Source of the DNA: a bacterium
GTDB taxonomy: Bacteria > Zhuqueibacterota > Zhuqueibacteria > Residuimicrobiales > Krinioviventaceae
Reading direction: 5' to 3'
Length of the DNA: 64,000 nucleotides
Assembly (NCBI GenBank): GCA_963693055.1
Contig: OY843751.1
Span: 1,504,001-1,568,000 of the forward strand
Numbering within the stretch: position 1 is the stretch's first letter; each line of letters opens with the position of its first letter. Shown piece after piece: positions 1 to 64,000 of the stretch. Under the pieces are notes generated by a model. That model was not told the DNA's origin, made no database searches, and saw nothing but the letters and a program-made list of their open reading frames with translations. The translations under genes were made by a program, and so were the position numbers.

Positions 1-123
1 AACTTGAATTAATGATATGTCGGATTGTCTCTCTTTCCAATATTTCAAGGCATTACCTCCGGCATCTACAAATGGATCTCCTGTTGGTATATCAGAAATA
101 GTTGTTTCTTTAAATTCTATCAT
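1..123 (-). CDS. 5' part of type I-B CRISPR large subunit Cas8b1/Cst1-like (runs off window)
   Basis: Manual translation: GGAG RBS, then ATG at 123 giving MIEFKETTISDIPTGDPFVDAGGNALKYW..., open to the window edge. TGxPFVDxG is the N-terminal motif I recognise from Cst1/Cas8b. Overlaps the cas6 3' end. Confidence 0.65.
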   Translation of the reverse strand, partial: MIEFKETTISDIPTGDPFVDAGGNALKYWKERQSDISLIQV

Positions 124-940
124 AATGCTTCTCCATATTTGCGGAAGTCTTACCAATTTCAATACACCCAAAACCCATGCTGGTTTTGTCTCCAATGCCG
201 CAGTGCCAGGCAATGCGTTTGAGCTCGAGAGGACCATCCAGATAGAAGGGACATTCAATGGCTTTTATCTGCGTTGCCTGTGGTGTTCCTTCTTTGATAT
301 GGACCAGACGCGACACACCGCGTTCACCACCGCGTTTTTTAATGTATTCGTTGTCTAAACGAAAACTGAACCCGTTTTCTCCAAGTGGTTTTTGATGAAA
401 GGTTTCGTACTTGCCAAGCAAGGATTTGTGCACAGCATTTTCCAGTCCGGAATCCAGCGGGCGATAATAGTAGGGAATCCTGGTACCGTTGAACTCCGTA
501 ATAGTACTCAGAGTGATGGGGGAGAGGGTGAGAAATCGGTTTTTTGATTCAAGGTCTGGTTCGGGTAGGGCAGTAATATTTACAATTTCAAAACGCGCGT
601 TATTGATCTCGATGTGATTTTTCTTTGTGATTCCCATGATGATGTTTTTCATAAAGTCATCAATAAACAGGCTTGAAATATACAAAGAGCCATGTGAATT
701 GGCTTTCACAAACAGGGCCTTGCCGCGTCTGGAGGTTTTGGGTGTGAATTGAAGTTTAGAAAAGGTGAACATTTTACGTCTTTTGCCATCCATTCCGGTA
801 TATCCATCCTGATGAAGGAATTCACTATATTGTTCTGAGGCTTTTGATAGGATTTTATAGATGGATGCGGAAACGGGGTATTGATAATTAATTGGAATGA
901 CAACATTATTTGAATTGAACAACTCTAGCATTAATCGCAT
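110..940 (-). CDS. cas6: CRISPR-associated endoribonuclease Cas6
   Basis: N-terminal IPINYQYP..SIY, H..G and FTFS motifs; C-terminal glycine-rich loop GIGDKTSMGFG. Confidence 0.93.
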   Translation of the reverse strand: MRLMLELFNSNNVVIPINYQYPVSASIYKILSKASEQYSEFLHQDGYTGMDGKRRKMFTFSKLQFTPKTSRRGKALFVKANSHGSLYISSLFIDDFMKNIIMGITKKNHIEINNARFEIVNITALPEPDLESKNRFLTLSPITLSTITEFNGTRIPYYYRPLDSGLENAVHKSLLGKYETFHQKPLGENGFSFRLDNEYIKKRGGERGVSRLVHIKEGTPQATQIKAIECPFYLDGPLELKRIAWHCGIGDKTSMGFGCIEIGKTSANMEKHYDRI

Positions 941-1347
941 TTTTTTATCCTTTTTATATAAGAATAATACAATAATTGAATTGTCGTTTACAAACAGGCA
1001 GTTGTAGCAAATATGTGTTTAAAATATTATATTCGAATAGCCCCAAACTTCTCTTATTCATTTATGTGTAAAATATTACATAGGCTGAGAACTCTTATTC
1101 ACAAGTATTGTGATAGATGTTTTGCTAATTTTTTTTTGATGTTTTGCATCAAGTCCCACAATTTTCCCTATTATTAATATAATGGTAATTTTAACAAATG
1201 CCACACCTTTTTTCGAACTAAATCCATAGCAAAATTTGAGCTCTCAAAAAATTAAATCCAATAATAACAACTGTATACAAAAAATATCACTTTAAAAAAA
1301 GCATAGGTAAAACCTTAGCTAAAAAAGAGGAAAAACTCTTCTTTTTC

Positions 1348-1701
1348 TTACCTATCTACTGTATATAATGGCAACGGATTCATACCCAGGAACCGTTCAT
1401 CCGGCGTCCACACGAATAAACCGCAGTGCTCAACTCTATCATCACCAAAATCTTCTAAGGGAACACAGTACAATACTTCATTACCTTTAACTTTTTTTGA
1501 AACAGCTACAACAACTGGCAACTCTGTTTCTTTGTCTTTATATTTTTCAACAAGGGATGCGCTGATCAACTGGTATTCTGTTGGTACACCCTCAAAACTC
1601 AGATCGATTCTTCCATAGACATAGACTTTAATCATTTCACCTCCATCGTTCACCGGAACACATCCCCCATAATGCGTTCCGGCATCGTTTGATCCTTCCA
1701 T
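1348..1701 (-). CDS. hypothetical protein
   Basis: 117 aa ORF; a likely true start is the internal MIKVYV after GGAGG; no recognisable family. Confidence 0.5.
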   Translation of the reverse strand: MEGSNDAGTHYGGCVPVNDGGEMIKVYVYGRIDLSFEGVPTEYQLISASLVEKYKDKETELPVVVAVSKKVKGNEVLYCVPLEDFGDDRVEHCGLFVWTPDERFLGMNPLPLYTVDR

Positions 1702-1778
1702 CGTTTATTTAACGGCCCAGGATTCCTCAAACCCATTAAAGCATCCTACCCAGGATGCATTTTGGTTAAAAGATGCAA

Positions 1779-2558
1779 TCACAGCCCGATGACGTCATCG
1801 ATGTTCAATCTCGGCGGTAGTCTGATCCGTACCTTTGTTTCAGAGAAAACCGCATCTGTTGCCTGGCCAAGCTGAGTTTTCAGTTCATGAATCTTTTCCA
1901 CACCAGCAAGATACTGCTGGACCAGATGATCCGACACCCGATGCATCGCAATGACTTTGTTAAACTCGTCATCATCAGCATCTACATCCACAAACCCGTC
2001 AATTTCATCAGCCATTTGCAACTTTACCTGCCGCAGCTCCAGCCGATGCTGTCGAAGCTCTGCTTTCAATTGCTCCACACCCATCGACACATCTTCCATG
2101 TAAGGCGTTGCTTCCACGGACTCCATCGACTGAAAATCCTCACCCAGTCCATCGATATTAACTCCGATGTCACTCAGGTAGGTTGCGGATTCATCATCCA
2201 GAAACAAGTTCATCGTGGAACTGTGTATGTCAGTGAGAGGAGAGTAATCCCTGATCCTGGGTTTGTGCGCAAGCATCGTGTCTCCGAATTTCCGTTCCAG
2301 CGATGTATCGATGGATGCCATCGCATTCGAGGGAGTAAAGCTCTTGATCAGGTATCGTTTACCCATGGGATCCGTCGGATCTTTGAAATTCCGGTTTAGC
2401 TCCTGAGTATAAAAGATCACCGGAGTTTCTTTTTCCGGATCTCTGCACACCCGCAAGCGAGCAACCGTGAAATTCTTTTCATCCTCAACCGCATCGATCT
2501 TGAAATCCTCGATGTCCTGGTCCAGCCGTTCCGGTTTATCAACGATTACATTATCCAT
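1779..2558 (-). CDS. acidic hypothetical protein with C-terminal coiled coil
   Basis: 259 aa ORF, AAGGAG RBS, overlaps the end of the clamp gene. Confidence 0.7.
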   Translation of the reverse strand: MDNVIVDKPERLDQDIEDFKIDAVEDEKNFTVARLRVCRDPEKETPVIFYTQELNRNFKDPTDPMGKRYLIKSFTPSNAMASIDTSLERKFGDTMLAHKPRIRDYSPLTDIHSSTMNLFLDDESATYLSDIGVNIDGLGEDFQSMESVEATPYMEDVSMGVEQLKAELRQHRLELRQVKLQMADEIDGFVDVDADDDEFNKVIAMHRVSDHLVQQYLAGVEKIHELKTQLGQATDAVFSETKVRIRLPPRLNIDDVIGL

Positions 2559-3627
2559 CAGGTACTCCTTCCTTGAGCCGGATTGGCATGATCAGACTGG
2601 TCACATCATCGTGATCATCATCGATGACGATCATCGCGGAATTGGCATCGTTATACTTCCACGTCGCTTTGTCACTATCGATGGAGCCTAATACTTTTTC
2701 CAGCTTGGTGATGTTGAACCCGACACGCATCGGCATCGATTTTTTCGCATCTACCGGCATCGATGACTGCCATTCCGTTCCCAGGTCCACATTTTCCACA
2801 GACATTGTGATCTCTTTGTTCTTGATATCCAGCACCGAGCACATGGTTTTCTTAACCGCAAAATCTTTGGCCGCGTGCGCCAGTCTCAGGAACCGGTCCT
2901 TATCCAATGAGATCATACCGATGTAATCCTCCGGAAACAAGCGCATAAAATTGGGGTACGTCGCTTCCACCTTGCGTGCAATGAGCTCAATGTCATTGTC
3001 TACGATGAAATGATAACACTCGTCAGACATAGATATAGATACTGATTCTTTCACCATCCTCGGCAGCAGCATCAATACCCGCTTGGGAATGATGCCTTCG
3101 AACTTGACAAGCATGTTGCCATCGTTCTCAACATTGGCAACGTATCGTAAGACATGCCCGTCTGTAGCACAAGATGAAAATTTTCCGTTTTGATTCACAT
3201 AAACACCCTGCAAAGCAGGACGCAGATCATCGTCACTACAGTAGGGTACCTGTTGATATAAACAGTTGATAGCATCCTTGGTCCAAACTCCTAACGGATT
3301 TGTTTTACCAAAATCCATAGCGGGATAATCATTAGTGTCTACGACAGGAAACGATACTGATTTGTTATCATAGTCGATGCGTGTTTTACCCGCAATGTCC
3401 GTAACCACATCGATAATTCTCGGCCTGCTTTTTAACACGGTCTTGAGAATGCCGATGGGCAACAGATACTCACGCATATCATCTGTTTTCATTCGCATCG
3501 TCAAGTCCATATCTGTCGCCGTTACATAACCATCCCGAATACAGACATTGCGCAGGATCTCAAGTGAGGTCCGCCTGGGCACGATCTTGTCAGCCATCGG
3601 CACAAACTTTTTAAATACATCTATCAT
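2551..3627 (-). CDS. dnaN: DNA polymerase III beta sliding-clamp homolog (element-encoded)
   Basis: ATDMD, DYP, SDDDLRPALQGV, CATDGHVL, YPNF, GFN and C-terminal LIMPIRL motifs; start placed at ATG 3627 (GGAG RBS, ATGA overlap). Confidence 0.85.
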   Translation of the reverse strand: MIDVFKKFVPMADKIVPRRTSLEILRNVCIRDGYVTATDMDLTMRMKTDDMREYLLPIGILKTVLKSRPRIIDVVTDIAGKTRIDYDNKSVSFPVVDTNDYPAMDFGKTNPLGVWTKDAINCLYQQVPYCSDDDLRPALQGVYVNQNGKFSSCATDGHVLRYVANVENDGNMLVKFEGIIPKRVLMLLPRMVKESVSISMSDECYHFIVDNDIELIARKVEATYPNFMRLFPEDYIGMISLDKDRFLRLAHAAKDFAVKKTMCSVLDIKNKEITMSVENVDLGTEWQSSMPVDAKKSMPMRVGFNITKLEKVLGSIDSDKATWKYNDANSAMIVIDDDHDDVTSLIMPIRLKEGVPDG

Positions 3628-4442
3628 GATTCTCCTCCAAATCTTAACACCGGTACCGAACACGGTGAATTGTAGGGTTTCTTGCTGCAGTAGGACTCGG
3701 TGCAATGCTCCCGTTCATCCAGAATCACAGTCTTGCCTTTATATTTGCAGAAATAATGCAGATGGCCATGACTCTTGAGGTGCTGTTCATACTTTTTAAA
3801 GAATTCTCCGATGTCACCGTTACCGTACTGCTGATACGCACCGGTTAGCTTTTCAATGAGTTCGTCATAGACCTTTCTGGATTCGATGTCCTTGATCCAC
3901 GATGGCAAGTGAGGAGAAGACTCGATATGCTGTTTGATATCACCAGCGGATTGGCCGATGACTGTTTTAACCTTTGCAGTGCTTCTCCCACCGATGTTTT
4001 GATGTGAAAACATCGACAGCTGCGTAGAACCGGGGACCGTGATCTTTAAACTGTTGATAAACTCGTTGATACTGCATACGACGTGATTGAGAACATCGAT
4101 GGAATCATCCAGCGCCATCGTGCCTGTACCCGGTTCAGATACTGACGGGTCATCCCGATGCTCAACATAGGGTTCCTCTTTTAAAACCAACTCGACATCA
4201 TCCAGAGACAGGTCCAGATTCGTAGGGAGCACAAACTGCACTTCACCGATGAGGAACTGTCCGTCCTTGCAGCCCGTCACCACGGGCAAAACATTGTGCC
4301 CGGAGGCGTAACCTTTGGGATAAAGCACCTGCCATTGCCGGGTGATGAGCTTGTCCGGATACTTTTTCTTGACCACGTCGATCCACTTGTTAACCTCATC
4401 TTTGATGTAATCCATGATCTCTTTTTTATAATCCTCGCTCAT
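3624..4442 (-). CDS. hypothetical protein
   Basis: 272 aa ORF coupled to both neighbours; Cys/His-rich C-terminus; contains QLSMF. Confidence 0.7.
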   Translation of the reverse strand: MSEDYKKEIMDYIKDEVNKWIDVVKKKYPDKLITRQWQVLYPKGYASGHNVLPVVTGCKDGQFLIGEVQFVLPTNLDLSLDDVELVLKEEPYVEHRDDPSVSEPGTGTMALDDSIDVLNHVVCSINEFINSLKITVPGSTQLSMFSHQNIGGRSTAKVKTVIGQSAGDIKQHIESSPHLPSWIKDIESRKVYDELIEKLTGAYQQYGNGDIGEFFKKYEQHLKSHGHLHYFCKYKGKTVILDEREHCTESYCSKKPYNSPCSVPVLRFGGES

Positions 4443-4705
4443 ATCACCTCCAGGGCTTTCAGCTGTGATGCTTCGGTATCCTTTTGCTCATATTCATTAA
4501 ACTCGATGATTGCCGCCGCTCCACATACCGCACATTTTAGCTTTGGGGCTTGTTTCTGTCCGACAAGCTTTTCCTCGATGCTCTCAAGGGGAGTGGTATG
4601 CAGAATGGAGATGGTGCCGTCTTCATTGAACCGGAAAGTTGCACGCACCCACATCGGCATCGTGAATTTCTTTTTATTTTCACATTTGCTGCATTGTATC
4701 TTCAA
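4439..4705 (-). CDS. small Zn-ribbon protein
   Basis: CSKCEN...CAVCG; probable TTG start at 4705 after AGGAG, overlapping the upstream stop (ORF track extends to 4801). Confidence 0.65.
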   Translation of the reverse strand: MKIQCSKCENKKKFTMPMWVRATFRFNEDGTISILHTTPLESIEEKLVGQKQAPKLKCAVCGAAAIIEFNEYEQKDTEASQLKALEVI

Positions 4706-5625
4706 TTTTTCTCCTTTCCGCACATCACGCAATCTAAGTTTTCGGGTGTAAGCTTGTGGTCTACGACGTCCTGTGATATTGAGGTTTGACTCATCTGCCA
4801 CAATCCGGATTCACTCGTTTCAAGCTCACATGTGGTTTCCACCTTCATGACAAAATCCTGATGGTTGCCACACATCGGGCACTCGGGGAGCACGATGCCA
4901 GTTGGCAGTTCAAGTTTACGTAAGGAATCTTTCCTGTCAAACATCCCAATGCCCTTCGGACGATACGCCAGCCAGGGTATGTAAATGTAACTGTTCACCA
5001 GCGCGATCTTGTAAATCAATGGATGCACATCGATGCCATACAAATTCAGTGAGTAATTGGATGCGTGTAATAACATGATGCCGGTGCCGCAGCACGGATC
5101 GCAGACACTCAAACGCTTGTGTTGATGCAACGGTTTATCTCCAAAGTTCATTTTAACCATCATTTCAGTGACCGACGAAGGCGTTGGAAAGAACCCGGTA
5201 CCGATGCCGACTCTTTTATCCGCTGCAATGTAGGCAAAGTGGTCCGCGGGCTCGGTATAGAATAGTCCGAGGTTAAATGTCCGGTACCAATAGTCGTCGG
5301 TCTTTGCATCGATGCCGGTAACATCGACATTCTGTCGATAGTTGAATCCCCAAAGGATCCAGTCGATGAATTTTTCCAATACATTGCTATGTGAATGTTC
5401 CGCGTAACCGAGGCAGGCATCAATGTTTTTTCTCACCTGTTTCTGAGAAAAACTCATATGCGGTTCAAAATGGACATAGGGAATAGGCTCCTTCGGCACT
5501 TGGTCCAGAGTAATAGCACTTAACCAATACCCCCATCGACCATAGAACATTTCATCCAGTGCAAAGAGGTACGGCAGGAGCCAACCCGGACGGTCCATCG
5601 TGGACCTGATTTCATCATCACGCAA
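4702..5625 (-). CDS. N6-adenine methyltransferase (HsdM)-like SAM-binding protein with C-terminal Zn ribbon
   Basis: FFPTP, CDPCCGTG (motif I), YGID; no NPPF/DPPY seen; C-terminal CPMCGN...CVMCG; TTG start after GGAGG. Confidence 0.7.
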   Translation of the reverse strand: MRDDEIRSTMDRPGWLLPYLFALDEMFYGRWGYWLSAITLDQVPKEPIPYVHFEPHMSFSQKQVRKNIDACLGYAEHSHSNVLEKFIDWILWGFNYRQNVDVTGIDAKTDDYWYRTFNLGLFYTEPADHFAYIAADKRVGIGTGFFPTPSSVTEMMVKMNFGDKPLHQHKRLSVCDPCCGTGIMLLHASNYSLNLYGIDVHPLIYKIALVNSYIYIPWLAYRPKGIGMFDRKDSLRKLELPTGIVLPECPMCGNHQDFVMKVETTCELETSESGLWQMSQTSISQDVVDHKLTPENLDCVMCGKEKN

Positions 5626-5640
5626 AACATCACCTCCTTG

Positions 5641-5674
5641 AAATAAAAAAGGCCGATGGATAACCATCAGCCTT
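5641..5674 (-). terminator. intrinsic terminator-like hairpin inside the operon
   Basis: Minus strand AAGGCTGATGG-TTAT-CCATCGGCCTT followed by a T run. Confidence 0.55.
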
Positions 5675-5700
5675 AGCATTGAGCGATTCGCAATGCAACC

Positions 5701-6222
5701 TCAATACCCCGCTTCACGTATCAGCTCATCCAGTGTAATGGCATAGTGCTGCCGGACCTGTTCCAGTCCGAAATCATAATGCGGACACAGGTTGAAGCAA
5801 TGATCCTCATCCACTTTTCCCTGATGGTGCTCGATGCACGATGAGCACAGATTACGCAGCTCATCTTCATCGATCCAGTTGCAGCAGTGATCGCATCCGG
5901 GACAGCCCATGTTCCAGCAATTCTCCTGCATCGCTTCAAACACTTCCAGTTCATCGTTACCGCAGTTGGCACAATGAAATATCGGTTTAGTGTCAATGTT
6001 GGAATGATTTATCATGCGATTGACATTGCGCTGCACCGCATCAAGAATCCGCTTTGAGCGCACCGGATCCATCTGAAACGCGATGCCATCATCTGCGTTT
6101 TCGACGATGTACTGCACCCGGATATCCATCTGCCATTGGTTCGTGTTGCCGCAGTAATAGCAATACAAATTATTCGCGATGTCCCGACGATCCAGTTCTT
6201 CGAATAGTTTAACATCTCTCAT
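5701..6222 (-). CDS. cysteine-rich Zn-finger protein
   Basis: CYYCGN...CANCGN plus CPGCDHCC and CSSC clusters. Confidence 0.7.
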   Translation of the reverse strand: MRDVKLFEELDRRDIANNLYCYYCGNTNQWQMDIRVQYIVENADDGIAFQMDPVRSKRILDAVQRNVNRMINHSNIDTKPIFHCANCGNDELEVFEAMQENCWNMGCPGCDHCCNWIDEDELRNLCSSCIEHHQGKVDEDHCFNLCPHYDFGLEQVRQHYAITLDELIREAGY

Positions 6223-6461
6223 TTGTTCGTCTCAATGGATTGAACGATAACCTTGGCAAGACCAGAGATCGCTGCTGCAGCTTCTGCTGTGATCTGGATC
6301 CGGTTCGCCGTGGTCTCTGTTTTCTTTTCATGAATCCGTCTGCGGATATCAGATCCTAACAAAAAAGCATTGGCTGAGAGCAATAACGAATTACTCATCA
6401 GGTTCGTGAATTTCACCAATGCCTGAGGATTGACCTTGATCCGCATTACATAGTCTTTCAT
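6219..6461 (-). CDS. small hypothetical protein with hydrophobic segments
   Basis: 80 aa, ATGA overlaps on both sides. Confidence 0.6.
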   Translation of the reverse strand: MKDYVMRIKVNPQALVKFTNLMSNSLLLSANAFLLGSDIRRRIHEKKTETTANRIQITAEAAAAISGLAKVIVQSIETNK

Positions 6462-6601
6462 GGCAGCCTCATCCAGGGTCTGCCGAATACCACCCGGATG
6501 CTCTCAATCAGGATGATCCCGACACCGATGTATCCGAGGATGTCTCTGGCTTTTCGGATGTCGTCATTGGTAATGATGTATCCGTCTTCTGTTCTTTGCA
6601 T
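6458..6601 (-). CDS. 47 aa membrane peptide (missing from ORF track)
   Basis: GGAGG RBS; MQRTEDGYIITNDDIRKARDILGYIGVGIILIESIRVVFGRPWMRLP; ATGA overlap with the next gene. Confidence 0.55.
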   Translation of the reverse strand: MQRTEDGYIITNDDIRKARDILGYIGVGIILIESIRVVFGRPWMRLP

Positions 6602-6816
6602 ATATCTAATGGTCCTCCATTTTTAATTAATAGAATAACATTCACAGCTGTATCCAGCATCGCCTTTTGGCGCTTGAATTTCAAATAGTCTTTTACCGCT
6701 AAAATAGAAGCGCCGATGAGAAAGCTCCCACCGGCGACGATGAAAAGTGTTGCGACGATGTGTTTGAGTTGCACATCTACGATGACATCGTCACTTTTAG
6801 CAGGCAATTCTGTCAT
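6508..6816 (-). CDS. small membrane protein
   Basis: TM segment IVATLFIVAGGSFLIGASILAV; ATGA overlap with the upstream peptide. Confidence 0.6.
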   Translation of the reverse strand: MTELPAKSDDVIVDVQLKHIVATLFIVAGGSFLIGASILAVKDYLKFKRQKAMLDTAVNVILLIKNGGPLDICKEQKTDTSLPMTTSEKPETSSDTSVSGSS

Positions 6817-6950
6817 GACTCAGCCGTGTGCTTCGATGAACGAAACAGCGAGATGATCTGCACTGTCGTCAGTATTCCATTCAGAACCAGTGTGGTGATC
6901 CCAACAACTTTTTCAATTTTTTCCGGAAACTGATGTTTCACATTAATCAT
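6813..6950 (-). CDS. 45 aa membrane peptide (missing from ORF track), first gene of operon
   Basis: AAGGAGG RBS; MINVKHQFPEKIEKVVGITTLVLNGILTTVQIISLFRSSKHTAES. Confidence 0.55.
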   Translation of the reverse strand: MINVKHQFPEKIEKVVGITTLVLNGILTTVQIISLFRSSKHTAES

Positions 6951-6997
6951 AAAAATTCCTCCTTAATTAAGGTTATCATGCTTCTTATACCATGTTT

Positions 6998-7540
6998 TTA
7001 CAAATACCTGTATAATGTCGCTCTTGAAACTCCAAGCGTTTTTGCGACATCGGAGGCATTGTTGGCCTTATTACTCATGAGCTGCCTAGCTTGTTGTACT
7101 TGTAAATCGTTCAATGCTCTGGGTCTGCCACCGACTCTTCCGCGGGCCCTGGCGGCTTCAAGTCCTGCCATTGTACGTTCACGGATGATATCACGTTCAA
7201 ACTCTGCTAATGCGCCAAAAAGATGAAAGGTGAGTTTACCACCGGATGAGGAGGTGTCGATGTTTTCACGAAGAGATTTGAAAAAGATGCCCCGTTGGGA
7301 GAGATCGTTTACCACGTCAATGAGATGCTTGAGAGAACGTCCCAGTCGGTCCAGTTTCCAGACGACCAGTGTATCACCTGGACGAGCGTATTTAAGTGCC
7401 TGTTCGAGACCATTGCGGTCCGTCTTTGCTCCTGATGCTGTATCCTGGTAGATTTGGTCTACATTGGATGCTCGTAGAGCATCCATTTGAAGGTCGAGCT
7501 TCTGATCATCCGTTGAAACCCGAGCGTATCCTATGTTCAT
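6998..7540 (-). CDS. serine resolvase/invertase (Tn3 resolvase/Hin family)
   Basis: GYARVST catalytic Ser, DRLGRS, GRVGGRP, C-terminal HTH LGVSRATLYRYL. Confidence 0.95.
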   Translation of the reverse strand: MNIGYARVSTDDQKLDLQMDALRASNVDQIYQDTASGAKTDRNGLEQALKYARPGDTLVVWKLDRLGRSLKHLIDVVNDLSQRGIFFKSLRENIDTSSSGGKLTFHLFGALAEFERDIIRERTMAGLEAARARGRVGGRPRALNDLQVQQARQLMSNKANNASDVAKTLGVSRATLYRYL

Positions 7541-7894
7541 AAGAACTCCTTTATTTATTCGGAGTTCTTATACCAAGAGAAAAAATATTTTATTAGAAAT
7601 AGAGGAGATTGTTTATTCGAGTTTACCTAGTATTGCTTAATACAATAATGGTAGTCCATCCACCTTGGTCATAGGATTCACCCTTTTTTAAATACTTTTA
7701 TTTAAATAAAACAACTAAATATACTACATACAATTTTTTATCTAAACTAAATAAATATATAGTGGCGTTAGGGATTACAGTTTAGGTGTGGAAAAAAGTT
7801 TCAATTTTAAGCAAAAAAAAAGAGATAAGGTATGAGTTGTTACTACTAATCAAATTATTTATTTAAAATTGTAATGGTTCAAGGAAAATTTGAG

Positions 7895-9334
7895 GAGTTA
7901 TTGTCAATAGTTGTGGATCAAAAAGCGTATCCATTTCATAAAAGTTAAGCTGCCAACTTAAACAATTCCTGATTTTCCGGTTCACCATTCACAAATTTTT
8001 CTCCTTTAATCACAAATGGTATCCACTTGTACCCTCTCAAACGCCGCCACCGTTTTTCCGCTTCTTTAGCCAGTTTAAAAACCATAGTCAAAGTCGCCTG
8101 ACTTGAACCGCAGCCCTTTGTTCTCCGCGTCCTGAGTCTCACTGTAGCAAAGGTAGATTCAATGGGATTCGTGGTCCGGATATGCTGCCAATGTGAATCC
8201 GGGAAATCATAAAAAGTAAAAAGTTGATCATAATCTTTTACCAGACAATTAACAACTTTGGGATACTTGTCTTCATAAATTTTGATAAATCTATGATAAG
8301 CGATTAACGCATTTTCTTTGGTCTCAGCCATATACATTTCATGAATAAGCGATTTGGCATTTGTCTGCGCACTTTTCGGTAGCTTATCCAATATGTTGGC
8401 TGTCTTGTGGACCCAGCAGCGCTGTTCACGAGACTCGGGATAAACTTGTGGCAAAGCTTTCCAAAAACCGAGGGCACCGTCTGCGATTGCCAGTTTCGGT
8501 CCCATCTCAAGTCCCTGGTCCTTTAACTCCAACAGCAGTTCTTTCCAGCTCAATTCGCTTTCTCGAAAGCCTTCTTTGACCGCCAAAAGCTCTTTTCGCC
8601 CATATTCGTCCGCTCCAATAATCACTAAAATACAAGGATTTACGCCTTTCAATCGAACATTGAAATAGACACCATCGGCCCAGATGTATACATAGTGTTT
8701 GCCGGACAGATCACGCCTGGCCCATTGCTTGTACTCTGACTCCCATTCTTCTTTCAAGCGCACAACCGTGTTGGCTGAAAGTCCTTTGACTTTATCTCCA
8801 AGTATAGCCGACAATGCAGCCGGGAAGTCCTGTGTCGAAATGCCCTTCAAATAAAGGGCAGGTATCAGGTTATTCAGGCTGGGTGTCCGTCTCAGGTATT
8901 TGGGTAGTATCTCACTTGTAAAGCCTTCTACGCCATGTTCCTGCCGTAATTTCCTGTCATCCACTCGCGGCTGCCGGATCGTTATTGGACCTGAACTGGA
9001 CAATATTGTGCGCTCCGGCATGGAACCATTGCGTACGGCCAGGCGGTGACCTTGTTCATCTCTGTGATTTTTATAGCGATCAAGGTATTCCTGAACTTCG
9101 TTTTCTATGGCTGCTGCCAATATTTGTTGCGCTCCATTTCGAATAATTTCATCCAAACTTTTATTGAATGTTGTGGTTTCTGCTTGCAGTTCTGACTTTG
9201 TTGTATTACCTTTTTTCATAGCGTGTCCTTTTTGGTTTTATCTTTTTTCTTGGTCGAAAAAAAATACTTAAAAACTATAGGATACGCTTTTTTATTTATT
9301 TTTTCAAGTCATCCACAACATTAGAATATAACTC
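7895..9334 (-). mobile_element. IS256-family insertion sequence
   Basis: 24 bp imperfect IRs GAGTTATTGTCAATAGTTGTGGAT / GAGTTATATTCTAATGTTGTGGAT; 9 bp target duplication AAATTTGAG at 7886-7894 and 9335-9343. Confidence 0.92.
7945..9219 (-). CDS. IS256-family (Mutator) transposase
   Basis: YIWADG, ADGALGFW, QRCWVHK, RTTNPIES motifs; intact 424 aa. Confidence 0.95.
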   Translation of the reverse strand: MKKGNTTKSELQAETTTFNKSLDEIIRNGAQQILAAAIENEVQEYLDRYKNHRDEQGHRLAVRNGSMPERTILSSSGPITIRQPRVDDRKLRQEHGVEGFTSEILPKYLRRTPSLNNLIPALYLKGISTQDFPAALSAILGDKVKGLSANTVVRLKEEWESEYKQWARRDLSGKHYVYIWADGVYFNVRLKGVNPCILVIIGADEYGRKELLAVKEGFRESELSWKELLLELKDQGLEMGPKLAIADGALGFWKALPQVYPESREQRCWVHKTANILDKLPKSAQTNAKSLIHEMYMAETKENALIAYHRFIKIYEDKYPKVVNCLVKDYDQLFTFYDFPDSHWQHIRTTNPIESTFATVRLRTRRTKGCGSSQATLTMVFKLAKEAEKRWRRLRGYKWIPFVIKGEKFVNGEPENQELFKLAA

Positions 9335-9428
9335 AAATTTGAGAAAAGGCCACTTTAAAATAAGTTATAGTCCGAGTTTTTTCTCCTCACCCTTCCAACA
9401 CTTGTGAGAAGGGATTCGAAAAAAAACT

Positions 9429-10421
9429 CTAAGCTGCTTTTCGTTCAAGTTGTGCCTTTTCCTTTCGTCTTTGTCGTGCTTGTTCAAGTTTCAAATCACG
9501 TTCTTTGAAAATGATTTCAGCCCGGCCACATAACATATCATACGGAGCGATATAGTTTATGCCGCTATGCAGTCGTTTATGGTTATATTCATGAACATAT
9601 TCAGCAACTATTTTTCTCGCATCCTCCAAACCCAAAAAGCTTTTAACACGAATACATTCATTTTTGATTGTCTTGTGGAATGCTTCCTGTTTTCCATTTG
9701 CTTGTGGATGATTGACCGATGTTCGTACATGTGTCAGATTGTTCAATCTCAAAAAGGATTTCAAATCGTTGGCAATGAACTGGGTGCCATTATCTGAAAT
9801 GATCCTTGGTGTCTTGTCCGGATATTTTTCCAGAGCCCGTTGAAGTACGATCTCCACATCGTATTCCTGCATATGTGTTCTGAGCTCATGGTGCACAATA
9901 AAGCGGGAATATCCGTCAAGTACAGAGATCAAAAACAGGTGTGATCCATGAAAGTTGACATAGGATATGTCCATGTGCCAGTGCTCATGAGGTTTCTTTG
10001 GCTGCACGAATCCTTTCCGTTTTACCTCTAAGGTCTTGTTATTCCAACGACTTGTCAAGCCTGCCAGACGCAATATCCTGTAGCTTGTTGACGGGCTGAC
10101 GGCAACAATGTCGTTATCCAGCATCTCATAGGTTAAACGTCTATATCCGGTTTCCATGTGATCTTTTTTGTAATCAATTATCGCCTGTTTTTCCCACGGC
10201 TCAAGCCAAAAGTCGCGCGGCGTATCGCTGTTGTGCCTATTGGGTTGTCCAAATCGTTTTTGCCAGTCATGGTACCTGGCCCACGATAATCCTGCCGCGT
10301 TGAGCAAGGTGTTAACTGGCACATGGGTTTGTGTTTTTAACCGGTCAAATGTAGTGATAATGTCATCGCGTATGTCAGGGGCTACCCAACGATCTTTCAG
10401 GGGGCCCCAAAATACTTTTTT
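9429..10421 (-). CDS. IS3-family transposase OrfB (DDE integrase core), probably expressed by -1 frameshift
   Basis: WHMDI, SDNGTQF, NGKQEAFH, YNHKRLHS; AAAAAAG slippery site at 10421-10415. Confidence 0.88.
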   Translation of the reverse strand, partial: KKVFWGPLKDRWVAPDIRDDIITTFDRLKTQTHVPVNTLLNAAGLSWARYHDWQKRFGQPNRHNSDTPRDFWLEPWEKQAIIDYKKDHMETGYRRLTYEMLDNDIVAVSPSTSYRILRLAGLTSRWNNKTLEVKRKGFVQPKKPHEHWHMDISYVNFHGSHLFLISVLDGYSRFIVHHELRTHMQEYDVEIVLQRALEKYPDKTPRIISDNGTQFIANDLKSFLRLNNLTHVRTSVNHPQANGKQEAFHKTIKNECIRVKSFLGLEDARKIVAEYVHEYNHKRLHSGINYIAPYDMLCGRAEIIFKERDLKLEQARQRRKEKAQLERKAA

Positions 10422-10702
10422 CGCAAATCAATCACCTCTGTTGACAGCTCGGTAATCACTTCCTGCATTTTGATCACTTTATGCTCAAGTTGTTCTTCTT
10501 TGCGGGTTTTATCTTTACGATTTTTATGCTGGCCGGAAAAACCATCAAGTGCGTTTTCAAAGAGTTCTTTTTTCCATCGCTGGATCACACCAGGATGAAC
10601 TTTATATTTTTCAGCTAATTCGGATATCTTGACATTATTTTCCAAATGTTCACGTAGTATCTGTACTTTGGCTTCGGCTGTAAATCGTTGTCGGGTACTC
10701 AA
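10397..10702 (-). CDS. IS3-family transposase OrfA (HTH)
   Basis: RQRFTAEAKVQIL...RWKK HTH pattern; TTG start after AGGAGG. Confidence 0.88.
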   Translation of the reverse strand: MSTRQRFTAEAKVQILREHLENNVKISELAEKYKVHPGVIQRWKKELFENALDGFSGQHKNRKDKTRKEEQLEHKVIKMQEVITELSTEVIDLRKKYFGAP

Positions 10703-10990
10703 TGGGCCTCCTTTGTTCTGTTTTATCTAATTTAATAATTTTGGCCCATTTCTCAAATTCAAAGATAAGCATTACAATATTATATACAAATAAAACCCTA
10801 TTAATTGCACTAATAACTAATAATTTTATTGGAGTATTAATAATTAATGCATTTTTAGGGGAATATACAAGAAGATTTTGATTAATAATTTAAGACAAAT
10901 GTTTTTTTGTTGTTACCAATTTTTTCATGATTGGATGTCTAATTGTTTCACACATAATGTTTAAAAATGGAAAAATTTTAGTTTAGTACA

Positions 10991-11944
10991 TTATGCTGCT
11001 TTTTGTTTGATTGTTTGCATTGCACTTTGATAATTTGTCCAGTTTTGTTTCATACGTTTCTGTTTGGCTATTTGTATCTTTTGTTTTCGGGACTTGATCA
11101 GTGAATCTGCCTTACCAGTATATTTCAGCCATGGCGGTACAAATCCTATCCCGGAATGATAGCGTTTGTGATTATAATATTCAATCTGCTCTTTGACAAG
11201 TTCGCACAGATGATTAAAATCTCTGGCATCATACGGATCTATCAACTCTCGCAATGTCCGGTGATATCGTTCGATCTCGGCGTTTTCGTTCGGACAGTGT
11301 GGATGTATAAAACGGTGTTCCATTGGGCAGTTGGCAAAGCACTTTTTGTACTCACTGCTAATATAACAGCTGCCATTATCGGATTGGATAACCTCCGGCT
11401 TTTTATTTGTTACCGCAAATGCTTCCAGGGTTGCCTCCTTAACTGTGTCACCTGTCATGCTGCTGCAAAGTTTGTAATATACAATACATCGTGAAAATAC
11501 ATCCATGTAAGACAATAGATAATAATCCCGATTTTTATACCGGACCACCATCAGATCGGTTTGCCAGACTTTATCGGGGCCTGTCAATCTGGCATGAGTA
11601 TCCCAATATTCTCGCTTTGGTCTCGGCTGGCGACGTACTAACAGATTGTTTTCTCTAAGGATGCGATACACGCTCGATGGACTCATAAAAACGATGTTTT
11701 CGTCAATCATGCGATACGCCATTTCTCTATGGTTCAGGTCCGTATGGGAAAGAGCATAAGATATGACTTTGGTCTTTTCTTCGTCAGTGATCTTGTTTAT
11801 CTGGATTTTCAACGAACCTGCTTTTCCTTTTGGAGCCGGATTGAATGAGTAAAATGAATTGAGGCTGATGCCCCATTTCCGGCATATTGATTCTTTACTC
11901 CATCCGTATTGGGCATAGCGCTCCAGCATCCCTAACAGATCCAT
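10991..11944 (-). CDS. IS3-family transposase OrfB
   Basis: WQTD, SDNGSCY, NAEIERYH, YNHKRYHS. Confidence 0.88.
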   Translation of the reverse strand: MDLLGMLERYAQYGWSKESICRKWGISLNSFYSFNPAPKGKAGSLKIQINKITDEEKTKVISYALSHTDLNHREMAYRMIDENIVFMSPSSVYRILRENNLLVRRQPRPKREYWDTHARLTGPDKVWQTDLMVVRYKNRDYYLLSYMDVFSRCIVYYKLCSSMTGDTVKEATLEAFAVTNKKPEVIQSDNGSCYISSEYKKCFANCPMEHRFIHPHCPNENAEIERYHRTLRELIDPYDARDFNHLCELVKEQIEYYNHKRYHSGIGFVPPWLKYTGKADSLIKSRKQKIQIAKQKRMKQNWTNYQSAMQTIKQKAA

Positions 11945-11976
11945 TCGCGTTGCAATATCCAGATGGCGGTAGCGCT

Positions 11977-12264
11977 TTATTTGCGCAGTTTTTTTTTGAG
12001 CTCTAACGCTTCTTCAGTAACCACCGCTATGATTTCATCCTTGCGTTTCAGATCTGCTTCCATTTGCGAAACCTTGCGTTCCTGAGCTTTGGACATCTTG
12101 TGGAATACCGAATCCGCATTCTCGATCATCTGTCTCTGCCAACCATAAAATTGAACCTCACTAATCCCTTTTTGGCGACAATAGGCGGCAATCCCGTCTG
12201 GTGACTTGAGACCTTCTAACACTGTGCGGACCTTGAACTCTGATGTATACTTTTGTTTTGGCAT
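11977..12264 (-). CDS. IS3-family transposase OrfA
   Basis: KYTSEFKVRTV HTH pattern; A9 run near the 3' end is a likely frameshift site; start at MPKQ after AAGGAG. Confidence 0.85.
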   Translation of the reverse strand: MPKQKYTSEFKVRTVLEGLKSPDGIAAYCRQKGISEVQFYGWQRQMIENADSVFHKMSKAQERKVSQMEADLKRKDEIIAVVTEEALELKKKLRK

Positions 12265-12642
12265 GGATTTTTTGCTCCTTTCTTTTACAAGATAATAATC
12301 CATGCACTAAACTAAAAATATTTTATTCTTAAACTTTATACGGAAACACTACGGATGTGAATTGATTTCTATACTTGATTCGAACTATTTTTAATAAAGA
12401 TTAATATATAACATTATAATTTATGTAATTCATAGATTGGATTTTTATTCTCTAATTTTGTCATTTGAATTTGTGAGTTTATATCAGATCCCTCCATTGG
12501 TTGATCTTTTTTTTAGTTATACTAATTTTGACGGAAGATGTATAATTTGAAACAGACTACCTACTATTCAAATATTACATAAATTGCATGATCAGAGTGA
12601 ATTCCCTTCGCTTTGGATATTTTTATTTAATCAAATCTAATT

Positions 12643-12775
12643 AGATCAAAAAACCACCGTTTTTGAGACAAATTGAAGGCCTGGGAAACCAGGCTTTTTT
12701 TATGCAGATTAGTGTCTCAAAACCCATCTCAAAATCAAAATCTCAAAGCCTCACCCCATGAAGGTTTTTGAGATC
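12643..12775. promoter_or_regulatory. res-like recombination site, copy A
   Basis: Inverted TCTCAAAA/TTTTGAGA half-sites (CGTTTTTGAGACA; TGTCTCAAAA...TTTTTGAGA) as in resolvase res sites; homologous to 36602-36737. Confidence 0.65.
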
Positions 12776-12822
12776 CGATTCCCAACCTAAAAAAGAGCCT
12801 CCAAAGAGGCCCTGAATTCAAC

Positions 12823-13611
12823 TCAATCTTTAACACAACGCACTGAAAATCCACGAACTTTTGCGCCGCCTCCACGATCGATTACAGCATGATCATATCC
12901 GATAGTACGGCGCCACACTGAGCCGGTACCTGTTTCAGATCCTGTCCAGAAATAGACATTGTTTCCCATGTTTTCAAAAACACCATTGTCTCTATTGCGC
13001 CATCCACCAGGCAATGCTGTGAAATCATATTCATCAGTTGCAAGGTAATTCGGCTTGGTCCAATGCTCTGTACCCATTTCTTTTAACTTGCCGCCTTCAT
13101 CAGTTCCGCGAGGTCCAATGATATCCAACGCATTCGGATCCATCCCCATGAATTCTTCCAATTCTTTCCAGTCTTCATCCGTAGCTACGTGCCAGCCCTC
13201 GGGAGCGATGTTGCGACTGTCTAATACAGCGTAACCATTATATAAAGCACCGTAGACACTGAGATTCTCGATTTTGTTTTCATAAAAACAAAAAGCGGCA
13301 CTGGTCAAAGTTGGCCATTCTGCATCTTCAACTACATAGGGAAGCGCATCGCCATTTCTAAAATGAGTGACTTTGAGATTAGATGCCATCCAGACTTGAT
13401 CTCCAATTGTAACAATGGGGTAGACATTGCCATCGATGTCTGTTACTGTCGTTGGCGTTGGTTCTTCGATGGAAAAAGTGATACTCTCGATTTCAGACAT
13501 CTCAAATGTTTGGGTGGAGCCATCTATGGTGTTAATATTCATAGTTTGTGAGATTGCTATGCTGACAACACACGTGATGGCAATTAGCACAATAGCAGTT
13601 TTCTTTTTCAT
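12823..13611 (-). CDS. secreted FISUMP (Fibrobacter succinogenes major paralogous) domain protein
   Basis: Signal peptide; TDIDGNVY..VTIGDQVWMA.NL, YGALYN, PEGWHV, FTALPGGWR, GFSVRCVKD. Confidence 0.88.
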   Translation of the reverse strand: MKKKTAIVLIAITCVVSIAISQTMNINTIDGSTQTFEMSEIESITFSIEEPTPTTVTDIDGNVYPIVTIGDQVWMASNLKVTHFRNGDALPYVVEDAEWPTLTSAAFCFYENKIENLSVYGALYNGYAVLDSRNIAPEGWHVATDEDWKELEEFMGMDPNALDIIGPRGTDEGGKLKEMGTEHWTKPNYLATDEYDFTALPGGWRNRDNGVFENMGNNVYFWTGSETGTGSVWRRTIGYDHAVIDRGGGAKVRGFSVRCVKD

Positions 13612-13625
13612 TCCTTATCCTTTCT

Positions 13626-14087
13626 TTATTTGACCAGGATCATTTTTTTGGATATGATTTCATTTTCAAAGTTAACTTGATAAAAGTAGACGCCGCTTGC
13701 TACGATGTTTCCGTTTTCATCCTGTCCATTCCATGGTAACTCGTGGTTTCCTTCAGTCAGCATCCCAGAGTAGAGTGCTTTGACTAATTTCCCATTCACA
13801 TTAAAAATGGAGATCTCAGCATCGCCATTTTCTGGTAATACAAAACTGATTCTTGTACATAGATTGAAAGGATTAGGATAATTTTGTAAAAGTGTAAATT
13901 GGCTAATTACTTTCTGAGCCGTTTCGATGTGAACCGGATCAGTCATCTCCTCAAATGTCATCGTTTCAATTTCATCGAGTGGTAATATTAATGTCCCCCC
14001 ATCATTAAAATTGATAGTCATCGTATGTTCTTGGGCCCAGGAACATAGGTAAAACAGAAACAAAAAAAGCATCGATACTTTTTTCAT
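13626..14087 (-). CDS. small secreted protein with FlgD-Ig / T9SS type A-like C-terminal domain
   Basis: Signal peptide; LLQNYPNPFN...WNGQDENG..VASGVYFY...KKMILVK. Confidence 0.85.
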   Translation of the reverse strand: MKKVSMLFLFLFYLCSWAQEHTMTINFNDGGTLILPLDEIETMTFEEMTDPVHIETAQKVISQFTLLQNYPNPFNLCTRISFVLPENGDAEISIFNVNGKLVKALYSGMLTEGNHELPWNGQDENGNIVASGVYFYQVNFENEIISKKMILVK

Positions 14088-14227
14088 ATACCCTCCATTT
14101 CGTTAAGATTGGTTGATTGTGATTATCATAGTTCTTTTACCAAAAAAGTAAAGAAAAACCCTGGTTCACAGAAGCTGTCTGATACCCAGGGCATAGAAAA
14201 TCAAGAAACATAAAGGATTTATTATTC

Positions 14228-14590
14228 TTATTCTCCTTTTTTGTAATTATCTCCAAACCAGACTTTCATTTGTTCAGCAGCCTTGTCTTTATGCTCTTGT
14301 TTGATATGAATTGCTACCGTTGCTAATGCTGCTGCTATCACTCCTAAATCATCTGCATAACCAACAACGGGTGTGATGTCTGGAATGGCATCCAGAGGAA
14401 AAATAAAGTATCCTAATGCACCTACAATTACTCCCTTGGCCCACGCAGGAGTATCTGAATCTTTAAACGCATAATAGAGAAGTAACACTTTTTCAACAAG
14501 ATCTGCACCTGCTTTAAGCGCATGATGTTTAAGTTTGTCCCAAAAATTTTCTTCATTATAATGCTTTGAATACTCGTTAGAGATTTCCAT
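14228..14590 (-). CDS. YkvA/DUF1232 family membrane protein
   Basis: FWDKL...GALGYFIFPLDAIPD..PVVGYADD. Confidence 0.88.
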   Translation of the reverse strand: MEISNEYSKHYNEENFWDKLKHHALKAGADLVEKVLLLYYAFKDSDTPAWAKGVIVGALGYFIFPLDAIPDITPVVGYADDLGVIAAALATVAIHIKQEHKDKAAEQMKVWFGDNYKKGE

Positions 14591-14776
14591 CGATACGCCT
14601 CTTTTGTTATGTGTTATTGGACTATTTGTGAATTTGGATAGAATAAAATAAATGATATAAGTATCAAAATCAATAAAAATATGCACTATAGATATTATTA
14701 TGTAATTATTTAATATTTATAGTCTATGCTATTTCTCGTTCAAAATTTCTATAATATTAAAAACAATGGGTGAGAA

Positions 14777-15115
14777 ATGGATGACTTTTTAATAATGATT
14801 GGTGCCAAGATAAGGCAGGAGCGAAAAAAGCTAGGCTATTCACAAGATGCATTGGCAGATAAAGCGGGACTGCATAATACTTACATCGGAGGGATCGAAA
14901 GGGGAGAGAAGAACGCTACAGTCACCTCAATGAAGAAAATTGCTGACGCATTGGAAATGCCATTATTTCAGTTACTGAAAATAGAGACGGAAGAACCTGA
15001 TGCCGAAGACATCATCGTAATTGATGAAATAGGTGAATTTTACCGGTCGCAAAATGCGGAAGCTAAGAAAGTAATAAAAAGAATTGTCAAAGTTCTTGGG
15101 GAAGAAATCGGATGA
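14777..15115 (+). CDS. XRE-family HTH transcriptional regulator
   Basis: SQDALADKAGLHNTYIGGIERGEKN. Confidence 0.92.
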   Translation: MDDFLIMIGAKIRQERKKLGYSQDALADKAGLHNTYIGGIERGEKNATVTSMKKIADALEMPLFQLLKIETEEPDAEDIIVIDEIGEFYRSQNAEAKKVIKRIVKVLGEEIG

Positions 15116-15161
15116 CTGATCACTTTGTTATTATTGGGGCTTACTGAACATCATATCATTC

Positions 15162-15226
15162 TTATTCATAAAATGTAAATTCTTACATTTTATGAATAAT
15201 TTTGTTTAAAAGTGTAAGGTTTTACG
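15162..15226. promoter_or_regulatory. palindromic operator-like sites upstream of the secretion operon
   Basis: Perfect 17 bp arms TTATTCATAAAATGTAA-ATTC-TTACATTTTATGAATAA, plus a second TGTAA-N4-TTACG at 15213-15226. Confidence 0.5.
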
Positions 15227-15440
15227 TTGTAATTGACACTATATTATATATGACTTGTTGAGAAAGTCCTCTTTTTGTTCATCATTTTAACCTAATATTC
15301 TAACCAATTTCACTTTTTTTGAGTGGAATGTTGATTATTTTCTGCAAAAATTAGTTCGTGTTGTAATAATTAATACCTTTCTTGAGGAAAATCTTTAAAA
15401 ATTTTTAATTTGCTTTGTTGTTAAGGAAAGTGGGTAATCG

Positions 15441-16835
15441 GTGGAAAACGAAGTAAACCAGGCAATATTAGATCAATATGATTGCATTTGTATTGAGCAA
15501 AAGGGGGCTCAAATAAAACTTGTTAGTCATATAGATCATCAACCGCAGGAACTGGAAGAACTTGAATTCTTGTTGAATACGTCTGTGATGTTTAACAGAA
15601 TTTCCAAAGAAGAATTTGTTGAGATCCAGAAAATAAATGGTATCAACAGCAGTTCAATTAAAACCCAACCTACAGAAAAATCTCATGTCATAGATGAAAG
15701 CAGCGAGAACACGATTCAATTTGTCGATGATATTATTTATCAGGCAATCAGCGACAAAGCTAGCGATATTCATTTTGAACCCTATGAAACTTTTTTTCGG
15801 ATACGATACCGTATAGATGGTGTCTTGTTGGAAGTAAAAAAAATTGACAATCAGCAAAAAAACTCTATCATTGCACGCTTAAAGATTATGGCAGAATTGG
15901 ACATAGCTGAAAAAAGACGTCCCCAGGATGGCAGAATCCGAATAAAAAAAGATTCCCAGAATATTGATATACGCGTTTCTACTTTACCTACCGATTATGG
16001 TGAAAAAGTTGTATTACGTATTCTCGACAAGTCCATCGCTACATTTGATTTGGATAAATTAGGATTAGGTGATATGGAATCACGTCTCATTGGTGATGCA
16101 ATCCAGTCGCCTTTTGGGATTATATTGGTGACAGGGCCCACCGGTAGCGGTAAAAGTACTACACTCTATTCTGTATTAAAAGAACTCAATGATCCGGGAT
16201 ATAACATCGTTACGATAGAAGATCCCATCGAGTATAACGTTGAAGGAATCAATCAATCTCATGTGCGCTCAGATATTGGATACACTTTTGCAAGCGCATT
16301 ACGTAGCTTTCTAAGACAGGATCCAGATGTAATCATGGTAGGAGAGATCCGGGACCCTGAAACAGCAGAAATGGCGGTTCGTGCATCATTAACCGGGCAC
16401 CTGGTATTAAGTACAATCCATACCAATGATGCACCGAGCACCATTACCCGTTTGATCGATATGGGCATTGAACCGTTTCTGATTGCTGGATCAATAAAGC
16501 TGGTTATTGCACAGCGACTTGTTCGGATTTTGTGCAACCAATGTAAAGAACTAGTAACAGATGAACAATTAACGTTTAGAAATATTAAAATGCATTATGT
16601 ACCGAGGGGGTGTCCCTCTTGCAGGGATACAGGATACCGGGGACGCAGGGCGTTGTTTGAGATACTGGATATAACGCAAGACATCGGGGAGATGATTGCA
16701 AAACGTGCCAGTACAACAAAGATTCGTGAGATGGCTAAAGAAAACGGAATGATATCACTGCGTGAACAAGGAGTTAAGTTAATTGAGGATGGAGTTACGT
16801 CCATTTCGGAGATAATCCGGGAAACCAGTCTATAA
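15441..16835 (+). CDS. gspE: GspE/PilB-family assembly ATPase
   Basis: ASDIHFEP, PQDGR, Walker A GPTGSGKST, EDPIE, LRQDPD..VGEIRD, GHLVLSTIHTN, two CxxC. Confidence 0.93.
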   Translation: MENEVNQAILDQYDCICIEQKGAQIKLVSHIDHQPQELEELEFLLNTSVMFNRISKEEFVEIQKINGINSSSIKTQPTEKSHVIDESSENTIQFVDDIIYQAISDKASDIHFEPYETFFRIRYRIDGVLLEVKKIDNQQKNSIIARLKIMAELDIAEKRRPQDGRIRIKKDSQNIDIRVSTLPTDYGEKVVLRILDKSIATFDLDKLGLGDMESRLIGDAIQSPFGIILVTGPTGSGKSTTLYSVLKELNDPGYNIVTIEDPIEYNVEGINQSHVRSDIGYTFASALRSFLRQDPDVIMVGEIRDPETAEMAVRASLTGHLVLSTIHTNDAPSTITRLIDMGIEPFLIAGSIKLVIAQRLVRILCNQCKELVTDEQLTFRNIKMHYVPRGCPSCRDTGYRGRRALFEILDITQDIGEMIAKRASTTKIREMAKENGMISLREQGVKLIEDGVTSISEIIRETSL

Positions 16836-16848
16836 TGTGAGGTAAATT

Positions 16849-18744
16849 ATGAAATTGCTGTACCGTCGGATAGAGATAATCTCTATCATCGGATTCGTAT
16901 GTCTATTCAACAATTTTTTTGAAAATGTATATGCCAATCCATCTGAAATAAATACCGAAATTAAAACCGACAGTAGTATTGTAATTCAGATTTTGGATTT
17001 CAAGAACACGGATATCAAAGATGTTGTCAGAGCTATTGCTGATACTTATGGATTGAACATTTTTGTAGAAGATGCTATCGATTATCGTGTTACGATTCAT
17101 CTTGAAAATGTATCCATAAACGATGCATTAAATTTTCTGGCCAATCGTGCTGATCTTGAAATTCAACAAGAGGGCAGTATTATTAAATTTCTACTGCCTC
17201 CACCCGAGCCGATTCCTCCACTTGATATATCCTTTAATGCACCCAAATTATCATTGGATGTGAAAAATGAACCAGTATCTCGGGTCGTCAAGGAAATTTC
17301 TCAAATTTGCTCAACTAATATTGTTTTGAACAAAGGAGTGAGTGGTACAGTCTCCGGGTTTTTGCAAAATCTGGATTTAGAAGAGTGCCTGGCTACTTTT
17401 TTCAGTATGAATGGTTATGAGGTTAAAAAGAAAAATAGTATTTACCATGTGGATTGGGGGATGGATTATGGAACTGAAACTACCCAGCAGAAAAGAAGGG
17501 GAAGCCGAATTGATGTTGTTGATGGGTTGATCAGTATGGATTTTCATGATGTTGAGATCAAGCAGGCAGTGCAAGAGATTGCACAGCAGGTAGAAACCGA
17601 TATAATTGTATATGGTAATTTAGAAGGGAGGATCACCGCAAAATGTTCCAATATCACTTTTGATGATGCATTAAACTATTTGTTTAAAGGTACCAAATAC
17701 ACGTTTCGCAAAGATGAAGATATATATTTTATCGGGGATAAAACCGTTCAGGGAATTAACTCCAGTAAACTGATCAAATTACAGCATTTAAAAGCTGAAG
17801 GGTTGATCGAAACCATACCAAAAGAAATAATCCAGGGTGCATCCATAAAGATCATCAAGGAACACAATGGATTGATGGTGACCGGTGCAGAGAATCTGAT
17901 TCGGGAAACTGAGGATTATATTAGGCAGATCGATTATCCCATTCCACAGATTTTGATTGAAGCACTGGTTGTGGATTATAATATGTCTGATATAGATGAA
18001 TTTAGTATCGAGGCTGGCTTGGGTGATCCCAATGCTGATGATACAACCGGTGTTTTGAATTATCGTTCCTTGTTTCCAAATGTTGAGCAATCTGCAAACG
18101 GTGACTTTTTGAACGCATCTATTGAATTATACGGTCCGCAATGGGGACTTCCCAATGTTGGAAAGCTGCCCAGCAATTTTTATATGCAAGTAAAAGCGTT
18201 GGAACAAGAGAGTAAAGCCAAAGTTAGATCACGTCCACAAATTGCAACCCTGAATGGACATACGGCAAGTATCAATATTGGCACTACGCAATATTACAAA
18301 ATTAAAACGCAAACCCCCTATCAATCAACACAGCAACTCTATGTCTCCGAGTCGGAACGTTTTGAGACCATCAAGGCCGAGATGATTCTGGAAATTACAC
18401 CCTGGGTTAGTGCATCGGGAGAGATCACAACAGAAATACATCCGGAATTTAGTACCCCCAAAGGTTCACTGGATTCAGAGACACCGCCAACAATTGATCA
18501 TAGAATTTTAAGCTCAACTATTCGATTAAAAGATGGTGAGACAATTGTATTGGGTGGATTGATCCAGGAAGTGGATTCTAAAACGTATCAGAAATTTCCG
18601 ATTTTAGGAGATATCCCTTTATTGGGCCGATTGTTTAGGAATCACAATATTCAAAAAACGACAACAGAGTTGATGATATATGTTACTCCTCACTTGTATT
18701 ATGAAGATTTGGGAAAAGTCGATGTTGAAGAAATTATCAAATAA
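16849..18744 (+). CDS. secretin (GspD/PilQ family)
   Basis: STN/N-domain repeats; QILIEA, RPQIATLNG, LKDGETIVLGGLI, PILGDIPLLGRLF, ELMIYVTP. Confidence 0.92.
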   Translation: MKLLYRRIEIISIIGFVCLFNNFFENVYANPSEINTEIKTDSSIVIQILDFKNTDIKDVVRAIADTYGLNIFVEDAIDYRVTIHLENVSINDALNFLANRADLEIQQEGSIIKFLLPPPEPIPPLDISFNAPKLSLDVKNEPVSRVVKEISQICSTNIVLNKGVSGTVSGFLQNLDLEECLATFFSMNGYEVKKKNSIYHVDWGMDYGTETTQQKRRGSRIDVVDGLISMDFHDVEIKQAVQEIAQQVETDIIVYGNLEGRITAKCSNITFDDALNYLFKGTKYTFRKDEDIYFIGDKTVQGINSSKLIKLQHLKAEGLIETIPKEIIQGASIKIIKEHNGLMVTGAENLIRETEDYIRQIDYPIPQILIEALVVDYNMSDIDEFSIEAGLGDPNADDTTGVLNYRSLFPNVEQSANGDFLNASIELYGPQWGLPNVGKLPSNFYMQVKALEQESKAKVRSRPQIATLNGHTASINIGTTQYYKIKTQTPYQSTQQLYVSESERFETIKAEMILEITPWVSASGEITTEIHPEFSTPKGSLDSETPPTIDHRILSSTIRLKDGETIVLGGLIQEVDSKTYQKFPILGDIPLLGRLFRNHNIQKTTTELMIYVTPHLYYEDLGKVDVEEIIK

Positions 18745-20113
18745 TAAATGGATTCATTCGTTTGCCTTAAAACATTTTATTCTATCCTTATTTCAATATG
18801 AAAAACGGGTGATCTGTCTTGAAATAATGGATTCGCACATCACAGTCCTTGGGCTGCTCAAGGGCAAAAATGAGATATATACCTGGTTGAATGACAGATT
18901 AGTCATTCCCAATTCTGATGATAACTTTATCAAAACAGGATTACAAGAAGCTATAAACGTTTATCCGGAAATCAAGCATTATCAGATTGTTTATCTATGG
19001 CCGGGATTAAAGACCATTTATCGTAATGAACTTGATGGAGATACATCTCCTTCATTCATGTCAATGTTAAATTCTGCTGATTTTAAAGCCGTCGAGTTGG
19101 AGACGGGTAATAAAACCAAATTGCGGGCTTTTGCAAAAAACAGTGATCTGGAAAATATAGAAAATTTATTTGATGAGATTGGATTAAACCTGGCAGGGAT
19201 TTATAAAGGCAATCTGGAATGGATTTATACGTACCTGGTTAGGAACCCAATAAAGTTTTCCGGGGAACAACGATTCGCGTATATCGATGAACAATTCACG
19301 TTGGACATATTATTCAAAGATGGAATATGTAACAATATTCAGATCCAGTCATCCATTCCTGCTCCTGTGAGCCTGTCAAAAGAATCGGAATATCAGGGCT
19401 ATGCGTGTATATGCAATCGTAATGGTGGAAAAGGGATGATACCGGACATCTCTGATGAATATGAAACTGACTGGAAGGATCCAGGTATTGTCGCTGCTAA
19501 TGGTGTAGCATTGAGTCATTATTATACTCAATTTAGTTCATTCAATTTTTTATCAAAAAAAATACACGAGAAAGTAAAATATAAAGGGATTGAGAAAAAA
19601 ATACAAAAGATTTTGGTATTGATTACTGGAATGTTAATAATTCTGAATTTTTTGCTCTTGATTCCCTCTATAATTATTGACTCAAAGCACAGTCAGTTAT
19701 TAGCTCAAAAGCAGACCGTAGAAACCCAAATTACAAAAATCAATCAGTTCGAAGCTGAGAATAAAAATCTAACAGACCAATATGAGAAACTGGTCTTGTT
19801 ACAATCACAAAAGACCAGGATCGGCAGGGCGATGTATTGTGTAAGCCAAGTGATTCCTCAGGATACCTGGTTAGAGAATATGAACTGGGGAGATACCAGA
19901 ATGAATCGACAAGCCGATGCAGATAAATTATTTATTGAGGGATATTCAAAAAAGCAGTTATCAGTCATTACATTTATAGAAAGTATGAAAGATGAACCTT
20001 TATTTGATCAGGTATCTCTTGATAATTATGATACCGGTTTTGAAAAACGTCCTGGCAGCAGTAAAGATAAAGCAGGCATCCATTTTTTAATTTCAGCGAG
20101 AGTAGTGCAATGA
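18722..20113 (+). CDS. PilM/PilN-like (GspL-like) inner-membrane platform protein
   Basis: Cytoplasmic N-terminus, one TM, coiled coil, PilN-like IPQDTWL...IEGYS; position in operon. Confidence 0.65.
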   Translation: MLKKLSNNKWIHSFALKHFILSLFQYEKRVICLEIMDSHITVLGLLKGKNEIYTWLNDRLVIPNSDDNFIKTGLQEAINVYPEIKHYQIVYLWPGLKTIYRNELDGDTSPSFMSMLNSADFKAVELETGNKTKLRAFAKNSDLENIENLFDEIGLNLAGIYKGNLEWIYTYLVRNPIKFSGEQRFAYIDEQFTLDILFKDGICNNIQIQSSIPAPVSLSKESEYQGYACICNRNGGKGMIPDISDEYETDWKDPGIVAANGVALSHYYTQFSSFNFLSKKIHEKVKYKGIEKKIQKILVLITGMLIILNFLLLIPSIIIDSKHSQLLAQKQTVETQITKINQFEAENKNLTDQYEKLVLLQSQKTRIGRAMYCVSQVIPQDTWLENMNWGDTRMNRQADADKLFIEGYSKKQLSVITFIESMKDEPLFDQVSLDNYDTGFEKRPGSSKDKAGIHFLISARVVQ

Positions 20114-20640
20114 AATCATACCTATCACAAATCACCAGGGAACAAATCTATGTTATTGCCGGATTTTTACTATTTAGCATTTTGGTATTCTTTTTTATAT
20201 CAAAACCCTTGATATCCGGTATTTATCAAGACAGTATTGATATCCGGACTATGGAACAACAGATTGAAAACGCCAAACAATGGAAAACTATTACCGGAAG
20301 GTTGAGGGAAGAGAATGAAACTCTTGCCGGTGTGATAACAAACAATCAAAAAACGTATTTATACGGCAAGAGTTCCTTTGATATCATTAAATATGTTCAG
20401 GAGAATGCAGTAAAGTCTAAAGTTAAGGTTGTATTGATTGAACCAGTGATATCATCGAAAAAGACAGAAAATCCTCAAGTGCAGTTCAAAGTAACCGGGT
20501 CTTTTCACCAAATTGGAAAGCTGGTACATACCATTGAAACGGGTCCATATCTAGTTTTTATAAAAAGCTTAACTATTGAGAAAGCAAAAAAAACAAAAAA
20601 CACGTTGATTGCAAAAGTAGTGTTGGAAATTCATCAATAA
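20110..20640 (+). CDS. PilO/GspM-like protein
   Basis: N-terminal TM, coiled coil, VTGSFHQIGKLV..IE. Confidence 0.7.
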   Translation: MKSYLSQITREQIYVIAGFLLFSILVFFFISKPLISGIYQDSIDIRTMEQQIENAKQWKTITGRLREENETLAGVITNNQKTYLYGKSSFDIIKYVQENAVKSKVKVVLIEPVISSKKTENPQVQFKVTGSFHQIGKLVHTIETGPYLVFIKSLTIEKAKKTKNTLIAKVVLEIHQ

Positions 20641-20648
20641 ATGAAGAG

Positions 20649-21128
20649 ATGAATATGGCAAAAATGACAAAGAAGAAATTTAATCTTGTTTTATTATTTA
20701 TTATTGCTATAGCTGTATGGGGCTCAAATGGTTACAGGATGATAAAAGGCATTACCCTGGGTGATTCATCAGGTGCAATGCCGGAGGTTAAAACAGGGCA
20801 AGTTCAGTTGAACTTGTTGAGTGATTCATTAGCGAGCTGGGAATATCCCAAGAGTGGACGTGATCCGTTTTTTCTGACAGTACAAAAGACTGTAGCTAAA
20901 TCAGTCTCAGCACCAAAAAGAAAAAAGCCTGAGATAATACCTCCCAGACTTTTATTAACCGGTATAATTCTGGACCATAATGAAAGAGTAGCAGTGATAG
21001 AAACCCCTGACCGGAATGTTCATTTTTTAAAAGAAAAAGCAGAACTAGATTCCCTGGTGATCGATAAAATTGCCGAGAAGCATATTGTTGTGAAATACAA
21101 AAGGAAAACATTTGAATATTCTTTATAG
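20649..21128 (+). CDS. PilP/GspC-like protein
   Basis: N-terminal TM, RDPF, LLLTGII....VAVI, IDKI. Confidence 0.6.
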   Translation: MNMAKMTKKKFNLVLLFIIAIAVWGSNGYRMIKGITLGDSSGAMPEVKTGQVQLNLLSDSLASWEYPKSGRDPFFLTVQKTVAKSVSAPKRKKPEIIPPRLLLTGIILDHNERVAVIETPDRNVHFLKEKAELDSLVIDKIAEKHIVVKYKRKTFEYSL

Positions 21129-22503
21129 AAAATATTTCTTGTCGGAAATCAAAGATGAACAAGGATATACTTTATTAACAGTTTTGGTTTTTATGATCAT
21201 CATCATGTTGATTTTATTATGCCTGATAGAATATGTTCATGTACAATATCGATTCATTTTAAAAGATTCGCACCAGGTACAGGCAGATTATTTGGCTGAG
21301 AGCGGTGTAGCTTATTTCCTGAATGATATTGACAAATATTTTGAACAAATACAATTTAATCCCACACAATCTTTTGATTGTTTCTATCCGATTGAACAAG
21401 ATACGGTTTATATTCAAGCCATGCCGTGGGGGGGATTCATCCGTGTAGAGGTGAATGCAAAGTATAAAAGTGCTTTTTCACGAAAACAGGCAATGATTGG
21501 TCAAGGATTGACGGAATCCATGGATAATGCTATTGTATTGGATAACCTTGATAATCCATTGATTGTTACAGGAGAGACAGAGATAACGGGTAATGTGGCT
21601 GTTGGTACAAGAGGCGTGAAATCCGGTAATATTAAAGGTATTCGCTTCAAGGGAAAACGGCTTGTGACGGGTGATATTATCACAAAAAACCGGTCACAGA
21701 TGTCAGCAATCAATCCACAGGTCTCTTTTGAAGCAACCAAAACAATGCTGGATGGATTGCAATCCCAACCGGATAAAGATCCTTTCAATGCGGGTTCTGT
21801 AATTGATGAAGAACGGCTACCATCCTGTCTGATTTTTGAGGATGATTTTGAATTTACCGATTGGTCGTTGCTGGATTCAACTAAAGCATGTACGGTTGTA
21901 ACCACAGGTTCATTACTTGTCGGGCCAGATCTTGATCTTCCCAGACAATCCATGCTGGTTGCCGCTGACACTTTGATATTAAAGAATTGTAATCTAGACC
22001 AGGCGCTGATTTATGGTAAAAAACAAATACAGGTCTCCGGAAATGTTTGCGGTAATGCGCAGTTTCTGTCTGATGAACAGATTATCGTGAAAAACGGAGT
22101 GACCCTGTGCTGGCCATCTATTTTGTATGTGAACCGAGAGGTCCCTAATGCGCAACCGTTCGAAGCAATCAAGCTGGAGGGTGGGACATCAGTTCGAGGG
22201 GCGGTAGTTTTATATACATCTGAAAAAACAAACAAGAATGTGATGAACCTATGCAGGATTAAAGTTGAAAAATTTGCGACAATGCATGGATTGCTTTATA
22301 CCAATCTTTCTGCTGATATGGGAGGAGAGTTGACAGGCCATGCATCTGTTTCTTCCTTTTATTTGTATTATTCACCAACACATTATATCAATTACCTGTT
22401 GGATGCCCGGATTGATCGAAATGGTTTGGATCCCGAGTTTCCCATACCGGTCCGGATTGGAGAAGAGCCTACATACCGGATCATTAACTGGCAGAATTTG
22501 TAA
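21112..22503 (+). CDS. large GspK/PilX-like minor pseudopilin
   Basis: G|YTLLTVL prepilin-like N-terminus without Glu5; A.YLAESGV; long beta-rich C-terminus. Confidence 0.7.
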   Translation: MNILYRKYFLSEIKDEQGYTLLTVLVFMIIIMLILLCLIEYVHVQYRFILKDSHQVQADYLAESGVAYFLNDIDKYFEQIQFNPTQSFDCFYPIEQDTVYIQAMPWGGFIRVEVNAKYKSAFSRKQAMIGQGLTESMDNAIVLDNLDNPLIVTGETEITGNVAVGTRGVKSGNIKGIRFKGKRLVTGDIITKNRSQMSAINPQVSFEATKTMLDGLQSQPDKDPFNAGSVIDEERLPSCLIFEDDFEFTDWSLLDSTKACTVVTTGSLLVGPDLDLPRQSMLVAADTLILKNCNLDQALIYGKKQIQVSGNVCGNAQFLSDEQIIVKNGVTLCWPSILYVNREVPNAQPFEAIKLEGGTSVRGAVVLYTSEKTNKNVMNLCRIKVEKFATMHGLLYTNLSADMGGELTGHASVSSFYLYYSPTHYINYLLDARIDRNGLDPEFPIPVRIGEEPTYRIINWQNL

Positions 22504-22508
22504 TACAG

Positions 22509-22877
22509 ATGAGGAATATGATTAAAGCTATAATTAAAAGAGAACAGGGATTCACCCTGGTTGAAAACATGATCGCACTGGCATTGATTACGGCGGTTAT
22601 AATCCCATCCAGTATGTTTATGGTGAAATTGGCACATAATCAAAAATCTTGCGATATGAGCACTGCTACACAATTGTGCAAGACAACTGTTGAATGTACA
22701 ATTGCCAATGAAGATTATTTACCTAAACAATGGCAAAAAGCAGTTAATAGTCGGGAGTGGCTGATCCAGCGGGAGATTGAGATTGAGGATCACTTGATTC
22801 ATATTTTTGTAATGGCAAAACCCGTGAATCGTGAGAACTGGATAAACAGGTTATATTTATGTCGATATCAAAATTAA
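22509..22877 (+). CDS. minor pseudopilin
   Basis: EQG|FTLVE N-terminal cleavage/methylation motif. Confidence 0.85.
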   Translation: MRNMIKAIIKREQGFTLVENMIALALITAVIIPSSMFMVKLAHNQKSCDMSTATQLCKTTVECTIANEDYLPKQWQKAVNSREWLIQREIEIEDHLIHIFVMAKPVNRENWINRLYLCRYQN

Positions 22878-23410
22878 AAGAGGAATCAGGATATACCCTG
22901 GTTGAGATCATGGTTGCCTTGTCCATGTCATTTATTGTTATAGGATTGGGTTACGCTGCTTTACACTTTACACAGGTCCGCTATAAAGAATGGCAGGTAC
23001 AGGAGCAGGTGATGCGCAAACAGCACACCATTCAAAAAATGATCTATAATGATATCTCCCAGGCAAGAAAGGTCTTGAGCATTGAGCCAAACCTGCTGCA
23101 ACTGCAGGATAAACGAGATAGTCTACTGGTTTATAGTTACAAAGACAGCATATTGTATCGCAATGAACGAATAATGAATAACAAGCAGTTACCTATGTTA
23201 TCCTGTTATTTCCTTGGTGATGAGCCCGAGTCTATTTTCGATTTCAAAGTGTTTATGGATCAGCTTGAAAGTCAAACCGTTGATAACGATTTATTACAAA
23301 CAGATTCTACTTTTATTCAATGCGTGCAATTCTATTATGAAATTCAGAATCCTACAGGAGAGATTTTGAATGCCCATGCAGTGATTAACCTGAGAAATAA
23401 AGAGTACTAG
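22859..23410 (+). CDS. minor pseudopilin (GspJ/PilW-like)
   Basis: ESG|YTLVEIMVAL motif. Confidence 0.85.
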   Translation: MSISKLKEESGYTLVEIMVALSMSFIVIGLGYAALHFTQVRYKEWQVQEQVMRKQHTIQKMIYNDISQARKVLSIEPNLLQLQDKRDSLLVYSYKDSILYRNERIMNNKQLPMLSCYFLGDEPESIFDFKVFMDQLESQTVDNDLLQTDSTFIQCVQFYYEIQNPTGEILNAHAVINLRNKEY

Positions 23411-23411
23411 T

Positions 23412-24563
23412 ATGAACAATTCCTTTTCCATACCCGAAGCAATTGTAGAGCAAAAACGAAAATCCCCAAAAAAGAGGGATGAAAAAAAACAATCCGCTTT
23501 ATCTCTGAAATTAAATTTTGGATTATCAAGGATTAAAAAACAGGAGGTAGCCCAGGCATTACGGCAGCTGGCAACGCTGGTGCAGATGCGATTTCCTCTG
23601 GATAAATCCCTGTTCATTGTTTGTGAACAGATACAGAATGACGCATTGAAAAAGATATTTGAGGATTGCAAGTGTAGAGTTGAAAAGGGAGAAACCCTGG
23701 CAGATGCGTTGTCAGTGTATGCAAAATATTTTCCACAAGCTGTATTAAAATTTACAATGATAGGAGAAGTCTCCGGTAATCTGGGGGACACGCTTGACCA
23801 GGCGGCATCACAAATGGAAAAGATGCTGAAACTGCGGCGCAAGCTGTTTTCCGCATTATCTTATCCTGCTATCGTTGTGATCGTTGCCATCTTTGCGGTT
23901 GGATTTCTACTGGCTGTCGTTGTTCCAACTTTTTCGGATGTGTTTTCCGATTTTGGTGCACAACTCCCCATTGCTACCCGGATTTTGGTTACCATGGGAG
24001 ATTTCCTGGTGAATTACTGGTATGTGCTGGTACTGTCGGTTTTGGGGATTGTCATGCTCGTTCAGCGAATGTGGAAGATTCCCCGGCTGCAAATACGGAT
24101 GGAAAAGTTGATCTGGAAAATGGCTGTTATTGGTCCGGTGATTAAGAAAGAAAAGTTGACCCGGTTTGTACGCACACTTGGTATGCTATTGCAGAATGGT
24201 ATTTTGTTACCTGAAGCCATTTCCATCAGCGGAAAGACATCTACAAGTTTAAATATTGAAAAAAAATCAGAAATAATTATTGAAAGAATTAAAAAAGGTG
24301 AGTCGTTTTATTCCGCTCTGAACGAGTCCGCTATCTTTCCAGCCATGCTGGTACAAATGGCAAGAGTAGGTGAAGAAGCTGGAGTACTGGGAGACATGCT
24401 GGACCGTTCCGCGGAATATTATGAATCTGAAATTGACGCGGCAATCGAAACATTGAATGCCGTTCTGGAACCTATTCTCATAATTGGATTGGGTATTGTG
24501 ATGGGAGCAATTGTTATTGCCATGTACTGGCAAATTTTTAATATCGTTGATGTTATTCAATAA
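23412..24563 (+). CDS. gspF: GspF/PilC inner-membrane platform protein
   Basis: RQLATL, GEVSGNL, ALSYP, VVPTF, GEEAG.L, LEP. Confidence 0.93.
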   Translation: MNNSFSIPEAIVEQKRKSPKKRDEKKQSALSLKLNFGLSRIKKQEVAQALRQLATLVQMRFPLDKSLFIVCEQIQNDALKKIFEDCKCRVEKGETLADALSVYAKYFPQAVLKFTMIGEVSGNLGDTLDQAASQMEKMLKLRRKLFSALSYPAIVVIVAIFAVGFLLAVVVPTFSDVFSDFGAQLPIATRILVTMGDFLVNYWYVLVLSVLGIVMLVQRMWKIPRLQIRMEKLIWKMAVIGPVIKKEKLTRFVRTLGMLLQNGILLPEAISISGKTSTSLNIEKKSEIIIERIKKGESFYSALNESAIFPAMLVQMARVGEEAGVLGDMLDRSAEYYESEIDAAIETLNAVLEPILIIGLGIVMGAIVIAMYWQIFNIVDVIQ

Positions 24564-24992
24564 ATGGAGGCTGTAATGCAACAGGTAAAACGTTTTTTTC
24601 AGGATGAATCCGGTTTTTCATTAACAGAGTTATTGGTAGTGATTGTAATCATTGGGATACTCGCATCCCTGGCATTACCCAAATTCCTCAATGTGATCAC
24701 CAAAGCCAAATCCACCGAGGCAAAGCTGATGTTAAAGCAGGTCTATCAACTCCAGGATACCTATTATATGGAGAATGATGTTTACGCAGCGGATCTTTCT
24801 GCTATGGGATTCTCACAGGATGCTCTAAAAACTGATGGCGGTTCGGCGCGTTACCGTATTGAACTTGAAGAGGTTAGTGCCATGGGATTTCTTGCCAAGG
24901 CAACCGCGGTAGTGGATTTTGACAAGGATGGCGTATTTAATGTCTGGTCTATCAACCAGGATGGCACTTTAAAAGAAGAAATTCCGGATTAA
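24564..24992 (+). CDS. major (pseudo)pilin
   Basis: ESG|FSLTELLVVIVIIGILASLALPKF; C-terminal DFDKDG..NVW. Confidence 0.9.
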   Translation: MEAVMQQVKRFFQDESGFSLTELLVVIVIIGILASLALPKFLNVITKAKSTEAKLMLKQVYQLQDTYYMENDVYAADLSAMGFSQDALKTDGGSARYRIELEEVSAMGFLAKATAVVDFDKDGVFNVWSINQDGTLKEEIPD

Positions 24993-25777
24993 TGATGATG
25001 TACGAATATCTATTCATAATATTAACAGCACTTGCTCTCGGTAGTTTTATGAATGTGTTGATCTATCGATTGCCATTAAAGCAATCCTTGTGGGAGCGAT
25101 CTAGATGTGATCATTGCGGAATTACTTTAAGCGTCCATGATCTGCTTCCTGTTGTAAGCTATGTAATGCAGCGGGGTACATGTTGTTACTGCGGAAAGCG
25201 GATATCTGTACAGTACCCGTTGATCGAGTTGTGGAGTGCTGTAATTGCAATCGGGATATTTTACTATAATGGAATCAATCGTTCATCCGTCGAATGTATT
25301 GTGCTGTTATATTTGATAACGGTGATCATGATCGTGGATTATCGGTACTATATCATTCCCAATCTTTTGGTCATTATTTTGGGTTTAATTGGGATTTTCA
25401 GGATTTTACTGAATCCTGAAATATTAATCAATACCCTTATAGGGGCTGTAACGATGGCTGCGGTTCCTGTTATATCAAGCTTGTTCTTTTATCTTGTCCG
25501 GGGGGGGACCGGATTTGGTATGGGCGATATCAAGCTGTTACTGGTACTGGGATTCTATATGGGTTTCCCCGGATCAATAGTTGTTTTTAGCATTGCTGTT
25601 ATAATTGGAGCAACAGTAGGTTTAATCGGGATAGTAATCGGAAAATGTTCAAGATACAGTAAGCTCCCTTTTGGTTTTTTTGTAGGGCTGGCAGTATATG
25701 TATTTATTCTTTTTATGTTAATTGGTAAAACTGATAATATGTGGTTGTTGTGGAAAAATTATATGGGGCAGTTATGA
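24992..25777 (+). CDS. prepilin peptidase (A24, GspO/PilD)
   Basis: GSFMNVLIYRLP, RSRCxxC, CxxC, IVD, GMGDIKL, PFG. Confidence 0.92.
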   Translation: MMMYEYLFIILTALALGSFMNVLIYRLPLKQSLWERSRCDHCGITLSVHDLLPVVSYVMQRGTCCYCGKRISVQYPLIELWSAVIAIGIFYYNGINRSSVECIVLLYLITVIMIVDYRYYIIPNLLVIILGLIGIFRILLNPEILINTLIGAVTMAAVPVISSLFFYLVRGGTGFGMGDIKLLLVLGFYMGFPGSIVVFSIAVIIGATVGLIGIVIGKCSRYSKLPFGFFVGLAVYVFILFMLIGKTDNMWLLWKNYMGQL

Positions 25778-26694
25778 AGCACAAAGTACTGGACGAAATT
25801 GTTGGGAAAAGTAAGCAAATAAAGCAGATCAAAACAATGATCGTTAAAATAGCCGGCCATACCCATATGCCGGTGATGATTACTGGGGAAACCGGCACTG
25901 GTAAGGAGCTGGTTGCAAATGCGCTGCATCAATGCAGTGACAGGGCTGGCAATGAAATGGTAAGGATCAATTGCAGTGCCATTCCCGGAGAGTTGTTAGA
26001 GAGCACACTTTTTGGTCACAAGAAAGGTGCCTTTACCAGCGCTACAGAAGATTCTATTGGTTTAGTAGAAGCCGCCAAGGATAGTACGTTGTTCCTGGAT
26101 GAGATCAGCGAGATGGATGTACGATTGCAGCCCAAATTATTACGGTTTTTGGAGAACGGTACCTATCGCCGATTAGGTGAAGTCAAAGAGCGCAAAGTGG
26201 ATGTGTGGGTGCTCACTGCAACTAACCGTGATCTGGATGCTGAATTGCAGCAGGGCAAATTCAGACCGGATTTGTACTATCGTTTAAAAGGATTGGGTGT
26301 TCACCTGCCACCCCTGCGGGACCGTATTGTTGATCTGGAATTACTGATTGATTATTTCTGTATGCTCCAGTCCAATGGTGATAATACAATTCTAAAATTG
26401 GAGCAGGATGTGATGAATGTATTTCAACATTACGACTGGCCTGGGAACGTGAGAGAGCTAAAGCAGTTGGTGCAAAATATGTGTATTTCGCTTGAAGAGC
26501 TTACAGTCAAGTCATTGGATTTACCAAAGAAGAGTAATGGTACATACCATAAAACTCTGCAAGAGATTGAAGTTGAGCATATTTCGAATGTTTTGAAAAA
26601 GTATAATTATCAAATTCGTAAATCTGCGCTGGTACTAGGGGTAGACCGCAATACATTGAGAAAAAAAATACAAAAATATGATATTCAAATTTAG
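25774..26694 (+). CDS. sigma54-dependent enhancer-binding protein (AAA+ plus Fis HTH, no receiver domain)
   Basis: GETGTGKE, GAFTSA variant of GAFTGA, FLDEI, FRPDLYYRL, WPGNVREL, LGVDRNTL. Confidence 0.92.
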   Translation: MKHKVLDEIVGKSKQIKQIKTMIVKIAGHTHMPVMITGETGTGKELVANALHQCSDRAGNEMVRINCSAIPGELLESTLFGHKKGAFTSATEDSIGLVEAAKDSTLFLDEISEMDVRLQPKLLRFLENGTYRRLGEVKERKVDVWVLTATNRDLDAELQQGKFRPDLYYRLKGLGVHLPPLRDRIVDLELLIDYFCMLQSNGDNTILKLEQDVMNVFQHYDWPGNVRELKQLVQNMCISLEELTVKSLDLPKKSNGTYHKTLQEIEVEHISNVLKKYNYQIRKSALVLGVDRNTLRKKIQKYDIQI

Positions 26695-26737
26695 GCTAAA
26701 TTTATTAAAAAATACACCTATTGTTTTTGTTGATGTT

Positions 26738-26889
26738 AGGTGGGTGAGTTTCTCACCCACCTTTTTTGTTTAAAAACAAATAGTTAGGCGATTTCAGGAT
26801 TAAGTGGGTGAGTTTCTCACCCACCCTTGATAAGCGTCTGTTTAATTAGAACTTAGTCTGCATTATGGTGATTTAGGGTGGGTGAGAAA
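26738..26889. promoter_or_regulatory. repeated palindromes, candidate upstream activator sites
   Basis: GTGGGTGAG-TTT-CTCACCCAC at 26740-26760 and 26804-26824; half copy GTGGGTGAGAAA at 26878-26889. Confidence 0.55.
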
Positions 26890-26971
26890 TGTGGCATTAC
26901 ATAAATTTTGGGATTTTATTTTTCATGCCGTAAGTAACTATTATTTAGTTGGTTACATGATATTTTTTGTG

Positions 26972-26988
26972 TTGGCATTGTTTGTGAT
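26972..26988 (+). promoter_or_regulatory. candidate sigma54 -24/-12 promoter of the Rhs operon
   Basis: TTGGCATTGTTTGTGAT: good -24 TGGCA; the -12 reads GA rather than GC at correct spacing; ~40 bp before an ATG with AGGAGG. Confidence 0.4.
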
Positions 26989-27025
26989 ATAGCCTCAATG
27001 AATAATTAACCCATAGGAGGAAAGA

Positions 27026-30000
27026 ATGAAAAAAGCTCTTTTTCAAATTTGTCTTTTTATAATTGTTTTTATTAATCTCGAAAAGTGTTTAGCACAAGAA
27101 TATCAAGCATCTGAACCAACAGTATCACAATTTTTATATAATAGAAATGATTTTCCTTTAAACTATAATGGTGATTTAAATTTTAGTTATCCTTTGTTAA
27201 ATGTTCCTGGTATTAATGGATTGAATTTCGATTTAAATTTATTATATACCTCAGGTGGTGGCGTTAAAGCATCTGAAAATGGTTCGTGGGTGGGATTAGG
27301 ATGGAATTTAAATACATGTCAAATTAATTGTGCTCCAGCATTTAATGAATCTAATGGTGTAGAAAGTAATGCCAATGATATGTTTTATGTAAATTTACCT
27401 GGTTTAAATCATGCATTTTATAATATTTCTGCAACTTCTGAAGAAATTTGGCGAACAAATATTTTTGATAAGATTAATATTTTAGATATTGAATCCGATT
27501 TAGAAACTGAAGATTATACTGGATTTGTAATTACTTCAAAGGATGGTACAAGATATGTATTTAATAGTCCTTTGAAAAGAACATCACCTAAACCATTGAA
27601 TAATCATTCATTACATCTTTATGGGGATTTTACTAATGTATGGTATACATATGCGATAAGATTAACAGCAATATTAGGCCCAGATTATATTGATGGTGGT
27701 GGAACATCACAATATATACCAGACGATGGTGGTTCTGATTATGGATCTTGGATAAAATTTGAATATGACACACCTTTAGTTCGTACAATTCAAATGGGGA
27801 GTTCGACGACACAAAGAATTGAGATTGGATATCTTAGTAAAATTATAACTCCAACATATAAAGCTAAATTTAATATAGCATATCTCCAAGAAGAACAAAC
27901 AAGTAATGAATATTTACTGACTTTTGATGATTTTGATAATCCATTATTTAATATTGGATATTTAAAAAGATTAAAATCTATACAACTTTTTACAAAAGAA
28001 GCTGATGAGTCATCAAGTACAAATATTTTAAAAGAAGTTTCTTTTAATATCACGAAAGAATTTGGATGGTATGATAGTAGTTTTTTAACAACATACAATA
28101 GAACAAAATTGAATAATGTCACAATTTATGGTTCTGGGGGGAGTTCTAATAATTCAGTGATTGATAATATTGCATTTGAATACTATGATTATACACCTCA
28201 GAATGGATATTCAGATCCATGGGGATTTTATTCTCGCTATCAAGATGCAAATAATTGGACTGATTCAGAACAAGTTGATCGGTGGATGTTAAAAAAGATA
28301 ATATATTATTCTGGTGGTTTTGAACAATTTGAATATGAATCAGATAAATTTATTACTTGTTCTGGTAGCCCAATGTATTCTGAAGGTGAATTAGTCTATG
28401 GAGGTGGTGTTCGTATTAAGAAAAAAACTGTGAATGACGGTTTGGGGCACTCCTATGACTATTTATATTCATATGCTATTAATCATAATGGATATGGTTT
28501 TATAAGTGGATATCCTGGATTAGCTTTTAAAAATAACAAATCAAATAGACTGCATTTCTCCTCTGTTGGTTCTTCATATAATAATGATGTACATTATCCA
28601 GATATTACAGTCCAAAATCCTGACCTAAGTAAAACTACTTATTATTATACTACTGCAGCTTCTGCATATAGTAGTTCTTATGCTACCAGTGACGAACTTG
28701 CTCCTCCTACGTGTGATAATACCGAAAGCAACCAAGGGATTGTTTATACTCGCCAGAACGAAGAGAAAAAGTATCATGATTGTATTGGATATGTGAATGT
28801 TGTTTCCAACCCAGGATTTTTGTTATACTGGGATGATGTATATTTTATGCATGAATTTACTAATAGCTGGAAACGAGGTATCGTTTGGAAAATAGTGAAA
28901 AAGAATATTAGTAATTTACCAATTCAAGAAGTGAAAAATTATTATTATATGAAACCAATGGGTGCCCGTCAATATCAAGTTTCTTTTGATGGTTCTGCTG
29001 TCCATACTTGCTATTTTTCTTATGGATACCCACGTTTAGATGAAGTTATAACTAAAACATTTGATTCGAATGGACAAAATCCAGTTGAATCAGTTGTATC
29101 TTATGAATATCACTCGACAAGCAAATTAATTACAAAAATAACAGAAACCAATAGTGATGGCAATGAACGAAGGGCTCGTTATTATTACATGATTGACGGT
29201 GAATTTGAAATTGATGCAAATAGTGATGCGGCAACAGTTTTTACTAATAAACATATGTATTCACAAATAAACGCAGTGGCTGTGCACAATTCTAATGGTT
29301 GGGATTATAGTACTGGTGGGAGTCTTGAAAGTCTGGAAATTACCTGGTGGGATGAAGTATCTAAAAAACAAAGATATAAAACAATTTGGACAGATGATGA
29401 AGGGGATAAAGACGCAGAATCAGTTATATTACCTGGGAGTATTGATGTTGATGATGAGTGGATAAAAATCAGTATGGAGAATTATGATTCTCATAAAAGA
29501 TTAATCGAATCAATTGATGGAAATGGAAATGTAACCAAATATTATTATGGAACTAGTAATTCACCATTTTCGAATTCCACTTCAAATTATTATGTAACAG
29601 GCATTCAAAAACAAAATGGTACTTTAGATACTGTTTTACCTTCGATTTCTGGGAATAGACCGGGTGATGATATGTTTTTGGAATACCAATATAATAACTT
29701 GGGACAGGTCACAAAGATTGTTGATGAAAATGGTAAATCAATATATTATGAATACGACAATAGTTGGAGGTTGTCGGGTCAAAAAAATAATTCTCAAACT
29801 TCAATTCTATCATATAACTATCATAATAAAGCAGAAGGTGCAGATGGTGGTGTATTTGATTCTGATGATCCTAATGCAATTAATACTAGTAAATACTATA
29901 ATAGTACAGATGTTGGCAGCTTTGTGAAATATTTTGATGGGCTTGGTAGAGAAATTCAATCCCAGATTAATTTAGGTAATTCGATGATTTTACAAGGAAA

Positions 30001-31885
30001 AGTCTATAATTCTATGGGCCAGCTTGCAGTAATTACGAAACCTATTGAAGATGTGCAAATGACCAGTCATGATTATAGTACTTCTCTCATTGAAGCTGAT
30101 TGGATCATAGGTAATGCTATGACATCAGAGTCAAAAGTTAATAACTATTATACCAATACTTCAAATGATGAGAGTTTGCCACCACACGCAGGTGGGTATC
30201 CTTACACATTTACAAAATATGTTAATGGGTTTAGCGATAGAATAGAACAAGTTGGAAAACCTGGTTATGATTATAGGATTGTGTTAAATGGAAACCAAAT
30301 TGAATACTCTTATGGTACAAATGATGATATCATTACTATTGGTTCAAAGAGTTATTCCGCTCAAAAACTTTATAAAACAATTGTAACTGATGAGTGTAAT
30401 AAAAAAGTTACTGAATATAAAGATATTTTTGGTAATACGGTATTAAAAGTAATTGATCCAGGCTCAACATCAGTGAATTTAAATTTGCAAACCGGTTTTA
30501 TATATGATATTCGAGGTAGTTTAGTTAAAATTCTTCCACCAAAATCAAATTTGTCAGGTACAAGTCCTTACTGTACAAACATGACTTATAATTCGATTGG
30601 ACAAATGCTAACTAAAAGCTCACCCGATGCAGGATTGGTAGAGTACAAGTATGATAATAATGGGAATTTAAGATTTATAAGAGATGCAGTACATCGTTCC
30701 ACAACAGATTTAGACCGATTTGTTTTTAATATTTATGATGAATTAAATCGACTAATTATTACCGGTGAAACAACAAATACTTCATATACTCCTGATTGGA
30801 CTGAATTGAATGGAAACAATGATTATATTGATGGGGCAAATGATTTTGAGAATTTTGACACGCCTGGCACAACATACCAAATTGTTAATTGTTATGATGA
30901 GGCACCTGATTATGGTTCTGAAGGTGTATGGAAAGATGCACTGGATCGGGGAACGTTGAATAATCTTAAGGGGCGTTTGGCGGCAACGGCTTATTATGAT
31001 AAAGTTTCAGGAAAATATGGATATACATATTACTCTTATAATAACGATGGAAATATTGAATCACAATATCAAGATTTACCTGGGAATGAACTTGGTTGTA
31101 AAAAAATTAATTATTTTTATGATTGGCAAGGTAATATAACTAATATCTATTATCAACCATTTACTCTTGATCGTTTTTATATTAATTATGAATATGACTT
31201 GGCCGGGAGAGTTTCAGCGATTAATGCAAGACTAAGAAGTTGGGGGAGTTTTTTTCCAATAACTGAATATGAATATTGGCCAACTGGCCAGGTTAAATCT
31301 GTAATTTATAATTTGTATGACGATGATGACTCTAATGACAAAACTATAAACTATCAAATGCATATACGTGACTGGATTAAGAAAATTGATTTAAATAATA
31401 CATTTCAGGTAGAGTATGATTTCTTTAATAATGGAAATATTAAAGATATGGACCAAAAAGTTGATGGTGATCTTGATAATTCCCTTGCTGATGAAACGAG
31501 TTATGGATATGACATTTCATATGATAATGCTTACAGGTTGAAAGGAGCAACAGCTACAAATACACCAGCTATTAGCGTAGGATATAGTTATGATGATAAT
31601 GGTAATATTTTAGGATTGGGACGTGGTAGCTCAAGTACTCCTTCTCAAAATTATTTTTATATTGCAAATAAAAATCAGCTTGCCTATTTATCGGGGCAAA
31701 CAAATCCTAATTTTAAATATGATTTAAATGGTAATGTTACGGATGTTACTGACAAGGGTATCGAAGATATATATTATAATTATTTAAATTTACCCTATCA
31801 AATTGATTTTAGTTCTGATTGGATTAAATATGGTTATGATGCTACTGGTAAGCGGGTTTATAAAAAAGCATATATTTCAGAATAA
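27026..31885 (+). CDS. Rhs/YD-repeat shell protein, N-terminal part (no Rhs core)
   Basis: Signal peptide; G.L...PL..VPG...Y.SGGGVK....WVGLGWNL; YD repeats (YFDGLGR, YKYDNNGNL, YDLAGRV, YDLNGNV); ends YDATGKRVYKK. Confidence 0.9.
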   Translation: MKKALFQICLFIIVFINLEKCLAQEYQASEPTVSQFLYNRNDFPLNYNGDLNFSYPLLNVPGINGLNFDLNLLYTSGGGVKASENGSWVGLGWNLNTCQINCAPAFNESNGVESNANDMFYVNLPGLNHAFYNISATSEEIWRTNIFDKINILDIESDLETEDYTGFVITSKDGTRYVFNSPLKRTSPKPLNNHSLHLYGDFTNVWYTYAIRLTAILGPDYIDGGGTSQYIPDDGGSDYGSWIKFEYDTPLVRTIQMGSSTTQRIEIGYLSKIITPTYKAKFNIAYLQEEQTSNEYLLTFDDFDNPLFNIGYLKRLKSIQLFTKEADESSSTNILKEVSFNITKEFGWYDSSFLTTYNRTKLNNVTIYGSGGSSNNSVIDNIAFEYYDYTPQNGYSDPWGFYSRYQDANNWTDSEQVDRWMLKKIIYYSGGFEQFEYESDKFITCSGSPMYSEGELVYGGGVRIKKKTVNDGLGHSYDYLYSYAINHNGYGFISGYPGLAFKNNKSNRLHFSSVGSSYNNDVHYPDITVQNPDLSKTTYYYTTAASAYSSSYATSDELAPPTCDNTESNQGIVYTRQNEEKKYHDCIGYVNVVSNPGFLLYWDDVYFMHEFTNSWKRGIVWKIVKKNISNLPIQEVKNYYYMKPMGARQYQVSFDGSAVHTCYFSYGYPRLDEVITKTFDSNGQNPVESVVSYEYHSTSKLITKITETNSDGNERRARYYYMIDGEFEIDANSDAATVFTNKHMYSQINAVAVHNSNGWDYSTGGSLESLEITWWDEVSKKQRYKTIWTDDEGDKDAESVILPGSIDVDDEWIKISMENYDSHKRLIESIDGNGNVTKYYYGTSNSPFSNSTSNYYVTGIQKQNGTLDTVLPSISGNRPGDDMFLEYQYNNLGQVTKIVDENGKSIYYEYDNSWRLSGQKNNSQTSILSYNYHNKAEGADGGVFDSDDPNAINTSKYYNSTDVGSFVKYFDGLGREIQSQINLGNSMILQGKVYNSMGQLAVITKPIEDVQMTSHDYSTSLIEADWIIGNAMTSESKVNNYYTNTSNDESLPPHAGGYPYTFTKYVNGFSDRIEQVGKPGYDYRIVLNGNQIEYSYGTNDDIITIGSKSYSAQKLYKTIVTDECNKKVTEYKDIFGNTVLKVIDPGSTSVNLNLQTGFIYDIRGSLVKILPPKSNLSGTSPYCTNMTYNSIGQMLTKSSPDAGLVEYKYDNNGNLRFIRDAVHRSTTDLDRFVFNIYDELNRLIITGETTNTSYTPDWTELNGNNDYIDGANDFENFDTPGTTYQIVNCYDEAPDYGSEGVWKDALDRGTLNNLKGRLAATAYYDKVSGKYGYTYYSYNNDGNIESQYQDLPGNELGCKKINYFYDWQGNITNIYYQPFTLDRFYINYEYDLAGRVSAINARLRSWGSFFPITEYEYWPTGQVKSVIYNLYDDDDSNDKTINYQMHIRDWIKKIDLNNTFQVEYDFFNNGNIKDMDQKVDGDLDNSLADETSYGYDISYDNAYRLKGATATNTPAISVGYSYDDNGNILGLGRGSSSTPSQNYFYIANKNQLAYLSGQTNPNFKYDLNGNVTDVTDKGIEDIYYNYLNLPYQIDFSSDWIKYGYDATGKRVYKKAYISE

Positions 31886-31916
31886 TAAAATTTTGACAAT
31901 AAACTTGGAGTTTAAA

Positions 31917-33593
31917 ATGAAAAACGAAATTTTTGTATTATTAATAGTTGTTTTGGTTTTCTTTGGTGTTGCAACTTCTCAGAAAGTTGAAAGAGAAGAA
32001 CTTTTGGAAAAAAGAACATTAACAAGTAAAACTTTTCTAAATTCAGATAATAGCTATACTACAGAAATTAGTTCAGGATTTGTTCATTATTTGGATGGAA
32101 GCGGCAAGTACCAGGAAATAAATCGTAATATTGTTCCCTCATCAACTGATTATGATTTTGAAGTATCTGAAGGCATGTACCAGGTTTTTTTCAAGTCAGA
32201 TATTAGCCAACCTAATGCTGTAGTTTGTCAAACCCGTGGTGGTGCAGGTATTAATACCCAGTTATGGGGAATGGGTTACCTTGATATTTCTACCAAAGAA
32301 TACCAGGTATTACATAAAGTCCAACCAACTGATGCTGTAACAAAGGGAAATGAAATATATTATACAAATGTTTTTGAAAATGTTGATATGAGAATTCAAT
32401 ATTCGGAAACAAAACTAAAAGAAGAAATCTTTTTAACCCAAAAAGCCAGAGCAAGCCTGCCTGTGCCCGAAAATTTTAAAATGAACAGCAAGCAGACATA
32501 CCTGGTTTTTATTCATAAAATTGACATGGATATGCCTTCAATTGCGCCATTTGCTCAAAAACAATCATTAAAATCAAAATCAGAAGCTTATGAAGGTAAG
32601 GATCGAATTGAATTCAAGGATATTAAAGGAGATGTTAAATTTTATTTGCCATTAGATTACGCTTTTCTGGAATCTGATAGAGACTCTGTATTCTCTGAAA
32701 ACATAACAGAGATTACCAAGCGAATAATAGTTGAAAATGGAGAAAGATTCTTGATGGCTGGCGTACCTCTTTCATGGGTTGAGAACAGAACGGAGGGTAC
32801 TATTGTATTTGATCCTACGGTTTCTATTCAACCTACTACTGCTGCGGTTGGGAAAGATGCAATGATTTTAGAGTACCCAGTTAATTCTGAATGTGTATAT
32901 AAGAACTATGGAGCTTATGAAAGAATTTATGCAGAAACATCACGTCCTTGGAGGACATTGATACAATTTGATGTTTCATCTATACCAGAATCGGCTCAAA
33001 TTAATGAAGCAAATTTAACTTTGTATCTTTTGAAAAATGCATCTAATTCTGAAGCATCAAAGACATTGTATTGTTACCCTATTCTTAGAGAGTGGAAAGA
33101 AGGGTCTGCTGCAAATGCCGTTAATTCAAGTGCTTATGATGGGGTGACATGGTATGAACGCTTTTGGCTAAATTCAGTAAGCGTTGCAACTGCAAATAAT
33201 GCTTTTAACAGTAATGATCCATGGGATGAGAGCTTGGCCGATTGGCGCACTCAAGGTGGTGACTTTGGAAGTTTAACTGTTTCTAAGGTTATAACCGAAT
33301 TAGCATATCACTTTTGTGATGTTGATATTAAAGATGCAGTTGAAGGCTGGGTTGCTAATCCGGATGATAATTTTGGAATAATGTTGAAAACTGACGAATT
33401 AGTTACATACGCTACTTCATCATCTGCTTCTTCTGCTACAACTTATTACGAGTTTTGGTTTGTTGCCTCTGATAATACCAGTTATTCTTCAAGTTATTTT
33501 CCAAAACTGGTGATTGATTATACTCTTGAAACACGCAGTACCTATTATGTACGAGATGCAGCGGGTAATGTTATTGCCACCTATGAACGATAA
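31917..33593 (+). CDS. secreted DNRLRE-like domain protein ending in a single Rhs repeat
   Basis: Signal peptide; ELLEKRT..SKTF.N.D.SYT...HY; KDA.I...NYG...LIQFDVS.IP...A.L.LY...W.....NFGIML...PKLVIDY; last residues TYYVRDAAGNVIATYER. Confidence 0.82.
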   Translation: MKNEIFVLLIVVLVFFGVATSQKVEREELLEKRTLTSKTFLNSDNSYTTEISSGFVHYLDGSGKYQEINRNIVPSSTDYDFEVSEGMYQVFFKSDISQPNAVVCQTRGGAGINTQLWGMGYLDISTKEYQVLHKVQPTDAVTKGNEIYYTNVFENVDMRIQYSETKLKEEIFLTQKARASLPVPENFKMNSKQTYLVFIHKIDMDMPSIAPFAQKQSLKSKSEAYEGKDRIEFKDIKGDVKFYLPLDYAFLESDRDSVFSENITEITKRIIVENGERFLMAGVPLSWVENRTEGTIVFDPTVSIQPTTAAVGKDAMILEYPVNSECVYKNYGAYERIYAETSRPWRTLIQFDVSSIPESAQINEANLTLYLLKNASNSEASKTLYCYPILREWKEGSAANAVNSSAYDGVTWYERFWLNSVSVATANNAFNSNDPWDESLADWRTQGGDFGSLTVSKVITELAYHFCDVDIKDAVEGWVANPDDNFGIMLKTDELVTYATSSSASSATTYYEFWFVASDNTSYSSSYFPKLVIDYTLETRSTYYVRDAAGNVIATYER

Positions 33594-33650
33594 TTGATCT
33601 GTTGAATTGCCGCCTTTATAATGACGGTGGCTATTTTAGGGAGATTTAAT

Positions 33651-34706
33651 ATGAAAATTAAAAAATATTTGCTTTTGATCGTAATTTTTTGTAGTATTTT
33701 AAATATTAATCTTTATGCCAGTGATGAATGGTCTTTTATGATCAATGACCATGTAGGGAATACCCGTGCTGTATTAGATGAATACGGCAATACCCGTGCT
33801 ATTTACGATTATTACCCATATGGACTTGAAATGCATTCGATGGTTAGCGGCAAGGAAACCCGATTCAAGTACACTGGGAAAGAATTGGATGAAGCTGGTG
33901 GGTTAAATTGGTATTACTATGGTGCTCGTTTTTATGATCCTCAAATTGGACGTTTTATGGGTGTTGATCCACTAGCTGTAAAATATCCAACATTAAGTCC
34001 TTATGTATATTCAGCAAATAATCCAGTAATGTTATTTGATGTTGATGGAAGATATATTATGCGAGGTAATATGGTTTTGAGGTATCCAATAGGTATGGCA
34101 TATACAATAGAATATGGTAGTATGGTTAGTACTTTAGGTGCATTTGCAATATATGGAACACAACATTTATTAGGGGATCATAATTACGATTTTTTTACCC
34201 TCGCATCACTAACACCTGCAGATAATGTTTTTATGATAGGTTCAAAATTAATGACTTATGCAAGTAAAACTGGAATAATAAGTGAAAAAGCATTGATGGT
34301 TGCTGGTTTATCTATGGGAAAATTGCCTCTTGATATGGTTCAAGGTTTAACTGATAATAATACAGTTAACAAAACATACCGTGATATGGCAATACAATAT
34401 GTATTAGTGAATTTAGGAGTTGCTGTAGATCGCACTCATAGATTATGTGCAGTGGATCGTACTTTTCCAACTATTGAAGTTGTGAATATGAAATTAATTG
34501 AATCTCTATTAGGATATAAAGCGAATCCAGCAGACTTTGTAGAGGTTGTAGAATCATTTTTTAAAATGAAAAAAAACGAATTTATTGAAGATCATGGAGA
34601 AAAGTTGTATGATAAATTAAAAGAAGCTTATGATAAAGAAAATACTTTTATGCCCTTGGATCGTGATAGATCATTTACATTTGATATACATTTTGAGATT
34701 AAATAA
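33651..34706 (+). CDS. Rhs-associated core plus C-terminal putative toxin, with its own signal peptide
   Basis: MKIKKYLLLIVIFCSILNINLYA; DHVGNTR, YYPYG, YTGKELD, YYGARFYDPQIGRF..VDP, SPYVY..NNP...DVDG. Confidence 0.9.
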   Translation: MKIKKYLLLIVIFCSILNINLYASDEWSFMINDHVGNTRAVLDEYGNTRAIYDYYPYGLEMHSMVSGKETRFKYTGKELDEAGGLNWYYYGARFYDPQIGRFMGVDPLAVKYPTLSPYVYSANNPVMLFDVDGRYIMRGNMVLRYPIGMAYTIEYGSMVSTLGAFAIYGTQHLLGDHNYDFFTLASLTPADNVFMIGSKLMTYASKTGIISEKALMVAGLSMGKLPLDMVQGLTDNNTVNKTYRDMAIQYVLVNLGVAVDRTHRLCAVDRTFPTIEVVNMKLIESLLGYKANPADFVEVVESFFKMKKNEFIEDHGEKLYDKLKEAYDKENTFMPLDRDRSFTFDIHFEIK

Positions 34707-34869
34707 ATTCAGTTTACATCTCTTTTATGATAGCTTATATTTTTTGAAGAAAAACTATGAATTAAAAATAACCAAGAATCTATTAGTGAAAGTACTTAAT
34801 ATGACTATTAAAAATTCAAAATGAAAGAATGTATGGAAAATATTTAATATTAATCCATGATAAAGGAAA

Positions 34870-35973
34870 ATGGATATGATAAAAAAAGTTTTTATCTTTA
34901 TATTTGGAGTGCCATTTTATTTTGTATTACAAACATTGTGTGTTGCTGACGAACCAATATTGGGTGAAGGTAAATTTAATGCTGAAATTACAAATACTGC
35001 AAACATGATAGCCTTTATTCAAGACAAGAAAAATGATTATTTAATACAACCTGAAAATTCAGATATCTATTTATTAAATCCAAATAATGGTAAGCGACAA
35101 CACCTGACAGAAGATAAATATCAGTATGAAGAATTGCAATGGTCACCTGATGGCAGAAATATGTTGTTCACATGCAGACGTAATAATGATTTGGGAGCAA
35201 GTTTCGATGCTTCAGAGAATCCAGCCTATCTAGCTATTTATAGTTTTGACTCACTTGAGGAACGATTGTTGGAAAATGTGATTAAAAATAATGTTATAAA
35301 ATTGGGGAATACCTATTATAAAGGGAATAAAGATTTTAAATGGCACACTGAAGACAAATATTTCAATACTTCCAGAATTTCATGGCTTAATAATAATAGA
35401 ATCTCTTTCTTTAGGAAATTTCCATTTGGTATAGATAGAAGAATAGGAGATTTATGTACAACCGATTTACATGGTAATAATCTAAAAGTTTTTAGAGATT
35501 TTAAAAAACCTAGAAAATGGTTTGGTGGTAAAATCTGGTTAAATGAAATAACACTGTTATTTGTACACTTGTTAAATGAGGACAAGTGGGATTTAGTTAT
35601 GGTTAATACAAAAAATGATTCAATTATCCCACAAAATTATCCTCAAAATGATATTTATGAGATAGATGATATATTTTGTATTTCTAATAATAAAAAATAT
35701 TTACTTTGTGAGGAATCGAAATTTGACACAAAGATTAATAAACAATTTAATCGTATGGCTTTATATAATTTAGATACTGGCATAAAAAGGATTCTTATGA
35801 ATGATGTATTTGGTGCTTGTTTTTCACCTGATGATTCAATGATAGCATGTATTCATGGTGATCATTCGGGTAATAATGATATCTTTTTATTGGATATAAA
35901 CGGAAAAATTGTAAAACAATTAACTTTTGATGGAGGACGTAAAAGTTCAATTGACTGGTGTTCAGTGAAATAG
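34870..35973 (+). CDS. TolB-like (PD40) beta-propeller, candidate immunity or accessory protein
   Basis: Signal peptide; DIYLL, WSPDGR, FSPDDS, DIFLLD...QLT; directly after the toxin gene. Confidence 0.7.
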   Translation: MDMIKKVFIFIFGVPFYFVLQTLCVADEPILGEGKFNAEITNTANMIAFIQDKKNDYLIQPENSDIYLLNPNNGKRQHLTEDKYQYEELQWSPDGRNMLFTCRRNNDLGASFDASENPAYLAIYSFDSLEERLLENVIKNNVIKLGNTYYKGNKDFKWHTEDKYFNTSRISWLNNNRISFFRKFPFGIDRRIGDLCTTDLHGNNLKVFRDFKKPRKWFGGKIWLNEITLLFVHLLNEDKWDLVMVNTKNDSIIPQNYPQNDIYEIDDIFCISNNKKYLLCEESKFDTKINKQFNRMALYNLDTGIKRILMNDVFGACFSPDDSMIACIHGDHSGNNDIFLLDINGKIVKQLTFDGGRKSSIDWCSVK

Positions 35974-36119
35974 TATGTAGTTTTAAAGGTGGTCTAGATT
36001 TTAATTCGTTTTCAATTTCTGTATCTTGAAATCATAAAATACGTGCAAGAATATGTGGTATAGATTAATTTCTTAAAACACTAGCACACTGTTAATCTCG
36101 CCATAACTGGTGTTATTTA

Positions 36120-36436
36120 ATTGTCTGAATTATGATTTACAGGATTAAAGGATTACAGGATTGAATTGACCTTGCAAAACTGATCATGGGGAGATTGTCT
36201 TCGTCACAACTCTGAATATACTTCATTATTCCATTTCGAATGCTTTGGTAGTTTTGCAGGTTAGCTCTATTAACCATGTGGCCATTCTGCTAATAAAGAT
36301 AAATGATGCGTAAGTCGCATCCTGCCGGATCCGTCTGTACCGGTCAATCGAAATGAATTTCGTTCTACATGGTAATCCGCAGAAGATTTTCAGAGGCTTC
36401 TTGCAGGGCCGGTCCCGAAGTGAATTCGGAATGACC
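36120..36436. repeat. cluster of degenerate REP-like and short repeated elements
   Basis: GATTTACAGGATTAAAGGATTACAGGAT; CGAAATGAATTTCG; CCGAAGTGAATTCGGAATGAC; no ORF. Confidence 0.35.
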
Positions 36437-36459
36437 TCTAAATTATATCCCTTGAAACC

Positions 36460-36491
36460 AAAAAAGCCCCAGAAAAATTCTGAGGCTTTTT
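36460..36491. terminator. bidirectional intrinsic terminator
   Basis: AAAAAGCCCCAGAA-AAA-TTCTGAGGCTTTTT. Confidence 0.6.
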
Positions 36492-36601
36492 GTGTTCTTA
36501 CTTGAATATGTTATTCATGCCGCCTCGTGCTGCCTTATAAAGGCCCCTTGAGCATACGTCCTAAACGCTGCATGCGCAATCTTGAACACGGGAGCTAATA
36601 C

Positions 36602-36737
36602 AATTTCTTAAATTCCAACGTTTTTGAGACAAATTAAAAGCCTTCATTTTCAGGCTTTTTTTTATGCCTGATTGTGTCTCAAAAGTCGTCTCATATTCTA
36701 ATTCTTAAATCCCCAACATTATACCCTTTTTGAGACT
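36602..36737. promoter_or_regulatory. res-like recombination site, copy B (direct repeat of copy A)
   Basis: CGTTTTTGAGACAAATT..A.GCCT...CAGGCTTTTTTT.ATGC...GTGTCTCAAAA...TTTTTGAGA, colinear with copy A. Confidence 0.65.
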
Positions 36738-36887
36738 CTCCCAAAATCCTCAATATGAAAATACCAATTTAATTTTTTTCATTTTTTTCAAAAAAAATAC
36801 CAAAAAATCACCTTTGCATTGTATTTATTAATAGAGAGTCACTGATAAGAAAGGAGGTAATAAGGTGTAAAGGTGACTCATTAATTC

Positions 36888-37910
36888 ATGAATATCTATA
36901 AACAAATAAGAAATGAAACACAAGGTAAAATAATGATAAAACAAACTATAATTGAACACTCTAATAAGATAAAAGTATTAGCAGAGCAAAGAAAAATTGG
37001 TATGTTAGATTTTCCGTTTACGATGAATATGAACATCGGTTGCTTTTACGCATGCAATTATTGCTATTTACAAAGGAAAAATTTTTCACGTAACACCAAA
37101 TTTGGAGAAGAAGTAAAAGTCAAATTATGGCTTCCGGATAAACTTGATAAAGTACTTACCAGGTTAAAAGATCTACCAACGCACTTCAAAAGAGTACAAA
37201 TAAATAATTCTACAGAGGGGTTCCATCCCAAAGTAATCAAATACCTACGTGACAATCACAACCGTGATATATTTGAGGAGATCATCAACGTTTTTCGGAA
37301 GCATTGGGACGCTGGAAATCGTTGGATGTTACACCTTGTAACAAAGTCGAATTATATCACTAACTATGTTGATTTTTTAAGCGATGTGCGAGACATGCTT
37401 CAGGTCGAGCTCACAATAATTTCTGCTGACCAGGAGCTATGTCGACAACTTGAAGATTACGCTCCATCGGTAAATGCCAGATTGAAAGTTGTTAAAAAGT
37501 TATCTGATAATGATATTTTTGTACGAATAATGGCATCGCCATTTATGTCTACTTCATCAGACAAGGATCAAATTCACAATGAATTAAAGGCTCTTAAAGA
37601 TCTCACGTTTGACCACGGGGCAAAAGCTTTCAAAAATAAAGGCCTTAATTACTTTAACAGCGATGATGTGAGGTCAGGAAATGCTCGGCATGTTAAGCGA
37701 CAAACCAATGTATATTACGATGATTTAATTATTCAAAGTGGTGAAGACATGACTGAAGCTGAAACGATGAATTTATTAATGCCTCGTGATGAATATAAAA
37801 AGAATTGGGCCAGAAAAGATTATCTTAATCGGTTGGAGATGAAAGAAGTTGATGTTGTAAATTGGGGTTACAGTGGGATGAATAATTATGATTGGGGTAA
37901 TAATCGATGA
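36888..37910 (+). CDS. radical SAM protein (SplB / DNA-repair photolyase-like)
   Basis: GCFYACNYCY; VTKS; LE..APS..ARL. Confidence 0.8.
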   Translation: MNIYKQIRNETQGKIMIKQTIIEHSNKIKVLAEQRKIGMLDFPFTMNMNIGCFYACNYCYLQRKNFSRNTKFGEEVKVKLWLPDKLDKVLTRLKDLPTHFKRVQINNSTEGFHPKVIKYLRDNHNRDIFEEIINVFRKHWDAGNRWMLHLVTKSNYITNYVDFLSDVRDMLQVELTIISADQELCRQLEDYAPSVNARLKVVKKLSDNDIFVRIMASPFMSTSSDKDQIHNELKALKDLTFDHGAKAFKNKGLNYFNSDDVRSGNARHVKRQTNVYYDDLIIQSGEDMTEAETMNLLMPRDEYKKNWARKDYLNRLEMKEVDVVNWGYSGMNNYDWGNNR

Positions 37911-38072
37911 CAATTAATCAACAAGAATACGAAAATGATTGTATTATACAGTAAAATGAAAACTAAAAGATATAAGGAGATTTGACATCCTTAAATTTAA
38001 GATTACCCAAATAATCTATGAGCTGAAAAGATATAAAATAATCGTTAAGATAATAAACAAAGGATAATTGTA

Positions 38073-39011
38073 ATGGAAGCACTGGTAGTAAAACCACGAA
38101 AAATTCTGGATGTAAAATATCCGTCTCATAAAGATATTCAATATGTATACGGAATTGGTTGTGATGGATCTCTTCTATTGTTGAGACCTGATCAGAATGG
38201 AAGAAAGATTTTGCTTTCTTCTGGCAAAGAGAACAATGACTACAAAACGGTAAAGATAACCTACGAATTGCAAATAATAAAAAATAAAGATAAAAACACT
38301 GTGACAATTCAAGCTAGTGAAAAATTATTTCATAAGGTATTTTTAACGCCTGATAATAATATTTTACTTATTCACTATGATATATCTTCCGGGAGTATGG
38401 TCACTAGTAAAACATATTTTTATTATTATGATATGAACGGGAATTTTTTGAGAGAATATGTTTGTGATAAATTCCTGGATGAAATTTATGTGGATAGCAA
38501 TTGTAATATTTGGTCTACTTTCATAGTATGGGAAGAAGATGGGTGGAATAATCATCATTTTGTACTGCAAAAAATAAATGTAAAATCGGGTAGAGTAGAA
38601 CTTGAAAAACATTTGCACGACGGAAAGAATTATAGTGTATTACGTGCACTAAATATAAATAAAAATGATGAACCTTCTCTTTTTTATATCAATAAACAAG
38701 ATTATGAATTTATTGAATTTTCCGGAAACAAATTTAATAATGTGGAATTTGATGAACATTGGTGTGATCAATGTCGTGGTTTGTTATTAGGGGAAAATAT
38801 AAGAGCTTGTATCCTTTCTGATAAGGAAAGAATGGGTGAGATTTTTGTTCTTATAAATCCAGAAAAGTGTTATGATCGCATGAAGTTTTGTTATATTTAT
38901 AATAGAAAGAATAACCCCTTGTTGTTGTTTAAATTTTTATGCTATGGTGATATCTTGATAATGGTAACAGATAAAGCGATATATGAATTTAAACTTGGAG
39001 TCGACCAATAA
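38073..39011 (+). CDS. hypothetical protein (beta-propeller-like)
   Basis: 312 aa AT-rich ORF; YDMNGNF and VDSNCNIW blade-like motifs. Confidence 0.6.
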   Translation: MEALVVKPRKILDVKYPSHKDIQYVYGIGCDGSLLLLRPDQNGRKILLSSGKENNDYKTVKITYELQIIKNKDKNTVTIQASEKLFHKVFLTPDNNILLIHYDISSGSMVTSKTYFYYYDMNGNFLREYVCDKFLDEIYVDSNCNIWSTFIVWEEDGWNNHHFVLQKINVKSGRVELEKHLHDGKNYSVLRALNINKNDEPSLFYINKQDYEFIEFSGNKFNNVEFDEHWCDQCRGLLLGENIRACILSDKERMGEIFVLINPEKCYDRMKFCYIYNRKNNPLLLFKFLCYGDILIMVTDKAIYEFKLGVDQ

Positions 39012-39018
39012 TTAATAA

Positions 39019-39048
39019 AGGGTGCATCTGTTAAAAGGTGCACCCCTA
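39019..39048 (+). terminator. hairpin after the last island gene
   Basis: GGGTGCATCT-GTTAAA-AGGTGCACCC. Confidence 0.45.
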
Positions 39049-39204
39049 TAAACTGCATCACTTATTGCATTACCTAATTGTGTTAAAACGCATGAAATCG
39101 AGTGAGAAATATACTTAATATTTGCTAATTTAACGTATTAGTTTTAAAAGACTTGTGTTGTAAATGCTTGTTTTTATTGAGTAGTAAAAATTAAGGGAGT
39201 GAGA

Positions 39205-39244
<40 letters not shown>

Positions 39245-39441
39245 ATGTAATAGCACTTATTATACATAATTTTTATTTTTATTTCAACTGTTTTTTTATG
39301 TAGAATGAAATTTCTTGGGAATTATTTATCATTATACAATATTTTGTGTAAATAGTTTTAGGCTCTATGAAAAAGAAATATATTGAAAAACTGATATTTA
39401 TTCTTTATATATTTATAAACACTTAAAGATGGAGAGTTTAA

Positions 39442-40332
39442 ATGAAAAATCTAATGGTTTTGATGAATTTGTTATTAATTGTATTGTTTTCTGTATCTGC
39501 TTTTAGCGCCGAACCTGTAACTATGCCCTTGTATAAAGACGGAATTCAAGACAATCCGTTTAAACCTGCAAATAAAGAAAGAACAGTAAACCGAGAGGCT
39601 GATCAGAATGAAAAAGGATTAAACCGGGCTATTTATAATGTTACAGAACCCGTATTGGATATATATCTGGCCCCGGATACGGGAGCGAAAAATCCTGCGG
39701 TTGTTGTTTTCCCCGGTGGTGGTTTTACTCATGTAACTATTGATAAAGAGGGATATGATGTAGCCGAGTGGTTGAATAGTATGGGTGTATCTGCAATTGT
39801 TGTTACCTATCGCACAATTCCTGAAGAATTAGAACGTGGTTCAGCGCTTTCAAACAAGCTTCGTGAATATATCTTACAGGATGCAGTACAAGCTGTATGT
39901 TTAACACATGAAAAATCTAAAGAGTGGAATCTTGATACCGAAAAGATTGGTGTAATGGGATTCTCGGCAGGTGGAAATTTGTGTGGTTCTATTATTACAC
40001 AAATGTATGTGCCGAATGGCATGGATTATGAAACCGAGATTCGTCCGGATTTTGCATGCCTGGTTTATCCTGGTATTGGTGAGGCCCACAACGCCAAAGT
40101 AGATTCTTCATTGCCGCCGGTATTTATTACTGTAGCTATGGATGATCATACCACACCGGCCCCCAGAGCTATTTCATTTTTTGAAAAATTGTTAGAGAAT
40201 TCAGTTCCCACCGAGTTGCATATTTTTCAATGTGGATCGCATGGATTTGGTTTAGCTAAAAATAAGAGCGTTGCTAAAAGCTGGCCTTTTTTATTTGAGA
40301 ATTGGTTAAAGGAAAACGGTATAATAAAGTAA
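39442..40332 (+). CDS. secreted alpha/beta hydrolase (carbohydrate esterase-like)
   Basis: Signal peptide; PGGGF, GFSAGG nucleophile elbow, HGFG. Confidence 0.88.
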   Translation: MKNLMVLMNLLLIVLFSVSAFSAEPVTMPLYKDGIQDNPFKPANKERTVNREADQNEKGLNRAIYNVTEPVLDIYLAPDTGAKNPAVVVFPGGGFTHVTIDKEGYDVAEWLNSMGVSAIVVTYRTIPEELERGSALSNKLREYILQDAVQAVCLTHEKSKEWNLDTEKIGVMGFSAGGNLCGSIITQMYVPNGMDYETEIRPDFACLVYPGIGEAHNAKVDSSLPPVFITVAMDDHTTPAPRAISFFEKLLENSVPTELHIFQCGSHGFGLAKNKSVAKSWPFLFENWLKENGIIK

Positions 40333-40339
40333 ATAGAAA

Positions 40340-41368
40340 ATGACTGAATTGATCAAAGATGTAAATGAACTGGAAAAGATTTTATCAATGCCTTCGGATG
40401 GCCTGATTGAATATATGTCAGGTTTAGAGGGGGATATTGTAATCCTTGGTGCTGCCGGCAAGATGGGACCATCGCTGGCAAAGCTGGCAAAAAACGCATT
40501 AAAAGAATGCGGTAAATCGAATCGGGTAATTGCGGTATCCCGCTTTTCATCCGAACATGTGTTGAAGGATCTGGATAATGCGGGTATTGAGACTATTCGT
40601 GGTGACTTGCTGGATAAAGATTTTCTTGCAGGTCTGCCTAAAGCACAAAATGTTATTTATATGGCGGGACTAAAATTCGGCTCTACCGGAAATCCGGGTT
40701 TGACCTGGGCTATGAACACACATTTGCCTTCATTGGTGAGTGAAAAATTTAGTGATTCTCGAATTGTTGCCTTGTCTACCGGTAATGTGTATGCGTTTAG
40801 TACTGTGAGTAATGGGGGAAGCACGGAAAATGATCTTACCGATCCGGTGGGTGAATATGCCCAATCGTGTCTTGGCAGAGAACGAATGTTTGAGTATTTT
40901 AGTGAACTCAATTCTACATCTGTTTGTTTGATACGGTTAAATTATGCCGTTGAAACACGTTATGGTGTTTTGGTAGATGTTGCAACCCAAGTTTTTAACA
41001 ATGAACCGGTTGATGTTACCATGGGGTATGCGAATGTTATTTGGCAGGGCGATGCTAATACTATGATTTTAAGAGCATTGGATCAATGCCAATCTCCTGC
41101 TACTGTGTTAAATATTACCGGTCCGGAGATTTTATCAATTCGATGGCTGGCTGAACAATTTGCGGATTTAATGAACAAAGATGTTGAAATTGTTGGCAAA
41201 GAAGCTGATACCGCATTGTTAAATGACGCTTCAAAAGCTTTTTCTTTATTTGGCTCTCCACAAGTGGAGTTGAATACGATAATAGAGTGGACGGCAGATT
41301 GGATTATGAATAGTAAACCGTTGTTAAATAAACCTACACATTTTGAAACAAGATCTGGAAAATTTTAA
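40340..41368 (+). CDS. NAD-dependent epimerase/dehydratase
   Basis: GAAGKMG Rossmann motif; STGNVY; GEYAQSC. Confidence 0.85.
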   Translation: MTELIKDVNELEKILSMPSDGLIEYMSGLEGDIVILGAAGKMGPSLAKLAKNALKECGKSNRVIAVSRFSSEHVLKDLDNAGIETIRGDLLDKDFLAGLPKAQNVIYMAGLKFGSTGNPGLTWAMNTHLPSLVSEKFSDSRIVALSTGNVYAFSTVSNGGSTENDLTDPVGEYAQSCLGRERMFEYFSELNSTSVCLIRLNYAVETRYGVLVDVATQVFNNEPVDVTMGYANVIWQGDANTMILRALDQCQSPATVLNITGPEILSIRWLAEQFADLMNKDVEIVGKEADTALLNDASKAFSLFGSPQVELNTIIEWTADWIMNSKPLLNKPTHFETRSGKF

Positions 41369-41378
41369 GGGATTTAGA

Positions 41379-42452
41379 ATGAGTTTACCTTTACCACACC
41401 AGGATATTTTGTCATTAATCAATAAAGGTGTTGTTATTCCTGCCCATCCGCTTGCGTTGGATAAACATCGTAAAATGAATGAAAGACGTCAGCGAGCGTT
41501 GACACGATATTATCTGGATTCGGGAGCGAGAGGAATGGCGGTAGGGGTTCATACGACTCAATTCGAAATCCGGGATTCTGAAATTGGTTTATACAAGCCC
41601 GTGTTAGAACTGGCAAGTGAAGAGATTGATGGATTTTGTAAAATGCAAAATCAGCTTGTAGTTAAAATAGCCGGGTTAACCGGTAAAACTGAGCAGGCTG
41701 TTGCTGAGGCCCAAATAGCTATTGAATGCGGATATCATACCGGACTTTTAAGTTTGGCCGCTTTTAAAAATGTAAACAATGACGCATTGATTGAGCATTG
41801 TAAAGCGGTTGCTGAGATTATCCCGTTAACAGGATTCTATTTACAGCCGGCGGTTGGTGGCAGGATTCTGGACTGTGATTTCTGGCGCGCGTTTGCACAA
41901 ATAGAAAATGTAATAGCTATTAAAATCGCTCCCTTTAACCGATATCAAACTCTGGATGTTTTACGAGGCATTGCGGAATCCGGAAGAGCTAAAGAGATTG
42001 CAGTATATACGGGGAATGATGATAATATTGTATCGGATTTGTTAACGACTTTTGAATTCCCGGTGGAAAATGGGAAAATTAAAATTGATATTGTTGGAGG
42101 ATTGTTGGGGCATTGGGCCGTATGGACAAAGCGTGTTGTTGAAATTTTTAATGATATTCAAACAGTCAAAGCATTAGGAAAGGGGATTCCTGCTTCATTG
42201 CTAACGCTTGGTGCTGAAATAACAGATTGTAATTCTGCTTTTTTCGATGTGAAAAATAGTTTTACCGGTGTTATTTCCGGTATACACGAGGTTCTGAGAA
42301 GACAAGGATTGCTGGAGGGGATTTGGACTTTGAATCCTCATGAAGAATTATCTCCGGGACAATTGGAAGAAATTGATCGGGTTTACAAAATGTATCCTCA
42401 TTTGAATGATGATGATTTTGTGAAAGAAAATTTAGATAGGTGGTTATTGTAG
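41379..42452 (+). CDS. dihydrodipicolinate synthase-like aldolase/dehydratase
   Basis: IPAHPLAL, VGVHTTQF, FYLQ, AIKIAPF (Schiff-base Lys), YTGNDD. Confidence 0.82.
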   Translation: MSLPLPHQDILSLINKGVVIPAHPLALDKHRKMNERRQRALTRYYLDSGARGMAVGVHTTQFEIRDSEIGLYKPVLELASEEIDGFCKMQNQLVVKIAGLTGKTEQAVAEAQIAIECGYHTGLLSLAAFKNVNNDALIEHCKAVAEIIPLTGFYLQPAVGGRILDCDFWRAFAQIENVIAIKIAPFNRYQTLDVLRGIAESGRAKEIAVYTGNDDNIVSDLLTTFEFPVENGKIKIDIVGGLLGHWAVWTKRVVEIFNDIQTVKALGKGIPASLLTLGAEITDCNSAFFDVKNSFTGVISGIHEVLRRQGLLEGIWTLNPHEELSPGQLEEIDRVYKMYPHLNDDDFVKENLDRWLL

Positions 42453-42466
42453 GTTCCTTCCGTATT

Positions 42467-42500
42467 AAAGCCCTTGCGATATAAAATTGTGAGGGCTTTA
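42467..42500 (+). terminator. intrinsic terminator
   Basis: AAAGCCCTTGCGAT...ATTGTGAGGGCTTT. Confidence 0.55.
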
Positions 42501-42615
42501 TTTCAAGATTTATAAATTTATCGTTGAATTGATCCGTCAGAATTTTCTTGTTTTGATCTAAACTGAAAAATTGTATATTTGTATATCTGTTGATTTTATG
42601 AATGCGGAGATTTTA

Positions 42616-43968
42616 ATGGGATATACAAGATTGTTCTTTATAATATTAATTTTATCCTCTTCATTGCTTGCTCAACAATTGGCTTTTCCCACTGCTGAAG
42701 GATACGGTCGTTTTGCAAAGGGCGGACGTGGTGGAGATGTATACCATGTTACCAATATAAAAGATTCCGGTAGCGGTTCACTAAGATATGGGATTGAATC
42801 TGCAAATGGTCCCAGAACGATGGTTTTTGATGTCTCCGGTACCATCGAGTTGAAATCTAATCTTTTAATTGATAAACCTTTTATTACTATTGCCGGCCAG
42901 ACTGCACCAGGCGAGGGAATTACTCTAAAAGACAGAACGCTTGCCATTGAAAATACACACGATATTATTGTGCGTTTTATTCGGGTTCGATTTGGAGACA
43001 AGAACAAGGCGTACGATGATTTGAATGATCCCGATGCGGTCAGAACCAAAAATATAAACAATGTGATTCTTGACCATCTATCTGTTACCTGGGGAATAGA
43101 TGGAGCCCAGGATCTTGCTGGAGGTAATTTTACACTGCAATGGTCAATGTATGGTGAAAGTTTGAATAAAAGTCTGCATCACGATGATCATCCTCATGCG
43201 ATGCTGGCTTCGTTCCGGCATTTGAATGGCAATATTACCATTCATCACAATTTATTCTTTAGCAGTAGAGACCGACACCCAACCCTGGGCGGAGGGGTAC
43301 GTACTCAGCCCGAGTGTATTGTGGATTTTCGTAACAATGTGGTATTTAATCGTAGGGGGCCTACAAATTTTGGCAATTGTAATGTGAATGTCATTAACAA
43401 TTATTACAGACCCGGTAAAAGTTTTACAAAAGAATTTGACCAGCCTTTTCAGGTTAAAGCCGAATATGGCAAAACACATGCTCATGGTTATTTGGATGGT
43501 AATTTAATCGAGAATAACAAAGTTTATACTCGAGACAATTTTGCCGCTGTAAATTATGAAAATACTGTTTCTCAATATCAAAGCACTGACAGGGAATCGT
43601 TTCAGCTTGATGCTGAATTGGTAGTTGGTTCTGACAAGCCGGAAACGCAATCGGCTATTCAGGCTTATGATCTTTTATTAATGTATGCCGGTGCATCAAA
43701 ATCCAGAGATGCTGTTGATAAACGTATTGTGGAAGGAATTAAAGACCGTTCGAACCAGTTAATTGATTCTCAGGACCAAGTGGGCGGGTGGCCTGAGCTG
43801 AAGACAGCTATTCCCCCAAAAGATACAGACCAGGATGGGATGCCGGATGAATGGGAACTGGTAAATGGACTGGATATTTATGATGCTGCTGATCGAAATG
43901 GTGAATTGAATAATGATGGTTTTACCAATCTTGAAACCTATTTGAATTCTTTAGTTCTTCTAAAATAA
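42616..43968 (+). CDS. secreted pectate lyase (PL1-like)
   Basis: AFPTAEGYG..A.GGRGG, GSLR, TIAGQTAPG, DH.S.TWG.D, TIHHNL, R.P, DTDQDGMPDEWE. Confidence 0.88.
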   Translation: MGYTRLFFIILILSSSLLAQQLAFPTAEGYGRFAKGGRGGDVYHVTNIKDSGSGSLRYGIESANGPRTMVFDVSGTIELKSNLLIDKPFITIAGQTAPGEGITLKDRTLAIENTHDIIVRFIRVRFGDKNKAYDDLNDPDAVRTKNINNVILDHLSVTWGIDGAQDLAGGNFTLQWSMYGESLNKSLHHDDHPHAMLASFRHLNGNITIHHNLFFSSRDRHPTLGGGVRTQPECIVDFRNNVVFNRRGPTNFGNCNVNVINNYYRPGKSFTKEFDQPFQVKAEYGKTHAHGYLDGNLIENNKVYTRDNFAAVNYENTVSQYQSTDRESFQLDAELVVGSDKPETQSAIQAYDLLLMYAGASKSRDAVDKRIVEGIKDRSNQLIDSQDQVGGWPELKTAIPPKDTDQDGMPDEWELVNGLDIYDAADRNGELNNDGFTNLETYLNSLVLLK

Positions 43969-44022
43969 TAATGAATATAAAAATAAATTACATAACATTT
44001 AAAAAAAAGAAAGGGAATCGGA

Positions 44023-45033
44023 ATGAAATTTTCCTCCATGCTGGTAAGTGCAGTAATTTGTGTGACCATGATATCCAATGCTTTTGCAAAGGATATTCAA
44101 TTGAAATTTAATGATAATGGCAAGTTTAAAATTGCCCAGTTTACGGATACTCATGTACATTTTGATAAAAATGATTCTAAACATGTATTCGAATTGATGA
44201 GAACGGTCATTGATGCAGAAAAACCGGATTTGATAGTTTTTTCCGGTGATGTTGTATTGCAACATGATCAAAAACAAGCTTATGATATATTTGAACAAAT
44301 CTGTAAAGAAAAAGATGTGTTATGGGCTGTTGTTCTGGGGAATCATGATGAAGAACATAATGTTTCCAGAAAAGATATTGGTTTGTTGTTAAGCGAATAT
44401 CCGCATTGTATTACCAATGTGTCTTATGGGATTAAAGGTGCAACCAATTTTGTTTACCCGGTGTATGGTAAAAATGATGCTACTGAAGCGGTGTTGTATT
44501 TTCTGGATTCCAATTCCTACAGTGCCATAAAAGACAGGGTAGATGGTTATGGATGGTTTGGAATTTCACAGATCCAATGGTACAAGGAAAAAAGTGCAGA
44601 ATTTACTAAAGCAAATGATGGAAAACCTGTACCGGCATTGGCTTTTTTCCATATTCCATTACCAGAGTACAATATTGTGTGGGATGATCCCGACATTAAA
44701 ACCATTGGTGTTAAAAATGAATCGGTTTGCTGTCCTAAAATCAATTCCGGGATGTTTGCAGCCATGGTAGAGTGTGGAGACGTAATGGGTACATTTGTTG
44801 GGCATGATCATGTGAATGATTATATTGGCGGCTTGTATGGTATTGCACTCGCTTATGGTCGCGCGTCCGGTGGAAAAAATACCTATGGAAATTTAAAATC
44901 CGGCTCTCGTATTATTGAACTCACCGCCGGAAAAAGAGAGTTTGATACCTGGATACGTGAACTGGATGGAAATGTGGAAATGAAATGTAATTTCCCAAAA
45001 GATTTTCCGGTGAAAAAGAAGAAAAAAAAGTAA
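44023..45033 (+). CDS. secreted metallophosphoesterase (calcineurin-like, Dcr2-type)
   Basis: FTDTH, SGD, GNHD, FFHIP, GHDH. Confidence 0.9.
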   Translation: MKFSSMLVSAVICVTMISNAFAKDIQLKFNDNGKFKIAQFTDTHVHFDKNDSKHVFELMRTVIDAEKPDLIVFSGDVVLQHDQKQAYDIFEQICKEKDVLWAVVLGNHDEEHNVSRKDIGLLLSEYPHCITNVSYGIKGATNFVYPVYGKNDATEAVLYFLDSNSYSAIKDRVDGYGWFGISQIQWYKEKSAEFTKANDGKPVPALAFFHIPLPEYNIVWDDPDIKTIGVKNESVCCPKINSGMFAAMVECGDVMGTFVGHDHVNDYIGGLYGIALAYGRASGGKNTYGNLKSGSRIIELTAGKREFDTWIRELDGNVEMKCNFPKDFPVKKKKKK

Positions 45034-45054
45034 GGTCCTAATTTGAAAGGTCCC

Positions 45055-46254
45055 ATGATGAAAAGAATCAAGCTTTTACTGGTTTTACTTGCCGCGTTAT
45101 TGTTATTTATCGGTTGTTCTCAACAAAAAGAATCCACACAATGGTATCGGGGGAATCTGCATACCCATTCATACTGGAGTGATGGAGATACCTATCCGGA
45201 AATGGTTATGGATTGGTACAAGTCTCACGGATACGAGTTTGTTGCACTTTCTGATCATAATATTCTGGCTGAAGGTGAGAAATGGAAAACGATAAAAGAT
45301 GAAGAAATTTACCAACAGGCTTTTAAAAATTATTTGCAGAAATATGGAAAAGACTGGGTTGTTTACAAAAATGAGGATGACAAGATTTCTGTCAAGTTGA
45401 AAACACTTGCAGAATATGCTCCTTTATTTGAAGAACCCGGTAAATTTCTCATTGTTAAATCCGAGGAAATTACAGATAAAGTAGGGAAAAAGGACGTTCA
45501 TTTGAACGCGCATAATCTGCAGACCTTGATCGAACCACAGGGCGGTGAAACCATTGTAGAAGCGTTGCAGCGAAATATAGATGCAGTGATTCAACAGCGT
45601 AAAGAAACCGGAATACCCATGCTCGTTCATATAAATCATCCCAATTTTAGGTATTCAGTTACTGCGGATGATATGATCCAATTACATGGTGAGCGATTTT
45701 TTGAAGTATTTAACGGACACCCTTGGGTAAGAAATGCAGGTGATTCTTTACACATGAGTACAGAAGAAATGTGGGACCTTGTAAATATTGCCTATGCAAA
45801 TAGAAACCAGCCATTAATGTTTGGTGTAGCTACAGATGATGCGCATGAATACCACGAGTTTGGTAAAATGATGAGCAATGCCGGACGTGGATGGGTACAG
45901 GTTCGTGCATCATCGCTTGATGCGGAATCATTAATTGCTGCTATGGAAAAGGGTGATTTTTATGCATCGACCGGTGTGGCTTTGAATGATGTCTCTTTTG
46001 AAAATAACACCATCACCATTGATGTGCAAACTGAGCCGGATGTGAATTATAATATTGCATTTATCGGCTGTAAGGTGGGAGACGATGCTACTCAAGTACT
46101 TGAAACCATCAAAGGGAGCCATGCCGAGTTTCTGGTAACTGAGGATTTGCAATTTGTGAGAGCAAAAGTGATTTCTGATAAACTGCATGATAATCCACCA
46201 CCGGGCCCCGATTATCAAGTCGCATGGACTCAGCCGGTAGTATATCAAAAATAG
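45055..46254 (+). CDS. PHP-domain metallohydrolase lipoprotein
   Basis: Lipobox FIGC; GNLHTHSYWSDG, SDHN, NHP, TDDAH. Confidence 0.85.
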   Translation: MMKRIKLLLVLLAALLLFIGCSQQKESTQWYRGNLHTHSYWSDGDTYPEMVMDWYKSHGYEFVALSDHNILAEGEKWKTIKDEEIYQQAFKNYLQKYGKDWVVYKNEDDKISVKLKTLAEYAPLFEEPGKFLIVKSEEITDKVGKKDVHLNAHNLQTLIEPQGGETIVEALQRNIDAVIQQRKETGIPMLVHINHPNFRYSVTADDMIQLHGERFFEVFNGHPWVRNAGDSLHMSTEEMWDLVNIAYANRNQPLMFGVATDDAHEYHEFGKMMSNAGRGWVQVRASSLDAESLIAAMEKGDFYASTGVALNDVSFENNTITIDVQTEPDVNYNIAFIGCKVGDDATQVLETIKGSHAEFLVTEDLQFVRAKVISDKLHDNPPPGPDYQVAWTQPVVYQK

Positions 46255-46276
46255 CTGATTGTTGATTTTATAAAAC

Positions 46277-46319
46277 AAAAAAACTCGTTACCCAATAATT
46301 CAGGATAACGAGTTTTTTT
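46277..46319. terminator. bidirectional terminator between convergent genes
   Basis: AAAAAAACTCGTTA...TAACGAGTTTTTT. Confidence 0.65.
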
Positions 46320-46338
46320 ATGTTCAAACTAGTAGCGT

Positions 46339-48297
46339 TTATTTCTTGAAAAAAGGATTGGGTAAAAAGTAAAAGAATCCGTCTTCTGCACCAATGAGCA
46401 GATTGTTGGCACCTTTTTTATCCCAGTTTACTATGGTTGGGCTTGTAGAGTGACCTGCCAGTCGTATATCTGTTACCAGCCCTTTATTGGAAAAATAAGT
46501 GTATCCGTTTTCGGTTTTTACATATTTCCAAAAGTCGATTGATTTGCTGTTGGCCATTAAATCCAGCTTACCGTCATGGTCCCAATCGGTAAAACAGAGT
46601 TTACGTCTTCCGCTGCCGCCGGCATCTTTGATGTTTAATCTCAACAGTTCATTGGTATCTGCGTCTTTGAAAATACGCTGGCCTGGTAAAAGTTGAGGCT
46701 GACCGTCTTTGCTTATACGTTTGAAAAATGCGAGATAGCCTTCATGATCAAGCATAACCAGATCGTTCAGTCCGTCCTTGTCCCAGTCAATTACAACCGG
46801 AGTTGTACGCCATTGAGTTGACAGTTCGTCAGGGGCCGGTTTCCACCAGTTCCATGCCGGTTTGGGAGGCGCACCCTGCCAGTCTACAGTAACCGGCTGT
46901 TGTTCAGCCAGTTTGGGATTTTCTTTAGTGCCCACATTTTTGAACCAAACCACTTTGCCCCAGATAGAGTTAACGAGTATATCTTGCAATCCATCATGGT
47001 CCCAATCTGCAACGTTCAGGGTTGTGTAACCCCACTTTGCTTCACAGGGCCCTTGAATAGAACCATTGTATCCCGCCTGAATGCGGATTGTTTTGCCATT
47101 TGCCTGCAGGTAAACCGGTTTAGCCCATTTGGGAGAAGCTGCTCCATCCAGGTTTTCAATGAAACCGATATAGCCCGCAGTATTACCGCAAATCAGATCC
47201 TGGTCGCCGTCATTGTCCCAATCGCAGCTAAAGGGGGTTACCAGTGCGCCGAATTTAACATCCCTTGCCTGTTGCTGGAAATAGCGTGGCGGCATGAATT
47301 TGGGCATAGAATTGTTGATAACGCCCGTGTTTTCAATAAATGCGACGCGGCCATCTTCGTCACCTGCAATAATATCCACATCTCCATCTTTATCCCAGTC
47401 GATAGCAACCGGAACAATCATCTGCAGATCCATAGTTATGGGTGAAAAACTGTGAGTCAATATACGACCATTAGCATACTCGGGGTTGGAACGGCTGCCA
47501 ATATTTTCAAAATAGGTAAACTTGTCTAGAAATTCACCGCACATGATATCCAGATCGCCATCATTGTCATAATCTGCCAGGTTGGGGGATGGCATACCGT
47601 ACACATCAATGGGTTTGCCCGCTGCATTGATCTTGACAGGTTCCGCGTATTTGGGGGACTCTGTTGTTCCTGTATTATGTACAAGGTATATATACCCGTG
47701 CAAAGGACCGCGGGTCCATTCGCCATTGCTGTTAAAAGCATTGTCCCATCCATAATCACCCCAATAGCCAATTCCAACAATCAGGTCAAGTTTGCCGTCT
47801 GCATCATAATCGCAGTATTTCCATTGGTTGGCACGAATCCGGCCTTCCAGTTTAAATACGTCAGGATCTTTGAATATCTTTTTTCCTTTAGTGAAACCGG
47901 ATTCTTTAAAACTGATCAATTCAACGCCCGGTTGTAATATTCGGGGTTTACCATCAATATAAGAAATTTGAGCGTTTTTAACTCCGGGTGCTATTTTGAC
48001 TGACGGTTTGAAAACAGGCATGGGAACATTTCCTTCTGTGTTTTCGAACAGAAAAACTCCATCCTGGGGTTTATCTGTGCAGGAAACGACCATATCAAGA
48101 TCACCGTCGTTGTCATAATCCATAGGTAAGGGCCATGCCCATAATCCTACTCCCAAATCAACGGTTAAACCTGGATTATTATAGGGAATACAATCGAGTG
48201 CTGTTTCAGCCGCAAAGATCGTATTGGTGAAAAGCAGGACACCTAAAAGCAATAGTAATAAGAGCGTTGTGAATTTGGGTTTCCTGAAGTTAATCAT
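46339..48297 (-). CDS. secreted FG-GAP/VCBS repeat protein
   Basis: Signal peptide; many D(Y/W)DxDGDxD repeats. Confidence 0.88.
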   Translation of the reverse strand: MINFRKPKFTTLLLLLLLGVLLFTNTIFAAETALDCIPYNNPGLTVDLGVGLWAWPLPMDYDNDGDLDMVVSCTDKPQDGVFLFENTEGNVPMPVFKPSVKIAPGVKNAQISYIDGKPRILQPGVELISFKESGFTKGKKIFKDPDVFKLEGRIRANQWKYCDYDADGKLDLIVGIGYWGDYGWDNAFNSNGEWTRGPLHGYIYLVHNTGTTESPKYAEPVKINAAGKPIDVYGMPSPNLADYDNDGDLDIMCGEFLDKFTYFENIGSRSNPEYANGRILTHSFSPITMDLQMIVPVAIDWDKDGDVDIIAGDEDGRVAFIENTGVINNSMPKFMPPRYFQQQARDVKFGALVTPFSCDWDNDGDQDLICGNTAGYIGFIENLDGAASPKWAKPVYLQANGKTIRIQAGYNGSIQGPCEAKWGYTTLNVADWDHDGLQDILVNSIWGKVVWFKNVGTKENPKLAEQQPVTVDWQGAPPKPAWNWWKPAPDELSTQWRTTPVVIDWDKDGLNDLVMLDHEGYLAFFKRISKDGQPQLLPGQRIFKDADTNELLRLNIKDAGGSGRRKLCFTDWDHDGKLDLMANSKSIDFWKYVKTENGYTYFSNKGLVTDIRLAGHSTSPTIVNWDKKGANNLLIGAEDGFFYFLPNPFFKK

Positions 48298-48378
48298 TCT
48301 TCCTCCGGTTCGTATACTGTAAAGAGTTGGTTAAATATGTAATGCGGTGAGCTGGTGTTTAACCGCTCACCCTGATAT

Positions 48379-50703
48379 TTATTTTACAAGCTTGATTTCC
48401 GGTCTTGCAGGACCCGAGTAGGGTTCGGCACCCTGATTTTTTTCTTTGAATTCCGGTGCGGTTGTCAGATTTTTATCTGTAACTGTTGGGGCGGAAATAA
48501 ATCCGTGATACCGGCCCATCCAATAGTCACGTAGAAATCCTGTTGGTTCTTTGATGCGATTGCCGCCGCCAGCATCATATTCCAAAGCGTTACGACTGCC
48601 TCCCTTGACGGATGCTTCACGGGGAGATATGGCCCGGGTACCACCTGCTAACGGCACATAGCCTTCTTCGGGTTGCAAATCATCTCGATGTGAATTTGTA
48701 TAACGGTATGTATGGCAATCGAGTACCCATTCTCTCAAATGCTTGACTGATTCATCTACTTCACAGTCGTTTCCGGTGATTGCACCATATGTCAAGTTGT
48801 ACCAGGGAATATGTTCCAGGCGTTTCAGTTCGTAGGTGCGCTCCAGACTACGCAAATAGATAGATAGCAGATTGGGATCATCAACATAGCGAAACAGTGT
48901 GTAATAACACCGGTTGGCCAGATTGTCATCCCATGGTGCAATATCTTCAGGGGGATAAGTGATCTTTTGTCTTACCGTATAATTTTGGTAACCCCATTTC
49001 ATGAGTTGGTCAAAACCTTTTTGATATTTTTTATCACCGCTTACTGCGAATGCTGTTTTCATATAGGTTTGTGCCTGCATTCCGTTTAATCCTCTGGCAA
49101 CATACCCATAGGGGCGAAGCAGGTAATCAGGGTCCCAACGACCCCAGCGTGTGGGTTGACCATCCATGTCTTTTAAAATCCAGCCATTTTCTAAAATGTG
49201 GGTGGCGATATTGGTCAGGTGTTGTGCCGCTAGCTCTTTTTCTTCACCTTTTGCTACCAGATCATGGAACAGCGAAACCGAGTAGATATGCGCATCTACT
49301 TCGTCGCTCGAGGTGTCACCTTTCCAGTACCATTTCCCATCTTCTGCTGGATACCATTTTGCCGGAAGCCCTCCCGAGCCTTCAGTAGCCATATTGTCCT
49401 TGTCGCCTGTGGGGGACCAGATTGCACGTGCAATGAATCCTTTTTTAGGAGTTATCTGATCCAGCCAGACCATGGCTTTAAAAGCATCAACTGCTTTTTC
49501 GCGAGCGGTTTCATCACCGGTTACCGCATATTTGTAGCACATGGCTGCAAGATAAGGAGCTGTATGACCGCCATCATTATCGCTGATTTCTCGGACCCAG
49601 CCCTTATTGTCTCCACCCCAGTAAAGGAGGTGTACAAATCCCATGCGTCTGTGTCCGTAATTGTCAATCAACTTTTCATAATAGTCTGCTTTTTTGGCAA
49701 GGGTATAAGGTTCATAAGAGATGATTCCCAGGCCCTTGTCTGTTGCAATAACTACTTTGTTTTTCCCAACGGCAATATCATGCACGTTATTACCGGGTAA
49801 CCAGAGTTGAGGACCAAAATAGTGCCAGTCATCTTTAAGCATGCGAACAGCACCGGTAGTAGTGCCTATCCATAAATCCTGATCAAATCCCTGGGCCAAA
49901 CAAGTTGTGCTTTCGCTAGGTAATCCATCGGTACCTTGCAGGGTTGTCATTGATGCTCCACGCAATACAGCCAACCCCCGGTCTGTTGAAATAAATAATC
50001 GACTTCCCATTGCCTTCATATCGTTGGTGTTCCGTGATGGCAGCATACCCCAGTCAAAAGCTGTATCATTTACAATGCGGCCATCAAATAGTACGAGTTT
50101 TCCGGGACGTAGAATATAAAGCGTACCACTGTAGGACTGGATCCTGTGAATTGGGCCGAGGTGAACCGGCTGGGATAATACCTGAGATCCGTCTTCCATA
50201 ACTACGGTAATGTCGCTTGATAAATAACCGTTTTTAGGTTCAATATCAACGAATTCGTTTTTTTCAAGCTGGTAGATATCATTGCGGGTAGCAGCGTGAA
50301 CCATTCCGTTATGCATACACATGTCGACAACCGGTTCATTAATCATACTCTTCCAGGATTTATCCAGTCTGAACAGACCCTTGTCAGTCAATGCCCACAG
50401 TTTGTTGCCCATGACCTGAAGTCGAGATACATTTTGGGGTGAAATATCCATTGGTATAAAATCGTTATTAAGAAGTGTATGTATTTTAGAGTCAATAACC
50501 GTATAAATTTTATCGTTAAATAACGCCACCGACTCTATTGGTTTCTCACTTTTGATTTTATGAGAAACTTCTTGTAGATAGACATCATCTTTTTCCGGCT
50601 GCCATAGCTGATGAGGTGGATGAAATAAGTCATCTGCAAGTAATTCTAAAGGGGAAGAGATGATCAATATGGTCAGAAGTATTCGTTTTAGATTTCTGGT
50701 CAT
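48379..50703 (-). CDS. secreted protein: beta-propeller plus probable alpha/alpha-toroid (glycosidase-like) domain
   Basis: Signal peptide; DGLPS...LWIGT propeller repeats; DNDG..T..YL, WKGDTSSDE. Confidence 0.6.
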   Translation of the reverse strand: MTRNLKRILLTILIISSPLELLADDLFHPPHQLWQPEKDDVYLQEVSHKIKSEKPIESVALFNDKIYTVIDSKIHTLLNNDFIPMDISPQNVSRLQVMGNKLWALTDKGLFRLDKSWKSMINEPVVDMCMHNGMVHAATRNDIYQLEKNEFVDIEPKNGYLSSDITVVMEDGSQVLSQPVHLGPIHRIQSYSGTLYILRPGKLVLFDGRIVNDTAFDWGMLPSRNTNDMKAMGSRLFISTDRGLAVLRGASMTTLQGTDGLPSESTTCLAQGFDQDLWIGTTTGAVRMLKDDWHYFGPQLWLPGNNVHDIAVGKNKVVIATDKGLGIISYEPYTLAKKADYYEKLIDNYGHRRMGFVHLLYWGGDNKGWVREISDNDGGHTAPYLAAMCYKYAVTGDETAREKAVDAFKAMVWLDQITPKKGFIARAIWSPTGDKDNMATEGSGGLPAKWYPAEDGKWYWKGDTSSDEVDAHIYSVSLFHDLVAKGEEKELAAQHLTNIATHILENGWILKDMDGQPTRWGRWDPDYLLRPYGYVARGLNGMQAQTYMKTAFAVSGDKKYQKGFDQLMKWGYQNYTVRQKITYPPEDIAPWDDNLANRCYYTLFRYVDDPNLLSIYLRSLERTYELKRLEHIPWYNLTYGAITGNDCEVDESVKHLREWVLDCHTYRYTNSHRDDLQPEEGYVPLAGGTRAISPREASVKGGSRNALEYDAGGGNRIKEPTGFLRDYWMGRYHGFISAPTVTDKNLTTAPEFKEKNQGAEPYSGPARPEIKLVK

Positions 50704-50886
50704 AACATTTCTCCTTGATTTTTTTTGTTTTTCCCTGAAAAGAGTGTATATTAAATTAAAATATGTATCTTTGAATAACAGCATTTTATTGGTGAAATAA
50801 AAGTAAAATTTTGTTATTTACAAGTCAAATGCTGTATAACTGATCTGGTAAAATCATTCCATAATGTGGGTAGGAGAAGCGAGTAA

Positions 50887-52227
50887 ATGAAGGTCTCTGA
50901 TCGTTACTTTTCTATCACTCAAAAGTATTCTGCATTCTGGCGGAATTATATTTTCTGGAAACTTGATCGGTTAAATCATGGGGAAATGCGGCAACATTAT
51001 AATGATATATCTCAAGCATTTACTGACCCATTAAATGCCCGGAAAAAAGCGCAAACCAGACTTGAATCTTTGATCAAACATGCCAAAGAAACAACAATCT
51101 TTTATCAGAATTATGATTTGAATAGTGATTATGCCAGCCTGCTGGTTATTGAAAAGGATTTGATACGGAAGCGGTTTGATGACTTTATTTCGAATACGTA
51201 TGATCGACCCAATCTGGGCACCTTGTCTACAAGTGGATCATATGGCATCCCCTTTATATTTTATGTGACACAAGATAAAATTAAAAGGCAGCAGGCTGAA
51301 ATTTTATATTTTAACGAGTGGGCGGGGTATAATCTGGGTTCTCGTATGGTTCAGTTGCGTGTGTTTGAACGCTCCTGGTTTTACTTTTTTTCGCAGAATT
51401 GCCGCAAAATTGATCCCAAACGTATTGATGGAAACTGGTATGAGAGATCAAGAAAAATTGTAAAAAACAGACGAAACCGCTTTCTTGTTGGGTATCCCGG
51501 TGCTTTGATTCAGTTAGCCAGATATTGTGAGGAAAAGGGGGATGACCCACAGGATTTTACATTTAAGGGTATTGTTTGTAGTGCCGAACCCATGACAACA
51601 GATATGCGCAATACATTCACTCGTGTTTTTGGCTGCCCGATATTTGATCGTTATGCGGCAGTAGAGTTGGGAGTAATTGCTCATGATTGCCCCAGGTGCG
51701 GTTTGCGGCATGTGAATTTTCCCAGTTATTATGTTGAATTGTTGAAACTGGACAAGGATGAACCTGTTAACCCGGGTGAAACCGGAAGGGTAGTTGTTAC
51801 CGATCTATTTTCACATGCCATGCCTTTGATACGATATAATACCGGGGATTTGGCTAGCTGGGTGACAACAGGGCGATGTAACGATTTATACCCAACTTTG
51901 AGCAGGATTGATGGACGATATCGTGAAATCATTTTTGCTGTAGACAAGACCCTCGTATATCCTAGCAGTATCAATAATGCGATTGCAGATCATGGAAATG
52001 AAAAAGACTTGTTACAATATCAGTTTGTTCAGACAAGTGAAAATGAATATGTTTTAAAGCTGGTTGTGACCTCTGCATTTGATCATCAGGAAATTCTTGG
52101 AAATCGATTGCTGGAATTAATTGGTAAGAATGCTCAACTTTGCTTCGAGTATGTAGATCATATTCCGCCACTTTCATCCGGTAAACGTCCGCTTATTTAT
52201 AATACCCTTGGGGAACATTTTAACTAG
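50887..52227 (+). CDS. phenylacetate-CoA ligase-like / CapK family adenylate-forming protein
   Basis: TSGSYG, YAAVELG, MPLIRYNTGD, GR, SGK. Confidence 0.85.
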   Translation: MKVSDRYFSITQKYSAFWRNYIFWKLDRLNHGEMRQHYNDISQAFTDPLNARKKAQTRLESLIKHAKETTIFYQNYDLNSDYASLLVIEKDLIRKRFDDFISNTYDRPNLGTLSTSGSYGIPFIFYVTQDKIKRQQAEILYFNEWAGYNLGSRMVQLRVFERSWFYFFSQNCRKIDPKRIDGNWYERSRKIVKNRRNRFLVGYPGALIQLARYCEEKGDDPQDFTFKGIVCSAEPMTTDMRNTFTRVFGCPIFDRYAAVELGVIAHDCPRCGLRHVNFPSYYVELLKLDKDEPVNPGETGRVVVTDLFSHAMPLIRYNTGDLASWVTTGRCNDLYPTLSRIDGRYREIIFAVDKTLVYPSSINNAIADHGNEKDLLQYQFVQTSENEYVLKLVVTSAFDHQEILGNRLLELIGKNAQLCFEYVDHIPPLSSGKRPLIYNTLGEHFN

Positions 52228-52331
52228 AAGGTCTGGGTTATATAATTTTATTTAGCGTTTAATAAAAATTTTGTTATCTTAGAAACACAGATTAATTTAC
52301 TTTTCAGATAATTTCAAATGAGGTATGGGAT

Positions 52332-54122
52332 ATGTTTCATGTCATAGACTGGATTATTCTTGCTGTATTTTTTGTCATTGTTTTGTCCATTGGTTTACTG
52401 GTATCCCGCAGGGCGGGCAAAAGCAGTGCCGAGTTTTTTCTGTCAGGACGTAATATGCCCTGGTGGTTATTGGGTGTTTCAATGGTGGCTTGTACCTTTT
52501 CCGCAGATACCCCCAATTTGGTAACAGATATTGTGAGAAATAATGGTGTTGCGGGTAATTGGGCCTGGTGGGCATTTCTTTTTACAGGCATGTTGACGGT
52601 GTTTGTTTATGCAAAACTTTGGCGCCGGTCTGAAGTCATGACAGATCTCGAGTTTTACGAGATACGTTACAGCGGCAAAATGGCTGCCTTTTTGCGTGGA
52701 TTCCGAGCCATATACCTGGGCCTCTTTTTTAATGTTATGATTATGGGAACCGTTTCCCTGGCAGCAATTAAAATTGGTGAGGTAATGTTTGGTTTTAACC
52801 AGTATACAACAATTATTCTGGCATCTTTTGCGGTTGTTGTTTATGCGACTTTGGGTGGTTTGAGAGGCGTGATTTTTGCCGATTTTTTCCAGTTTGGAAT
52901 TGCCATGGTAGGCTCTGTTGCTGCGGCAGTAATAGCTGTCAAACAACCCGAGATTGGAAGCTTTAGTGCGTTGATCAGTCATGAAGCATTACAGGGCAAA
53001 TTGAGTGTATTTCCAGATTTTTCTGACTTGTCTGTTTTAATTCCGCTGTTTGTTATTCCTATTGCTGTTCAGTGGTGGAATGTTTGGTATCCCGGTGCTG
53101 AGCCAGGTGGTGGCGGTTATATTGCACAGCGTATGCTTTCTGCCAAAGATGAAAAGAATGCCATTGGCGCAACACTGTTTTTTAATATTGCACATTACGC
53201 ATTACGGCCCTGGCCTTGGATTGTTGTGGCGTTGAGTTCTATAATTATTTTCCCGGAATTGAGTGATATACATGCAAGATTCCCGGATATAAATCCCTAT
53301 TATCTTAAAGATGATATTGCGTATCCTGCAATGATGACACTATTACCCAAAGGTCTGTTTGGACTTGTAGTAGCTTCTTTGATTGCGGCTTACATGTCTA
53401 CAATTGGTACCCATTTGAATTGGGGCGCATCTTATATTGTTAACGATTTTTATAAACGTTTTATAAAACCCAATGCTTCTGAAAAAGAGCTGGTTGGCGC
53501 AGGACGCTGGTTGACTATAATATTAATGATATTAACAGCTATTGTTGCATTGTGGTTGCAAAATGCAAAACAAGCATTTGATATTTTATTGCAGATTGGT
53601 GCCGGTACAGGATTGATCTTTATCATTCGCTGGTTTTGGTGGCGTATTAATGCCTATACTGAGATTTCTGCAATGGTTATTTCATTTGTGGTTGCCGTCT
53701 TTTTTAAACTGGTAATCAAGGCACCTGAGGCAGGTATGGAAGCGGCCTGGTACCAGATGTCACATTGGCAGTTGGTAGCGGGTATCATTATTACTACCAT
53801 AACCTGGCTGGTTGTGACTTTTTTAACCCGTCCTGAAGATGATGAAACCCTGAAACGATTTGTTAAACTTACACGTCCCGGTGGAAACGGATGGACGCGT
53901 ATTAATGAACTGCTTTATAAAGAAGGGCACAAGCCTATTGAGCATCAGCTGGCATTAGAAATTTTTTGTATGGTTATAGGTGTGTTTACGGTTTATAATG
54001 CATTATTTGCAACCGGATTCTGGTTGTACGGCCAAATTGTTGGTGCTGTTATCAGTACAACTTTGACTACTATTGGCGCAATAGTATTATTAAAGGTTTT
54101 TGGCAAATTAAAGGTAGGTTGA
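52332..54122 (+). CDS. sodium:solute symporter
   Basis: FFLSGRNMPWW, GGL.GV..D, QRMLSAK, AAYMST; many TMs. Confidence 0.92.
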   Translation: MFHVIDWIILAVFFVIVLSIGLLVSRRAGKSSAEFFLSGRNMPWWLLGVSMVACTFSADTPNLVTDIVRNNGVAGNWAWWAFLFTGMLTVFVYAKLWRRSEVMTDLEFYEIRYSGKMAAFLRGFRAIYLGLFFNVMIMGTVSLAAIKIGEVMFGFNQYTTIILASFAVVVYATLGGLRGVIFADFFQFGIAMVGSVAAAVIAVKQPEIGSFSALISHEALQGKLSVFPDFSDLSVLIPLFVIPIAVQWWNVWYPGAEPGGGGYIAQRMLSAKDEKNAIGATLFFNIAHYALRPWPWIVVALSSIIIFPELSDIHARFPDINPYYLKDDIAYPAMMTLLPKGLFGLVVASLIAAYMSTIGTHLNWGASYIVNDFYKRFIKPNASEKELVGAGRWLTIILMILTAIVALWLQNAKQAFDILLQIGAGTGLIFIIRWFWWRINAYTEISAMVISFVVAVFFKLVIKAPEAGMEAAWYQMSHWQLVAGIIITTITWLVVTFLTRPEDDETLKRFVKLTRPGGNGWTRINELLYKEGHKPIEHQLALEIFCMVIGVFTVYNALFATGFWLYGQIVGAVISTTLTTIGAIVLLKVFGKLKVG

Positions 54123-54150
54123 TTGAAACCATGGAGTGGATTTTTTACTC

Positions 54151-55560
54151 ATGAAGATTAGAGATTTAACTGAAAAGTTGGCAGGAAATAATCCGATATT
54201 AAAAAATCATCCGGACCTGATTGCGGCAGCCAAACAGGAATTTGATCCGGATAATGAAGTTCTGATCGTCAAGGCCCCGGGCCGTGTGAACCTGATTGGT
54301 GAGCACACGGATTACAATATGGGTCCGGTACTGCCTTGCGCTATTGATAAAGAAATTGTTTTGATCGTTGTTCCTTTATCGTCATCAACAGTTAACGTTT
54401 CAAATGTTGATGCAGCATTTGATAGTGTTGAATTTGATATTGGTACAGAAATTACACCTTTTGATAAAGGACATTGGGGCAATTATATTAAAGCAGGTGT
54501 TAAAGGTATTATAGAGCATTATGCAGAAACAGAAATAGCTTTTAAAGGATTTAAAGCTATTGCCTCGGGCACGCTGCCCAAAGCGGCAGGCCTCTCGAGT
54601 TCTTCTGCGCTGGTGGTTGTGTCTGCACTGGCTATTCTGGTTGCAAATCAAATAGAAATGGACAAACGCAGGCTTGCTGAACTTTGTGCGCATGCCGAAT
54701 ATTTTGTAGGAACGGCTGGTGGTGGGATGGACCAGGCTGCCAGTTTGTTAGGCAAAGAAAATACTTTTTTAAAAATGGATTTTAATCCATTGCGGATAGA
54801 ACCCATACCCGCACCTTCAGGTATGCAGTTGATGATTTTTCATTCATTGGTCCATGCAGAAAAAAGCGGTGAAATGCGTGAAGCTTTTAACCGCAGAGTA
54901 CTTGAATGCCGAATGGGTGTAGACCTGTTGAATCGTTTTGCGGCTGAACGCATGGAACAGTTCAAGCCTGTTGAATATATTGGTCATGTAGATGCAGAGC
55001 ATACCGGTATGGAAGAAAAAGCTTTGGATGTGCTTGTAACAGATTTTTTGGAATCTTTGAATGAATCATATTCTCTTGAAGAATTTCTGACTCTTTTTTC
55101 TCTCACAGAACAGGAATTGTTTGAAAGGTACAAGTCTATCATGCGCAGTGACCATATTGTAGAACCCAAAGAGGGATTTAAAATAAAATCCCGGTTCAGA
55201 CATGTATTTACCGAATGCAAACGTGTGCATCAATCCATTTCCTGTTTAAAATCCGGTGATATGGAGGCTATGGGAAAACTGATCAATGCATCTCACACCA
55301 GTCTCTCAGAGGATTACGAGATTTCTACTCCAGAGGTTGATCGACTGGTAGATTTGTTGAATAAAAATGGTGCATTGGGTGCAAGAATTATGGGCGCTGG
55401 TTTTGGCGGTGTAGTCATTGCATTGACAACACCGGAACATGGAAAAAGTCTTGTTGAATCGATAATGGAACTTTATTATAAAGACCGGGATGCAGCCGGA
55501 ATTGAAAATCCTGTGCTGGCATGTGTTGTTGGTGATGGGGCAGGAGAAATCCAATTTTAA
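54151..55560 (+). CDS. galK: galactokinase (GHMP kinase)
   Basis: APGRVNLIGEHTDYN, P.AAGLSSSSAL, GGMDQ, GAGFGG. Confidence 0.9.
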   Translation: MKIRDLTEKLAGNNPILKNHPDLIAAAKQEFDPDNEVLIVKAPGRVNLIGEHTDYNMGPVLPCAIDKEIVLIVVPLSSSTVNVSNVDAAFDSVEFDIGTEITPFDKGHWGNYIKAGVKGIIEHYAETEIAFKGFKAIASGTLPKAAGLSSSSALVVVSALAILVANQIEMDKRRLAELCAHAEYFVGTAGGGMDQAASLLGKENTFLKMDFNPLRIEPIPAPSGMQLMIFHSLVHAEKSGEMREAFNRRVLECRMGVDLLNRFAAERMEQFKPVEYIGHVDAEHTGMEEKALDVLVTDFLESLNESYSLEEFLTLFSLTEQELFERYKSIMRSDHIVEPKEGFKIKSRFRHVFTECKRVHQSISCLKSGDMEAMGKLINASHTSLSEDYEISTPEVDRLVDLLNKNGALGARIMGAGFGGVVIALTTPEHGKSLVESIMELYYKDRDAAGIENPVLACVVGDGAGEIQF

Positions 55561-55571
55561 GAGGTGACATC

Positions 55572-57008
55572 ATGGTTACCCGCAGACATTTTCTAAAAAC
55601 ACTCGGTGTAGGTATGGGCGCTGCCATGCTGCCCGGGTGTTCTTTACTACACAAATCCAAACCTAATTTTTTATTCATTCTGGTAGATGATTTGGGGATA
55701 TCAGATTTATCATGTTACGGCAGTCGCTTTTATGAAACCCCAAATCTGGATAAACTTGCCGCGTCTGGTACGCGATTCACGGAAGCGTATGCCTCGTGTC
55801 CTGTTTGTTCACCCACACGCGCGTCAATCATGACCGGTAAATATCCCACCCGGTTAAACATAACGGACTGGATTCCGGGGAACGACCCCAAAGATCGCAA
55901 GCTTTTAGGTCCCCAGGACAAACACGAACTACCCCTTGAAGAAAAGACCATTGCGGAAGCTTTACATGAAAACGGTTACCAGACTTTTTTCGCCGGTAAA
56001 TGGTATTTGGGTGACAAGGGTTATTTCCCGGAAGATCAGGGCTTTGATATCAATAAAGGTGGGCACCATGTGGGATCCCCGCCTAACGGTTATTACGTAC
56101 CTTATAAAATTCCCAATTTGCCGGATGGCCCGGAAGGTGAGTATCTCACTGACCGGTTGACCAATGAATCAATTCGATTTCTGGAAGAAAAAGGCAGCAA
56201 TCCCTTTTTATTGTATCTTGCATTTTATACTGTGCATACTCCCATAGAAGCATGTAAACGACATTTAGCAAAATTTGAGGCCAAGGCGACTGCGCTTCCT
56301 GAAACTGATGCACCAGTGTATATTTTTGAATACGCGGGCCACACCCGTCAGATCCAAAATCGGGCTGATTATGCCTCTATGCTTTATGCAATGGATGAAA
56401 ATGTAGGCAGAGTATTGGATAAACTTGAAGAGTTGGGCCTTTCAGAGAATACGGTTGTCATATTTACATCGGACAATGGTGGGTTGGCATCCCTTTATCC
56501 AAATCGGGATGCACCAACTGCCAATTTGCCCTACAGAGCAGGCAAGGGGTGGTGTTATGAAGGCGGTATCCGTGTGCCGTTAATTATACGAACACCCGGA
56601 GAACAGTCTTTTGAAAGTGATGAACCGGTTATCAGCATGGATTTTTATCCTACCATGCTCGAGCTTGCGGGGATACCGGCTATACCGGAGCAGCATGTTG
56701 ATGGAAAAAGTCTGGTATCTTTGCTGAATGGAGCAGAACGGCTGGACCGGAAGGCGTTGTACTGGCATTATCCGCATTATCATGGCAGCGCATGGACTCC
56801 GGGAGCAACTGTAAGAGCAAGGGACTGGAAGCTAATCGAGCTGTATCACGAGGAAAAGACAGAACTCTATAATCTCAAAGAGGATGTGGGTGAACATCAT
56901 GATCTTGCAGCTGATCGTCCGGATAAAGTTGAGGAATTGCAGAATATGTTACATCTCTGGCAAAAAGAGGCGGGTGCATTGATGCCAAAAGTGAATCCGG
57001 ATTATTAA
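55572..57008 (+). CDS. Tat-exported sulfatase (S1, Cys-type)
   Basis: TRRHFLK Tat motif; DDLG, CSPTRAS..TG, VH, SDNGG, K..YEGG.RVP. Confidence 0.92.
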   Translation: MVTRRHFLKTLGVGMGAAMLPGCSLLHKSKPNFLFILVDDLGISDLSCYGSRFYETPNLDKLAASGTRFTEAYASCPVCSPTRASIMTGKYPTRLNITDWIPGNDPKDRKLLGPQDKHELPLEEKTIAEALHENGYQTFFAGKWYLGDKGYFPEDQGFDINKGGHHVGSPPNGYYVPYKIPNLPDGPEGEYLTDRLTNESIRFLEEKGSNPFLLYLAFYTVHTPIEACKRHLAKFEAKATALPETDAPVYIFEYAGHTRQIQNRADYASMLYAMDENVGRVLDKLEELGLSENTVVIFTSDNGGLASLYPNRDAPTANLPYRAGKGWCYEGGIRVPLIIRTPGEQSFESDEPVISMDFYPTMLELAGIPAIPEQHVDGKSLVSLLNGAERLDRKALYWHYPHYHGSAWTPGATVRARDWKLIELYHEEKTELYNLKEDVGEHHDLAADRPDKVEELQNMLHLWQKEAGALMPKVNPDY

Positions 57009-57044
57009 GATTAATTTTACTTGTGAGTTGTTGGGATTCTGCTT

Positions 57045-57074
57045 ATATTTAGGTCTAAATTTGGACCTAAATAT
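57045..57074. promoter_or_regulatory. palindromic operator of the TA operon
   Basis: ATATTTAGGTC-N8-GACCTAAATAT just before the antitoxin RBS. Confidence 0.65.
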
Positions 57075-57084
57075 GGAGTTTTAG

Positions 57085-57405
57085 ATGAATGGATTAAATA
57101 TTTCCAAAGATATTATTCCTGTTGGTGAATTTAAAGCAGGTTTGTCAAAATGGTTAAAAAGTGTAAGAGAAACGAATCATCCATTAATCATAACACAAAA
57201 TGGACGACCTGCGGGTGTGCTGCTATCACCAACCGAATATGATGAGCTTGTTGCGGTGAGATCATTTATTCAATCCGTTGAGAGGGGAATTGCTGATGCA
57301 GGATCCAATAAAGTCTATAGTACTCAGGAATTGAGAGAAGAATTGATTAATCACAGGGGGAATCGTAATAATGCAAGTGAGGTGGACTCGAGAAGCACTA
57401 GATAA
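57085..57405 (+). CDS. Phd/YefM-family antitoxin
   Basis: EFKA.LS..L..V...PLIITQNGRPAGVLLS..EY. Confidence 0.9.
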   Translation: MNGLNISKDIIPVGEFKAGLSKWLKSVRETNHPLIITQNGRPAGVLLSPTEYDELVAVRSFIQSVERGIADAGSNKVYSTQELREELINHRGNRNNASEVDSRSTR

Positions 57406-57664
57406 ACTTTTATTAATTGATGATTTTATTGCAAAAGAGAATCCTAAACGCTCAAAGAATTTTGTAAATTTATTGCTTGAAAAAGATGACTCGCTTGCTG
57501 AATCACCTTATAGGGGACGGAAAGTTCCAGAATTTAACAATTCACAAATTCGTGAAATAATAGTTAAAAATTTTAGACTTGTTTATAAAATATCTGCTGA
57601 TATTATATATATAATTACTGTATTTGAGGGTCATAAAATTTTGAAATTAAATAACTTGGATTGA
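57371..57664 (+). CDS. RelE/ParE-family toxin
   Basis: VRWTREA..L..I..FI...P.RGR.VPE....RE....FRLVY. Confidence 0.88.
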   Translation: MQVRWTREALDKLLLIDDFIAKENPKRSKNFVNLLLEKDDSLAESPYRGRKVPEFNNSQIREIIVKNFRLVYKISADIIYIITVFEGHKILKLNNLD

Positions 57665-57680
57665 TTTATTTAATAATAAA

Positions 57681-57710
57681 CCGGTTTCTGACAAGAGAGC
57701 CAGAAACCGG
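57681..57710. terminator. hairpin between convergent genes
   Basis: CCGGTTTCTG...CAGAAACCGG. Confidence 0.55.
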
Positions 57711-57721
57711 ACATTAAGATT

Positions 57722-58642
57722 TTATCGTGTAACTGTTATCCAGGTTGTGTCCGCAACGAAAGAGCCGAATACACCAATACCGTCTCCTTCAATGGCAAAG
57801 ATGGGTTCGTGAAAATTGCCATCATCTTCCTGCACATCCTCATAGGTATCAATGAATTTGCCGTAATTTTCATCCACCACCATGAGATTGATCTGGTGTC
57901 TGCCATAAAACCAGAGATCAGACCACCAGACCCTGAAATCGGTTTGACCGGGGGTGTCATCAATATTGATGATATAGTTGTATTCATCAATGTAATCATT
58001 ATAATGATCAATTACATCTTGCTCATCCAACTTTTCTATGGGATTGTCATAGATAAAGGAATCAAGCTCTGCATCCATGGCATTGACTACCATCATGTAA
58101 AAATCAGAACCAACAGCATGATCGAATGTGACCATAAATTCTAACACCTCATTGTTTTCATCTTTTTGCCGATATTGCAGTTCCGTATAATTGATATCTG
58201 CAATTTTAAAGGTGGCAGAGGGTACTGTCGTTGTGGATGATGCATTCAGAGTTTTTCCATCGATAACTGCTGATACCTGAATGCTGTAGGTTTTATCATT
58301 CTCGACCAGAACACTATTATCCGTGCAATACCAGTAATAATCATCCAAAGATCCATTGTTTGTTGAATGAAATGCCAGGTCATACGTGATATTATCCGTT
58401 TCGTTGGTAAGCAGAACCTGGGTTGTGTTTGGATCCGAAATCAAGTTTGTGTTGTTTAAATCAGTCCCTACGGGTACATTGCGTGTAATCCGTATATCTT
58501 TGATAGGATTCCCTGCCGCCAAAAATCCTTCTATAACGATTTTAGATTCAAACCCGCTGTTGCTGGGTTCCATTGTTGCTTTACCGCAAGCTATCAAAAG
58601 TAATGCAGGCAATATATATGTTATTAATTTAATTGTTTTCAT
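57722..58642 (-). CDS. DUF4249-like lipoprotein
   Basis: Lipobox LIAC; KIVIEGFL; C-terminal IEG.GIGVFGS; follows a TonB receptor. Confidence 0.75.
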   Translation of the reverse strand: MKTIKLITYILPALLLIACGKATMEPSNSGFESKIVIEGFLAAGNPIKDIRITRNVPVGTDLNNTNLISDPNTTQVLLTNETDNITYDLAFHSTNNGSLDDYYWYCTDNSVLVENDKTYSIQVSAVIDGKTLNASSTTTVPSATFKIADINYTELQYRQKDENNEVLEFMVTFDHAVGSDFYMMVVNAMDAELDSFIYDNPIEKLDEQDVIDHYNDYIDEYNYIINIDDTPGQTDFRVWWSDLWFYGRHQINLMVVDENYGKFIDTYEDVQEDDGNFHEPIFAIEGDGIGVFGSFVADTTWITVTR

Positions 58643-58656
58643 TATGTATTCTCCAG

Positions 58657-60951
58657 TTAAAAGTGTACATTAACGCCCAATGTTGGCAATATGGGAAGCA
58701 TATAAATCTCTTCAAAATCCGGTTTTCCATTGTCGTAATCATAATTCACGAACCATACATTACGGCGGTTACCCACATTATATATCTGCAAAAAGGGCTC
58801 AAGCATCCAGGTTGTGAATTGTTTTTGCCAGGTCATGCTCAGGTCAAGGCGGGCGTAATAGGGCAAACGCACATTGTTGATCAGAGTCGGTGCAAATTCT
58901 ACATTTCTGCCCGGCGAATAGGGAGAACGGGCGATTACGTATTGAGAGCCGGGCTCTGTATATGGCTGACCGGTAGAATAGACAAAGTTTGAACCAAATA
59001 TCATATTGCCGCCCCACATTCTGCGAGAATAATTGGCAACAATATTTAATGTTGAACTGCGGTCATGTCTGGGTGCAAAGGGGCGTCCCTTGTTGATATT
59101 GTCTACTGTATATTCTGTTTTGGAGTACGAGTAACCAATCCATCCGCTGATGCGGCCAAAGTTCTTGCGCAGCAGCAATTCCATACCCCAGGAATCCCCG
59201 TCACCCCGATTAAAAACACCGCGGGTAGATTCGTCATAGACAGGATATCCATTCTCATCATAATAAGCGGGTTCTACATAGGCACCCATGTTGTTATTGA
59301 TGGAAAATAAATTGTTATATTCTTTGTAAAAGGTTTCTATTTCAAGTTCTACATCCTGCATGATCTCGTGTTGGTATCCCAAAATAAAGTGATTGGACTT
59401 GGATACATCGCGATACTGGTTGGCAACCGTCCAGATATCTGAAAATAAAAAACGTGGCATACGATGCAGATACTGGTAATACTTGCCGGTAGCGGCTTTG
59501 ATCATTGCTTTTTCACTCAACCGGTATTTTAAAGAAAATCTTGGTGCAACATTGTTAAAATTTTTATCGGATCTGAAATGATTATATCTTAGACCGGTTT
59601 CAATGTTCCAGATAGGATTCGGAGTCCATATAACCTTTGCATAACCCACAGTATGGGTAGGCTCCATTAGGATCTTGATTGCACCCTGGTCTTTTACATA
59701 TTGATCATATTTATTCTGTAAATATTTTTGTTCAAATCCGAATTTGGTTGAGAAATGAGAAGAAAGATAATATTCAAGATTACCCTTCATGGTTAAATCT
59801 TGAAGCTCATTTTTTTCACTGACGTAAAACATGGGCATTTCAAAATCTGAACTAAAGCGACTGCCTGTAAGCCAAAAATTGGAAAACAATTTCGGTGAAA
59901 ATATATGGGTCCAGCGCACGCTTGAAGTCTGGTTTCCCCAGTCATAATGAAATCCACTGGATTCTGTAGATTCGTTGTTAAAAGTCAGGTTCAGCACATC
60001 ATTCCCTCCATAGGTGCTGATGGTGAGGCGATTACTATCATCCAGCTCAAAAAAGGCTTTAATATTTCCATCCCAGTAATAATATTCCGGAATATCATCC
60101 ATCATTTTTCCTACGGTCTGGTCAAAATATGTCCTTCTGATAGAGCCGGAAATAGAGCCGATTTTTCCCACCGGCATCTGGACTGTTGTTTTTGCCGACA
60201 ATAAGCTGATAGACGTGGTATTTTCAAAACGTTCACGGTTTCCGTCCAGGTTGGTTATATCCAGTACGGAAGAAAGGCGTCCACCATATTCCGCACCGTA
60301 ACCACCCTTGTGCACATCCACATGTTTGATGGCATCGGTATTGAATGTTGAAAATAAACCGAATGCGTGCTCGGGATTATATACATCGGTACCATCCAGC
60401 ATGATCAGGTTCTGGTCCGGGGTGCCCCCGCGAATATACAATGCCGATGAATAGTCTGACAAGGGTAAAATACCCGGCAAGGTCACCAATGTACGCATCA
60501 AATCCGCTTCTGCGATTTGTGGCACGCGTTTGAGCTGCATGGGATTGATCTCAATTTTTGATATGGATTTACGATACATTTTTTCAACCGTCGGTACCGA
60601 ATCTGCCGAAACAATTACCGTTTCGCCCAACAAGGCGGTTTCACTCAAAACTGCATTGATCTGGAGATTTTCACCTGTTTTAATATTTAATGTTTTGCTG
60701 AAAATATCATAACCCAGCATGGAAATAACCAGTTCATATCTCCCCGGTTGGATTTTGGGGATCACATAGTACCCGCTGTTGTTTGTGCTGCAACCGATAT
60801 AGGTGTCTTTAAAAAATACATTGACCCCAATGAGCGCTTCACCGGTTGCCTCGTCGGTAACGAATCCACGCAGGGTTGAGAAATCTCCCTCGGCGAAAAC
60901 CGCGTTGATGCACAAAAAGATGATGAAAAGAATGTTAATGATGCGTTTCAT
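58657..60951 (-). CDS. TonB-dependent receptor
   Basis: CarboxypepD-like N-domain, plug (LPG, IRGG, YGGRLSSV), beta-barrel, terminal F. Confidence 0.92.
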   Translation of the reverse strand: MKRIINILFIIFLCINAVFAEGDFSTLRGFVTDEATGEALIGVNVFFKDTYIGCSTNNSGYYVIPKIQPGRYELVISMLGYDIFSKTLNIKTGENLQINAVLSETALLGETVIVSADSVPTVEKMYRKSISKIEINPMQLKRVPQIAEADLMRTLVTLPGILPLSDYSSALYIRGGTPDQNLIMLDGTDVYNPEHAFGLFSTFNTDAIKHVDVHKGGYGAEYGGRLSSVLDITNLDGNRERFENTTSISLLSAKTTVQMPVGKIGSISGSIRRTYFDQTVGKMMDDIPEYYYWDGNIKAFFELDDSNRLTISTYGGNDVLNLTFNNESTESSGFHYDWGNQTSSVRWTHIFSPKLFSNFWLTGSRFSSDFEMPMFYVSEKNELQDLTMKGNLEYYLSSHFSTKFGFEQKYLQNKYDQYVKDQGAIKILMEPTHTVGYAKVIWTPNPIWNIETGLRYNHFRSDKNFNNVAPRFSLKYRLSEKAMIKAATGKYYQYLHRMPRFLFSDIWTVANQYRDVSKSNHFILGYQHEIMQDVELEIETFYKEYNNLFSINNNMGAYVEPAYYDENGYPVYDESTRGVFNRGDGDSWGMELLLRKNFGRISGWIGYSYSKTEYTVDNINKGRPFAPRHDRSSTLNIVANYSRRMWGGNMIFGSNFVYSTGQPYTEPGSQYVIARSPYSPGRNVEFAPTLINNVRLPYYARLDLSMTWQKQFTTWMLEPFLQIYNVGNRRNVWFVNYDYDNGKPDFEEIYMLPILPTLGVNVHF

Positions 60952-61020
60952 GAATGTTCTCCATTAATTTGTTCATGTATAGACATACGTTTCCTGTGCG
61001 TGATGATTTGAATGGATTAA

Positions 61021-61806
61021 TCACCTGCCAACCAGGTTAATGTTGCCGTTTGTACTGCTTAATGTTATTGTGCTTTTACCGTCTCCGAGCTGTTCCTGCA
61101 ATGCCCGTGTAGGAAGTTTATTCGGGTCAATTGTTAACCCGCTTGCTTGAATCATTCCATTGTTTACGGATGCATAGAGCCAGGCAGATGTGCTCTGTGG
61201 AATGGTAAGTGAAATAGATCCGTTTTCAGTTTTGAAATTTTGTTCGCAATATTCCGGTACATTTACGTTTGCATTGATACTGCCATTGGTTACCGTGGCA
61301 TTCAGACCACCATAGATTTCGTCGAGATAGATATCTCCGTTTACAATCCTGGCCTGGGTATGCGCATGCAAGGTGTTTGCGTGAATCGACCCATTGACCA
61401 GAACAAGCGCTGTTGACCAGTTTTCCGGAATTTGGATCTGGTAACTTGAAAAATAACTGCGGCCCTGAGAGTCATCCGGTTGGCGTGTCTGTACATAGAG
61501 AGATTGATCTTCTTCAGAGATATCGATATACATATCGTCAAGATAATGCAATGCGTCTGCTTTGCTCTCTGACTCGACACGTTTTGTTCCGGATATTCGG
61601 ACAGAATCTGTCTCATTTATACCGGTAACCACTACCGGTCCGTTGACTGCATACAGAACCAGTCTGTTTTTCCCCATTGAGGACAATGTATATGTAAAAT
61701 CTGACTCGGCTGATGCCTGAATATGATCGACATTGTATATATTGTCTGATATATTGCAGCTAAATGTCAGAAATGCTGCCAATAAAATGATAATCAGTTG
61801 TTTCAT
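61021..61806 (-). CDS. DUF4097 beta-strand repeat lipoprotein
   Basis: Lipobox TFSC; repeated xNGxI motifs. Confidence 0.8.
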   Translation of the reverse strand: MKQLIIILLAAFLTFSCNISDNIYNVDHIQASAESDFTYTLSSMGKNRLVLYAVNGPVVVTGINETDSVRISGTKRVESESKADALHYLDDMYIDISEEDQSLYVQTRQPDDSQGRSYFSSYQIQIPENWSTALVLVNGSIHANTLHAHTQARIVNGDIYLDEIYGGLNATVTNGSINANVNVPEYCEQNFKTENGSISLTIPQSTSAWLYASVNNGMIQASGLTIDPNKLPTRALQEQLGDGKSTITLSSTNGNINLVGR

Positions 61807-61894
61807 TGTTTCTCCTTTAATCTTATCCATATATTGATGATAATTTTAAAAGAGAACCCGGGTTCGTGATATCCCGTCGGATATCACTATAGCG

Positions 61895-62593
61895 CTATAT
61901 CTTTAAACGTCTCAAAGCTGATTCAATCTGGTTCAAAATTTGTGTATCGGTATTTTCACAAGCCTGGCATTGTTTAAGCGCAGCTTGATATGCGTCAATA
62001 GCCTGGCCAGGTTCATTTAATTCTTCAAATGTTAACGCCAGATAGTAATTGATCTTTCCACAATCTGTTGTAGTATTGGTCTTGCTTGATATTTTTTTCA
62101 ACTTGACAACTGTATTGGTATAAAATTGTTGATTGTACAAGGCCAATGCGCCATTGAATTCCTGATTCCAGGATTGTGTGTTTTCCTGTGATTCTGTATT
62201 ATTTATAGTTGTTTTCATTTCACCATGAACAACACTGACGTTGCCCACCCGTAATTTTGCTTTATCTTCTCTGGGTGCAATTTTGTCGACTTTGGATGAC
62301 ATGAGATAGAGAAACATTTCCCGTTTGGTAATGCGCCGCAAATCACCAATGTCAAGTATGGAATTACTTCCCAGGTGAAAGATGGTTCCATCGTTCATTT
62401 CAAGGTCTGCATTTCCCTCAAGGGTGAGGATAGTATCAATAACTTTTAATATCATCCCATTTGCAGCTTTAGTCCAGTTTTCATCAAGCCCACGCCGGAC
62501 TCTGACATCTCCATCAACATTGCTGATGGTAACATCTGCAAACGTAAATTGGGATAATAATAAAATAAACAACAAACCGAATGCTTTTTTCAT
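61895..62593 (-). CDS. secreted FecR-like domain plus TPR protein
   Basis: Signal peptide; G.V.VRR....W...GM.L...D; C-terminal YYLA...AIDAYQ. Confidence 0.7.
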   Translation of the reverse strand: MKKAFGLLFILLLSQFTFADVTISNVDGDVRVRRGLDENWTKAANGMILKVIDTILTLEGNADLEMNDGTIFHLGSNSILDIGDLRRITKREMFLYLMSSKVDKIAPREDKAKLRVGNVSVVHGEMKTTINNTESQENTQSWNQEFNGALALYNQQFYTNTVVKLKKISSKTNTTTDCGKINYYLALTFEELNEPGQAIDAYQAALKQCQACENTDTQILNQIESALRRLKI

Positions 62594-62607
62594 AATATGC
62601 CTCAATA

Positions 62608-64000
62608 TTAAAATTGGTCAATGATTTTGACCCATTGTTCTGCCAACCCGTTTCTCAAAATACCTTCCTCCAGGTATATTGAGGCGCCGGTTTTCCATGC
62701 TTCTTCAAAGCCTTTTGAGATCAGGGTGGTTTCCACAGGGATCCACACCTGTTGGATACCGGACGGGTCCTCGCGAACGATATAACGTTTTTCATTTGTA
62801 CTGATCAATTTACCCTGAGACACATCGAGCCCGCTGTTGAAAAGCAGATAAAGATGCGCAATGTTTTTTTCGGGATCACGGACCTCAACAAACGCGGTCT
62901 TGATTCCTACGCTTTCCAGTAACGAACTAAACAGTACTACCAGATCGTCGCAATCACCATGACCCAATTCCAGGGTTTCCTGAGCAAACTGTACCCGGTC
63001 ATCCTGATAAAACACAATATTGGGATCAGAAAGATATCGGATGTTTCTGGAATTCAATTCTTGAAATATAGCACGAGCAATTTCAAAATTACGATTTGTT
63101 GTGTTTTTATCTGATTGAACAGATGCCGCTATGGATCTGGCCAGTTCAAGAATCTGTGGATCTTCGGGACTCAGGTAATAGCCCAGTTTTTCCATGTCTC
63201 CGCTCCAGGCATTGCGGGTATGAATAACAATTTCCTGACTCAGGTTTTGCTTGTATGTAACCGCTGCCCGCGCTTCAATATCCAGATCAATAATTGCCGT
63301 TTTACTTTGGGATATATCCAGATATCGTGGGCCGAAAAAGGCGGTCACGGGTATGTTGCGGGTTTCACCGCCTTCTAATTTTACAAATCCGCTGTCTTTG
63401 GGACGTTCGGAATATCCTTGAACGGTACAGCGTACATTGACTTCTACTTCCTGTCCCAGCATGTTTTTTACAGTGACCATGGCAATGGGATATGTAGAAT
63501 AAAACTGATAATATGCAGGATAAATGTCAGAGACCAGTAACTGCGTTCCCAGTACTTTGATGGCCTCGCGTTTTTGTCCCCACATGAATGAGAAACCCAT
63601 GGTAAATTGCATGCCGTTATAGTCGTATTCTGAATCCATATCTACAAAATGGTAACGGGTATCAAAATTGAGTGCAAACCAGCTTGCCAGTACAATATTG
63701 GTACCTACTCCTAAATATGCTCCAAAATCCTGTTTGTTGGTTACAGTCGTTTCTGAATTGTTTAAATTATTTACATCCAGGTCGATATTGACTCCATCGA
63801 TAGTCGAATCAATAATAGAATTGTCAGCAGCTTTTGTATCTACATTTGTCAACCAATAAGGCCCTACACCGGCAGTTACATAGGGATGAAACGCACCGGA
63901 AACCCGGTTTGATATAAAGTCGTAACGTAAACCAATGAGAAAGGGGATGATTGTTTCGACTTTAACATCATCCTGAACACCTCTGTCCTTGATATCTACA
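62608..64000 (-). CDS. outer-membrane beta-barrel fused to Ig-like and transglutaminase-like domains (5' end off window)
   Basis: Frame is open to the window edge (PYVTAGVG, FGAYLGVG..RYH barrel strands); DRVQFAQETL...GDCDD...HLY. Confidence 0.72.
   Translation of the reverse strand, partial: VDIKDRGVQDDVKVETIIPFLIGLRYDFISNRVSGAFHPYVTAGVGPYWLTNVDTKAADNSIIDSTIDGVNIDLDVNNLNNSETTVTNKQDFGAYLGVGTNIVLASWFALNFDTRYHFVDMDSEYDYNGMQFTMGFSFMWGQKREAIKVLGTQLLVSDIYPAYYQFYSTYPIAMVTVKNMLGQEVEVNVRCTVQGYSERPKDSGFVKLEGGETRNIPVTAFFGPRYLDISQSKTAIIDLDIEARAAVTYKQNLSQEIVIHTRNAWSGDMEKLGYYLSPEDPQILELARSIAASVQSDKNTTNRNFEIARAIFQELNSRNIRYLSDPNIVFYQDDRVQFAQETLELGHGDCDDLVVLFSSLLESVGIKTAFVEVRDPEKNIAHLYLLFNSGLDVSQGKLISTNEKRYIVREDPSGIQQVWIPVETTLISKGFEEAWKTGASIYLEEGILRNGLAEQWVKIIDQF

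Follow-up and report, generated by a model that had tools for sequence, protein, structure and literature searches.

A type IVa pilus-derived machine beside Rhs genes in FCB bacteria: a likely Rhs export route predicted from gene context

Gene Organization of the Locus

The window analysed here is a stretch of 64,000 nucleotides (contig OY843751.1 of assembly GCA_963693055.1, positions 1,504,001 to 1,568,000) from a bacterium of the phylum Zhuqueibacterota. The original prediction placed in it a self-contained antagonism system made of a type II secretion system (T2SS) and Rhs toxins, and family searches recovered all the machine genes it had named, on the + strand, which also carries all the other genes described below. 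The assembly ATPase of the GspE/PilB family (15441..16835; PF00437, E = 1.7e-136, below the cut-offs of the gspE and pilB models) is followed by the secretin (16849..18744; PF00263), a PilM/PilN-like alignment subunit (18680..20113; PF05137 at residues 388-473) and a PilO/GspM-like subunit (20110..20640; PF04350). A PilP/GspC-like subunit (20649..21128) has no Pfam or family match and is assigned from its position, at which homologues stand in most loci. Four genes are pilin-like: a large GspK/PilX-like minor pilin (21112..22503), with weak pilin matches only but kept in homologous loci, two minor pilins (22509..22877 and 22859..23410; both PF07963, N_methyl) and, behind the inner-membrane platform protein GspF/PilC (23412..24563; PF00482), the major pilin (24564..24992; N_methyl), which serves as clade marker and whose model resembles type IVa pilins. 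The prepilin peptidase (24992..25777; PF06750, PF01478) and a sigma-54 activator, which lacks a sensor domain and comprises AAA+ and HTH domains (25741..26694; PF00158, HTH_8), complete the cluster. As predicted, the cluster lacks the retraction ATPase PilT; the genome does encode PilT, in a separate, complete type IVa-like locus. This complete genome harbors two copies of the machine, each directly followed by a three-gene Rhs, and the window ATPase and secretin are 66% and 80% identical to those of the second copy, respectively.

Downstream of the activator gene, two 23-bp palindromes (26739..26825, no strand assigned) are the only matches in the genome with up to three mismatches, and they are predicted to be activator binding sites. 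The activator gene also precedes rhsA at four other loci (G084, G098, G040, and L057), and kindred palindromes lie ahead of rhsA in G084, G040, and L057. A canonical sigma-54 promoter (-24/-12 site) was not found at the window locus.

The signal-peptide-bearing Rhs genes follow on the same strand, as had been predicted. RhsA (27026..31885) consists of a signal peptide and a YD-repeat shell, DUF6443 included, that stops before the last shell strands. RhsB (31917..33593) has a signal peptide, a WapA-like N-terminal region with a DNRLRE domain (NF033679 above cut-off) and a C-terminal Rhs strand extending the shell, as judged by alignment to one-gene Rhs proteins. RhsC (33651..34706) has a signal peptide, an Rhs core with a DPxG-type cleavage motif (TIGR03696, 68.7 bits against a cut-off of 32.5) and a unique tip of 206 amino acids, a putative toxin. 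The positions 31917 and 33651 are the likely starts, having signal-peptide-like N-termini and purine-rich leaders, and a 351-aa form of the third protein is already on record. The shell matches PF05593 and TIGR01643, and both core aspartates are retained in the alignment. Similarity of the window Rhs to the second copy ends near residue 170. Searches with the tip returned only itself among 1.84 billion representatives, no Pfam family, and only Atlas matches below 0.9; its single-sequence model (pLDDT 37) was unusable. Among the tips encoded next to other machines are a TseH-like domain and an M23 peptidase. The next gene (34870..35973) is not an Rhs gene; its product is a signal-peptide-bearing, TolB-like propeller protein (partial TIGR02800 match), and its place behind the tip suggests that it is probably a periplasmic immunity protein. 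YD shell, DPxG-type core, variable tip and a following candidate immunity gene are all traits of Rhs polymorphic toxins.

An Rhs Capsule in Three Pieces

That the Rhs can be assembled from parts, as originally proposed, is supported by two results. The three pieces are collinear with one-gene Rhs proteins, with identical breaks at five loci in four genomes. Furthermore, a complex model of the three pieces scored 0.88 against 0.27 for the best control, with contacts agreeing to at least 96% and partner pLDDT of at least 84; the mark applied is reached by 51 of 78 solved pairs and by 2 of 108 mismatched ones, though likeness to solved Rhs folds may carry a split shell past it. In this model, RhsB residues 549-558 contact RhsC. 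The pieces are predicted to be a shell, a strand donor and a core with its tip, which would reassemble after crossing the inner membrane. Neither RhsA nor RhsB has a PDB sequence match at E 0.01, and the Atlas matches of the RhsB N-terminal region are unnamed clusters only. The whole capsule would comprise about 2,460 residues, which to our knowledge exceeds known T2SS cargoes.

A frameshift or pseudogene origin of the split was considered and rejected: each piece has its own signal peptide, the same breaks recur at the five loci, and two assemblies of one sample show zero differences over 26600-36172, which rules out an assembly error as its cause.

Affiliation of the Machine

This machine does not belong to the canonical T2SS, a point on which the original prediction needs correction. 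Like the Pul, Xcp, and Gsp systems, it has a secretin, one ATPase, a platform and pilins, lacks a retraction ATPase, and would be expected to take its cargo from the periplasm. Unlike them, it misses the cut-offs of all four curated T2SS models (gspD, 200.6 bits vs 351; gspE, 536 vs 630; gspF, 297 vs 424; gspG, 44.5 vs 88.9). For the GspC/L/M assembly platform, Pfam and curated models returned PilN-like and PilO-like matches and a single weak GspM match. The type IV pilus models PilB (542 bits vs 676) and PilQ (238 vs 284) are not reached either. In ATPase and secretin trees, made by quick methods with few references, the reference T2SS (n = 3) form their own clade (support 99) and the window machine lies outside. 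The window secretin joins those of Bacteroidia in one FCB-wide clade (n = 23, support 98), apart from proteobacterial T2SS, while the ATPases of FCB machines fall into two groups, which would still be compatible with a single origin. Both proteins sort largely by phylum.

The major pilin model (pLDDT 70.5) lies nearer to type IVa pilins, matching Thermus PilA4 (Z 9.7, rmsd 3.4, 109 aligned) and PilV (Z 8.5), than to PulG (Z 4.6, rmsd 4.7, 100 aligned); the PilM/N/O/P-like set (Pfam PilN, PilO) is a further type IVa trait. Borrowing of a distant PilT was rejected as the general case, since the PilT of this genome belongs to its own locus and PilT was found in 0 of 32 Bacteroidia genomes carrying the machine.

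By gene inventory and secretin clade, the machine matches the type IVa-derived “Bacteroidetes T2SS” lineage, which Denise et al. (2019; PMC6668835) marked as perhaps a new, independent secretion system of type IVa pilus origin. As described, the Cytophaga hutchinsonii cluster CHU_3191-3201 (PMC5553014) shares with the window D, E, F, G, the peptidase (O), minor pilins and PilM/N/O/P-like proteins, and the F-G-O-E-D order implied by its CHU numbering is that of the Bacteroidia loci examined; this likeness is drawn from the published description, and the clade evidence comes from other Bacteroidia secretins. Neither paper names a direct cargo for the system, and the word “Rhs” is absent from both. 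The known range was Bacteroidetes; here it extends to KSB1, Calditrichia, Cloacimonadota, Ignavibacteria, Kryptonia, Rhodothermia, and Balneolales.

Association of the Machine with Rhs Genes

Homologous clusters usually have Rhs neighbours, as the original prediction needs. In the window's own phylum, 18 of 166 other genomes have the full-length secretin of the machine; Rhs adjoins it in ten and not in one, six contigs break off and one genome was left out. A contig scan with a pilin alignment as query found an Rhs gene in 51 of 80 loci, and in 34 of the 43 loci of at least 15 kb, spread over the newly added groups and Bacteroidales; a single-sequence GspF scan of genome contigs gave no matches. 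Among evenly drawn Bacteroidia, where 60 of 401 genomes carry the machine, Rhs lies within about 10 kb at 35 of 60 loci (20 found with the core profile, 15 through their similarity to shell halves; chance upper bound 2.3) and within 30 kb at 44 (upper bound 4.4), statistics that overstate the pairing because kin genomes are not independent. An Rhs core is present in 58 of the 60 Bacteroidia genomes with the machine vs 175 of the 341 without. Machine and Rhs also occur together on all three Bacteroidota plasmids examined. Three of the 60 loci (L167, L168, and L182) have long flanks yet no Rhs core within 30 kb, and 13 further loci without one are cut by contig ends. No Rhs was seen at six loci (G142, L070, L085, L127, L128, and L132). 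A signal-peptide-like start, judged by a hydrophobicity rule, is found on 43 of 49 large Rhs proteins beside the machine vs 0 of 8 Tc-type controls. No earlier report of the pairing was found in a literature search.

The pairing might reflect no functional link, machine and Rhs merely sharing mobile islands or insertion hot spots. The patchy spread over 18/166 and 60/401 genomes, the transposases nearby, the lower GC content of the Rhs genes (31% vs 39%) and plasmid copies fit this explanation. We nevertheless consider it very unlikely: since the ATPase and secretin trees mostly follow the phyla, the pairing spans deep splits; it outlasts changes of gene order, side and strand; signal-peptide tip cassettes occur inside machine operons; and Rhs cores were found at 0 of 21 other secretin loci. 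At the control locus L207, an “Rhs” label was discounted, as the 204-residue match behind it covered an inner stretch of one query and included no core.

Another explanation is that the machine is a general secretion system for FCB surface proteins, with Rhs as one cargo among fibre-like proteins, adhesins and lipoproteins and no specificity for toxins. Cytophaga shows cellulose and outer-membrane phenotypes (PMC5553014), all 15 fibre-like genes of the window's genome come after the second machine copy, genes of fibre-like, SprB-like and OmpH-like types are found repeatedly next to the machine, and some machine clusters lack Rhs. However, no other neighbour is nearly as constant as Rhs, the only Rhs core of several genomes is the one adjoining the machine, and the Cytophaga authors themselves doubted a direct substrate role for the missing porins (PMC5553014). 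On balance, this broad role is rather improbable.

The dedication of the machine to Rhs that was originally proposed is one-way only: the machine is almost always accompanied by Rhs, and signal-peptide Rhs, split ones too, are common in genomes without a secretin (secretin in 0 of 20).

Alternative Exits

Of 24 signal-peptide Rhs loci in machine-free genomes, 16 adjoin a gene with a T9SS signal, whereas none of the 56 Rhs loci next to the machine is flanked by a T9SS type A gene according to a local profile, built mostly from machine-free positives, with which Pfam concurs. Because of this difference, the machine and the T9SS are suggested to be two alternative exits for Rhs. The other 8 of the 24 loci have no adjacent T9SS partner either; therefore, further exits exist. 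The small strand-donor partner bears a T9SS signal in machine-free genomes and none at L107, L108, and L110. T9SS type B cargo lies beside Rhs at three loci (L142, L151, and L183), and type A cargo two genes away at another (L195). No T9SS signal was found on the window Rhs pieces, as predicted, or on their flanking partner, and SprA and PorU are encoded in the genome. VgrG (TIGR01646, PF04717), PAAR and VipB were likewise not found in this 100%-complete genome with models that may miss divergent Bacteroidota-type parts; the original prediction had noted no VgrG or PAAR.

These data bear on a third explanation, in which the machine is a short, non-retracting adhesive pilus for cell contact and the Rhs leaves otherwise, by a T9SS without visible signal, vesicles or lysis, the two being linked by one attack behaviour. 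The type IVa-like rather than PulG-like pilin model, the PilM/N/O/P-like set, the reduced adherence of Cytophaga mutants to cellulose (PMC5553014), the presence of SprA in 28 of 37 genomes tested and the frequency of Rhs without the machine are consistent with a pilus. What makes it unlikely is that T9SS-signal partners are absent exactly where the machine adjoins, and that SprA was not found in 9 of 9 gut Bacteroidales with machine and Rhs, which are close kin with incomplete genomes.

Comparison with Known Rhs Systems

T6SS Rhs effectors and Tc B/C shells, like the window proteins, have a YD shell, a core with aspartate motifs and a variable tip. Tc shells are composed of two chains. T6SS Rhs come with PAAR, VgrG and a sheath, none of which is found here. 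Gram-positive WapA (PMC12704120) is also a Sec-exported Rhs shell in several fragments, whose surface region contains DNRLRE and whose tip is variable; it is one gene, cut after export with no outer membrane to cross, whereas here three genes encode signal peptides and, unlike in WapA, the DNRLRE region joins near the shell end. The T9SS-linked Rhs of Porphyromonas gingivalis (PMC6775972) and the TANFOR toxins (PMC7073777) are, as here, polymorphic toxins with signal peptides, from Bacteroidota, whose export route was proposed from neighbours, but they adjoin T9SS cargo, while the loci here adjoin a secretin machine and have no type A signal gene at their flanks. The “T2SS/Sec-dependent” class of Zhang et al. 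(2012; PMC3482391) denotes a default Sec route without signature neighbours, not a secretin machine.

Proposed Mechanism

We give a probability of roughly two in three to the reading that the PilT-less, type IVa-derived machine pushes Rhs capsules through its secretin against rival bacteria, an export predicted from gene context. The machine genes are followed by the activator gene and then by three Rhs genes with individual signal-peptide-like starts. The activator would bind the palindromes and turn on the Rhs genes, whose three products would enter the periplasm via Sec and, we infer, fold into the capsule there. According to the model, RhsA would form the shell, RhsB would add the last strand, and the RhsC core would plug the shell with the tip inside. 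From Rhs biology, the core would cut off the tip, and the propeller protein would shield the periplasm of the producer. Gene context further suggests that a short pilus would push the capsule or parts of it out via the secretin, and that the RhsB DNRLRE region would anchor it at a surface. In machine-free relatives, a T9SS-signal partner appears to serve the exit step. Several findings count against this reading: the large size of the capsule, signal-peptide Rhs in genomes without a secretin, machine loci without Rhs, T9SS cargo near Rhs at a few loci, SprA in this and most genomes tested, and the missing canonical sigma-54 promoter. In addition, Cytophaga strains mutated in this machine type use cellulose poorly, and their supernatant profiles hardly differ (PMC5553014, Discussion).

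A wider generalization is possible, and we hold it tentatively, at somewhat less than even odds: type IVa pili may have given rise, separately from T2SS, to an antibacterial secretion system peculiar to the FCB superphylum, with periplasm-assembled Rhs capsules of separately exported shell, strand donor and warhead as main cargo. Free-standing signal-peptide warhead genes would load a shared shell, and the strand donor would set the exit, machine or T9SS.

Implications

Found in about 15% of sampled Bacteroidia, in several uncultured FCB phyla and in gut Bacteroidales, the machine may represent a means of competition that is widespread yet has been overlooked. Genetically tractable cultured models are at hand in C. 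hutchinsonii and Flavobacterium johnsoniae, both of which are given this cluster in PMC5553014. If true, a toxin shell formed from three separately exported chains would make an uncommon example of assembly through strand donation.

The Machine, Its Genome and Its Second Copy

The PilT-less gene cluster at 15441-25777 (+ strand), here called the machine, encodes an ATPase, a secretin, PilN-, PilO- and PilP-like proteins, four pilin-like proteins, a platform protein and a prepilin peptidase, and is followed on the same strand by a sigma-54 activator gene without a sensor (25741-26694), three Rhs genes, rhsA (27026-31885), rhsB (31917-33593) and rhsC (33651-34706), and a propeller gene (34870-35973) for a TolB-like protein with a signal peptide, a probable immunity protein. 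Gene and domain annotation agrees with the machine inventory given in the original prediction, and the lack of VgrG and PAAR with the Rhs proteins is borne out genome-wide: these two and VipB are all without a match in the closed, 6.5-Mb, 100% complete genome (G000). SprA and two PorU proteins score above cut-off in the same genome. The Rhs region is identical base for base in two assemblies, which come from one sample and are not independent support.

The machine is duplicated at G000:C1:2177812-2188176 (C1, the contig on which the window spans 1504001-1568000), with identities of 80% for the secretin, 66% for the ATPase and 79% for the pilin. The Rhs directly after the second copy is again split in three (1704, 169 and 335 aa), and its middle domain and tip differ from those of the window. 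A third secretin belongs to another locus, which encodes a PilB, a PilC, a pilin and a PilT of its own.

Several neighbouring genes were also recorded. All 15 genes of G000 with a fibre-like C-terminal motif, which presumably resembles tail-fibre chaperone ends, lie together in a single array that directly follows the second Rhs locus (G000:C1:2195605-2223300, partly in L002; L numbers denote fetched loci) and has orphan tip cassettes after it; similar ones occur next to Rhs at L047, L102, L193, L197 and others, and they possibly encode receptor-binding fibres. Orphan Rhs tip-immunity cassettes were recorded at G000:C1:5148400-5159400, 2229900-2233700, 362800 and 1118500; their core remnants have short GC-rich inserts, all at one same place, and an ORF beside the largest cassette array is GIY-YIG-like. 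In the window, an XRE regulator (14777-15115, +) lies upstream of the ATPase and a radical SAM gene (36888-37910, +; PA0069/spore-photoproduct-lyase-like) downstream of the immunity gene. On the opposite strand are a mobile region (110-12303) with cas6, a second DNA polymerase III beta-clamp gene, an N6 methylase, a resolvase and several transposases, and, divergent from the machine, genes for a FISUMP-domain protein and a 153-aa T9SS-signal protein (12823-14087), which share a similar short N-terminal domain and are possibly a partner pair.

Two 23-base palindromes before rhsA occur nowhere else in the genome, and related palindromes are found at the same place in three of five other aligned loci; judged from sequence, they probably bind the activator. 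A canonical sigma-54 promoter was looked for and not found.

Identity of the Machine

None of the curated T2SS and type IVa models reaches its cut-off on the machine proteins. In a FastTree phylogeny of the C-terminal 340 residues, the secretins of 23 machines group together with support 98, and three proteobacterial T2SS secretins and 11 others fall outside this clade. In a quick tree of 48 rows, the T2SS reference ATPases are set apart (support 99), and the FCB machine ATPases split into two groups, largely along phylum lines; a single origin of these FCB enzymes is possible. Thermus PilA4 (Z 9.7) and PilV (Z 8.5) are closer in fold to the pilin model (pLDDT 70.5) than is PulG of T2SS (Z 4.6). 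The proposed T2SS-like label is apt for the inventory of secretin, ATPase and pilins, but not for the position of the secretin clade or the fold of the pilin. A grouping with pili that use a PilT encoded elsewhere, which would speak against the original prediction, is not seen in Bacteroidia, where PilT was found in none of 32 genomes carrying the machine; it is encoded elsewhere in 27 of 28 other FCB genomes.

Taken together, the two trees, the pilin fold and the PilT distribution fit the “Bacteroidetes T2SS”, which, in the accessible text of its description, groups with type IVa pili and could represent a new secretion system (Denise 2019, PMC6668835). By published description, Cytophaga hutchinsonii, for which gspD, gspF and gspG mutants exist, has the same parts, and the accessible text describes defects related to cellulose and adhesion but names no direct cargo (Wang 2017, PMC5553014). 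The word “Rhs” is absent from the texts of both papers, while the locus figure of the latter and the tables of the former could show neighbours. In many clusters of KSB1, Calditrichia and Ignavibacteria (L042:8283-8876, L044, L050, L052 and others), the next gene after the major pilin encodes a CsgG/LpoB-like lipoprotein, possibly a pilotin, that is missing from both G000 copies. The phylum also has a second type IV system with the secretin gene directly before pilT (L208, L210, L211, L212, L222, L223).

Linkage of Machine and Rhs Genes

The pairing of machine and Rhs is real and widespread. A full-length secretin, 43-57% identical, occurs in 18 of 166 other genomes of the same phylum; Rhs lies beside it in ten and is missing in one (G142), while six contigs break off and one was not fetched. 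Among the best 80 of 97 loci from a pilin scan of eight groups (KSB1, Calditrichia, Cloacimonadota, Ignavibacteria, Kryptonia, Rhodothermia, Balneolales and Bacteroidales), 51 have an Rhs gene, as do 34 of the 43 that are at least 15 kb long; at L071, L083 and L095, Rhs cores lie just outside the locus (L095 assigned by matching contig numbers).

Because this set leans towards the query, 401 Bacteroidia genomes were drawn evenly. The machine pilin is present in 60 of them (59 of 400 without the unpublished G300), and an Rhs core in 58 of these 60 (57 of 59 without G300) versus 175 of the 341 others. Of 63 pilin loci, 60 were fetched, leaving out the centre genome G211 (whose locus, L128, is negative), G300 and one contig-edge copy. 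As the original prediction would have it, Rhs adjoins the machine within the fetched 20 kb at 35 of these 60 loci (20 by core profile, 15 by shell-half similarity), versus none of 21 other secretin loci, where a core was sought. Among the matches listed (150 of 155), at least nine further loci have a core within 30 kb, one of them (L150) being a lone pilin in a genome rich in Rhs; three with long flanks have no core within 30 kb, and at 13 more the contig ends within 12 kb. Upper bounds for chance are 2.3 loci for the fetched 20 kb and 4.4 for 30 kb, with kin not being independent. Bacteroidota plasmids (three, among 40 matches listed) all carry machine and Rhs, and in Persicobacter a two-gene Rhs is found on both sides of the machine. 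Tc-like SpvB/TcdB-type genes without signal peptides occur in environmental Bacteroidia (L152:3-2384, L224-L230), one of them adjoining the machine.

No published report of this pairing or of a three-part Rhs was found in a full-text literature search covering main texts and few subscription papers. In its accessible part, Zhang 2012 (PMC3482391) assigns Rhs proteins with signal peptides to a default “T2SS/Sec” route that lacks signature neighbours, and that of PMC13018210 does not settle how teneurin-like shells are delivered.

Three-Part Rhs

RhsA, RhsB and RhsC (shell, strand donor, and core plus tip) were each aligned separately with one-gene Rhs of other machine loci. RhsA stops right ahead of the last shell strands, the RhsB tail supplies the next strand, and RhsC begins with the core; about 30 residues between the RhsB and RhsC parts have no counterpart in one-gene Rhs. 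The break positions are identical at five loci in four genomes, and a hydrophobicity rule marks the N-terminus of each chain as signal-peptide-like. The remainder of RhsB contains a DNRLRE domain, also present in the surface region of streptococcal WapA according to the accessible part of PMC12704120. When RhsA 1040-1619 was modelled in complex with the RhsB tail and the RhsC core, the score was 0.88 versus 0.27 for the best control, with at least 96% contact agreement and partner pLDDT of at least 84; the passing mark is reached by 51 of 78 solved pairs and 2 of 108 mismatched pairs, and split-shell halves can reach it through likeness to solved Rhs folds. Collinearity and model support the predicted assembly of the Rhs from parts.

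Other split sites lie ahead of DUF6443 in many Bacteroidia, a name without a match in the full-text search, and after the DNRLRE region in KSB1 and Calditrichia. Five genes in three genomes, inside machine operons, encode a signal peptide, the last core piece and the tip alone, one such tip being TseH-like. The window RhsC tip has no relative among 1.84 billion representatives. At L080, L112, L133, L142, L143, L149, L164, L174, L175, L188 and L193, the genes immediately ahead of the first Rhs gene encode an OmpH/Skp-like protein and a conserved lipoprotein of about 205 aa, possibly a periplasmic chaperone pair for shell folding.

T9SS as a Possible Alternative Exit

The machine had been thought dedicated to Rhs. 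Its genomes nearly all have an Rhs core, but signal-peptide Rhs is found also where the machine is missing, and no secretin of any kind was found in 20 tested genomes of this sort. From machine-free genomes, 40 Rhs loci were sampled among the best-scoring cores of the Bacteroidia core search; eight of these are Tc-like, and another eight lack a signal peptide, are orphans or show no neighbours. With both groups set aside, 24 remain. A gene with a T9SS type A signal adjoins Rhs at 16 of the 24 (one at E 0.001). The partner is often small, with a signal peptide, one Rhs hairpin and the T9SS signal, as observed at L238:8362-8811, L240, L241, L252, L258 and L261; such proteins are candidate adaptors that would lend the signal by strand donation. 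A T9SS-signal neighbour of Rhs was noted earlier in Porphyromonas gingivalis, and T9SS was proposed as the route for TANFOR toxins, in the accessible parts of Moradali 2019 (PMC6775972) and Jana 2020 (PMC7073777), respectively.

By contrast, no type A gene flanks any of 56 machine-adjacent Rhs loci; Pfam searches of 104 C-termini beside the machine gave type B cargo at L142, L151 and L183 and a single type A cargo, at L195, where it lies two genes downstream. L107, L108 and L110 keep the hairpin partner and lack the T9SS signal, and SprA was not found in any of nine gut Bacteroidales genomes of this kind, which are close kin and incomplete. From these distributions, partners and SprA-negative genomes, we read machine and T9SS as alternative routes out of the cell for a single class of Rhs cargo; eight of the 24 machine-free loci fit neither.

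Proposed Export

Gene content, linkage to Rhs, collinearity and clade are direct observations, and the assembly of the chains is modelled; the other steps are proposed. The Rhs chains would be exported by Sec, assemble as modelled in the periplasm and pass through the secretin; the tip would be cleaved and act as a toxin, with the propeller protein giving immunity. A target in the envelope is pointed to by the signal peptide of the immunity candidate. Known T2SS cargoes are smaller than a whole Rhs capsule, and its size is a genuine difficulty for export of the intact particle; export in parts may be possible. Overall, we give a probability of about two in three to the reading that a PilT-less machine of the “Bacteroidetes T2SS” lineage exports periplasm-folded Rhs toxin capsules through its secretin. 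A machine that was known but unexplained would thereby gain a likely cargo, Rhs.

Follow-up and report, generated by a model that had tools for sequence, protein, structure and literature searches.

Single-chain Rhs proteins could fold around their cargo. The locus described here poses the question of how an Rhs barrel is loaded in another form. In the window (the whole stretch of DNA that was analysed, 64,000 nucleotides), four co-directional genes lie at positions 27026-31885, 31917-33593, 33651-34706 and 34870-35973, and shell, core and tip are not found on a single polypeptide, three genes being used instead. Is this one machine made in pieces, or a broken gene? The first gene (27026..31885, + strand) encodes an Rhs/YD shell chain of 1619 residues without a core, which has a signal-peptide-like start and matches DUF6443 (PF20041) and the RHS/YD repeats (PF05593, TIGR01643), with weak structure matches to 8CP6 and 7Q97; its nearest single-chain kin are DUF6443 shells. 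The chain ends with the hairpin YDATGKRVYKK (YDxxGxRxxK; 31835-31867), followed by five residues. A first-pass annotation had given this gene the same length, YD repeats and a stop at that hairpin, all of which hold with the addition of the five residues.

All reading frames of the split genes are intact, and the region 26500-36172 is spanned by one contig in each of three public runs with zero differing letters, these runs representing one sample that may itself be the source of the assembly. A joint of 27971 to 31870, present in one run only at low depth and with a side of 21 letters, was taken as chance. Insertion sequences occur near the locus, which is itself low in GC, and a search of G001, a genome of the same genus, did not find it.

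The second gene (31917..33593, + strand) encodes the middle chain of 558 residues, composed of a signal-peptide-like start, a beta-rich N-domain, a DNRLRE/CBM96-like domain and an Rhs tail. Its start is the ATG at 31917, with GGAG upstream; the TTG at 31803 chosen by the ORF finder lies inside gene 1, lacks a ribosome-binding site and buries the signal, and was rejected. The C-terminal domain (about 32811-33525, + strand) matches the DNRLRE family and also 7VBO, an alginate lyase domain (E 9e-9). We take the 7VBO domain to be CBM96, and presumably the same holds for PF24517, which is listed on gene 2 homologs. For the N-domain, a fold search with the gene 2 model gave no clear match, returning weak hits to a glycosidase supersandwich and to CBMs. 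Carbohydrate-binding-type modules are seen both on chain 2 and on some shells. Judging from its sequence, gene 2 is likely the sugar-binding arm of the capsule.

The middle chain ends in TYYVRDAAGNVIATYER and closes on a 17-residue Rhs hairpin tail (33540..33590, + strand), for which the structure model predicts a two-strand hairpin (pLDDT about 80). Among 20 middle chains, a set biased by having been picked for possession of the tail, this is the most conserved 15-mer, at 0.88 compared with at most 0.68 elsewhere. The tail is retained on unrelated or extended modules (P0006, L067), it is preceded by Fn3 and Ig domains in gene 2 homologs, and it is near-identical to the junction motif of the single chain L068. 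In a single-chain Bacilli Rhs, the N-terminal part is homologous to the entire gene 2 module (probability 99%), and a weakly similar motif next to the module opens the shell.

The third gene (33651..34706, + strand; ATG at 33651 with GGGAG upstream) encodes a core chain of 351 residues with a signal-peptide-like start of about 23 residues. Its Rhs core, or autoprotease plug (about 33720-34049, + strand), scores above the cut-off of TIGR03696 and retains both aspartates of the autoprotease motif, D106 and D130. The ribosome-binding site and signal-like start previously ascribed to this gene were found as described, but the mature chain does not begin directly at DHVGNTR: the motif starts with residue 33, and about 9 residues separate it from the predicted cleavage site. 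The remaining 218 residues (34050-34703, + strand) form a variable tip: from locus to locus the tips are unrelated and the cores conserved, and orphan core-tip cassettes are present in the source genome and in others. The earlier proposal of a swappable tip and a variable middle chain stands at the level of sequence patterns. A signal-bearing core gene in G079 has an unrelated gene upstream.

No known family was matched by the tip in family profile searches, and an Atlas structure search returned scores that were all under 0.9. It has no strong transmembrane segment, and a pore-forming tip was dropped as a firm call, the maximum 19-residue hydropathy being 1.08. Its sole homolog among 166 other genomes of the phylum sits on a core cassette in G106 and is directly followed by a homolog of gene 4 (29% identity, pairwise E 3e-42). 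Gene 4 (34870..35973, + strand) encodes a TolB-like beta-propeller with a hydrophobic N-terminus; it had been enclosed in the span 27026..35973 of the first-pass annotation and left undescribed there. Since it travels with the tip, gene 4 conforms to the pattern of a toxin-immunity pair and is likely the immunity gene for the gene 3 tip. Export of the propeller would suggest a target on the periplasmic side, and the tip is probably an antibacterial toxin acting there.

All four genes are preceded by a purine-rich ribosome-binding site, and the N-termini of their products are positively charged and hydrophobic. A crude fixed rule for signal peptides fires on 21 of 21 N-termini of split loci, the starts having been chosen by hand, against a background of 1236 of the 3055 ORFs of the genome (40%) and 3 of 83 other short Rhs-core proteins, two of these three resembling gene 3 chains. 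For gene 2, the ribosome-binding site of its own, the signal-like start (by this crude rule) and the 17-residue Rhs tail agree with what had been noted before. The occurrence of a signal-like start on each chain, along with an adjacent type II secretion-like cluster, suggests separate export of a capsule, its likely sugar-binding arm and a plug with its likely toxin, which would come together only once they have left the cytoplasm.

Whether the three chains belong together was assessed by aligning the gene 1 end, the gene 2 tail and the gene 3 core separately with five single-chain relatives, each segment being scored against 200 shuffles. In three of the five, all three segments map above their shuffles and in order. 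In L068 the tail and core also map in order, an inserted domain displacing the gene 1 match, and in P0021 the tail falls below its shuffles. The same succession of shell end, tail and core is found in the solved single chains 8FJP and 9ON3. The motif order previously ascribed to single-chain Rhs proteins is thereby upheld, with one addition: in most single-chain relatives a second hairpin of about 20 residues separates the tail motif from DHLG. The locus has no counterpart of this hairpin on any of its three chains, and no significant donor was found elsewhere in the genome (best E 3.1). A single chain in G138, which lies upstream of a middle-plus-core pair, is devoid of both junction hairpins, about 16 residues leading from its last shell hairpin to the core, so that the tail may be dispensable. 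Given the absence of the second hairpin from the locus and of both from the G138 chain, either a shorter rim may suffice for the barrel or two tails may be taken up, as the double tail of P0006 hints. Inserted domains of P0025, P0026 and L068 fall at the same loops as the breaks, and we infer that these positions are surface-exposed and permissive. A model of 408 residues of the single chain L071, built on a 6-row alignment, was discarded at a mean pLDDT of 47. We regard it as quite likely that the three chains assemble into one particle. That strand complementation would complete one shell, as had been suggested from the outset, is plausible by analogy with the precedent of TcB-TcC, yet the locus is one hairpin short.

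The split is not peculiar to this locus. Three genes with the same breaks were found in five complete loci (the window, L001, L037 in G004, L115 in G100 and L117 in G112), which belong to four genomes of three families; the search that had been recommended for the same division at the same motifs thus succeeded in G004, G100 and G112. The source genome has a second split locus, the shell of which is 37% identical and stops at the same end point, with a signal-bearing core gene and, between them, a middle gene of 169 residues that bears two tail-like hairpins and is unrelated to the 558-residue gene 2. Partial loci comprise middle and core genes in G138 (L118) and G137 (L123), and shell and middle genes in L057, L058 and L067. 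Deviations were seen in two of them: the third gene of L058 encodes another signal-bearing protein that shows no core in the 325 residues seen, and in L067 the shell ends one hairpin earlier. Identical breaks in the complete loci, together with the colinearity with single chains and solved structures, bear out the initial reading of the split as designed rather than decayed.

The end of gene 1 is matched by 52 proteins. In 35 of them the sequence runs on to a core, 4 end at the same motif as gene 1, another 12 extend for about 40 residues more but lack a core, and 1 could not be assigned; database proteins may be cut by contig ends, which were checked for the named genome loci. An examination of 152 proteins for the gene 2 module gave 18 that terminate in the tail (plus one more recognised by eye), 15 that pass from the module directly to a core and 13 that carry about 200 residues of repeats between module and core; the others have the DNRLRE domain only (84), are fragments or unrelated (20) or are Rhs proteins without the N-domain (2). 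The partner shell genes end at points that match each module type. In type B loci (L128, L130, L132) the shell stops after the second hairpin and is followed by a module gene that is cut by a contig end or broken. In type C loci (L036, L038, L119, L120, L127) the shell stops about 200 residues earlier and genes of the module-repeats-core kind follow. Whatever the split type, the Rhs sequence is taken up again in the downstream gene close to the point at which the upstream gene breaks off. A shell tree made by a quick method grouped nine shells ending at the first junction with 99% SH-aLRT, one of the nine (G034) being cut by a contig end, while two more first-junction shells fall outside. We are nearly certain that the split is functional.

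Upstream of the Rhs genes lies a type II secretion-like cluster (15441..25777, + strand), recognised by its gene content and type-specific NCBIfam hits. It encodes a GspE/PilB ATPase, a secretin, a PilN-domain protein, a GspM-like protein, two unassigned ORFs, minor pilins, GspF, a major pseudopilin and a prepilin peptidase; this gene content fits a type II secretion system, with all type-specific hits below the curated cut-offs. No PilT was found in the cluster, and the only PilT of the genome over the cut-off is in a third cluster, with the third secretin. Each of the two split loci has one of the other two secretins close upstream, and these loci contain the only long YD-rich genes of the genome. 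Cluster genes were found upstream in 9 of the 14 split loci that have upstream sequence (the window, L001, L036, L037, L038, L058, L115, L120 and L127), L037 being counted via the preceding locus and L120 showing the ATPase and activator only. They were not seen upstream of the other five (L117, L119, L128, L130 and L132), which include all three type B loci. They also adjoin the single-chain relatives L068, L069 and L071. Across 167 genomes of the phylum, related Rhs proteins occur in 15 of 19 genomes with this pseudopilin compared with 20 of 148 without (Fisher P 8e-9), a value inflated by kinship since related genomes are not independent. In 8 of 20 genomes with the gene 2 module no pseudopilin match was found, the genomes being incomplete. 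A type II system of this general kind has been reported in Cytophaga, in the accessible text of PMC5553014. The first-pass annotation mentions neither this cluster nor the probable immunity gene, and it likewise leaves out the two further split types and the missing hairpin.

Hallmarks of type VI secretion were not found: a search limited to the VipB sheath family gave no match in the genome, and no PAAR match was obtained on the locus proteins, nor any PAAR/VgrG linkage. The type IX translocon protein SprA is present; given this and the lack of VipB, type IX export is the main rival route. Family searches detected no type IX sorting domain on the chains of the window. Between the cluster and gene 1 lies the gene of a sigma-54-type activator with AAA+ and HTH domains and no receiver domain (25774..26694, + strand), homologs of which occupy the same place in loci of G004, G032, G100, G142 and G161 and which likely regulates the Rhs operon. 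Two copies of the palindrome GGGTGAG-N3-CTCACCC, 64 bp apart (26738..26825), are candidate operator sites. They are the only two full copies in the genome; a half site lies near 26880, and the motif is also found upstream of the G100 locus. A promoter scan returned 65 sites compared with 62.9 expected.

The closest parallel in principle is TcB-TcC, in which, according to the accessible text of PMC11067744, the RHS shell consists of two chains and can take up a core chain that is an orphan. In both systems the RHS-repeat shell sequence is divided among separate polypeptides, which here would form one shell, and in TcB-TcC the core chain is described in the same text as self-cleaving and as carrying variable cargo. 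By sequence, the gene 3 core matches the entries YenB/YenC and TcdB2/TccC3. Here, however, the core chain consists of plug and tip only (about 110 and 218 residues), whereas the TcC shell and core make up roughly 680; a third chain is present, and all of the chains begin with a signal-like segment. The four proteins match no SpvB/TcdB or TcA family, and the ORF lists of the window contain no TcA-sized or SpvB-type gene. Single-chain toxins such as Photorhabdus Rhs1, Pseudomonas RhsA and Tse5 share the YD-repeat barrel, the aspartyl-protease plug, the variable tip and the downstream immunity gene, as far as the accessible parts of their descriptions go. The Rhs core is a C-terminal plug and autoprotease, and the cleaved fragments of Rhs1 stay together, as given in the accessible text of PMC8636562. 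Those toxins are described as the product of one gene, cut post-translationally and loaded by type VI, whereas here the cuts are genetic and inside the barrel wall, and no VipB was found. Toxins of the WapA type, such as Streptococcus suis WapA-CT1, likewise combine a Sec signal, a DNRLRE domain, an Rhs shell and a polymorphic tip, although WapA carries the DNRLRE module at the N-terminus of its one chain and is fragmented by autocleavage (PMC12704120, accessible text); in this two-membrane bacterium the module has its own chain, downstream of the shell gene. Finally, polymorphic toxins of the signal-peptide 'T2SS/Sec-dependent' class also have a signal peptide and RHS repeats. No signature neighbouring genes are given for that class in the accessible parts of PMC3482391 and PMC9424270, whereas the locus has a dedicated-looking secretion cluster and a protein in pieces. 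A search of full text, mainly non-subscription and covering main articles, turned up no description of an Rhs that is split genetically into chains with signal peptides. The locus is apparently an undescribed variant of the Rhs polymorphic toxins, TcB-TcC-like in principle and outside TcB-TcC.

From the observed split, colinearity, intact autoprotease aspartates and secretion-cluster linkage, we infer how the chains bind, cleave, poison and leave the cell. Each chain would cross the inner membrane singly through Sec, and chain 1 would fold as an open barrel. Chain 3, as the C-terminal plug, would thread the tip into the barrel and cleave itself at the DVDG motif. The terminal hairpin of chain 2 would extend the barrel rim and so hold this chain in place, with its carbohydrate-binding-type arm displayed for attachment. 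Assembly into one shell would take place in the periplasm, and the particle would likely exit by the adjacent type II secretion-like machine. The tip, probably an antibacterial toxin with a periplasm-side action, would be neutralised by the exported gene 4 propeller. We consider this account as a whole, from three Sec-exported chains and a periplasmic shell to exit by the adjacent machine and a tip/gene 4 pair, somewhat better than an even bet.

It has to be set against other readings. That the chains assemble and then leave by type IX, vesicles or lysis, or are exported separately to meet at the surface, the cluster serving other cargo, appears unlikely to us. SprA, the type B loci and G112 without an adjacent cluster, and the sub-threshold scores of the cluster genes would fit such a route; however, the chains of the window bear no type IX sorting domain, both cluster copies of the genome abut split Rhs loci, and the linkage extends to single-chain L068, L069 and L071. 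Rather improbable, too, is a working unit of shell and core chain as in TcB-TcC, with the middle chain an optional accessory or a free adhesin with a relic tail. Conservation of the tail above any other stretch of the middle chain (in the biased set), its retention on the unrelated or extended modules of P0006 and L067 and its near-equality with the L068 junction motif speak for a tail in use, against which stand the G138 single chain lacking either hairpin, the weakly similar shell-opening motif behind the module in a Bacilli Rhs, and the signal-bearing G079 core gene behind an unrelated gene.

A surface adhesin or signalling particle without any toxin would agree with the absence of a toxin family match for the tip and with carbohydrate-binding-type modules on chain 2 and some shells, but unrelated tips on conserved cores, orphan core-tip cassettes in the source genome and others, and the joint travel of tip and gene 4 make it very unlikely. 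We give hardly any weight to the idea that excision of DNA, or splicing at the level of RNA or protein, restores a single chain from the pieces, for all their colinearity with one: a ribosome-binding site and a signal-like start are found on each piece, the junction flanks show no repeat pairs, no intein family is matched and spanning contigs, which drop rare variants, show no joined form. Least credible of all is pseudogene decay or assembly error. The nearby insertion sequences, the low GC and the failure to find the locus in G001 could hint at it, yet the break points are identical in divergent loci of several families, a module of 540 residues sits between the pieces with all frames intact, and the contigs agree letter for letter.

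As a tentative generalisation, to which we give slightly less than an even chance, there may be a modular family of Rhs capsules made from two or three separately exported chains by periplasmic strand complementation, in which a minimal plug-and-cargo chain would enter an empty barrel in trans, a 17-residue hairpin would fasten an interchangeable binding arm to the rim, and the folded particle would be exported by a type II system dedicated to Rhs. The phylum-wide linkage points to such a type II secretion system devoted to Rhs toxins; in the literature searched for a route of this kind, only the generic 'signal peptide' class was found. The loops at which the barrel wall can be interrupted are marked out by the three split types seen in nature. 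Since plug and cargo form a separate chain of 351 residues here, loading in trans becomes directly testable with natural proteins.

In L118 (genome G138, contig C131), a single-chain Rhs gene in which neither of the two junction hairpins is present (11071-17868, minus strand) is followed by orphan tips and then by a gene pair encoding a middle and a core chain. The middle gene of L001, the second split locus of the genome that holds the window, encodes 169 aa (9557-10066), comprising a small unrelated domain and a tandem pair of tail-like hairpins. Several additional signal-bearing genes lie beside or between the Rhs pieces in L116 (genome G100, contig C29; 839-12643) and in L121 (5633-10635), and these systems possibly comprise at least four chains. 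Outside the phylum, two-gene arrangements were found in L062 (4412-12306) and L063 (1-10812), where a large signal-bearing gene immediately precedes a second Rhs gene, possibly representing a further split point upstream of DUF6443.

Near several Rhs loci we found grouped signal-bearing proteins with a common coiled-coil-like C-terminal ending of the LLQKIEELTLY type (L001, 11605-16000; L005; L127, 6441-7934; L068, 548-4980), which we presume to resemble tail-fibre chaperone-domain proteins.

In five loci, the stretch that separates the Rhs genes from the gene for the sigma-54-type activator carries two to three spaced copies of a palindrome whose motif is particular to each locus (window, 26738-26900; L115, 7375-7810; L036, 11270-11606; L037, 2320-3085; L120, 7200-7565), and one motif is common to the window and G100. 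These palindromes are candidate operator sites.

Upstream of the secretion cluster, window 110-14686 has a mobile appearance, with sliding-clamp-like and methyltransferase-like genes, a resolvase, three transposases and a gene that we take, from its motif, to be Cas6-like. Just downstream of gene 4, the likely immunity gene, window 36888-39011 holds a low-GC radical SAM gene, PA0069-like by a match below the cut-off, and an unassigned 312-aa ORF.

About ten orphan Rhs core-tip cassettes are dispersed among insertion sequences in the window's own genome (L002, L003, L004 and L005), several of them followed by propeller-like genes. Orphan cassettes also occur in the same-genus genome G001, where both a shell match and a module match are absent. 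Since each cassette in the orphan arrays of L133, L134, L171 and L172 starts within the DNRLRE module and extends through core and tip, the sequences suggest that recombination in this module may lead to tip exchange.
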